Assembly (NCBI RefSeq): GCF_030144855.1
Contig: NC_082722.1
Coordinates: 20,956,001 to 21,020,000 of the forward strand
Direction: 5' to 3'
Length of the DNA: 64,000 nt
From: Hypanus sabinus
Taxonomy: Eukaryota
The stretch's first letter is position 1, and every line of letters starts with the position of its first letter. The notes beneath the pieces are model-generated. The model made no database searches and had not been told where the DNA came from. It was given only the letters and a program-made list of their open reading frames with translations. The translations under genes and the position numbers were made by a program. Positions 1 through 64,000 of the stretch are shown here, piece after piece.

Positions 1-60
1 CTGATTTGCTTCCTCAGAAATTGTTTTAATACAGGAAGGATTTAAAAAATAGAACGACTT

Positions 61-452
61 TGTTGCAAAGACGAGTCTAAGGACGAACTCAAGTGTAGGA
101 CACAGGCACGGAGACAGAGCTGTGGCGCATTTGCACTGTCGGAAACGGGGAACCGCAATCCAGGAGAGTCTTCGCACGGAAACAAGGTTTATGTAGAGTA
201 TCCAGGAAATAATGCGGAGCTCAAAAGTGACAGTCATCAGGAATCAAGAAACGAGGTTTAATCACGCTAGAGTCGACAAACGAACTGACAAGGCATGGCT
301 GTGACGCCAGAGTTTTATAATATGTTGGCTAACGGGAACCAGGTGTGCTTGTAATTAGTGGAACTGGGAATGATTGGAACTCAGACAAGGGGATAAAGGC
401 CCAATTAAGGAGGTCATATCAAGATGCGGAATTGTCAGACTGGACATTGACA
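61..452. mobile_element. Possible solo LTR
   Basis: Bounded by TGT..TGACA with LTR-like composition; no target-site duplication found. Confidence 0.25.
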
Positions 453-788
453 GCCTTAAATAATAACGGTAATGTCAGAAAAATTGAAGTTGCGTATTTG
501 ATTTTAATCATATTTCTTGTCGAAACTTAAAATTCCTGACAGTTATTCAAAATAGTAGAGGAGCACATTGTGGCAAGATAATATGTTGAGCATGGCCTTT
601 CATGAATGTGGTTGATCTATATTTTCATTGAAGTATTGGAGTGGAGGTAGCTTAACATCAGTCATGTTATCTCTCAAAGGAACAAAAATATAACACTAAG
701 AGTATTATTACTTGTACAAAATCGCCGCAGGAAATCACAGCCTTAAAATCCTAGGTGCCTGAAAATCATAGGTAGAAGTCAGGGTTGG

Positions 789-902
789 TTAACTTGAATA
801 GGAATGTAAAATTATCCTGTCATTTATAATCAGTATTGTCGAATGTGAATCTGATAATGCCTTGGAAATCCTGATTCTCTCATTATCATTTCTCGTTTCA
901 AC
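789..902 (-). pseudogene. Gene B terminal-exon-like segment VETRN...DRIILHSYSS*
   Basis: ctctgcag|GTTGAA resembles the gene A aacag|GCTGAA; DRIILHS aligns with ERIIYSP; only 41 nt from the TM donor. Confidence 0.4.
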
Positions 903-943
903 CTGCAGAGGTAATAAATAGAAATGGTTGTCAAATCGTCCAC

Positions 944-1042
944 GTTTTTCCATAACTCCGATTCTTAGCAAAATTATAATCAGAATTACAATTGCCATTC
1001 CGCCCAATGCACATCCAAGAATCAGGGGATTATTGCTGTTTT
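944..1042 (-). pseudogene. Gene B transmembrane exon ENSNNPLILGCALGGMAIVILIIILLRIGVMEK
   Basis: ttttcaag| phase-1 acceptor; 99 nt to a weak C|gtggac donor, the same length as the gene A TM exon. ILGCALGG matches ILACAAGG. Confidence 0.8.
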
Positions 1043-1583
1043 CTTGAAAACATCAAAGCAGGAACTACGAAACATATATAGAGACCATGAGACAAGAAAG
1101 TAGACCATTTTAATGACCGAGGAACTCAGCCTTCTTTTATTTACTTTGTATCCAAGGCCTGAACAGATAAAGATTGCAAGAGATGCAATATATCACGGGC
1201 ATTAAGATGATGATGGGACTTATGGAGCGGAGAGATCATCCTATACAGTGCTTCTTTACAGTGCAACACACACACAATGCCAGAGGAACTCAGTAGGCCA
1301 GACCGCATCTATGGAGAAAAGTACAGTCGACGTTGCTTGGAGCTCCAAACAGCATTCTCTTGTCTGTGATTTGGTTCTTTACAGTGAGTATTTTTTTTTT
1401 CTTTGGAATAAGAGAGAGATTCTTTTTACGATGTCTTTGCAAATAGTTTGATCGCAGCTTCAAAATGACATGGTTTCTGTCCCTAAGCTGTCACTCGAAA
1501 ACTCTCTCAACAGATTCTATTAATAAACAAGATAAAATGACTTCAAGATGCATTCATAGAATATTAAAAAGCACAATCCGTAC

Positions 1584-1714
1584 CTTGTATCAGGAGACCA
1601 GGTACTTGGTGAAAACTGAAGAGACCAACGAGCAGATTTCGATTAAGTAATGAAACTAGGGCACTGGAAGACAGAATTCCAGGTTTAAGCACAGAGGCAG
1701 CTAAAGGCGTAGAA
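1584..1714 (-). pseudogene. Possible internally deleted C1 exon remnant of gene B
   Basis: Strong gcgcag| and CAAG|gtacgg sites at the expected position. STPL and IQG| echo PTPL and DQG| of gene A, but both Cys motifs are missing. Confidence 0.3.
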
Positions 1715-2149
1715 CTGCGCAAATAGTTTAAAAAGAACAGAATACCAAACAATAAATGCACATAAATATTATTTATAAATATTTTGAAACATAAATATGA
1801 TTTGAATATTTATAAAAGTGACCAACTTCAAAATTGTGCCAGATACTCCCACACTTTCCTATACAGTTCAGATGCTTCGATTCTCAACTTATATGAAATA
1901 TAACGATATTTGTCTCGGATGTTTGCAATGAATATAGATACACAACATTAGGAGGTAGAAATTACAAAAACGTGCCAGCCTCTCAGTGAAGAAACTGCTG
2001 AGTACTGACTTTTATCACGACAAGGAATCTATCTCTGGCCGAAGGAAACAGCCACTTCGTATTCTCAGCCGGAATCTTGTCTACATATGCCTGATGGACC
2101 ACTTTTTTAGTGATTTTTTTTTCCAGGTCCTCACCTCTCATCGCATTGA

Positions 2150-5100
2150 TATCATCTGTGTTCCGCATGTTAGACGTGACCTCCACTGTGAGGACCGAGA
2201 CAAAATAGTCTTCCTGAGCCTCGGCCATTTCCTCCAAGTTCACTTTGGCCACCCTTTTCCGCTTTATATAATTATGAGAACATTTTCTATCCGTTGTTAT
2301 ATTTTGTACTGGTGGTCCGTGTTCATAATCTAGCTCCCCTTTCTTCATTGCTGGCTTAGTGGTTCGCCTAGTGCTTGCTTTATAAGGTTTTCCCAATCTA
2401 TCAGTTTCCAACTACTCTTGGCGGCTTTGTACGCACGAGCTTTTAGTTTGATGCCTTCCTTTATTTCCTCAGTTATCCATGGCTGGCTCTCTTCACTCTT
2501 ACTGTCCTTGCTTTTAACTGGAACAAACTTTTAATCAGCAGCATGAAAATTCTTGTTCAGAGTTTTCTACTGTTCACAACAGTCTCACCATATAGCCTAT
2601 GTTCCCTGTCTACCATATCCACTCCTCCTTCATCCTATTTGCGCCCTCCATTTGTAGAAGAAACTCAGTCATCCTCTGATCACTCTTTCCAAGTGGATCC
2701 CTAAAAGCAAGATGGCTAATTCTCCTTGTCTCAGCACAGGAGAATCAGATCCCAGACAACATATTCCCTTGTTAGTTCAGTTACAAGTTCAAGCAACCTA
2801 TCATGGATGCATTCTATGAAGTCCTCCTCAAGACTGCCTCGACCTACATGATTCAGCTAATCTATATGCAAGCTAAAGTACCCCACGAGAACAGCTGTGC
2901 TATTCTTACATGTCTCAGGTATTTCTCCTTTTACTACCTTATGAGCGTTTCGTGAGATACCAAACAGGTGTAAACCACTTTGCCCTGAGCAGGCTGCGCA
3001 TCTTCCAAAGTACTGGAAGCATCCTAAAATCTTTCAGAAGTCTCACTTATTTCTGTTTCTATTATTGTTGCGTCCATATTATTTCTTTGTCAAAGATGTC
3101 TAATTTCTTCGGTTAACATGCTGCAGTTTTACACATCAGTTTCGGGGATGTAGGTGAAGTTTCTTCAACACGAATGATTTTCAGTTTTCAGCGGAGTTGG
3201 GGGAGCTACAACTGAAGAAAACGCGACATTAAATACTAGCAATTAGAAACGTAGAATAATAGAAAACCTACAGCACAGTACAGGCTTTTGGCCCAAAATG
3301 ACGTGACGAACATGTCCTTAGCTTAGAAATTACCTGGGGTTACACTTAGCCCTCTATTTTTCTGAGATCCTTATACCTGCCCAGAAGTCTCCTTAAAAAA
3401 ATCCTATCATATCCGGTTTCACCACTGTCGCTGGCAGCCCATTCCATGTACAGGCCACTCTCTGCGTTAAAAACCCCTGAAATCTCCTCGGTACCCACTT
3501 CCAAGCACCTTAAAACTGTGCCCTGCCGTGCGAGTTATTTCAGCCCTGGTAAAAATGCCTCTCACTATCTACACAATCAATGCCTCTCCTCAACTATTAA
3601 ATGTCTTTGAGGTCACCTCGCATCCTCCGTCGCTCCAAGAAGAAAAGGCCGACTACACTCAACCTATTCCCATAAGGCATGCTCCTCAATCCAGGCAGCA
3701 TCCTTGTAAATCTCCTCTGTGGTTTCCTCATCCTTCTTATGATGAGGCGACCAGATCTTAGCACAGTAGACGAAGTGGAGACTGCATAGGGTCCTATATA
3801 GCTGCAACATTACCTCTCGACTTCTGAACTCAACCCCACGATTAATAGTGCACAATGCACCATATGCCTTCTCAACAACAGAGTCAACGTGCGCAGCGGC
3901 TTTGACTTTCCAATGGACTCGGACCCCAAGATCCCTCTGATCCTCCACACAGCCAGGAATCTTATCATTAATACTATGTTCTGTCATCATATTTGACCTA
4001 CCAAAATAAGCCACTTCACACTTAGCTGTATAGAATTCCATCTGCCACTTCCGTGCCTAGTTTTTACTAATGTCTTGCTGTAACCCCTGACAAGCCTCTA
4101 CACTATCCACAATACTTCCGGCCTTTGTCATCAGCTAAACTACTAACCCATCACTCCACTTCTTCATTCAGGCCATTTACAAAAATCACCAAGTATAGGG
4201 GTTCCCTGAACAGAACCCTGAGGCACACTTCTGGTCACCGACCTCCATGCAGAATATGACCCGTCTGCAACAACACTTTGCCTTCTGTGGGCAAGCCAAT
4301 TCTGGATCCACAGAGCAATGTCCCCTTGGATCCCATTCCGCCTAACTTTATCAATAAGCCTTGCATGGGGTACCTTATCAAATACCTTGCTGAAATCCAT
4401 ATACACCAGATCTCTTGTTCTCCCTTCATCAATGTGCTTAGGCTCATCCGCAGAAAATTGAATCAGACAATTGAGGTCTTAATGTTCGACCTCCCTTTGA
4501 CAAGGCCAAGCTGACTATTACTATTCATATTATGCCCCTTCAAGTGTTCATTTATCCTGCCTCTCAGAATCTTCTCCATCAGCTTACCAATCATTAGCCG
4601 TAAGACACAATAGTCTATAATTTGTTGGGCTATTTCTACTCACTTCTTGAATAACGGAACTACATCAGCAACCCTCCAATCCTCCGGAACCTCTCCCATC
4701 CTCATTGACAATGCAAGAATCTTCGCCAGAGATCTTAGCCAGGCTTAGCAATCTTCTTCCTCTCCTCCCACAATAGCTTGGGCAGCATCTCGTCCAGTCC
4801 CGGTGACTTATCCAATTTGATGCTTTCTAAAAGTTCCAGCTCATCCTTTTTTTCTTAATATCTACATGCTCAAGCTTTTCAGTCTGCTGTAAGTCGTCCT
4901 GACAATCCCAAGATACTTTTCCGTAGTGAATACTGAAGCAAAGTATTCATTAAGTATCTGTTCTATCTCCACTTGTTGCATACACACTTTTCCAGTGTCT
5001 CTCTTGATTGGCCCTATTCTCTCACGTCATATCCTCTTGCTTTGCATATACTTGTAGAATGCCTTGGGGTTTTCCTTAGTCCTGTTGGCCAAGGCTTTTT

Positions 5101-5150
5101 ATGTCCCCTTCTGGCTCTCCTAATTATTTGATCTCACGCATTCTCCGTCT
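2150..5150 (-). mobile_element. Degenerate CR1-type LINE fragments (an older piece about 2150-3000; a second element about 3250-5150)
   Basis: RT-like peptides YMDFSKVFDKVPH, SVPQGSVQG and KAYGALCTINRGVEFRS; CR1 3' end near 3250. Confidence 0.85.
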
Positions 5151-5781
5151 CACACTGCCACTCACAAAGTTATCATTGCGGTCGTTTGAAATCCCTAAAT
5201 TTGACATTTATTAATTGTTTCGGGGAGGGGCATGTAAACATGATAAAACTGTTTTGTTGGTGACACACCTGTTTGGAATACACGTAGCAGTCTTAGCGCT
5301 TGCTAAGATTGATTCAAACTTGCCATTTTTGTTCCGACCTGACAATTGAAGGGTGAATTTTGTGAAGACGCAAAATGAGTGTCAGTGAATCTGAATAACT
5401 CTGCTGGTTTCAATGGGATCGGCATGCTGGAGCTGCACACGGAACAAGCTGTGTTTCTTACCGTATAGGTTTTAGGCATACCTGCCGTAATTGACATGAA
5501 CGAATTGGCTTTGTTTGCCTTTGGGCGTTCGATGGAAGGATAATATATTCGCTGTGAATTTACTGAACAGTTGAGTGCGGTGTTTCGAAGTTCCCCGTTC
5601 CCCCAAAGCTTTTCGAGAGTTAGACAGAGTGAACGATGTTACTACTTATAAATATTTGCAGCTATGCGTTTAAGCAGCTGCAGGAGCGACATTGGTAAAA
5701 TACGTCGAGATGTGGTGGTGTAAAATCAAGCTGACGAACGGGCGGATATCGTTAAACCTCGTCAACGCTTGGGTTTTAGTC

Positions 5782-5819
5782 CTGTCCTGACGAAGGGTCT
5801 CGACCCGAAATGTCGACAG
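5782..5819 (+). ncRNA. Minimal type-I hammerhead ribozyme motif in a Penelope-terminal repeat
   Basis: CTGTC-CTGACGA-A-GGG(TCTCGA)CCC-GAAA-T-GTC^GACAG, with a perfect 5-bp stem I. Confidence 0.65.
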
Positions 5820-6357
5820 TGCTTCTCCTTATAGGTGCTGCCTGGCCTGCTGCGTTCCACCAGCATTTTGTGTGTGTTGCTTCGCTTTCATCAAATGGCT
5901 TGTGATTTGCCCTTCAACACAATCTGTCTACAGCTCCTAACCTCTAATTAGCAAACGCGAATGAAATTCTTCGTCTAAAATTAGCTGTTTCAGTTCATCC
6001 GCTGGTTAAAGCATTTGATTGTATAAAGTTCTTGGGGCTAGTTCAGGTATAGTTAAAGGCGGGGAAGGGTGTGACGATGTGTAGGAATATAGGCTTAAGA
6101 AACATATGGTTGGAAATATCAACGGTGTAAAAGAGAAGTGGAGCAAAAGCCAATCTCCTGAATCACATCAAAATAATAAACGGAATAATCAGAACAAAGA
6201 AGAAGTGATATTTTCATTTTTTCTTAAAAAGCTGCAAAGCGACTTAGTGACACAAATTCTTAATCAGCAATACCTCTTCACAACGCTTCCACAATCTTGG
6301 CTTTGGCTTTGGCTTCAAAGAGATGAAAATTTCCCACTCACTATAAAAGACACTTAC

Positions 6358-6663
6358 TTAACACAATAAGCTGAGTGCCTCTTCCATTTCTGAATATTAG
6401 TTGTTGAATTTACACTTGACAGCAATACACGCCGACGTCTGCGAACCTCACAATCAGAAGGGTAAATGTGCCCTAGCTGTTGCTTACCTTGATCTGATTT
6501 CTGCTGTCTCGTTCTATTAACGCCTTCTGACCCTCCCTCCACCACGAAACTTCAGCATTATGATGTAGTAATGGAAATTTGCAGAACATGGATTCAGTTC
6601 CACCGATAGAGACTTTTTAGATTGAAGGGAATTGTTCCACTTTAGCCGAAGTTGATTTTGCAG
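6358..6663 (-). pseudogene. Gene B V(J) exon, pseudogenised paralog of the gene A V exon
   Basis: Same 306-nt length with intact tcag| and A|gtaagt sites. CKFPL, WWREG, ADVGVYCC and NGRGTQLIV are retained; 38/101 identities in an ungapped manual alignment. Stops at 6617-6619, 6473-6475 and 6410-6412. Confidence 0.92.
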
Positions 6664-7739
6664 CTGACAAAGCATAAAGGAAAATTATGAAAACAGTTGG
6701 ATTCACTGGACAAAGAATCAACAGATAAAATATACAGAACAATGGTATTGGAATTGGATGTTTGCCATGGCTAGATTTGCAGTGCGTAGCTAATGTATAA
6801 TATTATACATCCACCGAGGTTGCAAATCAGTGTGTTCTGTCTGAAAGATAGAAATTCATAGGACATAATAAACAAGTAATAATTATGTTTGAAATCACGT
6901 GGTCAATGGTATGTCGATGCCGTGGGCACAAACAAATCCGCAGATACTGGAAATACCGAGCAAAGCCCATAACGTGCCAGTGCAGCTCAGTGGGTCATGA
7001 GGAATCAATGGTGAAAAACAAGCAGTCGATGTTTCTGGGTGAGATCCTTCTTCAGGACTAGAAAGGAAGGGGGAAGAATTCACAATAAGGAGACAGGGGA
7101 GGGAAATGTATATAAGCTGGCAGGTGATAGGTGAAGGGAGGGAGAATTAAGGAGATGGCACTTGATAGGTGATTTATATTCCGTTTCGGTCGCCTCAAAT
7201 CTGCTGATATGTACTTTGATTTCTCGAACTTCCAGTAATTTCTCCCGGACGCCTTTCATCGTTTTCCATTTCCCATTCTGGGTCCCTTTTTATCCATTCT
7301 CTGCTCCTCACCTCGCTTTGTTATTGCTCTTCCTTCCCTTTCTTCAATTGCTCTCCTATGAGATTCCTTCTCATTCAACAGTTTAACACTTGCAACATAT
7401 CGTCTTCGCGCCCATCTGAATTATCACAGGGCGTTTTCTATGCTCCAGTCTTTCCCGGTTCAATGCGTCTCGATGATATCAGTTGTAGCCCGTCATTGCT
7501 CAATCCTTAATTTATCCATGTATTTCGTCCAATGTCTGTATCTATCATGATCCAAACTGAAATCTATCTTCTCGGTCATGATCTACATCACTCCTTTTTT
7601 TTGCCAGTTTATTGGCATATTTGTATGTCTTCTAACTGCTGTGAACAACTCTCTTGCAGCGCTGTCAATTCGCCTACCACTCTCAGCGTAATATACCTGC
7701 CTCGCAAACTTTAGTTATTTTATCTTCTCTTATCTCAAG

Positions 7740-8540
7740 GCTATGCACTGTATTAACTGCCGCTATACATGAATGGTACTGGTCGAGAGAGTGGCAAGAC
7801 CAATAGGATTCGGGAATCCCGATTAACGAGGATGTTAAGACATTGTTTCGGAGAAAGGAAAACTGCATCATCTGTAGAGATCGGCACGGACCAAGACCCA
7901 ACATAAATATAACATCTAACATATATTGCAGAAGACTTGAAGGAAACCAGGAGAGCACAAAGATGACATGATACAACTTCTGAATATATATCAGGAGAAA
8001 GTGAGGGAATAGCAACCCTGAATTCGCGATGACAGAGCTGTAAATTATTATTTCTTATCACTGTGGGGGAAATCATGGAAGCTAAGAGATGAAAAAGAAT
8101 ACCATTTTTTAATATATCCACATGAGAAAAATGGAGGCGAGGGGAGAACGGGGTGCTCATGGTGTAAGAACATAGTCCGATTGATGAACATCCGGCACCT
8201 GATGAAGTGTATCTTTTGACATTGTGAGAAGATGGAGGAAAAATTGTAAGGCCTATTGCAAAAATATCAGCATCATCTTTAACCTGGATTGCGTGAACGC
8301 AGCATTGAAGAGTGGCAAATACACATTTACTTAAGAAGATCTGCAATCACAAGTGGAGAGTTACAGCTGACGAACCTGACATCAGTGCGTGGAACAATAC
8401 TGGAGGGGATCTGAAGGAGAAAATCTAGCACAGTTTGAAAAGGCAAAGTGTGGAAAAGTGGCAGACAGTATGAGTTTGGCATGGCGAATCTCGCCTCATA
8501 AAATGGATTGAGTTGATTTGAAGAGGCGATGAAGAAAACT
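7740..8540 (+). mobile_element. Highly degenerate CR1 ORF2 fragment
   Basis: Decayed endonuclease-region similarity to the other CR1 copies in the window. Confidence 0.5.
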
Positions 8541-9099
8541 GTTGAGTGCAGTGCAGTAGATTATAACTTCATTAACTATTGCCAGGTCCCGTATGGCAGG
8601 CCAGTATAGAAAACAAGATGACATGGGAGACAGGGTGCAGCACAGGAACACAAAATTGGCTTTCGTAGAGGGTGTCAGATGGTGATAGTGGAAAATTGGA
8701 TCAATATGTTTGGCAACAGCTTGGCTACAGGAGCTGCCGGATGTATGCTTAGTGATATCCAGCCTCCTTAGGTCCTCCACTTTGGATTTTCTGCCTGTGT
8801 TTAAACCCGTAGGCTTTGTTCCTACCGACGCTGCCCACACTTGCTGTGGATCTATTTGTCCATAACTGGGGATCTCAACTTCGAGCACTAGGACATGTCC
8901 ACGCGCGATGGGACAGCGTGCAGGGGCCAGACCTCCTCCCCATCCTCTGTAGTTCAGCATGAAACCGAAGCGTCTTCAGTTTGTGTACATCATTAGAAAG
9001 GTAGTACCACATGAATCTTTCTGCAGAGAGACTGTGCTCTGGCAAAGGGAGACTTACGCTTACAGAACTACTTGACTAATATTGTCACCCCTCTTTTTT

Positions 9100-9960
9100 T
9101 TAATCCCTCTCCCTCCTTCCTGTCGAAAACAACGAACCTCTGTCCGGCACCGCCTGCAACCAAGTCTCACTAATAATGGATAGAATAGCATAATTCGGGG
9201 CGTTGTACCATGCTCCGAGCTCACGGCACTTTCCTACTATACGTCTTATATTAACATATATACTGATCAGTTATTAATCACGCCGTGTTCAACATTGTGG
9301 TTTCTGACTTTGTCTGAGATCATTACAACATCTTTCTCCACAACCTCTCCACGAACTGCTCCAGCACTGTGGTTCCCTGAAAGGCAGCCCGATGATCGAA
9401 AGGTCTATCGCCTCCCCTCTTACATCAACTCCTCAGCCGGCTATTAAACTGTAGAAACTTTCTAATCTAGCCTCACTAGCACGTGGGACAGGCAGCAATC
9501 ACAAGCTTGGAGGTGCAACACTTTAATTTAGCACCTAACACCCGGAAATCTATTTGCATAACTCTATCACTCTTCCTACTTATGTCATTGGTAGCTAGAT
9601 GGATGACGGCCTCTGGCTATTCATTCTCCCACTTCAGAATACCAAGGCAGCAGTCCGAGATTTCCTGGACCCAAGAACCCGGGAGGCAAAGTCACTGGAA
9701 AATGTTCTCGACCACAGCACCTCATTTCTTTTCTCCTAACGAATTCCTTATATCTACTGCACGGCTCTTCTCTCCTCCCCCCCCCCACCCACCCCCAACA
9801 CTTGCACTTCCCTTCTGATTCGCAGAGTCAGGCTCAGTGTCAGTGACCTGAACGCTGTGAGTTCCCTCTCATAGGTCATTCTCTCCAACAGTATCCGAAG
9901 TGGTATACCTGCTGTTGAGGCTGATCGCCACAGGGTACTCTACGCTGGCTGTTTAGATCC
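9100..9960. mobile_element. Degenerate Penelope fragment (plus) and CR1 ORF1 fragment (minus)
   Basis: 9500-9580 resembles the Penelope GIY-YIG tail at about 40090-40160; 9640-9960 resembles CR1 ORF1 at 55400-55720. Confidence 0.5.
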
Positions 9961-11814
9961 TTCCCCGTCCTGACTATCATCCAAATATAAATTGCAAATA
10001 AACATTCTGCCAGAACAATATTACTTGATTCGTCCTTTCAATGAGAACAACGCAATGACAGACGCACCTTCAGCACTACACAAATATACATGACTTGCGA
10101 GTAACAAGGCTGTGCTAGCGGTACAAGACATGAATGGCAAGTCCATTAACCATGTTTAGGAAAGCCTGAAATGAAAACTCGATGGATATCCTGGTGAGAA
10201 TACACAACTGAAAAATAGTCGGGAACAAGGAGACATAGCAGAACGATCTAAGCACGGGTATTGTACATTAATGTGCAATTTTGTGTAATTAACTGAAATT
10301 CTCGTTTATATGCAACAATGGACATTATTATTTTAAAATAACACGAATTAAAAGTGATACTTAAATATATAAAGGTAATGCTTTAAAGTAAAATATACAT
10401 TGCTTGCATGGAATTACAAATCAACTTCATTGTTCCTCGGAATTGTTCCTCTTTAAAAACGTCAAATAATAATTGAAATGAAAGGAAATTATTCGACGAA
10501 TTAGGTTGGCCAAGCAATGCGTGTGTTTAAAGTTTTTAGTTGGAGGCTCGGAGTTTAGTTTAAAGAAGGAAGACGTGCTATACATAAATGTGTAAAGGAA
10601 GTGTGCTACCGGTGATAAATGGAACCAAACTTGTGGGAGTTAAAACCACCGATTGGGCAGCACAGTAGGTACGGCAATTGCGCTTGTGAATATGCAAGTT
10701 TCAGCCAATTATTGCCTAATCGTGAAAGTATTTAACTCCATAATTGTCGTCCGAGTGCTTGTTGAGACTTCGGCAGAGCACAGCAATGCTTGGCTGCCTG
10801 TTTGCATTCGGTCTTCTCTAAGTTACAGGACTTTCGCGTTAAGTGATTCTGAAGTCGAGTGGACTTCCTTTAATATACTGATGCTCTTCTCATCCGCAGT
10901 GTAGGCTTCGTTTCCCGTTTGAGAATTTTAGTTAACGGCCCCGTTTAGCCTGGCGTTTATTGTTCTATGTTCCCTTTAACACTGACCGCATTAAAGTTTT
11001 GTGAACTATTGACCTACTTCCGTGTCTCTCACTCTGCACGAGGAGGTATGGTCAAAACAACGTTGCAATTAAAGATGGTGTACTCTCCCTGCCGTTGCAG
11101 TGAGAGAATGCAATTGATTGGGATGATTCATAGGAATGTTCATGATTATACGACAGCCTATACTTTACAAATATTTAAAGCCACTGAAACCGCTATCGTT
11201 TATATTATTGTTATATTTATTTTCTTTCTTCATCAGAGTATACAGTTTTTTTTTCATATAAATATAGCACACACGTGCTTTTCTATTAGTATTACAGAGT
11301 GCTTTTTTTTTTGCAAAGAGTATTCTCCAGTGCGAGTAGGTAATAATACAAGTTTGAAACGAAGTTGAGATGATCTAAAAGTAAATACGTCCTGTAAAGC
11401 ACTTTAGAAAATATCACTAGCACTTCACACTTGATTGAGCAAGTAGTCTACTCTTGTTACCTTGCCCATCAGATAAATTACAAATGGCTATTGTTTTAAT
11501 GAGAAGATGAAGAAACTAATAAGAAATGTAAGAGCACAAAGATCCTGTCAATTACGAATGAGATATAATTCTGCTTCTTTACTTGATAGTAAATATCAAA
11601 ACAATATTTAAAGGTAGAGAAATCGACAAGATTTGAGATGTGAGGTGACAAAGGAGAAGGAACTGAATGAATGATTTTCAAAGGGAACTCTCTACCCAGC
11701 CAACATATCCAGCAGAACATGTCTGAGCGGCCCATTCTTGTTTCCAAGGGTGTACATTTCTATTCTTTTCGCGAATTTCTCAGGATTGCCGAACCTCTTT
11801 CAGGAATAGATGTT

Positions 11815-13942
11815 GTTTGCATCATCAGACAGAGGACTAATGCACAAGGTGCAAAATCAGTTCATCCCCCAGGGAAGGAAGGATTCAAAGGGGGGAAAGG
11901 GGCCTAGGTGGTTGACAAAGGAAGTCAGAGACTGCATAGCATTAAACAAAAGGAAATATGACAGAGCTAAGGTGAGTGGGAGGACAGATGACTGGCAAGT
12001 TTTTAAGGGACAACAGAACTTAACTAAAAAGACAATACGGGGAGAAAAAATTAGGTACGAACGCAAGCTAGTCAGGAATATAAAGGAAGATAGCAAAAGC
12101 TTTTATAGGTATGTGAAGAGAAAGAAGATAGTTAAGAACAATGTTGGGCCCTTGAAGAATGAATTGGGTGAAATTGTTATGGGAAACAGAGAAATGGCAG
12201 AAGAATTTAATGAGTACTTTAGATCTGTTTTCACTAAGGAAGACACAAGCAATCTCCCAGATGTATGGATTGGCCAAGGACATAGGGTAACAGAGGAAAT
12301 GAAACAGATTGACATTCGGAAGGAAACGGTGATGAGACTGATGGGACTGAAGACTGACAAATCCCCAGGTCCAGATGGTCTGCACCCTAGGGTACTAAAG
12401 GAGGTGGCCCTGGAAATTGTGGATGCATTGGTAATCATTTTCCAATGTTCCTTAGATTCAGGATCAGTTCCTGAGGATTCGAGAATGGCTAATGTTATCC
12501 CACTTTTTAAGAAAGGAACAGAGAACAGAGAGAACAGAGAACTATCGACCTGTCAGCCTGACATAGGTGGTGGGAAAGATGCTAGAGTCCATTATTAAGG
12601 ATGGAATAGTGGCATATCTAGATAGCAGTGATAGGATTGGGCAGAGCCAGCATGGATTTACCAAGGGTAAATCATGCTTGACTAATCTGTTGGAGTTTTT
12701 CGAGGATGTAACCGGGAAGTTAGACGGGGGAGATCCAGTGGACGTAGTGTATCTCGATTTTCAGAAGGCGTTTGATTACGTCCCACATAGAAGATTGGTG
12801 GGTAAAATCAAAGCTCAGGGCATCGGGGGGAAGGCATTGACAAGGATAGAAAACTGGTTGGCAGATAGAAAGCAAAGGGTAGCGGTGAATGGGTGTTTCT
12901 CGGAATGGCAGGTGGTGACTAGTTGGGTGCCGCAGGGCTCGGTATTGGGACCACAGCTGTTTACCATTTACATTAACGATTTGGATGAAGGCATTGAAAA
13001 TAATATCAGAAAATGTGCTGATGATACTAAGCTGGGTGGCAGTGTGACATGTGATGAGGATGTTAGGAGAACTCAGGGTGACTTGGATAGGCTGGGTGAG
13101 TGGGCAAATACTTGGCAGATGGCGTTTACTGTGAATAAGTGTGAGGTTATCCACTTTGGGAGTAAGAACAGGAAGGCAGATTATTATCTGAACGGTATAG
13201 AGTTGGGTAAGGGAGCAATACAAAGAGAACTCGGAGTCCTTGTTCATCAGTCTCTGAAGGTGAATGAGCAAGTGCAGCAGGCAGTGAAGAAGGCTAATGG
13301 AATGCTGGCCTTTATTACACAGGGAATTGAGTACAAGAGCAAGGAAATCCTCTTGCATTTGTACAGAGCCCTGGTGAGGTCACACCTGGAGTATTGTGTG
13401 CAGTTTTGGTCCCAGGCTTAAGGAAGGACATCCGGGCTGTAGAGGAAGTGCAGCGTAGATTCCCGAGGTTAAATCCTGGGATGTCTGGACTGTCTTACGC
13501 AGAGAGGTTAGAGAGAGTGGGCTAGTACACGATGGAATTAAGGAGATTGAGAGGGGATCTGATTGAAACATATAAGATTATTAAGGGATTGCACAAGATA
13601 GAGGCAGGGAATATGTTCCAGATGTTGGGAGAGTCCAGTACCAGAGGCCATGGTTTGAGATTAAGGGCTAGGTCATTTAGGACAGAGTTAAGGAAAAACA
13701 TCATCTCCCAGAGAGTTGTGGGGGTCTGGAATGCAGTGCCTCGGAAGGCAGTGGAGGCCAATTCTCTGGATGCTTTCAAGAAGGAGCGAGATATGTATCT
13801 TATGGATAGGGGAATCGAGGAAAATGGGGGCAAGGCAGGATCCGGGTATTGATAGGAATTGATCATCCATGATCTCAAAATAGCGGTGCAGGCTCGAAGG
13901 GCCGAATGCTCTACTTCTGCACCTATTGTCTATTGTCTATTG
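11815..13942 (+). mobile_element. Young 5'-truncated CR1-type LINE (ORF2 RT)
   Basis: ORFs 11810-12598, 12567-13421 and 13532-13852 carry KSPGPDG, YLDFQKAFD, PQGSVLGP and ADDTKL; (CTATTGT)n tail at 13923-13942. Confidence 0.95.
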
Positions 13943-15285
13943 ACTTATTTCGCTGCCAATATTGCCTCTACATACTCCCTACCTTCCTTACTACCGCACC
14001 TTATCCACCAACCACCCTGACCTGATGAGCAACAATAATGTATTATCCCACCAGGCTGCTCACCCACTTGTGCCACACATACATCGATTTGGTCCGGAAT
14101 TAATGCGTCAGTTTACGACCATTGGCCAAAAAATGCTGGGCATAATTCAAATTTATTCTGTTCCATTGGGCAATTAGGCAGTTACTAATCGCCGAGGAGC
14201 TCCGTCGTAAGCACCATATTAATCGAGGGTACACATCTAGCCACGTGACTGCTATATAAATCTACTTTCCAACGTCCAGGATTTTCAGTCAAATGTTATG
14301 ATTAGGCTAAACCTGAATTCGTTTAATGTGACCATGTGTGCACCTCCTCTGCTTCAATGTGGGTTTGGACAGTAACAGTTACAATGCATTTCACCTGCCT
14401 GTGGAGGGAATATCTTGGGGGGGGGGGGTGTCGGCGGTACTGAAGACAGAGTAGGCTTATATTATAACTGGGCACTGTTCAATGATATAGCACAGGAGAA
14501 TGTGGTTGAGCATATCAGACTTTATCCTCTTGAATGTCCGGGCAGTAGAGAGAGGCGGAGTGGATTACTCCCAATCTTATTCTTAAGTTTCTTACTTTTA
14601 TATTTTCCAGTGATAATCGCCTCCAATAAATCGAACACGAATTTGAAACTTTAACTCCTAACTTGTAAATGTGATATCGGTTAATAATCTTTGTCTAGAT
14701 TGAAGAAATAAAACGAAGCAATTCCTCGGGCCTGCACTCATTGATAGTCTATAGCTCTAAACTGCAGTTGGATCCTCAGCTTCGCAGTTTCTTTGATGTA
14801 TTTACATCAGTGGACAATGTATCGTGCTTTTGACGTGTGGATGCTGAGGAGTTTTTGGAACGGGAAGCAGCAGAGCAGCGTAACTCAGTTTGTCAACTCC
14901 ATTCCATTTAGACTATTTCATAATCAGCGGTTAATCGAGAATTTACTGAGTTGAACATGTTGAATCAATAATTCTAAATTAAACCAGTGAAGTACTCAAA
15001 AGTTATTAATTTTAGATTTCTGCCATTTCACACAAAATCTATGTCAACACGTTTTCCAATTGATTTCCTTTTTGATTTATTTGGTATTTCAACTCCATGA
15101 TCCTGTAGAATCATGAGCGTTCCTTTCATTACTTGAAATGAAGTATAACAAAATCGAGTTAGGAGAGTAGGTAACTGCTTGAAGCAATAGCTATAGTACA
15201 AAATATATCACTAACTCAACATACAAGCGTGTTTTTGTGTCATATGTGTCAGTTAGTCGCAAACTGTTTAGCTTATAGATCTTAC

Positions 15286-15385
15286 GGTGTTTAACTTATA
15301 CATCACAGTCACAGCTGCCAAGAGAACTCCAAACAGATACTGTAATCAGTGAATACCGCACAACTGATAGAACGAACGTTGGCAT
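15286..15385 (-). pseudogene. Leader exon copy 1 MPTFVLSVVRYSLITVSVWSSLGSCDCDV*VKH with premature stop
   Basis: Signal-peptide-like, 100 nt to a phase-1 donor C|gtaaga, TAA at 15296-15298, lies upstream of the gene B V exon. Confidence 0.55.
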
Positions 15386-17126
15386 TTTGTTCATTCATGT
15401 CCTATGGTTACTGTTTTGTCACAGTTTGGTATTTTCATGAATAACACCAATGTTCTGTAGGATCAGTGTTTCTATGTTATTATCAGATATTCGTCTTCAT
15501 TTTGGAGCTGATAATGGGCGTTGAAAAGGATGGCTATTCTTAGTTTCATTCGTTTTAGTGTTTCCTCGTTTGCAAATTACATATGAACGTCATAATCCTT
15601 CTGGCTGCTCCCATCTGGCTCCTATCTCCTTGATTATGCCTAAATTCCAGTCGTTTGATTCTCAATTGCTGCTAGTTCATTGAATTACAGTACACCTGGT
15701 TTGCATCTGAGACTGCAGGATAAGAACTCTGGCGTAACAACCACAGGTCGCCAGTTCTTTGGTCGATTACCGTGTGATGACTTCGTTTCCCGATTGCTTA
15801 GAACCGTTGGTTCTAAGTTCAGCTCTAGTTTCAAGTTATTCCATGAGAACCCCGTCTCCGTGTCAAGACTCCATATCAGAACTCCATGTCCAGCTTCCTC
15901 CTGCTTAGTCGTTCCACATTTGCGACGGTGCAAACACCTCTCAACCCCATCTCCATGCCTGTGCCCTGCACTTGGAGTCACCCGCAGTCACTCCTTGTAA
16001 AAATAAATTAAATGCATTAAGCAAGAGAAGAAAGATAATCTCGAGGGATTCTGCAGATGCAGGAAACCTTGAGGAATGCAAAGAAAATGATGATGTAATT
16101 CATTAGGTAAAACCTTTTTTCAGAAGGTAAATAAACTGTCCATCTTTCTGGCCGAAACGCTTTACAGGAGAGCAAGAAGTCAGAAGCTAGAATAAGAGGG
16201 TGTGGAAGGAATACAAGATGGCGGGTGATAAGAGACACCATGTGATTAAGAGGTTGTGTGGATAATAGGGGAGAGAATGGTGTAGAAGCTGGGAGTTGAT
16301 GAATGGAAAAGGAAAAGGGTACAAGAAGGAATCAGATAGGAGGAGAGAGTGGACCCTGGAAGAAATGAAATAAAGAGGGGCACGAGTGGTAATGATTCTT
16401 GTCATATCTCAGATTTGTTTTGCTTTTTTGGGCAACTTAGCAATTATTAACCGCTGAGGAGCTATGTGCAAAACACCATATTCTTCGAGAGTACTCATCT
16501 AGACACGTGATTCATATATAAATCTACTTTCCAACGTCCACATTTTTCATTGAAATGCTGTGATTAGTCTAAACTTGATTTCCTTTAATGGGACAATGTG
16601 CGTATCTCCTCTATTTCAATGTGGTCTTGGACAGGTACAGACGTTGCAACGATTTATTTTGCCTTTTTGGTGCCCTGGGATTTCTGTCACTACCATATGA
16701 TAGTGCAGTTGTATTATACTGCTAACTTTGAGCAAAAAGCCGTGAACGTACAAGAAACAGAAGAGTACTGAATTATTTTCATCATACGATATTTACTAAT
16801 CAATATTCAAGCACAGAGGTGTTCTCGCGAGAGCATTTTGCGATTTTTTTTCACATCTTCAAATCTACATTTTCTTCTATTGAACGTTGACATAAGTGAG
16901 CAAGAAAAGCTGTTCAGCAGGCGTTTGCTTTTGCCCTGCAAATAACGTTTCTGGCGCTAGTGGTGACGAATATCTTGATATTTTTTTCATCCTCTGAGGA
17001 CTGTGGGCGGAATATCTTGGGGGCGAGGCGGTACTTTAGGCTACGTAGGTTTATTTCCTGGAATGATCGGAGACTGTTCAATGGAGATTATGACTAAGCA
17101 GTAAAGAAAGACAGAATGGCTTATTC

Positions 17127-17377
17127 AGAATCTTATTCCTTTCTTTTTACAATATTTTTATTCAGAAGAAAAAAAAAGATTTACAGAGTGCAACACATAG
17201 ATACATCTCAACATAACTTGAGTACATTAATATATTGTAATAAAATTGATCAGAATGTTATAGCATAACATATAAAGGTATATCACACTGTAATCAAAAA
17301 TTTAAAGATAGGTCATACATCATAACATAATTTTTATATATATATATATATAAATTATATATAAGAATCTTATTCCT
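17127..17377 (-). mobile_element. 223-bp insertion flanked by a 14-bp target-site duplication, L1-3'-end-like, includes (TA)n
   Basis: agaatcttattcct at 17127-17140 and 17364-17377; the paralogous block has a single site near 14572. Confidence 0.7.
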
Positions 17378-18082
17378 AATTTAATTACTTTTACTTTTCC
17401 CAGTGATAATCGCTTCCAAGAAATCGAAGACGAAATTGATCCATTATCTTCCTAACTTATGCATGTTATATCGATTAACAATCTTTGATTGCAAGACATG
17501 AGAAAAAGCAATGCCTAGGTCTGCACTCCTTAATAATCTATAGCTCTAAACTATAGTCAGATTCTCAGCTTCACAGTTTCTTTGATGTATTTACATCTGC
17601 GTACAATGCATGTTGGTTTTGATGTTTGGATGCTGAGGTGTTGTTGGAATCCGGAAGCTGCAGAGAAGCGTAAGTCAGTTTGTCAGCTCCATTTCTTTTT
17701 GTCTGTGAAAATATTTCAGTATCCGTGATTAATCAAGAATCCATTGATTTGAACAAATCCAATCAAAAATTGTAAAGTGAATTAGTGATTCACTCATAAG
17801 TTATCAATTTTAGATTTCTGCCGTTTTGCTCAAAATCTATGTCAACATGTTTTTCATTTTTTTTCTTTTTGATTTATATGGTATTTCAATTCCATGATCC
17901 CGTAGAATCATGAGCGTTTCTTTAATTACTTGAAATGAAGTTTAACAAAATCGAGTTGGCAGAGTAGGTAACTCTTTAAGGCAGCAGGTATAGTGCAAAA
18001 TATTTTGCTAACTCAAAACACAATAGTATTTTTGTGTTGTATGTGACTGATTGCGGCAAACTGTTTCGTCTATAGATCTTAC

Positions 18083-18191
18083 GGGTGCTTCCTCCGTCCC
18101 ACCTGCCAACAGAACTCCAAATGCAAACAGACACAGTCATCAGTGGATACCGCACAACTGATAACTGAAAGGTGGCACTTTGTTCATTCAT
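18083..18191 (-). pseudogene. Leader exon copy 2 MNEQSATFQLSVVRYPLMTVSVCIWSSVGRWDGGST (open, orphan)
   Basis: Homolog of copy 1; 109 nt to the same phase-1 donor C|gtaaga. Confidence 0.5.
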
Positions 18192-19029
18192 GCAGTACGG
18201 TTACCGCCTTCTCACAGTTCGGAATTTCCATGAATAACACCAATGTTCGGTTGGTTCAGTATTCCTCGGTTATTATCAGAGATTCGTGTTATTTATGGAG
18301 CTGACAATGGGCGTTGGAAAGGGTGGCTATTCCCAGTTTCATCCTTATTAGTGTTTCCTCGTTTGCAAATTACATATGAAATTAGATTCGTAAAAGCAAA
18401 GGGGAAAATAAAATCTCAAGAACTTCCGCAGATGCTGGAAATCCTGAAGAATACAAAGAAAAAAGGAAATGCTGATGGAATTCAGTAGAGAAGGCAGCAT
18501 GTATGCTATAAATAAACTCAATATTTCTGACTGGTGCGCTTCATCAGGACAGCAAAACAAAGTGGTCAGAAGCTGGAATAAGCTGGTGAAGGAATACTAG
18601 ATGGCAAGTGATAGGAGAAACCTGCTTGGTAAGAAGGGGTGTGAATGACGGGTGATGGAATGACGTAGAAGCTGGGAGGTGATCAGTGGAAAAGGAAAAC
18701 GGTGCAAGAAGGAATCTATTCAGAGGAGAAAGTGGACCCCGGAAGAAATCGAAGAAGGAGGGACACCTCTGGAGTTGATGGGTAGGTGAGTAAGAGAGTA
18801 GGGGTGAAATGGAGCCATAATTTGTAATAAAGAAAAAAAGAGAAGGGGATGATGAAATAACAATATTCATGCGTTCCGGATGGAATCCACCCAGATGGAA
18901 GAAAAATGTGAAGCTATTTCGAGGGCGTTCAGTTGTAAGTGGTACAGTGACAAAGATCTGCTCAGGTCTGTAAAATTAACCTCCCTTGGGATAATATTTA
19001 TATATATATATATATATGTTGTAATCGAT

Positions 19030-20400
19030 TGTTAGGGATGAAATTATTGAGTACCTGCACACACATGACAAGATAGGCCTAAACCAGCATAGTTTTCGGA
19101 AATGGAAATCCTGCCTGACTGATATATTGCAATTTTCTAAGGAAATTACAGGCAGGATAGGCAAAGCGAATGCAGTTGATGTGTTGTACTTGGATTTTCA
19201 GAAGGCATTCGACAAGATGCCGCACATCAAGCTGCTTATCAAGATAAGAGCCCATGGAATTACAGAGGAGTTACTAGCATGGGTGGAGCATTGGCTGATC
19301 GGCAGAAAACAGAGCGGAATAAAGGGATCCTATTCTGGCTGGATGCCGTTTGCCAGCAGAATTCCACAGGGGTTGGTGTTAGCACCATTGCTGCTTATGG
19401 TACATGTCAATGATTTCGTCGATGGGTTCATGAGTTTTGGCTAAATTTGCCAAGATAGGAGGAGGGGTGTCTATTGTTGAGGAAACAGAGAGCCTGCAGA
19501 CTGACTTAGGTAGTTTTGGAAAAAAGGACAAAGAATAGGCAAATTAAATACAATGTACTTAATGCAATGTATTGTCATGATCATACACATACACATAATG
19601 GTCATGCACGTTGATGGAAAAATTAAACTTGCAGAATATTATCTAGATGGGAAAATAATTCAAAATGCAGAGATGCAAATGGACTTGGGAGTCCCTGTGC
19701 AGGATACCGGAAGGTTAACCTCCAGGCTGAGTCGGTGGTGTAGAAAGCGAATACATTGTTGGCATTCATTTCTAGAGGTAAAGAATATAAGAACAGGGTT
19801 ATGATATAGAGGCTCTATAATGCACTCGTTGCACCACACTTGGAGTATTGTTTGCAGTTTCTGGCTCCTTCTTTTAGAAAGCATATACTGACATTGGAGA
19901 GGGTTCAGAGAAGATTCACGAGAATGATTCCAGGAATGAAAGGGTTACTGTATGAGGGACGTCTTGCAGCTCTTGGGCTGTATTTCCCGGAGTTCAGGAG
20001 AATCAGGAGAGATCTCATAAAACATTCCGAATGTTAAAATGCCTGAACAGATTAGATATGGTAAAGTTAATTCCCATGACAGGGGAGTCAAGGAAAAGAG
20101 GACAGGACTTCAGGATTGATGGAAGTCCATTTAGACAGAGATGCGGAGAAATTACTTTAGTCAAAGAGTGATAAATATGTGGAATTTCTTGCCATGTGTG
20201 GATGTGGTGCGCAACTCATTGGGTGCAATTAAGGCAGAGATAGAATGGTTCTTAATTAGCCAGGGTGTCTAACGGTATGGAGAGAAGCTAAGGCAGTGGG
20301 GATGACTGGATGAATTGAATCAGCCCATGATTAAATGTCGGAGCAGACAAGATCAGCCGAATAGCCTACTTCTGCTTGTATATCTTATGGTCCTATGTAT
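19030..20400 (+). mobile_element. Degenerate CR1-type LINE 3' part
   Basis: YLDFQKAFDKMPH and LERVQRRFTRMIPG peptides. Confidence 0.9.
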
Positions 20401-20409
20401 ATGTTTTGC

Positions 20410-20640
20410 CTGGCTCGGTATCGAGCGGCTAGCGTAACACAATTAAAGCTGCAGTGATCCAGGTTTTCTTCCCGTGCCCGACTAAATGGCGTGTTTCTAA
20501 GTTTTCCCATGACTGTCTGACTTACTTTGTGCACTCGGGGTTTCTCCCACATTCCAAAGATGTAGTTGCGAGTCGGCTAATTGGTCACATGGGTATAATT
20601 GGGCGGCGCCAACTGTTTGGGCCGGACGGCTCTGTTACTG
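20410..20640 (+). mobile_element. tRNA-derived SINE-like repeat
   Basis: gggtttctcccacattccaaagatg-type core common in fish and elasmobranch SINEs. Confidence 0.6.
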
Positions 20641-20668
20641 TTTAATAACTCTGAAGCAAATTCATATG

Positions 20669-20806
20669 TTATTTATGGTAATCTCTCTGCTTTACCGGAG
20701 AATAGATAATGCGCTCTTCTTGTTGTCGATCCTTTTGAAGTCCTTTGCTCCCCGTCAAATTTAGTGAAGCATAGGCAGTGGTGTGCTCCACAGAAGCATG
20801 TTCAGC
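20669..20806 (-). CDS. Gene A terminal coding exon AEHASVEHTTAYASLNLTGSKGLQKDRQQEERIIYSPVKQRDYHK*
   Basis: ttttctaacag| acceptor, phase 0, two Tyr motifs (TAYASL, IIYSPV), stop at 20669-20671. ATTAAA at 20646-20641 is a possible polyA signal. Confidence 0.85.
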   Translation of the reverse strand, partial: AEHASVEHTTAYASLNLTGSKGLQKDRQQEERIIYSPVKQRDYHK

Positions 20807-23800
20807 CTGTTAGAAAAATAACATATTTAATGTTGATAACGGATACCAAGGTCAGTGATCATGAACTAAGTTTATTATTGTCCGTATATCATACCGGAAG
20901 TGAGATACCAAAACCATTTCAGGCTGGAAGTCGGTATGTTTACGTTAGATTTCTAAACAACCACTTATAACCAGCCTATCAATCGGAACGGTTTCTCAGA
21001 TCTGGCCATCTCTTTTTTTCATCATTATGTCATATACCTTCCGCCCTTCCGAGTTCTGTGGACGGGCTTTATCCAATGCGTTTCTGTTATGCACCCCTAC
21101 AAATTAGTGTAATCATTGGCATGGACCAGATTTTGCACACATGACGCAATTAAGATCTGTGATCTTCAAACTCCCATTATCTAGGTTGAGGACATTGGTA
21201 TAAATGGCAAGACTTGATGTACTTTTCCAGCCTGGATTAAGTGAGTTAGCAAACACTGTTGAGCTGATTGGTGTTGGTGAGTCAATTAAATTGCAATCGA
21301 AATAAGTAGAGGAATTGGATATGCCCGTTACAGTAAATGGTTAAAATAGCATTTTTCTGGCTGGAAGAATAACAGAGCATTCCAGAGCAACAAAGCAAAG
21401 GTAAATTATTTATCTTCAACGTTCCAGCTTCAACTTAGACATTAATCTCAGAAGCGGTCCTTTATTTTGGGAAGTGACGTCAACGCTGATAGAAGTTCCA
21501 ACGGTGTACTACTATCATGAGGCCAGAGATATATGACAGCCTTGTTTTGGTGATAATAAAAGTTGCTGCAGCAAATACCGTTACGTAAAAGTAAAAATAT
21601 GCGATAAAATTGGGAAGGTGATTAATGGAACACAAGTAGACGTTTCCAGTTCTACACAGATGGGTATACAACCAATAAAGGTTTAATATATTATGTCAGG
21701 AGAACCCAGGTGACACGAATTTAATAACATTGAACTGCTGGAACTATGAAGTAAAATAAACAAATAAAACACACATTAGTTCAGGAAACACGAGAGCAAA
21801 GAGAAACTGTTAACGTTTATATTACGTTCTGGGGTGGGAAGTTCAATCTGAAAGGACAACATTTTCTCTTTCCCAAGATGTCGTTAGTGATTTTTAATTT
21901 CTGGATTAAATCGAAAATGGGAGATTACAATACATTTATAAGTTTCTTGCATTTCTTTCAAAATTGAGGAGGATAATCATTCATCGTAGCCTCGAGGAGC
22001 TGAAGGCGTCTTGTGGAGTTTCGTTAAAATGTGTGTATGCACCAGATACTACACGGATTATTGGACACACATTCGATTTCATTGCAGATTGTGCAATACT
22101 GTATGGATCCTTTTTGGGATTCGGGGTTAAAAATGGCATATAACTTTCCAACAGAAGATTTCGTTGCATTTTCAATTTTGCTTACTCTACGTTGAAATCA
22201 ATGTAACATATATTGCGAAATGATTCGTGCGTGTACTGTATTTCGCCTTTCACCACTACACCGCGATTCACGTAAGCCGACATTTGACATTTAAAACACA
22301 TCTCAGTCTTAGATATATACTTAATTATTCGTCACACAAAGAATCATTAACAGCCTAATTTCCACTGGTATATATTACCGTTCATCTTAATGCAACCGGT
22401 TAAGAGCTGGTGTGGAATCCTCAAAGACCATAGGAAACAGATTAAACAGGAATATTTAAATACATCTTGGATCAATACATCAAAATAATGAGTTATTGGG
22501 GAGTATCATTCTTTCCTACTGCGTTCCAAATGTTAGAACAAAATTAATTTTTTATATCTCTACCATATGCATACGCCGCTCTGAAAGAAGACAAACTTTT
22601 CACCTACCTGCTCTTCATTCTGACATTTGTCCAAAGAACTTGCGTTAAACCCTTTAGAAAAGTAAAATAAATTATTTGCATTGTAAACATTGGATTTTAT
22701 TTGTTTGATACCAATCGAATACATAGCGTAAGAGGAACTGCTGAATTTACGGATCTTTTAGAAAGCATTTTGCGGTATCAGTTGCCTTAAGACGGTTCAT
22801 CCACGTCACGGCACTACGCTCAAGAGTCTTTGACTTTTAACGAAGCTGAAAAGTGATAATAGCATAGTATCATAGGAATGGCCGGACTACATCTAAATAC
22901 TGTCGATAAAATGAAAAGTAAAATCAATGAGACATGCATGACGTCGTCAATGTTCTTCATGCAGTCATAGTAACCATAGCCCAACGCGAAATTGTTTACG
23001 CTTCAAAATATGCATTCGCCATTGTATTGAAAACGACATTTGAAGTATTGCAAAGGGATACATCGCCATTTATGAACAAGATACAGCATGTAAATACAAC
23101 TAATGGACTGGTGGAATTATTGCATCTAAAGATCCCGCTTCTATTCTGCCTATTATTTATTTATGTAAGCCAGTTAGAACATCTAAATCACTGTCTATTT
23201 TTTTTTACAAATAGAGATATTTCTCAGCGAGGAGCGTCCTTACCGTGCGATTTCTTTAACTTGACTATCACCAAAACTATTATCAGAGCTAAAATTGTCG
23301 ATCCGCCCGCTGCACATGCCAGAATGAATTTTGTATCAGAGCCTTGTAAATCAAAAGGGGTAAACAAGAAACTGTGAAGCATTTATACATCTAAAAACAA
23401 ACGCACACATGAGAATCAACAATGTCAAATATTTTATAGGCTGCTTTCAAATCTCACTGCACAATATTGGAAAATATATCATGAAACAGGAAATGCAAAT
23501 TCCCACCTTTGTTATGTCATGATGAGATATAGAGTTTAAGTTTTGCTTTGTCACAACTTCTGCAAATGTTCAAAAGTTTGCTGCCTTACAAATACTGCGC
23601 GAATTGAATTTCTTAATTTGTCCTACACGATTTAAACTAACGGACAAAACACGTTCGTTTTTTTAATCTCCTTTTACGGTAAATATTCACTGTCAATTAC
23701 TAAGCTTCAAAATTGGTCATTCTTCCGTGTTTGCTTAGCTGTTCAGTCACTGTCCTTAACAAGTTCACATTGACCCCACCACAATGACTTATAAGCGGTC

Positions 23801-35339: not shown

Positions 35340-36480
35340 CGCCTGTCAATAATTCAATTAAGGTAAAATATTTTTTGAAGATTTCCGTTTATATTCAATG
35401 CCTGATGCTTCTTGTATAAGTGTCCAAGAATAATCTGCCAGCATTGATGGATTCCAGCTGCTTTGATACTGTTTTTTCATATCAGCAATCTCCTTGTGAA
35501 TCCATTCATCATGCTCGTTACGAGCGGCACCAATATCTGCATAGAAGAAGTCTAAAAGGGAATGCAGAAAATGAAGTTTTACTGACGTTCTGTACTTCAT
35601 GGTTTTGTATGCTAGAAGTATGTTGTCAAGCAGCTGCACGTAGTTTGATTCTCTGTAACTGTCAATAATTTTTCAAGCACATCCTTGCATGCCTTCCACC
35701 TGTATTTCTCCAGGGCCAATAGATGTTCTTCGAATGGGCTGCCATTGATGACTTGTTTGATATGCGGAGCAACAGAAAATGCCTTCCTTAATTTTGGAGT
35801 CAGTTATTCTGTGGAAGATCTCTCAAATATCGAAAACATCCACGGAAATTCTTGTACCTGGAGAGAACAGATTTCATCCTTGTAGTTTTGAATTCACTGA
35901 TTCTGCTTTTCACTTTTACAAACACAAGTCTCTGACCAAGTCATTTAACTCAGATTGAGTATCACAAGAGGCAATGTCGACTTTAAGAGTTCAAAACGTG
36001 TATTGGTATCAGTGCCGTTTTCCCATTCCTGCCTGTCTCACATTGTCATCTTCCTCTGCCTCCTCTACACTCCATGTCTCTGGTGGCTTCAGTACTGCAA
36101 GATTATCATCGTGTGGGACAGGTCTCGATGCTGAAAGGAGATATCGGTGTTCACTCGATTTCTTGTTTATAATAGAGAAACCAGCCGCACTGGTCAGATA
36201 GAACTCGCTCTCGCTATATCATCAGTACCACGAATGCTATTGTCTTCCGACTAACACTGAGCCAAACTCTCAGATCGATAACGCCTGTTGAGCAACAAAT
36301 ATGTAGAGCCCAGGCATTGAGTTGGTCGCCAATCTGCACTCAATGTAGAATTCATAATTTCTTTAATAGAATTTCTTAATAAGAAGAGTCAGAGTTTGAT
36401 ATTTAAGCTTATACTCGCCACAAGTATAACAGAAAGCATCGCAGTTGATGCAACATTGGTGATACCTCTTGCTTTCACAA
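35340..36480 (-). mobile_element. Degenerate DNA transposon, Chapaev3-like transposase
   Basis: Fragments DAFCYTCGEY, SASRPVPHDDNLAVLKPP, KLHFLHSLLDFF and MKKQYQSSWNPSMLADYSWTL lie in the order recalled for Chapaev3; family assignment is from memory. Confidence 0.7.
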
Positions 36481-37899
36481 ATAATACTGAAAATAAAACA
36501 ACTTGATTATCACGAATACACACAATCTGCTCTGCCCGCCGAGCGTGCACATGAACATGAGCACTGACAGATGTACTTTACAACGCAACACAAAGAACAG
36601 AGTGTGCGTGATGCTTTTATAATCTTTCTAAAACCTGTCCTCCCATGCAGCACCAGCCCTGCCTAATGCCCCGAATAGAAGAAAACTATTCAGCTTACAT
36701 CGTGGGCAACCGTTTAATTTACTTGAAATCTGAATTGAAATATCAAATATAGGCGATTTAAAAAATGGTACGTGATATGGGAACTTCACAGTGACTTTCA
36801 TAATCAGTAGCACACAATCCATAAGACAAACCGAGAAGAATTCAAGATGCAAATTCTTTGTTGTCCAGTGAACTCGGAGGGTAGGTGGCGAACAGATGTG
36901 CCGTGGAGCCGAGAGGCAGAAGAAGATGGGACGGGGAGAGACACAGTATACTAGGGTTTACCTACACTAGCGAATTTGGTATCCATGATCTTGTAGTGTG
37001 GATTATGAAAGCTGAATATGAAGCCACAGACATGCCACGGTATGTAACCTTTGTTGCAAAACATTTGGTATATGACAAGAAAGCTGTGCTGCAGCAAGGC
37101 AAAATGACTCGGTTTAGCCACAATTGAGAACCATTTTGATATTTTTCAATGTTATGTTTTTTCTCAGAGAAAGTACAATGAAACTTCTCTAAATTGGGTC
37201 AAGCGGCATTTATGGAGGGAAGTGAACAGTCGAAGTTTCGTGTCCAGACTCTAACTCGGAACTGGAAGGAATCAAAGAAGGACCAGAGATGGACAGTATT
37301 ATTAGGTCAGGAAAAGGTTAGAGAAAGTTTTGAGAGTAATAGATGGATCGAGGTGAGGAAGTGATTAGCATCACTCTCCTAAGTCACTATGATCTTCCCT
37401 CTGCACACTCACGATTTATGAGACTAAGTTCCTCGCTCACGATCATGGCTGGGTTAATCAGAAACTCAGATTCTGCTTTCCTTTTTCTCTGCAACTTGCA
37501 TCGCTATAAATCAGCTTTACTTTGTCTCTATTCGGTTGCTTTCTAAAATTCTCCAGCAGACTACTGATGTGACTTACGCAATGTAATCTAAATGCTGGAA
37601 TAGTGAAGAAAATCATACTTCAAATCTCGTTCTGGTAGCATGCGAGATGCGTTCAACTAATGAATCAACGAATCGTATGAATAATTGTGCCCATGACTGA
37701 GGTCCAGCACTATCGAACACTGGAATGGACCCAGCAGATCATCGCTGCCATCCATAATTTAATATGAGAAAGCTGTATTCCCTCTAATTCTCGTTTAGCC
37801 AAACCAAGTATTTCATCTGCTCGAGTGAATAAAGTTTTTTTTTATTATTGGCCTAGCAAATCGGACAGTGCTTAAACAGGACTCCGACGAAATATAGGA

Positions 37900-40800
37900 A
37901 GCGAACAGATGGCTTCCCGATCCAGGGATGAACCGAACTAGTGATTCGAAAAAGGTGTAGGGATCTATTTCATGATAAACGGTGCTTCTCCGATGTGGCA
38001 GTTTTCTCGTGATCTTGCTCGTCCAAACTTGAACAGCTGACGATCAAACGCCGGCAGTTTTACTTGCCAAGAGAGTTCTCCTTCATGATCTTGACCGCAG
38101 TTAACATGCCAACATCGTCCGACTGAGATACTGCATGATGCCATTGCCAAAGAGGTAACAGTTCATCTCGACGCATTTAAGGTCATCGTCGTGGAATTCA
38201 ATAAGGCTTGTTTGAAGAAATGTCTGCCCAATTACCCTCAGCATATGACCTTTAGCACCAGAACACCAGACACACTAGATCACTTCTACTGTATAAAAAG
38301 AGAAGAAATGCCTACACTTCCAAAATCAAAAGCCACATCTGACCACTTGACTGTCGTTCTCCTACCTGCAGAGAGGCAAAAGTAAACGAGCAAGGATCCA
38401 GAGAATAGAACAACAAAAAGATGATCCCGGGAGGCAGTGGAACTGCCACGGGATTGGTTCGAGTCGGTGGACTGGGCTGTGTTCAAAGTCTCGTCTACGA
38501 AACTGAATGTTTGTAGGGTTCTTACAGACGTGTAAAAAAAAACAGTTGTAGACAGTGAGTCCAAGACGCCTGGATGAACCATGGCATCTGCAGTTTGCTG
38601 AGGTCAGATCACAGGCATCCAGACAGGCGACAAAGCAAGTTATAAAAGGTCCATAAAGGCATATCACGTGCGAAGTGACAATTTCAGATTAAACTTGAAT
38701 GAATGAAGGATGCCCAACAGTTCCGGCTGGGTTTGAATTCTACCAAAGTGGAATCAAACCAGAAAATCTGCAGATCCTGAAAATCTGAAGCCACACACAA
38801 AATATGCTGGGAGATCTCAGCAGGCCAGGTGGCATTTATGTAACAGAATAATCAGTTGACTACTTGGTCCGAGATCCTTCTTCAAAACTGGAAAGAAAGG
38901 GGAAGAAGTCAAAATAAGAGGGTGGGAAGAAACCATGTTTCAGGATGGTCTTAACGATCTCCATGTCTTCCTGGACAACAGACCCAACCAGGTGCATTGT
39001 CCTGTGTCTGGCAGATCTGGAACTCATCTTCAACAATTTCTCTTTGGGATCCTCTGACTTCCTTGAAACCCAAGGTGCAGCTATGGGCAATCGCATGAGT
39101 TCCAGCAATGCCTGATTTTTCGTTGACCATGTGCAACAGACAATGTCCCAATATTACACCAGCATGGCTGCCGAACTCTTTCAACGTTGCATTGACGACT
39201 GTTTTGCTGCTGCTTCTTGCACCCATACAAAGCTCATCCATTTCAGCAACGTTGCCTCCAACGTCTATCCTGGCCTCAAATTTTTCGGTTTCTGAAATAT
39301 GTCTCCCCTTTCTCGATATCTGTCTCAATCGCTGAAGACAGTCTAACTATAAACACATTCACTATCACAGCTATCTGGACTACACCTCTTCCCACACTGT
39401 CACTTGCAAAAATACATCTGCACTCATGATGAGGCTCTCCATTCCAGTACTATTGGGATGTTCTCCTTCTTCACGGAAAGGAAATTTCTTTCTTGCGCCA
39501 TCAACACTGCCCTCACCAGCGTCTGCTCCATTTCGCGCCATCCTCCCACGCCCACACAGGGATATGATTCCTTTTGCTCTCTGGTACCATCTCACTGCCT
39601 CCGCATCCAGCATACCATTCTATGTAACTGCCACCATTTCCAACAGGATCCCACTACCATGCATAACTTTCCCTAATCCCCACAGCCCACCCCCCCCCCC
39701 GACTATCCGCTCTCCGCAGGGCGTCCCTATGCAAATACTTTGTCCACTCGTCCCACACAACTGACCACTCTCCAGGCACTTAGTCTTTCAAGCAGAACAA
39801 GTGCCAAACTTGCCCATACACTTCCTCCCTTAAGACCACTCAGGGCCCCAAACAGTGAGACGGCACTTCAATAGTCATCCCATTGGTGTTACCTACTGTA
39901 TCCGGTGCTCCCAGCGTGAAATTCTGTTTTTCGGTGAGACCCGACGTAGAATGGGAGAGTGCTTCATCAAGTACCTTATTCCCGTCTGCCACAGAAAGTA
40001 AGATTTCTCCGTGGCCACTCATTTCAACTTTACTTCCCATTCCCATTCCGACATTTTAGACCATGTCATCGTCTAATGCCACGATCAGGGCGCACTCAGG
40101 ATGGAAGCCCAACACCTTATATTTCCTCTGGTTAGACTCCAACCTGATGGGATCAACTTCTCATAATTCCTCCCCTTCCCCCAACCCATCACTTCCCATT
40201 CTAGTTTCAGTCTCTCACTTTATCTGCCAATCACGTCCCTCTGGTGATACTCTTCCTTCCCTTTCTTCCATCCTCTCCAATCAGGTGCCTCCTTCTCCAA
40301 CTCATCAGTTCTTTTAAGAATCAACATCCCAGCCCTTCACTTCTCCTCCTCCCTGTCTCTGGGATCCACCTATCACCTGCCACCTTGAACGTCGACTATT
40401 TCCGCTTTTATCATAGATGGTGCCTGCTTTGCTGAGTTCCTCCAGCATTTTGTGTGTGTTGCTTTGAAATCAAGTGACAAAGGTAACAATAATGCTTCGC
40501 GGCTAGATGAGCTAAATGTCTTCTATGCTTCCCGTGATCGTAAAACAATGAGGAACCATCACAAACTCCCACAGACCCCGATGGTTCTGTGATTTCGGTC
40601 TCTGACACCACTTGACAGCACCCTTTCGGACAGTGAACCCATGGAAAACAACCGGCCAAGATGGGATACTTCCCGAGAACTAAAGAACTGTGCTGATCAA
40701 TCTGAGGTGCTCTTCGGCTTCAAGCAGTCTGCGATTATACCGGTGCTTAAGAATAACGTGGAACCTGCTATCTTCCTGTAGCACTTCGATCCAGAGTGAG

Positions 40801-41281
40801 AAAATGTTTAGAAAATTTTGCAATATAGCATTTGCACTGTTGCCTTATACGAGACATAGATCCGTCTACCTTGCCTACTGTTACGACAGATTTACAGCTG
40901 GTGCTATTTCATTGGCTCTTCAATCAGCCTGGAATATCTGTATACATCAGAATGCTGCTTATCGAATCAGCTAGGAATACAATACTATCATCTCCTCAAA
41001 ACTAACCAATTAGCTTGAAGATTTTAGCTCCAATGCCCGTTTCAGCAATTTATTCTACGATTTCCTCAGTTGAAGACCGCGGTAAATACAGATTGACAGG
41101 AACATCTCCTCCACAAGCTCCATCAGCACAGCTGCCCCACAGCTGTGTGGCTAGGCACAGCTCCAAAACAGATTTAATAGTTCCGAGGACACATTGTGGT
41201 GGGCCAAATCAAATGTGGAGACCAATTCCTATGTAGAAGGTAGATTTAAAATCTGTCTGCGTGGTGCCAGAGCAAAAAAAA

Positions 41282-41315
<34 letters not shown>

Positions 41316-41520
41316 AATAAAAATAAACTCAAGAAGAGGAACGAGATGATTATTCACTTCAAGAGGAAGAAACCGGAGGTCCATGAGCCAGTCCTAATCG
41401 GGAGATTAGAGCTTGAGAGGGTTAGCCACTATTAATTACTCAATGTTATCACTTCAGAGGACCTTTCCTGGTTACGATGATAGCATGGCAGCGCATTTGC
41501 TTTCTCGGAGTTTGCGAAGA
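37900..41520 (+). mobile_element. Rex1/Babar-like LINE (about 37900-38750 and 40470-41520) split by a Penelope-like element
   Basis: Endonuclease-type part (FNKACLKKCLPNYPQH, TLDHFY) continues into the RT part after the insert; (GATA)n at about 41283-41312. Confidence 0.65.
38760..40460 (+). mobile_element. Degenerate Penelope-like retroelement
   Basis: RT similarity (LNNFSF, QG-AMG-RM), GIY-YIG-type 3' region, and terminal repeats of the same family as the hammerhead repeats. Confidence 0.8.
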
Positions 41521-41939
41521 ACCGGCGTAACATCTACAGCTTTGCCTTACTGCAAAAATATAATACTTACTTAAAAATATAATATATTTTTTCTCAGCTC
41601 ATGCTGGTGAAACCTGAGTTATGGCACGAGGCAAACACACTGAGTTCCCAATTGTTAAGAATATTCAGACTATTCCAGTGGTGTTTAGTATTGTGCTTTG
41701 AGAAGATCTACATAAATTTTGCTGTATACATCGAACTGTTTGATGATCCTGTGTTGTGGCAGTGGAATGATACGACTTGTAGATATTAGTATTTGGACAG
41801 TATATCTCTTTCATATTCCATAGTTTTTCAATTTCCTTTTTTCAATCGGGCAGATTTCTGGATTTATTCAGTTAAGTGAAAAATAAGTTTTTCACTTATT
41901 GTGTGCTGGCAGTGGTTATATCTTTCAAGGAAGATGTCC

Positions 41940-42150
41940 TTACTTATTCATCCTGTAATCTATCCGCACAGATAAAGGATTGTCCAATCTCTGATACCTT
42001 TGTCTCTGCCACTCTGCGAACTGTTCTATGATGTTACACACTGTGAAGGTCTTATCAACACAGGCTCTGTTTCTCTTGAAGCCTCCTTGCTCTTTCCTCA
42101 AACACACATCTCCAGCATCTGAATCCGTTGGGCAATGACGAAATTTACAC
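41940..42150 (-). mobile_element. RTE-type LINE fragment
   Basis: EQGGFKRNRACVDKTFTVCNIIEQFAEWQ. Confidence 0.6.
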
Positions 42151-42709
42151 AACAGTCAGATAAAACTACGAAGGGGATCTAAGTTCTGTAATAATAGATA
42201 GATCGTAATATTATTTGCGTGACTCTGACTCTAAAACAGGACCAAGCTTGTATTGGTCCTGTTTTAGGACCAAGCTTGTTCTTTTATCAGGTTGTATTTT
42301 AAAGCAAGATTTTAGTGAACAGTGTTTGCCATTTCATTGTGCCAGTGCAAGTAATCAGATTGAGTTAAACTGCTGCAGGATCCCGTAATATGGTCGATTG
42401 TTTCTGTTACAATTTTCTGTTAAAATGTTTTACAATTATCAGCTTGAATTTGTTGGTTTTTAATATTTTTTTGCTAATTGCTGCTGTTAACCACCTGTTA
42501 CTGCATGTCATATGAATATGAATGGAAAGAACGCACGGCTGTGACACATGGATGTTCGAACGCGTGGTTCGAAGAAGACTACTATAAACCTGCGTCAATG
42601 AAGTTACAAAAGGTAACTTATTCGATCTCTGGAAAGCAGACTGTAAGCAAACTGTGCAAATGCCGATATAAATAAGCAACAATACATAACGAGCATGAAC
42701 TAACAATGT

Positions 42710-43620
42710 AGCAGAAGTCTTAAATGAGTGTAGCTATCCACTTTGTTGAAGAGCCTGAATGTTGAGCGGTTGTATCTGTTCTTGAATCTGATGGGACGTG
42801 TCCGAAGACACTTGTACCTTCATCCTGATATCAGCAGCGAGAAAAGAGTATGCCGTCGGTGATGAGGATCTTTGATGATTGATGCTGCTTTACTACGGCA
42901 GCGTTTCATGTAGATGTGTTCAGCGGTCGGGAAGGTTTTACCGTAATGTCCTGCAACGAATCCAATATTTTTGTAGCATCTTACGATCAAAGGCATTGGT
43001 GTTCCCTGACCAGGCTGGAATAGAGCCAGTCAGCACACTTTCACCACATATCTATTCAGGTTTGCCAAGGCCATCGATAACATGCCGAACCTCCTTAGCA
43101 AGTGAAGGCGCTGTCGTGCTTTCTTCGCTATAAAATTTATATAATGAGCCGTGGACAAGTCCTATGAGATACTGACATCTGGAAAGTTAAATTTACTGAC
43201 CCTCTCCAGCTCTGCTCCTCCGATGATTACTGGCTCTGGTCCTCCAGTTTCCGTCTACTGAAGACTACAGTCAGTTTCTTGGTCTTAATGACATTGAGTG
43301 AGAGGCTGTTGTTATTACAGCACTCAACCAAGTTTTCAATATCCCTCCTGTATGCTGATTCGTCAGCGTACTTGTAGATGGCGTTGGACCTGGACATAGT
43401 TACGCAGATGTAGATCTAAAGCGAGTGGAGCAGGGGGCTACGTATGCATCTCTGCGGTGACCCTGTGCTGATGGAGATTGGGGAGGAGATGTTTTCGCAA
43501 TCCGAACAACACTAATGCTCGCGTCTGCAATGAAGAAATCCAGGATCTAATTGCACAAGAGTGCGAGTTTTTAGGGTTTACTGTTTGGTTTCGCGGGATA
43601 GATGGTGTTAAATACCGTGC
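42710..43620 (-). mobile_element. Degenerate Rex1/Babar-like fragment
   Basis: Antisense similarity to the 3' RT region of the element at 40900-41520. Confidence 0.5.
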
Positions 43621-44769
43621 TGTAATGTACATCTCCGGAAAATAAATATAAAGGAGGGAGATAAGTCTGCAGATGAATAGACCCGAGGCATTACGTCTGG
43701 TGGACTGAGCGCAGTATTGCTTTGCTAATTCACAGTATTATCCCTGCTGCCATCAGGAAGGAAATACAACAGCCTCAGGTCCAAGACCACCAGGTTTAGG
43801 AACAATGATTAACTTCAACCATCAGGCCTCTAACTAACGTGGGTAGTTTCACTCTTCTCGATACTGAACTGATTCAATAAACGATGGACTTGCTTTCAGT
43901 TACTTCACAACTCATGGTTTTAGCATATTTCCTGCCTACTTATTTATGATTATTACAATTTTCTGTATTTGCACAGTTTGTCTTCCTCTGCACATTGGTT
44001 GTTCGTCAGATTTGTATGTGTTTTTTTCATTGAAAACGTTGCATTTTTGTTGCGCTGCGAATGCCCGCAAGAAAATGTGTCTCGTGGTATTAAATGGTGA
44101 CAAATACGTACGTTGATGTTAAGTTTGCTATGAACGCTGAACGTCAATTTAAGGAATGGTGCAAATACATTGGATACAGTTCTGCGTGATGGTATATAAG
44201 AATGATCCGCAGGGGCGTGTAGTCAGTTAAGGCTTGTCGGCAGGGCTACATTTGTATCTGCTGAAGTACAGAAACGGAAAAGTGGTATCGATTGATATGT
44301 ATTTGATCCTGAGGGCTCTGAACGAGGTAGCTATGAAAGGTTTATATGCCCATATGATGAAACATAAATTACTCTCAGTGCTTCGTGTCTTGGATGTCTC
44401 TTCCTGAAACAAAACATTGAAAGATATATTTTTGTGTGATTTTAATATTGACAATAAAGTCTGCTCAAGAGGCAGGAAGTCGAACCTTACTGTCATGGGC
44501 GGGGTAGTAATTTGATGTTACCGTCAGATCAGTAGCAATTTTGTTGAATGGCGGAACATGTCGAGTTGCCAAGTGTCCTACTTCTGCTAAGTTGTTTTCC
44601 CAGTAGTCTGCAGACTTTTAAGATTCCAGATATGTCTTTGAAATCGCCATCTTATTAGAAGGTAAGCACCTTTCTCTTTTGTGTCACCTCTAACAACTCG
44701 CTGCAGCCAGGCACATTAAAAGGCCACGAATTTTGCCTCAATGGCAAAGCTGCATTGTTCGAATAATTA

Positions 44770-45310
44770 GTTATATACTCATTGGCTATTTTATTAGGTG
44801 CACCTGCATACCTGCTCGTTAATGCAAATATCTAGTCAGACATATAGACATAAAAACAGACAGACATGGCCAAAAAGGACAGTTGCTGCTCGGACCAAAC
44901 ATTTGAATGTGGAAGATATGCAAGCTAAGTGACTTTGACCGTGGAATTATTCTTGGTGCCTGACTGAGTGATTTAATATCTCAGAAACTGTTGTTTGCTT
45001 TGCAACTTCATGTACAACAGTCTCTAAAGTTTAAAGAGAATGGTGCGAAAAAAATGGGAAAACCATCAAGTGAGTGACAATTATTTAAGCGAAAGTTCAT
45101 AGTTAACGTGAGAGTCCAGAGGAGACTGGCTAGACTGGTTCACGCTGACAGGAAGGTGACAATAAACACGTGTTACAGCAATGGTGTACAGAAGAGTATC
45201 TCTGAAAGCATAAAATGTCGAACCTTGTAGCAGATGGGCTGCAACAGCAAAAGATTCCGAACATACAAAAATACACTCAGTGGCCACTTTATTGGATACT
45301 TCATCTAGTT
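44770..45310. mobile_element. Tc1/mariner-derived non-autonomous fragment
   Basis: cactcagtggccactt-type terminal sequence and a gactttgaccgtgg Tc1 N-terminal remnant. Confidence 0.55.
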
Positions 45311-46339
45311 AATAAATTTGTCACTGTGATTATCGTGTCTATGGATGCGAATTCATTTTCCTACTGATGCAGTTCATCTAAATGTTAGGCAGACTTCACT
45401 GGGGGCATGCATCTCCTACGCATGCTGTTCAGTTACTCATTGGTCAGCTGATACCTAAAGGCCATTTATTTTTAACAATGATGGATATGAACAGATTGTC
45501 TTCATTTTCCATACCTAGATTGGGACTTGCGGTCCATTTTATTTTCAGAACACGTGGACTATTTATTTTACTAATGGAATCAGGGATGCAGCTTAAATAT
45601 TCCTGCTCCATTTCAGCATGTATCGATTATTCAAGGACAGTGATGTTTCCAACAGTTATGTTTTCTTGATTTTCTCTTTAGTTTGTGCTACCGTAGACCA
45701 GTTCGTAGCAAAACTGCACTAACGCGATTCCTTTGCTTGCATCTTCGGAAAAAAGTGCTAGTTCCATCCATAATATCTCATTTTTCCTTTTCAAGTTTCC
45801 TTTGCAGACCCTGACTTTTAGTTACTCGCGGACATCGGTTCTCTGTGGAAATGGGACCCGCTCTCCTGGCCTCACGAGCGTCCGCATTTAGATTTGCCGA
45901 GCACAGGGGTGAAAGACCCCCGTGCTGTCAGGATAACGTATTTTGGTGGCTCTCGAAACGAGCTAATTTGAGGCCGCTGCCCCCACCTGATGTGTGGTGG
46001 GTGTACACAGAAAATCGAAAGCCGTGAGTTGGCTGATGACTCTATGTCCAGAGACCACAGTTCTTTGGACACAGAGCTCGGAAAACGCGTGGCAACAGAC
46101 GTTTAACACCATGAATCAACGAGGTGTTTTGTTATGTCTCCGCTCCCGCTGTGAAACGTGGACATAATTTTTTTCCGTTATAAAGGACGGAGAGAGCACG
46201 CGGTATGTGGAAAGCCGGGAGGACGAGTAGCCTTTGGGGTACTGCAAGTCTATGTCTCTTTCGTTTGTTTTTTTTTTTTTGAAGATTTGCTGCACGCTTG
46301 AGTGCTGGGTTGAGGATGCAGATGCTTTTCTATCGTTGG

Positions 46340-48540
46340 AGTTGGAAGGGCGGTCGTTGCTTAACCCTTTATTTTACTAAGCTGCATGTATCTTTCTAAA
46401 AGCCTCTTAAAAGACCCTGTCGTATAAGCCTCCACCAGCGTTGCTGGCAGCACATTCCACTCACTCACCACTCCCTGTGTAAGAAACTTACCCCTGACAT
46501 CTCCTCTGTACCAAGACCCCAGCACCTTAAACCTGTGACCTATTGTGGCAACCAGTTCAGCCCTGGATATAAGCCTCTGACTCTCCACACGATCAATGAC
46601 TTTCAACATCTTGTACACCTCTGTCAGGTCACCTCTCATCATCCCTCCCTCCAAGGAGAAAAGGCCGAGTTCACTCAACCTATTTCATAAGGCATCCTAC
46701 CCACACCAGGCAAGATCCCTGTAAATGTCCTCTGCACACTTTCTATGGCTTCCACATCCTTCCCGTAGTGAGGTAACCAGAAATGAGTACAGTACTCCAA
46801 GCAGGGTCTGACCAGGGTTCTATATAACTGCAACTTACCTCTCGGCTCCCAAATTCAAATCCACGATTGATGAAGGCCAATACACCAGACGTCTTTTTAA
46901 CCACAGAGTCAACCTGTGCAGCTGCTTTGAGCGTCCTATGGACTCGGCCACCAAGGTACCGCTGATTATCTACACAGTCCAGAATCTTACCTTTAAAAAC
47001 TATACTCTGCCTTCATATTTGGCCTACCAAAATGAACCACTTCATACTTATTGGGGTTGAACACCGTCTGCCACTTCTCAGCCCAGTTTAGCATCTTATC
47101 AATGTCCCGATGTAACCTCTGACAGCCCTCCACAATATCCACAACACTTCCAACGTTGTGTCATCAGCAAACTTACTAACCCATCCCTCCGCTTCCTCAG
47201 CCAGGCGATTTATAAATATCACGAAGAGTAAGGGTCCCAGAACAGATCCGTGAAGCAGATCACTGGTCACCGACCTCCATGCAGAATATGACCCGTCTAC
47301 AACCACTCTTCTATGAGCCATCCAGTTTTAGATCTACAAAGCAATATCCCCATGGATCCCATTCTTCCTTACTTTCTCAATAAGCCTTACATGTGTTCAA
47401 TTCTGCTCACCTCATTATAGGAAAGATGTGGAAGCTATGGAGAGGGTACAGAGGAGATTTAACAGAATGTTGCCTGGGTTTGGAGAACAAGTCATATGAA
47501 GCAAGGTTAGCAGAGCTGGGACTATTCTCTTAGGAGCGTAGAAAATGCGAGGGGTCTTGTCAGAGGTCTACAAGATTATGAGAGGCATAGATAGGGTGGA
47601 TAGTCAGTACCTGTTTCCCAGGACACCAATAGCAAACACCAGAGGGCATTTGTACAAAATTAAGGGAGCGAAGTTTAGGGGAGACATCAGGGGTAAGTTT
47701 TTTCACAGAGGGTTGTGAGTGCCTGGAATGACTTGCCAGGGACGGTGCTGGAGGCTAAAACATTAGGAGTATTTAAGAGCCTCTTGGACAGGCACATGGA
47801 TGAAAGAAAAATGGAGGGTTATCGGGTAGTGTGGTTCGATACCTTTTTTAAGGATTATATGGGTCGGCTCAACATGGAGGGCTGAAGGGCCTGAACTGTG
47901 CTGTAGTACTCCATGGTTCTAACTGGTACCTTATCAAATGCTTTGCTGAAACAATACCATACTTCTCATACAATACTTCTACTGCCCTTCCTTCATCAAC
48001 GTGTTTAGTCATATCCTCAAAAAATTCAAACAGTCTCGTACGGCACGACCTGCCCTTGTCAAAGCCATGCTGCCTAATCTTAATCATATTATACCTCTCC
48101 AAATGTTCATAAATCTTGCCTCTCAGGATTCTGTCTATCAACTTCCCTAGTAAAGTTATTGATCCTTTGCTTTTGCTAACCTCCACCCACAGAGACTCCG
48201 CAGACAATCCCTCTATGGCGTCCACCTTTTCTGCAGTTGTGACACAATCTCTGATCAACAGTGCCATGCCCTCAGCTATTTTCCCTCCCTCCTTGTACTT
48301 TCTGAAACATCTAAAAACGGGACTTCAAGTAACCAGTGCTGACCGTAGGCCCTCTAAGTCTCTGTAATGGCCACCACATCATATCTCCTACTACTGATCC
48401 ACGCTCTGCGCTCATCCGCTTTATTCACAACACTCCTTGCTTTAAAATAGACACATCTCAAGCGTTCGGTCTGAGCGCGTCTGATCTCGATTATCCGCCT
48501 GTTCTGTTCGCTTGCACTGTCTGCAAGCTTTCTCTATTTG
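46340..48540 (-). mobile_element. CR1 LINE (minus) with a nested plus-strand CR1 3' end at about 47397-47920
   Basis: The host sequence aagccttacatgtg..ggtaccttatcaaatg is contiguous in the copy at 4356-4390. Confidence 0.85.
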
Positions 48541-49145
48541 TGAGCTAACCTCCTCTTCCCCAGTCTCTTCCATTCCGTTCTCGCTTTTGTTCTCGTTTTT
48601 GTTCGCACTTTCAACACCAAAAGCAGTCGATTATTCGTTGGCCGGAGGCACTTCCAACCTAACGGTCGGCTCAAGGAAGGAGTAAATGATACTTCGAAAT
48701 TCACTATTGTCCCTCCTGAACCTAACTACGTTTAAATCAAACTAACAATATTTTGGACCTATTTTCAGTCATAGCTCGCGTTCCGGAAGTTTGCTTCGAT
48801 TTTCAGCTTTTCGTCCTCTTTAGAACAAGTACATATGCGTATGTTGTAAGTTCCTGTTTCTGACTAAATGCAGATGCAATTTTGATACTGAGAAGGTGCA
48901 GAGAGGCCGAGGCGAACGTGTTAATCTCGTAAATTGTGACCTGTGAAAGTCAGTCATATTGTTCATTATCCTGCGGCTGCAGAGGCGCCCGAGTCTGAAT
49001 GAAGGCGGTTGCATGTGTATCTGTCTCTCATTGTTCTATTTCTGATTTTCCATTCGGGCTGAAAACTTGCGCTACGGTCTATCTCTCACGCACAGAGCAA
49101 TGCGATGCTAATGTTGCAAATGGTTATTTTAATTATCACCGATGG

Positions 49146-50460
49146 TCAAATTGACATGCTGTTTCTGTGGGTTGTATATTCAGCCTGTTTGAATAATTGT
49201 ATAAAAAGTTTGGTAAATAAACTTTGGTAAATGCCACCTCATACCTAGAAGATTGAAAGGTGGAGCTTTTTACCTGGGTATCAGTGCCTTCCTGTTTTGC
49301 AGTAACTTCGGTCATTGTTGGAATAACCCAAATACGAAGTACTGCTCCAACTTTCGAGGCATTATCTGGGTATAAAAATTTTCGTGACGCTATTATGGAA
49401 TTGAGAAGATTTAGATTTTCCCGGTTTTGTCCCCCTTATTAATTTAAAAACTTTAATTTCAGTGAAATCATCAACCATCTTCTAACACAAACCCTAGATG
49501 TAAAGCAAAGATAATGGTGACTGTGCAAAAGGGCAAAATGGGTGATCGGGTGAAACTTGTTTGCATTTCCAGACATGTAGTTTTGTACATGTACGCTTTG
49601 TAGTTAGTGAAATGTTGTAAAATATCATAGGATTTACATTGTCGTACCGCGTTAAAATGTTTGTTTTCACAATGTCAAGTATTTTTTTTAATTACTTATT
49701 TCTAGCAATATACGAATATCTACAAAAATTCCCACATTAAGATCCACGCTCGACATTTTTGCACAGTCACTTCGAACTGAGGAGCCATTTGTATTCCCGC
49801 CAAACTTTGAAAGGTTATTCCGGTGGGAAGTTAAAATGTTCATTGTAAATATTTGACAACTAAATATGTACTGCAGCCAAAATGGCTTTTTTTCTGTTTA
49901 GCAAAGTACTAAGATTCTATAGAGTTAACATGTTATTTGCTTCGCTTAATGCAGTACTTCTGCTCCTAATTCAACAATTTTATAAACTAAAGAAACCGTT
50001 TCATCTCACCAAATTGGTTTCATTCTCACCTCCAATCAGTCATTTATGCTCGCACATCTAAGGGGGTGGGGGCGATCCGATGATAATTTTATCATGATGC
50101 AAACTCGATTTTATTACCCAAAGTAAGATCGCCTGAAGTAACAATCTGAACGTGTGTAGCAGTACCCGTTATTCTAATATTGTGTTTAGTGTATTACATT
50201 CACCTTCATCTTTCGTGTATCTTATCCCCTCTCAGCTAAAGTGTGCGTATTTTTCAAGTCTTAGTTACATTGTGCTTTTAGCTACTTCTGAAGTAGCGGT
50301 TAAAAAATATACTTCAAGCTATTTACTTTTTTTTTTGCTCTGCACTCGATTCTGAAGATAACCATACGGCTCAGTACGATGGTTCTACCTCCAGGATAGT
50401 GCCACTGAAGGGATTTCTTCATACATGAATAGGTATTGTGTGTATAGCTATATCAGGTAC
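49146..50460 (-). pseudogene. Gene C remnant: TM-like exon about 50327-50460, phase 1-to-0 exon 49274-49365, terminal exon start 49184
   Basis: caag|GTACC exon with a GGRTIVL..VIFRI core and one stop; an open 92-nt exon DNASKVG..TQ|gtaaaa; aacag|GCTGAA followed by an AATTTGAC match to the gene A last exon, then frameshifted. Confidence 0.5.
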
Positions 50461-50699
50461 CTTGATGACAGACTAAATTCGAATTGACTTACTTTCCTCC
50501 TGTTCGCCATAACGAAGCAGTAACACCAACCGAGCATCTAGCCTGAGGAAAATATTGTCTTCTCATTGACGTGACTATATAATAGCGATCATTGAAAATG
50601 TTCTTTTGTTAATTTCAATTCAGGTTCACAATATTATGAAAGCCATGAACTTTTCATACAGTATGTACTCATGCTGTAGGTCACAACGCGCTTCTATGT

Positions 50700-51250
50700 T
50701 TGCTGTTTATATAATTTGGAGTATTGTGTACATTTCTGATCACCGAATTATAGGAAAGATATTAACAAAATAGACAGAGTACAGAGAAGATTTACTAGAA
50801 TGTTACCTGGACTTCAGCACCTAAGTTACGAGGGAAGGTTGAACAAGTCAGGTCTTTATTCTTTGGAGCGTAGAAGACTGAGGGGGACTTGATAGATGTA
50901 TTTAAAATAATGAGGGCGATATATCGAGCTGACGTGGATCGGCTTTTTCTATTGAAATTAGAGGAGATTCAAACAAGAGGACATGATTTTAGATTTGGGG
51001 GCAAAAGTTTAAGGGTAACTCGACGGGGAATTTCTTCACCCAGAGAGTGGTAGCTGTGTGGCATGAGCTTCCAGTAGAAGTGGGAGAGGCAGGTTCGGTA
51101 TTGTCATTTAAAGTAAAATTGGATAGGTATATGGACAGGAAAGGAATGGAGGGTTCTGCGCTCAGTGCGGGCCAGTGGGCCTAGGTGAGAGTAAGCGTCG
51201 GAACGGACGAGAAAGGCCGAGACGGCGTGTTTCCGTGCTGTAATTGTTAT
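50700..51250 (+). mobile_element. CR1 3' fragment
   Basis: gagtacagagaagatttactagaatgttacctgg and the typical CR1 3' UTR. Confidence 0.85.
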
Positions 51251-51439
51251 TTGGTTATATGGTTAACTTCAGTTATGTCAGCAGTCATCGTTCTAGTTTG
51301 TTTTTCGCTTAAGGTGGAAACTCTAGAGAATTCAAGACGGTGTCAATTTGGGTTATGCTTCCCCCTGGAACGTTGGAATACAGAGTTTTGTAAAACACTT
51401 CAAAAGCTTCTTGAATTTCACTTAGCTTATTTTTTATCA

Positions 51440-52890
51440 TTTTCGTTCCTGTGTCCCTAATTCTATGTATTGTATTTTCTGCTATCTTTTTTTTTCAGTT
51501 TCCACGCAAGTATTTTCATAGATTTTGATCCACTTTCATAATGTCTCTGTTTCAGAAACGTTAATTTTTTCCTGGTTTCTTGCGTAGCCAACCTATTAAT
51601 TCCTAATTCTTTTAATTCCCCCTAATGTATCCGATGCCAAATTCAATTTGTGTTTTTTTCTCTAGTTCTTTCAGCCTATTTTGTAATACCACTAATGTTT
51701 TATTCCTTATTTTCCTTATATGAAGATATCGTTATAATTTTCCCCCTTAAAACTGCCTTCAGAGTATCGCATGGAGGTAAAACATCTCCATTATCATTAA
51801 ATTCTAAGTACAGACCAATTTAAAAAAAAAGTTCCTTCAAGTATGGATCATTGAATAAACTTGAATTTCGATTCCAAATAGTATTCTTTGGTTGTAGGTC
51901 AAAATCAACACACAAATATATAGGTGCATGGTCACTTATATCTATTGTCTCAGATCCACAGATGTTTATTTTGTCTTTGTCCTTTCCAAAAGTTATGAAA
52001 TAGTCAATGCTTGTATAGACAGAATGGGGAGCAGAATCTCTTCTGTCGGGGAAAAGGTCCGTTCATATATCAATTAAACCACCATCCTCAAAAAGTGTAA
52101 TAACATTCTTATGTAAAGACTTTGGTTCGTAGGTTTTTATACTGGAAGAGTCTAGTTTGGTTATAATTGTAAATTTAAGGCTCCCCCACATGTCAGGAGA
52201 CCCTCTGTTTCTGTTACCATAATATCAGTAATTTTCTGAAAGAAACCAATATCACTTCACGGGGGTGAATATATATTCAATAGAGTAACTGAATTTCCGT
52301 CTATATTCCTCCTTACCAGAAAATATCTGCCCTCTTTATCTCCCATTTCAAATTTTTGTTTTCAAAATTTAGCTTAATTGAGATAGGAATAACAACTCCC
52401 CTGCTATGTCTTGATTTATATGAGGAGAAAAACAAATTAGTGAAGTCCATTCTCTTTAGTATTTTGTGCTCATTATCACCTAAATGCGTTTCCTGTAAAT
52501 ATACTACATGGACTTGTACTTTTTTTTGCATTTTGGATAAAATTCTATTACGTTTGATTGGTTTTAATAGACCATTCACGTTGAAATAAATTAATTTTAC
52601 TTTGTACTTAGCCATCTGTATTAATCTGTCAATGTATCATTGAAATCAGCAAAATAAAACTTAATCGATCTACTCCCTGAGCAAATAAGAACTATGAAAC
52701 GCAAATAATAACAAAGACGGCAATGGAGGTGTGACTCCAAGGCTGAGATCTCTGGTAGATGACCCTGGAATGAGCTAGAGGAAATGTCTAGCTATTTGGG
52801 ATAACCCCTCCTACTTGTGAGTTGAGGGCCCCCATTGCAGTATTCATAAAAGTCAGTGAACAAATCCATTACACAGATAAGATTTCCCTG
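51440..52890 (-). mobile_element. L1/Tx1-type LINE, ORF2 endonuclease region
   Basis: FNVNGLLKPIKR..VYLQETHL..GVVI (52313-52615). Confidence 0.85.
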
Positions 52891-53058
52891 NNNNNNNNNN
52901 NNNNNNNNNNNNNNNNNNNNNNNNNNNNNNNNNNNNNNNNNNNNNNNNNNNNNNNNNNNNNNNNNNNNNNNNNNNNNNNNNNNNNNNNNNNNNNNNNNNN
53001 NNNNNNNNNNNNNNNNNNNNNNNNNNNNNNNNNNNNNNNNNNNNNNNNNNNNNNNNNN
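52891..53058. other. Assembly gap (168 N)
   Basis: Run of N. Confidence 1.
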
Positions 53059-53394
53059 AAAGGAGTAAGTGAGTGAATAAAGAAGAATGACTGAGTGATC
53101 AGAAATGCACATAATAAGTATTTCTCGGGATATGTATATCACCATCTACTTTTGCTTCCGATCAGTTTCTCACCATTCTCTCCAAAAGTGTTTTTCAACT
53201 ATTTGTCAGAAATGTTCTGTTCTACTTGCTTCTCTTCTGTACAGTTGTGAACTCTGGTAACTTCAGGAATACTGTGAGGATCCATGGTGATATTTCCTGT
53301 TGTCAATTTAAATTCTCCCTCATATCTCCAAAGAAGCAATCCTTCTGAATAAAAAATACGGCCATTTGATACAGCATGTATTAACCTCCGGCAC

Positions 53395-56200
53395 ATCCCC
53401 GTTTCTAATGACATCTTAAAGATCTCCGTCAGAACTCCTGCTATTTCTACACAAACTTCCCTCAAGGTCCTGGAGAGTATCCTGTCAGGACCCGGAGATT
53501 TATCCACTTTTAAATTTCTTAAAAGCGCCAGTACTTCCACCTCTTTAATTGTCATAGGTTCCATAACTTCCTTACTTGTTTCCCACACCTTACACAATTC
53601 AATATCCTTCTCCTTAGTGAATACCGAAGAGAAGAAATCGTTCAAAATCTCTCCCATCTCCCTCGGCTCCACACATAGCTGACCACTCTGATTCTCTAAG
53701 GGGCCAATTTTATCCCTCACTATCCCCTTGCTTTTAATATAACTGTAGAAACCTTATGGATTTACTTTCATCTTATTTGCCAAACCAACCTCGTATCTTC
53801 TTTTAGCTTTTCTAATCTCTTTCTTAAGATTCCTATTACATGCTTTATATTCCTCGAGCAATTCCTTTACACCATGCTGCCTATATCTATTGTAGACATC
53901 CTTCTTTTTCCGAACCAAATTTCTAATATCCCTTGAAAGCCATAGTACTTTCAAACCTTTCTTTCCTTTCAACCTGAACATAAAGATTCTGTACCCTCAT
54001 AATTTCACCATTAAATGACCTCCATTTGTCTATTACATCCTTCCCATAAAACAACTTAACCCAATCCACTCTCTCTAAATCCCTTCGCATCTCCTCAAAG
54101 TTAGCCTTTCTCCAATCAAAATCCTCAACTCTTGGTCCTGTCCTGTCCTTCTCCATAATTATATTGAAGCTAATGCTGTTGTGATCACTGGACCCGAAGT
54201 GCTCCCCAACACATACATCTGTCAGCTGACCTATCGCATTCCCTGACAGGAGATCCAACACTGCCCCATCTCTAGTCGGTACTTCTATGTATTGTTCCAA
54301 AAAACTATCCTGCACACATTTCACAAACTCTAAACCATCCAGCCCTTTTACAGAATGAGCTTCCCAGTCTACGTGTGGAAAATTAAAATCTCCCACAATC
54401 ACCACCTTGTGTTGACAACAAATATCTGCTATCTCCTTACACATTTGCTCTTCCAACTCACGCTCCCCATTAGGTGGTCTATAATACCCTCGTATCAGTG
54501 TTACTACACCTTTCCCATTCCTCAATTCCATCCAAATAGACTCCCTAGAGGAGCTCTCTAATCTATCCTTCCAAAGCACCGCCATAAGATTTTCTCGGAC
54601 AAGCAATGCAACACCTCCTCCTCTGACCCCTCCTACTCTATCACACCTGAAGCAACTAAATCCAGGAATATTTAGTTGCCAATCACACCATTCCTGCAAC
54701 CATGTTTCACTAATAGCTACAACATCATAATTCCAGGTATGAATCCACGCTTTAAGCTCATCCACCTTTCTTACAATGCTCCTAGTATTAAAATAGATAC
54801 ATTTAAGATACTCTCCACCTCCTCCTCTCTTTTCATCCCTAACAATGCATTCAACTTTATTATCTTTTTCTTACTTCTCCCCTACATCTCTGGGCTGAGC
54901 TCATCCCTTCTCCATCACCTGCCTTTCCTCCATCACACACTGCCTATTTACTTGCTCTACTGGTGAACTAACCTCCTCTCCCATAGTTTCCTCAAATTGA
55001 TTCCCGCCCTCCCCCATCTTGCTAGTTTAAAGTCTGCCCTGTAGCCCCAGCAAACCTCCCCGCTAGAATATTGGTCCCCCCCCCCCAGTATTCAGGTGTA
55101 ACCCGTCTTTCTTGAACAGGTCATGCGTGCCCCAGAAGAGGTCCCAATGATCCAGAAACTTGAATCCCTGCCCCCTGCTCCAATCCCACAGCCACGCATT
55201 CATGCTCCACCTAATTCTATTCCTACTCTCACTGTCGCGTGGCACAAGCAGTAATCCCGAGATTACTACATTTGCGGTCCTTCTTCTTAACTGGATTCCT
55301 AACTCCCTATACTCTCGTTTCAGGACCTCTTCCCCTTTCCTACCTATGTCATTGGTACCTACCTGTACCACGACCTCTGGCTCCTCACCCTCCCACTTCA
55401 GGATATCTTTGACGCGATTAGAAACGTCCCGAACCCTGGCACCAGGGAGGCAAATTACCATCCGGGACTCCCGATCACCTCCACAGAACCACCTGTCTGA
55501 ACCCCTGACTATCGAGTCCCCTACCACTATGGTCCTCTTTCTTCTATCCCTACCTTTCTGAGCTACAGGGCCGTCCTCTGTGCCGGAGGCCCGACCACTG
55601 TCACTTCCACCAGGTAGGCTGTCCCCCCCAACAGTACTCAAACATGAGCACTTATTGTCAAGGGGTACAGCCACTGGGGTATTCTCTAGTACCTGCCTCT
55701 TCCCCTTCCTGACCGTGACCCACCTATCTGCCTCCAGTGGGCTCGGTGACCACCTGCCTGTAACTCCTCTCTATCACCTCCTCACTCTCCCTGACCAGGC
55801 GAAGGTCATCGAGCTGCAGCTCCAGTTCCCTAACTCGGTCCCTCAGGAGCTGCAATTCGGTGCACCTGGCGCAGATGTGGACGTCCGGGAGGCTCGGAGG
55901 CCCTAGAACAACAAGCTGCCCTCACACTCATACTTCCCGAATAACTGAAAATAACAAGGAGAACTAAAATATAAGCCGACTGTGTCCTCTTCTGCATAAG
56001 CCCTCTGAACCCAAGCCCTACACTCTGCTCCCGGCTCACTCCGCTGCCCGCTTCTAAAGGCTGCGTTCTTTTGAGATCTTCCCTCCTTCCCAGGCCTTCT
56101 TCACGCGCCTGCGCAGTCCCGCCTCTCAGATCTCGGATCTGAGAAGCAATTGAAAATGGCCGCCGCCGCACTTCCTCTCAAAGCCTCGCTGTCCTCTTCC
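53395..56200 (-). mobile_element. CR1 LINE with 5' UTR, ORF1 (SGNH esterase-like) and ORF2 endonuclease; 3'-truncated
   Basis: IVVGDSIVRG..VGTNDIG (55063-55674), AISETWLQ..IVGDFNFP (53923-54765), KSPGPD (53199-53720). Confidence 0.93.
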
Positions 56201-57799
56201 AAAAGAGGACATAAGAAATTTTATTTCTTATTATTTAAATCATTCATATTTTCATACTTGAAACTTTATAAATGATTTAAACCCGTTAAGAAGAAATGTT
56301 TTTACAATCTAGTTAAGACCAGAATTAGTCTGTCAAATTAGTTCTCCGTTACCTGTGCACCCCCAAAACCCTAAATACCACCTATAATGGTAAACTCTTA
56401 AAATATACATGGCCTCGTCCTATAGACTTTCCCAGATATTTTCATGATCTCGAATACCGAGAATTTCTACAGATAATATTGTTCTGATATCTCCCCAAGA
56501 TTTCTAACGGGTTCTGCCAAGTTACAACTCACCACACAATCAACACAAACAGAAGAGCATGGAAGAAAAGTAAATGTAGAAGGTTTTGGAAATACTTGAT
56601 TAGTTTGACACCTTCTGTGAAGAGAAATGTAGGCTAGAGAGCTTTCACTACGCAATAAACCCGAAAAAAAACTTAATCTGGCATTTTTCATAATTGCTTC
56701 CTGAGCTGGTGAGGAGTCCTCATTTGCAACATGGAAGGCATTTGCTTAGATGCACACACAACTCAAGCACAACAAATACTACCCAGCTTATTTACTACCT
56801 TGTTTCTTTGCATTTGTCATTTATAAATATAATGAAACTTCATGATCCTATAACTATCTCCAAATGCCAGCCAATTCGCCCATTAGTACAATATGTGTAT
56901 TTTTTCCTGCATCGCTCCCCTTGAGCCCTCATGCTCGAACTATTTCAAAATTTAACTCAAAAAAACTTCAATTCTTATTTTGTTAATCGACTCTGCTGTG
57001 GAACATTTCTGATATGCATTGATAATGCAGTTTTAAGTACATGTATCGTGATAAAATGCCAGTGCCCACAATATCAATTTAGCCTTTGTTTTAACTGAGG
57101 TTGCGAAAATTTCTTCCGTATTTAAATTGAAATATGTCAATACTTTTATCTACGATCCAGGTCTGTATTCTTGTTACTGCACACATGACAACACGGTAAC
57201 ACACACTTAATTCGCCATTCAGCATTCTGAGAATTTAAACGTACAGAAAATACTATGCATATATACACAATATTTTTCTAGATTTTTTTTTAGGAATTGC
57301 GCTGACATTCATGCAAGGCAATTTGTCCTCAGTATCTCATCTTAACCTTAAGTGATAACGCCTACATTCTGAGGGGCGACTGCTTTAGCTGAAAATAATC
57401 AACAATTTTTCCAACTGGACATTTCCACGATAAATTGGTTCGGCGGATTAAAGGAGAATTTCTTTCCTGGCATTGAATATTTAAGATCTGAAGAACGGTC
57501 TTGGTCTGAAATCTCGACTGTTTTATTCAATTCCACAGATGCTGCTTAATGTGCTGAGTTGCTACAGCATTTGATGTACTGTAGCTCTGGATTTTCCACA
57601 TCAGCAGAAAATACTGTGTTTATAAATTTTATTCTGCCTAGGATTGCAACATGCAATTATTGGATGTTCTGAGAAAAATATTCGAATATTTAATATAGGT
57701 GTATAACTGATATAAAAGTGATTGATATACGTTTGTTGTTTCTGAATGACATATCGTGAGTACAGAAACACATACTTTTCAGAAATACGTTTATACTTA

Positions 57800-57990
57800 A
57801 TTTACTTAAATTAACATTTTTACTTTCAGTTAAGCGTTAAACGCGATAACGTGCTAACCTGCAACTTACTCGGCTGAGGCGCCGAACCTTCTGACCGCAT
57901 GGAGTTTCCATGATGTCACCAACTAATCGTGAGTGCAGTTACTTTGCTGTGAGTGCTGTCTCGTTTAGCAAATACTGGATGCATCTTGCC
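57800..57990. promoter_or_regulatory. Paralog of the 33160-33345 block with TGATGTCA (57911-57918)
   Basis: Same colinear motifs; also a minus-strand donor CCGA|gtaagt at 57869. Confidence 0.4.
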
Positions 57991-59089
57991 ATTGCAAAGG
58001 TAGAAAAGTTCGCACTTGAGAATTAAAATCGCTTTTCACGTGCAGAATATGTGCTTCTTTCGACAAATGATTCAATTTCCATCAAGTCGAAATTAAGGTA
58101 AACACAACTACATACACCATGTGTACCTATTGCACAATAGGTTCTATACATGCTGCATGAACATTTATTTAGATATAGTTTTAAAATCGTTACCACATCT
58201 TGATGGAGCACAGCAAAAAGAATAATTTTAAACACGTTCTGATTCTGAGCCATTCAGATAATATGGCTCCTGCTTGAGCCATTAAACACACAAAAAAGTT
58301 AGGTTACCAAAAGGAGTACAAAAGAGAAGAGAAACACTAAATTCCAGAGTTAAGGTTCAGCATTATTCGCCGAGTAAAAGAGAGGATTATTGGGGGTTGG
58401 GAGATAGGGTACACCGCAAATCAGCCGAACTATACTTTTAGCTCTGGAGTGGACGTCAGGAAGGGGATATAATCTGGAGGAATAAAAGCACAGAGAGATT
58501 TGAAAGGATGAATTACAATCATAAATTCCGTGTTTTGTTTCACTAAGTGGCAGAGTGGATCGGTGAGCGCGTGGATCTCAGATAAACGGGTCGCGAACAC
58601 AAATCATAACGAGTCACGTGGTGATGTAGACCAGTTCTTAGAATTAGTCATGCACATCGGCACGCATATATAGTCCCCCAGTAATGTCCTCTCGCTCAGG
58701 AGTGCACAAAGAAGCACAAAGACAGAAATTTCTTCTGCATCTACTCGGACTGCAATACTCTGTTTGAAACTGTTCAATCTGTTTGCTTTCCCAGCACAAT
58801 AGCCAGGAAAGTTGACCAATCATCGCACACTCTCAGTGAGAGTGAACCGAAATATTCTGAATTATAAAGACACTTTACTTGACAGGACACAGCACTTCCC
58901 TACATCTACATTTCTGTAACAGTACCCTCTTCATACTAATGCACCCATTGTTGACTGCACAGTTTTTCACTCATCTTGCATTAACTTACGTTCTTACAAA
59001 ACTATGTGATGTGTTAAGTGTCACGTCCGCCAGACCTATCATCCAGGGCTCAGGAGCTACCTTTATCAGGTGCCCCGTGCTTCAAGTTT

Positions 59090-60125
59090 ACAATCGCCAA
59101 GCTAATGCAAGGTACCTTGGAAGGAGTACATTCGGATTGGAGGGTTGTGGCTAGTGGTGTCCCATAGGGATCGGTTCTGGGACCTCTACTTTTCGAGATT
59201 TTTGCTAACGCCCTGGATGTGGGGGTGGAAGTGTGGGTTGGCAAGTTTGCAGACGACACAAAGTTTGTTGGGGTTGTGGATGGTGTAGAGGATTATCTAA
59301 GATTGCAGAGAGACATTGATAGGATGCAGAAGTGAGGTGAAAAGTGGCAGGTGGAGTTCAACCCAGAAAAGTGAGAGGTTGTACATTTTGGAAGGGCAAA
59401 CTACAAGGCAGAGTACAAAGTAAATGGCAGGATACTTGAAAGTATGGAGGAGCGGAGGGAACTGGGGGTACATGTCCATAGATCCCTGAAAGTTGCCTCA
59501 CAGGTAGATAGGGTAGTTAAGAACACTTATGGAGTGTTAGCTATCATAAATCGAGGGAAAGAGTTTAAGAGTCGCGGGGTAATGATGCAGTTCTATAAAA
59601 CTCCGTTTAGGCCACACTTGGAGTACTGTGTCCAGTTCTGGTCGCATCACTATAGGAAGGATGTGGAAGCATTGGAAAGTGTACAGAGGAGATTTACATG
59701 GATGGTGCCTGGTTTAAAGAGTATGCATTATGATCAGAGATTAAGAGAGTTAAGGTTTTAGTCTCTGGAGAGAAGGGGGATCAGAGGAGACATTATAGAG
59801 TTATACAAGATATTCAGAAGTATAGATAAAGTGAACAGCCAGCGCCTCTTCCCCAGGGCACAACTACTCAATACAAGAGGACATGGCTTTAATGTAAGGG
59901 GTGGAAAATTCAAGGGGGATAGTAGAGGAAGGTTTTTACCCAGAGTGTGGTTGGTGCGTGGAATGCACTGCCTGAGTCTGTGGTGAAATTTAAGAGACAA
60001 CTAGACAGGTATATGGAGGAATTTAAGGTGGAAGGTTATATGACAGGCAGGATTTAAGGGTCGGCACAGCATTATGGGCCGAAAGGGCCTTTACTGTGCT
60101 GTATTGTTCAATGCTCTATGTTCTG
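59090..60125 (+). mobile_element. 5'-truncated CR1-type LINE
   Basis: RPHLEYCVQFWS and VQRRFTWMVPG; close relative of 34040-35228. Confidence 0.92.
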
Positions 60126-60704
60126 TGCTATTATTTCGTGCTGGTAAAGCTTGAAGTACGAGAAGAGCCGAGCAAGGTAATTTCTCAACTGCTTGCAAAA
60201 TTCAGACTGGTGTTTAGCCTTGTGGCTTTCAATAAATACTACTGTGAAGACCTAATTATTTAATGCTTTTGTGTAATGTCTTTATGATGATATCAGGACT
60301 GGGACAGGTACACCCTGTTCTTGTTCCGTAGTATTTCAATATTCTCTTTTAATTTCTTTTGATTTTCAATCATTGATTTCTGTATATTGTGTGTGCTTGG
60401 TCTCGCTATATCTATTAAGTAAGTAGTGTGTGCTTGTTTACCGTGTAAAAGTTATATGCAAACGGTCATCATTAATTGTCTCATTTGTAATAATGGTTTA
60501 GGTGTTATATAGCTCGTTAGACTCTGACTCCCAAACTGAACCAGACACGTATTTATCATGAGGTATGGTTCCATTTCTGAGTTAGAAACTTAAATCAAGA
60601 TTTTGGTAAACAAACCGAAGGAAATCTGCAGATGCTGGAAATTCAAGCAATACACACAAATGCTGGTGGAACACAGCAGGCCAGGCAGCATCTATAGGAG
60701 AAGC

Positions 60705-60744
60705 ACCGTCGACGTTTCGGGCCGAGACTCTTCGTCAGGACAGT
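60705..60744 (-). ncRNA. Minimal hammerhead ribozyme motif
   Basis: ACTGTC-CTGACGA-A-GAG(TCTCGG)CCC-GAAA-C-GTC^GACGGT; 6-bp stem I, palindromic ACGT stem III, one stem II mismatch. Confidence 0.6.
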
Positions 60745-62414
60745 AGGTTTGTGTAAGTTGTCAGATTGACTTCAACTGCTGCACGTTCCTGTTATTTTGT
60801 TATTGCTTCTGTTTTTTCTTGGCATTTTCTTCATGAATCGTCTTACCTTTGTTCGTTTTCTTATTCTGTATTTTTGACATATTTTTTTCTGTTGACCATC
60901 TGGTCCACTATACCACAAAGAACTACATTGTTCTGAGAAGAGGTCTCCATTTCTGAACTAGGCGTTTAACGCTTCCTTGTTGCCATCAAATCTGCCTAGA
61001 TCCTGAGGATGTCTTCAAGGACGGTCATATTCTTTCACTGGTTATTTTCCTTCATCTGGAATGATAATTTCTTCATTTTTCTGCTCTGTGCTTTAATATC
61101 AGTTTACTGGTGTGTTGTTCTTATCAGAATTGCACGTGCTCACCTGAAATGCTGAATCCTGTTTTAATTGATGAAAGTATATCCTTAGAAGTTTCATCTG
61201 AACGTTGTACAAAATTTATTTATGCATGTCATTCCTTTCCCCCATTCTGTCCTAGGTAGTGTTAACCTAAGCGAGTTCGAATGCACATTGTGTTTTCAAA
61301 AAATTATAATTTTAATTCTTACTTTTCCTTGTAAATTTTCCATATGGGTTTCGACCCAATATATTATGCCAGTAGAATATGTTAATGGGTATTGTTATTA
61401 ATATTATTAGTATTATATAAGTACCATTATTGCCAACGTATGCGAATAGCCAGATATCTGGCGCCGAGTGATCAGAGATGGTTCCTATCAACATTTAACT
61501 TTACCATTGCCGAGTTCCGCAGCTTTTCGACTGACTGTTCAATTTTATTCCCCGTTAGAATCCGATCTTTGTGGAAAAATCATTGCAATCGTTGTTTGAA
61601 CCTCGCAAAAAAGCTCACACGAGCTAACTGTTGTTGGTACTGGTTTCTCTAACCTGGCATCAGGTAATTTTGCACACCCATCTACTTTAAGTTAAGCACT
61701 CCCTTTCAAATAGTCCATTTGCACGATGATAGTTTGTCTTGATATTTTCACGTTCTAAATGCACCTTTTAACCAAACTCCCGTTCTTGAAGTGTTCCTCC
61801 TGATTTGATTTGATGAACAGTGCTTTTAGTAGCCGTAATATTAAGCTAAAATTCACAGCGGTAAGAATAGTACTCAACAAAACGTGAATTAAAATCTTAC
61901 AAAGAATATTTAAAATTATAGGCAACTGTGCAATGGTTATTAACAATGACAGGGTAGTCCACATTAACAAGGACCAGTACTTCTGCATCAACAATTAGAC
62001 AGAGACGTAAAATACCTGAAGTTTAATTTAAGGTCCAGAATCCTGAAAATATATTTTCAGACGAGAGCAACAGTTTATAGAAGACTCAGCCAGTTAGATA
62101 ACATGAAAACAAAAACAATGTGCAGTGGAATAACATCAGACAGATTGTTCCGAGATTGTTAATTTACCTGTTCATACTTTCCTTTGTATAGCTTGTTATG
62201 ATGTGTGGATTACACAGCAATTCTCTTTTCATTGTTTTATTTTTACCCCTACCCCAATATGGAGGATTGATCTGTTAATATTACCTAATTCGTTGGTGTA
62301 AATATGGAACGGGCTATTTTCTCAGTAAATACCTTTTGACCATTATAAAGGTAGAAGAAGGATATACTGAGCAGGCAGAATTGTTTAACTTTGTTCTGTA
62401 TTTAATTTATTTGC

Positions 62415-62700
62415 AGAATGATTCGGCACAGAACTGAACCTTCCCGTCCAATGAGCAGCCCAAACAGCAACCTACTTACATAAATTCAGTCTAATCACAG
62501 GAGAATTTACAATGACGGATGAGCCTACTAACCGGTTCGATTTCAGACTGTCGGATGAAACCGCAGCACCCGGATGAAGTTCTCTCCGTTCACGGGGAGA
62601 AAGTCCAAATCCCTTAAAAATGGCGCCATAATTGAACTCTAAACTCTGGAACGCCCTGGTGTGACAGTGTGGCGTTAACCGTTATGCTACCGTAGCGACA
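62415..62700 (+). mobile_element. Degenerate SINE-like repeat
   Basis: cctactaacc..gaaaccgcagcacccgg..cacggggagaa pattern of elasmobranch SINE tails. Confidence 0.55.
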
Positions 62701-63548
62701 ATAATTTCGAAATCATACTAATTTATCTGAAAATAAGTCGCCTTTTTTACATAATCTTCTTTCAGCTATATTTGCACATGATATCATACTTACAACATGG
62801 TCGGGGGGGGGGGGTGGGTATTCAATGGATGTTGTCTCTGCTAGAGTTTATGACATTTTAAGAGAATGTTTTACAGGGATTGAACATTAATTTCATGCTG
62901 TCTAAACCAATCTGCCTCTCAAACTGAACTAAACGTTGTTTTATCTTTAGTCAAATTACAAATGGTGTGTGCCATACTGTAGCCTTTAGCTCCAGAAATA
63001 CTATTTATTCTTGGCGACAGTCGTTTAACATTCATTTCGTCGCCCCTTTCAGTGATTATGATGCCTTCCCGAAAATTCTAAATTACCAAAATAGCCTGTT
63101 GCATGGAAGCTCACTGCTGACGCCTTAAAAAAGGTGTTGATCAGTACATATTTTCAACATCGTGACCTATTTTGGTCTTATGGAAGGAATTACGTCCTGG
63201 GCCTGGAGAATGTCCACACGAACATGATTGCAGACATCAAATGATTAACAGGGAGGGTGTTGGATGTCACTGTACCTGTAGTGCAAGGAGTTCAGCAAAT
63301 CATAAACCCATAAGAGATAGGAGCTCAATTCGGTAATTAGTTCTATTGAGCCTGCTCTGCCGTTCAATCAAGGAGCATCCAATTTTCCTCTGAGTTTATA
63401 TCTCCTGCCTTCTCCCCGTATCCTTTCATGACCTGACCAATTAAGAATCTATCCACCTCTACTTCAAATATACCTAAAGTATTTGCCTTCTCAGCTCTCT
63501 GTGGTCAATACTTCCTCAGATTCTGAATTGACTCTCACTCTCCTCAAG

Positions 63549-63804
63549 GTACCCAATATAGCTATAGATATGATACCTACTCATATATGCAGAAATCCCT
63601 TCAGTGATACTCTGCTGGAGGTAGAGCCATGGTACTGAGTCGTATAGTTATCGTCAGAATCGAGTACAGAGCAAAAAGTAAGTAAATAGCTTGAGGTAGA
63701 TTTTGTAACCAGTACTTCTGAAGTAGCTGAAAGCACAATGTAATTCAGACTGGAAAGGTAAACACACTTTGGATGAGAGGGGATTAGCTTCACAAAAGAT
63801 GAAG
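63549..63804 (+). pseudogene. Gene D remnant: TM-like exon 63549-63677 and a possible small exon 63749-63804
   Basis: ctctcctcaag| acceptor, A|gtaagt donor, 129 nt, phase 1-1, GTQYSYRYDTYSYMQKSLQ*YSAGGRAMVLSRIVIVRIEYRAK. Inverted paralog of about 50040-50465. Confidence 0.5.
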
Positions 63805-64000
63805 GTGAGTATAATGCAGAAAACACAATTTTGGAATAACGGGTGCTGCTACACACGTTCAGAAAGTTTCTTCAGGCGATCTTACTTTGGCTAACAAAAT
63901 CGATTTTGCATCATTATAAAATGTTCATCGCAGGCTCATGAATTCATTCCCTCCCCTTCCTTTAAGTGTCAGCATAATTCTTTAATAGGAGTTGAGAATC

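Follow-up and report, generated by a model that had tools for sequence, protein, structure and literature searches.

The 64-kb window analysed here (the whole stretch of Hypanus sabinus DNA) very probably represents a small tandem piece of a non-rearranging V(J)-C1-TM multigene family, in which gene A is intact, gene B and a separate copy of gene A exon 7 are dead, and both the segments termed C and D and a set of 98-bp blocks are repeats. Genes A and B are collinear minus-strand paralogues of a cartilaginous-fish V(J)-C1-TM immunoglobulin-superfamily receptor family. The preliminary description had proposed a birth-and-death cluster of at least two and possibly four receptor loci. Two loci and one orphan exon were recovered, and the count of four did not stand because C and D are repeats. 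Its suggestion of a rapid mode of evolution agreed with the data, as the window contains tandem paralogues, one of them dead, and a partial duplication, within a diversifying multigene family. Since C and D are ordinary repeated DNA, the window amounts to a small, unremarkable section of an immune gene family with rapid turnover; it adds one more example of such a cluster and no new principle. For annotation, the analysis provides a corrected seven-exon receptor model not found in public protein sets, documents a pseudogene and an orphan exon, and removes two false loci. The coordinates of all features are listed in Table 1.

Table 1. Features of the window, in window coordinates. P0174 is a Hypanus sabinus relative of gene A (XP_059849430).
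Feature	Position	Strand	Remarks
Gene A exon 1, leader	29079-29133	-	Start codon, 18 codons plus 1 base, donor GT; placed by homology and splice sites
Gene A exon 2, V domain with germline-joined J-like end GSGSRLTVF	28572-28877	-	306 nt, phase 1/1
Gene A exon 3, C1-set domain	23952-24245	-	294 nt
Gene A exon 4, TM segment	23244-23342	-	No mid-membrane charge; 83% to P0174
Gene A exon 5, cytoplasmic	22608-22651	-	44 nt, phase 1 to 0; 88% to P0174
Gene A exon 6, cytoplasmic	20696-20806	-	TAYASL and IIYSP; donor GT 20695-20694; 83% to P0174
Gene A exon 7, true last exon	17571-17702	-	LTYASL and ALYADV, then stop; acceptor CAG; found by tblastn
Dead orphan copy of gene A exon 7	14785-14927	-	Acceptor deleted, 1-nt frameshift, Tyr to Ser, stop lost
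Two tandem units of ~2.3 kb	14133-18766		14133-16383 and 16395-18766; aligned blocks 72-80% identical
Gene B leader remnant	6770-6826	-	Met to Thr at the start codon; TAA 6805-6803
Gene B V exon	6358-6663	-	306 nt, as in gene A; splice sites kept; stops 6619, 6475, 6412
Gene B C1 exon	2943-3205	-	Frameshifts ~3185 and ~3090; stops 3115 and 3026; 3' end with donor replaced
Gene B TM exon and read-through tail ORF	830-1042	-	Tail ORF 949-830; tail frame differs from TM frame
98-bp repeat copy	29782-29878	+	Likely the 'promoter-like block'
98-bp repeat, further copies	1263-1339, 5784-5880, 6960-7058, 18467-18550, 23849-23941, 30435-30523
98-bp repeat, further copies	30512-30579, 37197-37262, 38790-38887, 40381-40462, 57487-57578, 60647-60741
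Segment C	50020-50475	+	One copy of a low- to middle-copy repeat; outside the receptor cluster
Segment D	63530-64000	-	Inverted copy of C; runs off the window end; no receptor remnant
Assembly gap	52891-53058		168 N; repeat-rich non-coding DNA; nearest receptor exon >23 kb away

Gene A was resolved into seven coding exons on the minus strand (29133 to 17571) with an ORF of 1041 nt encoding 346 aa, the same length as the Mobula hypostoma protein XP_062923465 (P0002). All seven exons were open and all twelve splice sites were canonical, with AG/GT at every junction. The exons up to the TM were all in phase 1, and the order was leader, a single VJ exon, a single C1-set exon, a TM exon lying 0.6 kb after it, and short cytoplasmic exons. 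Pfam matches were obtained for the V exon ORF (28911-28567; V-set, E=6.9e-11) and the C1 exon ORF (24267-23938; C1-set, E=3.7e-10), and every Ig hallmark residue was present. Together with the open exons, these matches confirmed the intact gene of the preliminary description; its two ends were redrawn by homology, with the leader placed at 29133-29079 and a last exon added at 17702-17571. For the leader, 17 family proteins matched 29056-29133 with a top identity of 78%, while an ATG at ~30207 was rejected because, unlike 29133-29079, it showed no homology to family leaders; gene A may nevertheless have an alternative first exon. For the last exon, tblastn gave 96% identity to P0174 and 85% to Mobula P0002 (E about 1e-20 to 1e-24). 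A reading of exon 6 onward to a stop at ~20672-20670, just past the ORF end, was likewise rejected, as the homologs splice at the donor. The C1 exon was 92% identical to P0174 and 81% to P0002, and the V exon was 54-69% identical to A-type V domains, the upper value being the maximum, so that this domain has no close counterpart.

An intact frame is weak evidence of function, because a recently silenced duplicate could still keep its frame open. Gene A could accordingly be a young, open but silent duplicate, leaving the window with no working receptor gene, and we regard this as unlikely. Consistent with silence, no protein identical to gene A was found in the public protein sets searched (with queries other than the spliced gene A protein itself), the gene sits on a long terminal branch with its divergent V domain, its last tyrosine motif has Ala where relatives have Thr, and no RNA run was listed as containing the gene A V exon. 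However, the index searched contained no RNA runs of Hypanus sabinus, so this last result is no evidence of silence, and the open exons, canonical splice sites and retained Ig hallmark residues all argue against silence. Moreover, the adjacent gene B and exon-7 copy show that unconstrained copies decay fast in this location.

The gene A product is predicted to be a type I membrane protein with a signal peptide, a V domain that incorporates a J-like strand, a single C1 domain and an uncharged TM helix. Four tyrosine motifs lie in its tail, namely TAYASL, IIYSPT, LTYASL and ALYADV, comprising one canonical ITIM (LTYASL), one ITSM-like motif and two degenerate ones. If the tail works as in ITIM/ITSM receptors such as SIRP-alpha, it would, once phosphorylated, recruit SHP-type phosphatases and dampen the receptor-bearing cell. 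Orthologous proteins are 344-350 aa long with two domains. An AF2 model of the ectodomain of the Mobula orthologue, rather than of gene A itself, reached a pLDDT of 89.6, and the nearest solved folds to this model were Fab light chains (Foldseek E about 5e-15, 20-24% identity).

Among named receptors, SIRP (SIRP-alpha, -beta and -gamma) resembles gene A in that C1-set domain(s) follow a V domain bearing a J-like strand and in that the tail has four tyrosines in motifs of the form xxYA(S/D)(L/V); like the present family, it forms a multigene cluster whose V domains are divergent and whose members have different tails. In contrast, SIRP has three domains (V-C1-C1) where gene A has two, with one C1 exon between V and TM, and the window holds no partner with a membrane-segment lysine. 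By sequence, the gene A C1 exon matched SIRP at E=1.8e-9 and Ig constant domains at E about 1e-13, and was thus no closer to the former. Of the named families SIRP is the nearest, its three-domain architecture being unmatched. The two-domain V-C1 ectodomain is also that of antibody light chains and TCR chains. Unlike in those rearranging receptors, however, a single open exon here spans the V framework, YYC and the J-like GSGSRLTVF, up to a GT donor, such that no rearrangement signal is needed; gene A also has its own TM and tyrosine-motif tail, and its TM lacks the charged residues through which TCR chains bind CD3.

The elasmobranch UrIg/UrIg2 proteins (PMC12227049; PDB 9dmx) resemble gene A in having a non-rearranging VJ exon followed by C1 in cartilaginous fish, and the gene A C1 exon matched a UrIg2 chain (E=6.7e-11). 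UrIg2 is an antibody-like V-C1-C2-C3 molecule with Fc-like dimers (PMC12227049), whereas gene A is V-C1-TM with an inhibitory-type tail. The KIR/LILR and teleost NITR clusters likewise occur in tandem with pseudogenes and inhibitory- or short-tailed variants, but KIR/LILR use C2/I-type domains and NITR use V and I-type domains, and none has the C1-set domain of gene A. Because the domain types differ, the likeness to KIR and NITR drawn in the preliminary description is restricted to the mode of evolution.

Gene B is a clear pseudogene, decayed in every exon. It spans ~6826 to 830 on the minus strand, ~11 kb downstream of the last exon of gene A, with its exons in the same order as in gene A. 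The start codon is lost, at least six in-frame stops and two frameshifts are present, the C1 exon is truncated and the frame from TM to tail is broken. Homology was nevertheless detected by tblastn for V (6694-6353, E=2.9e-21, three stops), C1 (3221-2943, E=1.2e-6, stops and frameshifts) and TM (1043-936, E=3.6e-5); three exon matches, collinear and on the same strand, greatly exceed chance expectation, and with the lesions they bear out the earlier assignment of this locus as a pseudogene. The V exon was 62-70% identical to the B-type proteins P0028, P0020 and P0200.

A further dead sequence, the orphan copy of exon 7, lies between the two genes; it was absent from the list in the preliminary description. 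A tandem duplication of 2.3 kb between A and B copied exon 7 together with its flanks, leaving the dead exon behind.

Members of the family were present in rays, sharks and chimaeras, where NCBI labels them loosely as "SIRP-alpha-like", "NCR3LG1-like" or 'tyrosine-protein phosphatase non-receptor type substrate 1-like'. The family is unnamed and known only from automatic NCBI models, and no description of it was found in the literature. Examples are the A-type proteins XP_062923465 of Mobula hypostoma and XP_059849429/430 of Hypanus sabinus, and the B-type protein XP_059849401 of the latter species. Like gene A, these relatives have a leader, a VJ exon, a C1 exon, a TM exon and small cytoplasmic exons, and they share with the window genes the signatures WW(R/K)EG in V, PPTPL at the start of C1, CKTAAFYP and Y(I/T)CLVSH; the window genes differ from them in the V domain of gene A, with its lack of a close counterpart, and in the death of gene B. 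The wider interest of the family lies in its make-up, since its members have the shape of antigen receptors, do not rearrange, combine V-C1 ectodomains with inhibitory tails and occur in the oldest jawed vertebrates. The family also bears on the relation between SIRP-like and antigen-receptor chains.

Phylogenetic analysis placed gene A in an A-type clade (100/100) and gene B in a B-type clade (100/97), the two clades being sisters (98/91). With identities of 39% in V and 50% in C1, A and B are old paralogues. Among A-type genes the mean identity was lower in V (64.7%) than in C1 (77.8%). The A-type clade was a poorly resolved mix of species-specific groups, and the four B-type lineages were not resolved, with the tree giving no resolution of the orthology of gene B to either of two Mobula B-type lineages. 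Close Hypanus sabinus paralogues were found on one chromosome with near-consecutive accession numbers, from which alone their physical order is taken. The window thus shows tandem paralogues in one orientation, one a pseudogene, and within the family genes have been gained and lost lineage by lineage, and orthology between species is blurred. This pattern is one of ordinary birth-and-death turnover through duplication, V-domain divergence and loss.

Segments C and D, described earlier as TM/tail remnants with no coordinates given, were assigned here by guess to the inverted repeat in Table 1. The two copies were 84.5% identical, and their similarity ended sharply against different flanks. Neither showed similarity at E<=1 to any of 191 family and related proteins, whereas the real exons of A and B all matched many times, and neither had a Pfam match. 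In runs of three other organisms, C-related copies were found on 6-8 distinct contigs per run, 5-12% diverged, with a raw-read depth of 6-11 from roughly half-fold sampling, as compared with hundreds to thousands for flanking LINEs. In these organisms the copy number is consequently modest, in the tens and not thousands; being taken from their runs, none of which contained >12% of the words of 48000-52800, the depth measures related copies elsewhere and not the copy number in Hypanus sabinus. The occurrence of several copies in three other organisms, together with the lack of a family match, indicates that C and D are repeats and not receptor remnants, and the proposal of possibly four loci therefore fails.

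It is also quite improbable that C and D, instead of being transposable elements, are non-coding parts of a segment that was amplified with the receptor cluster and reached tens of copies by local segmental duplication. The modest depth relative to the LINEs would fit such an origin, as would a copy number comparable to that of the family genes seen per species, but within the window C-like sequence is absent from the surroundings of gene A, gene B and the dead exon, the shared sequence stops sharply between differing flanks, and those flanks of C without a counterpart in D are equally multi-copy. That C and D are TM/tail remnants of two more genes in opposite orientation, making four related receptor loci, is very hard to sustain: their mutual identity and their short ORFs, which include hydrophobic stretches and sequences resembling ITIMs (e.g. 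LSYIVL, LNYIVL), stand against the missing family and Pfam matches, the several diverged C-related variants in other organisms, the lack of any V, C1 or leader remnant in 30.6-64 kb, and the chance occurrence of ITIM-like six-letter strings in many frames of the window.

The duplicated promoter-like blocks reported earlier belong to a 98-bp interspersed repeat that occurs 13 times in the window, on both strands and several times within introns, and provide no evidence of locus duplication. The flanks of the assembly gap contained neither an open frame nor family homology, and the gap affects only how D is linked and oriented with respect to the other features. An ORF across it (52792-53145) was discarded as an artefact of N being read as X. 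Rfam, tRNA and tandem-repeat scans revealed nothing relevant.

No charged-TM partner, which the preliminary description had suggested looking for, was found within the 64-kb window. A firm equation of B-type with a short tail was rejected, since in a Mobula birostris B-type model the TM exon is joined by splicing to exons that carry ITIMs; the short tail of B-type proteins may be a read-through isoform or a modelling artefact. It is possible, if doubtful, that A-type and B-type proteins form a chondrichthyan paired-receptor system, in which near-identical ectodomains would be joined to different signalling ends either by exchange of TM exons between lineages or by splicing versus read-through at the TM-exon donor, with the window recording the loss of the B-type partner in this lineage. 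In Mobula, A-type ectodomains that are 90-96% identical were found in automatic models both with an inhibitory tail (P0167) and with a B-type, Arg-containing TM (P0172, P0176). The Mobula models, with an A-type ectodomain on a B-type Arg TM beside its inhibitory twin, hint at such a coupling.

The window covers a genuine though unremarkable segment of a multigene immune-receptor cluster, with one intact gene (A), one pseudogene (B) and one dead exon copy. Gene A has two intact immunoglobulin exons (V and C1) on the minus strand, matched in Pfam by V-set (E=6.9e-11) and C1-set (E=3.7e-10), and the V exon ends in YYC...GSGSRLTVF followed by a GT donor. When the C1 exon was searched against 1.84 billion representative proteins, the matches were ray proteins of 285-346 aa with 72-81% identity, named by NCBI 'tyrosine-protein phosphatase non-receptor type substrate 1-like', 'NCR3LG1-like' and similar; no protein identical to gene A was among these public matches, and the index of sequencing runs listed no RNA run with its V exon. 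Exons were delimited by aligning family proteins back onto the window, giving AG/GT at every junction, an open frame of 1041 nt and a product of 346 aa, which matches Mobula hypostoma XP_062923465 in length.

Receptor-related features of the window (window positions).
Feature	Position	Strand	Basis or remark
Gene A exon 1, leader	29133-29079	-	homology to family leaders
Gene A exon 2, V	28877-28572	-	family proteins aligned to window
Gene A exon 3, C1	24245-23952	-	family proteins aligned to window
Gene A exon 4, TM	23342-23244	-	family proteins aligned to window
Gene A exon 5	22651-22608	-	family proteins aligned to window
Gene A exon 6, ends IIYSP	20806-20696	-	family proteins aligned to window
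Gene A exon 7, last, LTYASL and ALYADV	17702-17571	-	family proteins aligned to window
Extra Cys near mature N-terminus, STCEV	28860-28850	-	gene A protein
Extra Cys in last C1 strand, VPACFSY	23985-23975	-	gene A protein
Dead copy of gene A exon 7, downstream	14927-14785	-	remnant absent from preliminary description
Gene B decayed leader	about 6826-6770	-	Met codon replaced; TAA at 6805
Gene B V exon	6663-6358	-	within-window tblastn E=2.9e-21; 306 nt, equal to A's
Gene B C1 exon	3205 to about 2943	-	within-window tblastn E=1.2e-6
Gene B TM exon	from 1042	-	within-window tblastn E=3.6e-5

This model departs from the preliminary description at both ends of the gene (drawn there at 20669-30207). 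The leader had been set at an ATG near 30207, about 1 kb upstream of the homologous leader at 29.13 kb, and the tail had been confined to a single last exon, now exon 6, whereas homologues use the donor after IIYSP and continue into a seventh exon. Exon 7 lies 3 kb downstream of exon 6; its identity is 96% with Hypanus sabinus XP_059849430 and 85% with Mobula. With the LTYASL and ALYADV that exon 7 adds, the tail of gene A has four tyrosine motifs; the second reads IIYSPT when spliced, the canonical IIYSPV occurring only in the read-through frame. The TM carries no mid-membrane charge, and the tail motifs suggest inhibitory signalling via SHP-type phosphatases. The ectodomain of the Mobula orthologue, modelled confidently with AlphaFold2 (pLDDT 89.6), had antibody light chains as its closest solved folds.

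Gene B lies approximately 11 kb downstream of the last exon of gene A, and its V, C1 and TM exons keep the strand and exon order of A. Its V exon is 62-70% identical to Hypanus XP_059849401 and Mobula B-type proteins (the sister lineage to the A-type receptors) versus 39% to gene A, and the two genes belong to different lineages. The V exon contains stops at 6619, 6475 and 6412, the C1 exon has two frameshifts (near 3185 and 3090) and stops at 3115 and 3026, with its last strand and donor replaced after 2943, and in the TM exon the frame is broken between the TM and a conserved downstream ORF (949-830). Every exon is hit by substitutions and indels, which are not plausible sequencing errors; together with the lost leader methionine, these lesions confirm the earlier reading of gene B as a clear pseudogene. 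The ORF that follows the donor of B-type TM exons (39 codons, 830-949 on the minus strand in gene B) is open, 69-85% identical and ends at a common stop in gene B, XP_059849401 and Mobula XP_062923614, which suggests either that the read-through isoform is real or that the intron is decaying slowly.

The third remnant lies in one of two units of about 2.3 kb (14133-16383 and 16395-18766) duplicated head to tail, with aligned blocks 72-80% identical. Of gene A, these units contain the last exon and its flanks only, and 14133-18766 exemplifies duplication at the level of the exon rather than the gene. In the exon-7 copy the acceptor has been removed by an 8-nt deletion, a further 1-nt deletion is present, the last tyrosine has become Ser and the stop codon is gone.

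The preliminary description had also counted two TM/tail-like remnants, C and D, as possible loci. As it listed no coordinates for them, they were assigned from its end point at 63804 and the wording 'TM/tail-like, opposite orientation' to 50020-50475(+) and 63530-64000(-), the only inverted pair in the window with TM/tail-like open frames (84.5% identical; D continues past the window end). Neither segment matched any of 191 family and related proteins at E<=1, while the exons of A and B gave 13 to 433 matches each, and Pfam returned no match to either. The copy number of C was assessed in four sequencing runs of three other organisms, whose reads and contigs were aligned to 48000-52800 at 85% likeness. 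In these organisms every run gave 6-8 distinct contigs over C, with 5-12% divergence from the window apiece. Raw-read depth over C was 6-11 (sample of approximately 1.9 Gb), compared with hundreds to thousands on the adjoining LINE pieces. Several diverged copies per run mean that C is a repeat rather than a unique gene remnant, of low to middle copy number and common to several species, as counted in the runs of other species. That C and D are instead a locally amplified non-coding segment is a minor alternative. The reading of both segments as receptor remnants is rejected.

A further set of supposed duplicates, the promoter-like blocks, has a similar explanation. The window contains 13 copies of the block upstream of gene A (29782-29878), lying on either strand and in part inside the V-C1 and C1-TM introns of gene B and intron 3 of gene A; this 98-bp block is a short interspersed repeat. 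Two of its copies (30435-30523 and 30512-30579) overlap in inverted orientation, so that upstream of gene A there is a local palindrome some 140 bp long. The duplicated leaders are real in both A and B, with that of B decayed.

The assembly contains a gap of 168 N at 52891-53058. Its flanks hold no open frame in any of six frames and resemble neither each other nor any receptor exon; an ORF spanning the gap (52792-53145) was rejected, since it arises purely from the translation of N as X. On the right the gap is followed by a LINE on the minus strand (53199-55674), which comprises a GDSL-esterase ORF1 (55063-55674), an endonuclease (53923-54765) and the first part of a reverse transcriptase. 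The left side, as far as 52800, is high-copy repeat, with depths in the hundreds from a run of about half-fold coverage. Reverse-transcriptase homology of this LINE ends near 53400, leaving some 340 bp to the gap. Between 30.6 kb and 64 kb, family and related proteins gave no matches except reverse-transcriptase cross-hits; therefore more than 23 kb separate the gap from the nearest receptor exon, and none of the reading frames relies on it. The scaffold join matters only for how D is linked and oriented with respect to the other features. Runs carrying at least 11 different organism labels each contain 5-12% of the 31-letter words of 48000-52800, so the LINE families of 48000-48640 and 50580-52800 are shared by several species with almost no change.

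In a tree of 40 V+C1 ectodomains, the A-type clade (support 100/100) comprised Hypanus, Hemitrygon and Mobula, and the B-type clade (100/97) comprised Narcine, Hypanus, Mobula and gene B, the two being sisters at 98/91 and nested in a batoid group with shark and chimaera relatives outside. Species-specific groups predominate among A-type receptors, with gene A a long branch without a clear orthologue; B-type lineages form an unresolved polytomy of two per Mobula species, one intact in Hypanus, and gene B. V was less conserved than C1 in 142 of 153 A-type pairs (mean identity 64.7% versus 77.8%). The Hypanus sabinus members of the family map to a single 85.9-Mb chromosome, and their near-consecutive accession numbers (849401, 849429-849441) suggest further neighbouring family genes; one, XP_059849430, has a truncated V and a C1 92% identical to that of gene A. 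By the usual criteria, the two loci and the orphan exon represent birth-and-death evolution; to this extent the proposed cluster stands, and the suggestion of four loci is rejected along with C and D.

Within the 64-kb window there was no short-tailed partner with a charged TM. Automatic Mobula models share A-type ectodomains 90-96% identical to each other and have different ends: P0167 joins this ectodomain to an A-type TM and ITIM tail, P0172 and P0176 to a B-type TM with an Arg (ILIFRSALGG). The two arrangements resemble a receptor pair, one inhibitory and the other possibly activating, produced by exon exchange. In a Mobula birostris B-type model the TM exon is spliced to ITIM-bearing exons, so the short B-type tail may be a read-through isoform. 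The paired-receptor reading is a lead, not a finding.

No published description of this V(J)-C1 receptor family was found in the literature searched. SIRP is the nearest named family, having in common a V with J-like strand, a C1 and a four-tyrosine tail; however, gene A and its relatives lack the V-C1-C1 architecture that defines SIRP, and the gene A C1 exon is no nearer to SIRP than to immunoglobulin constant domains. The family differs from rearranging receptors by its single VJ exon and from UrIg/UrIg2 (PMC12227049) by its lone C domain and by a TM that bears a signalling tail; KIR and NITR have domains of another type.

Finally, the gene A protein has two cysteines additional to the canonical immunoglobulin pairs. 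The one in C1 is also present in Hypanus XP_059849430 and Mobula XP_062923618 and is Ser in most relatives. This C1 cysteine could form an interchain disulfide.
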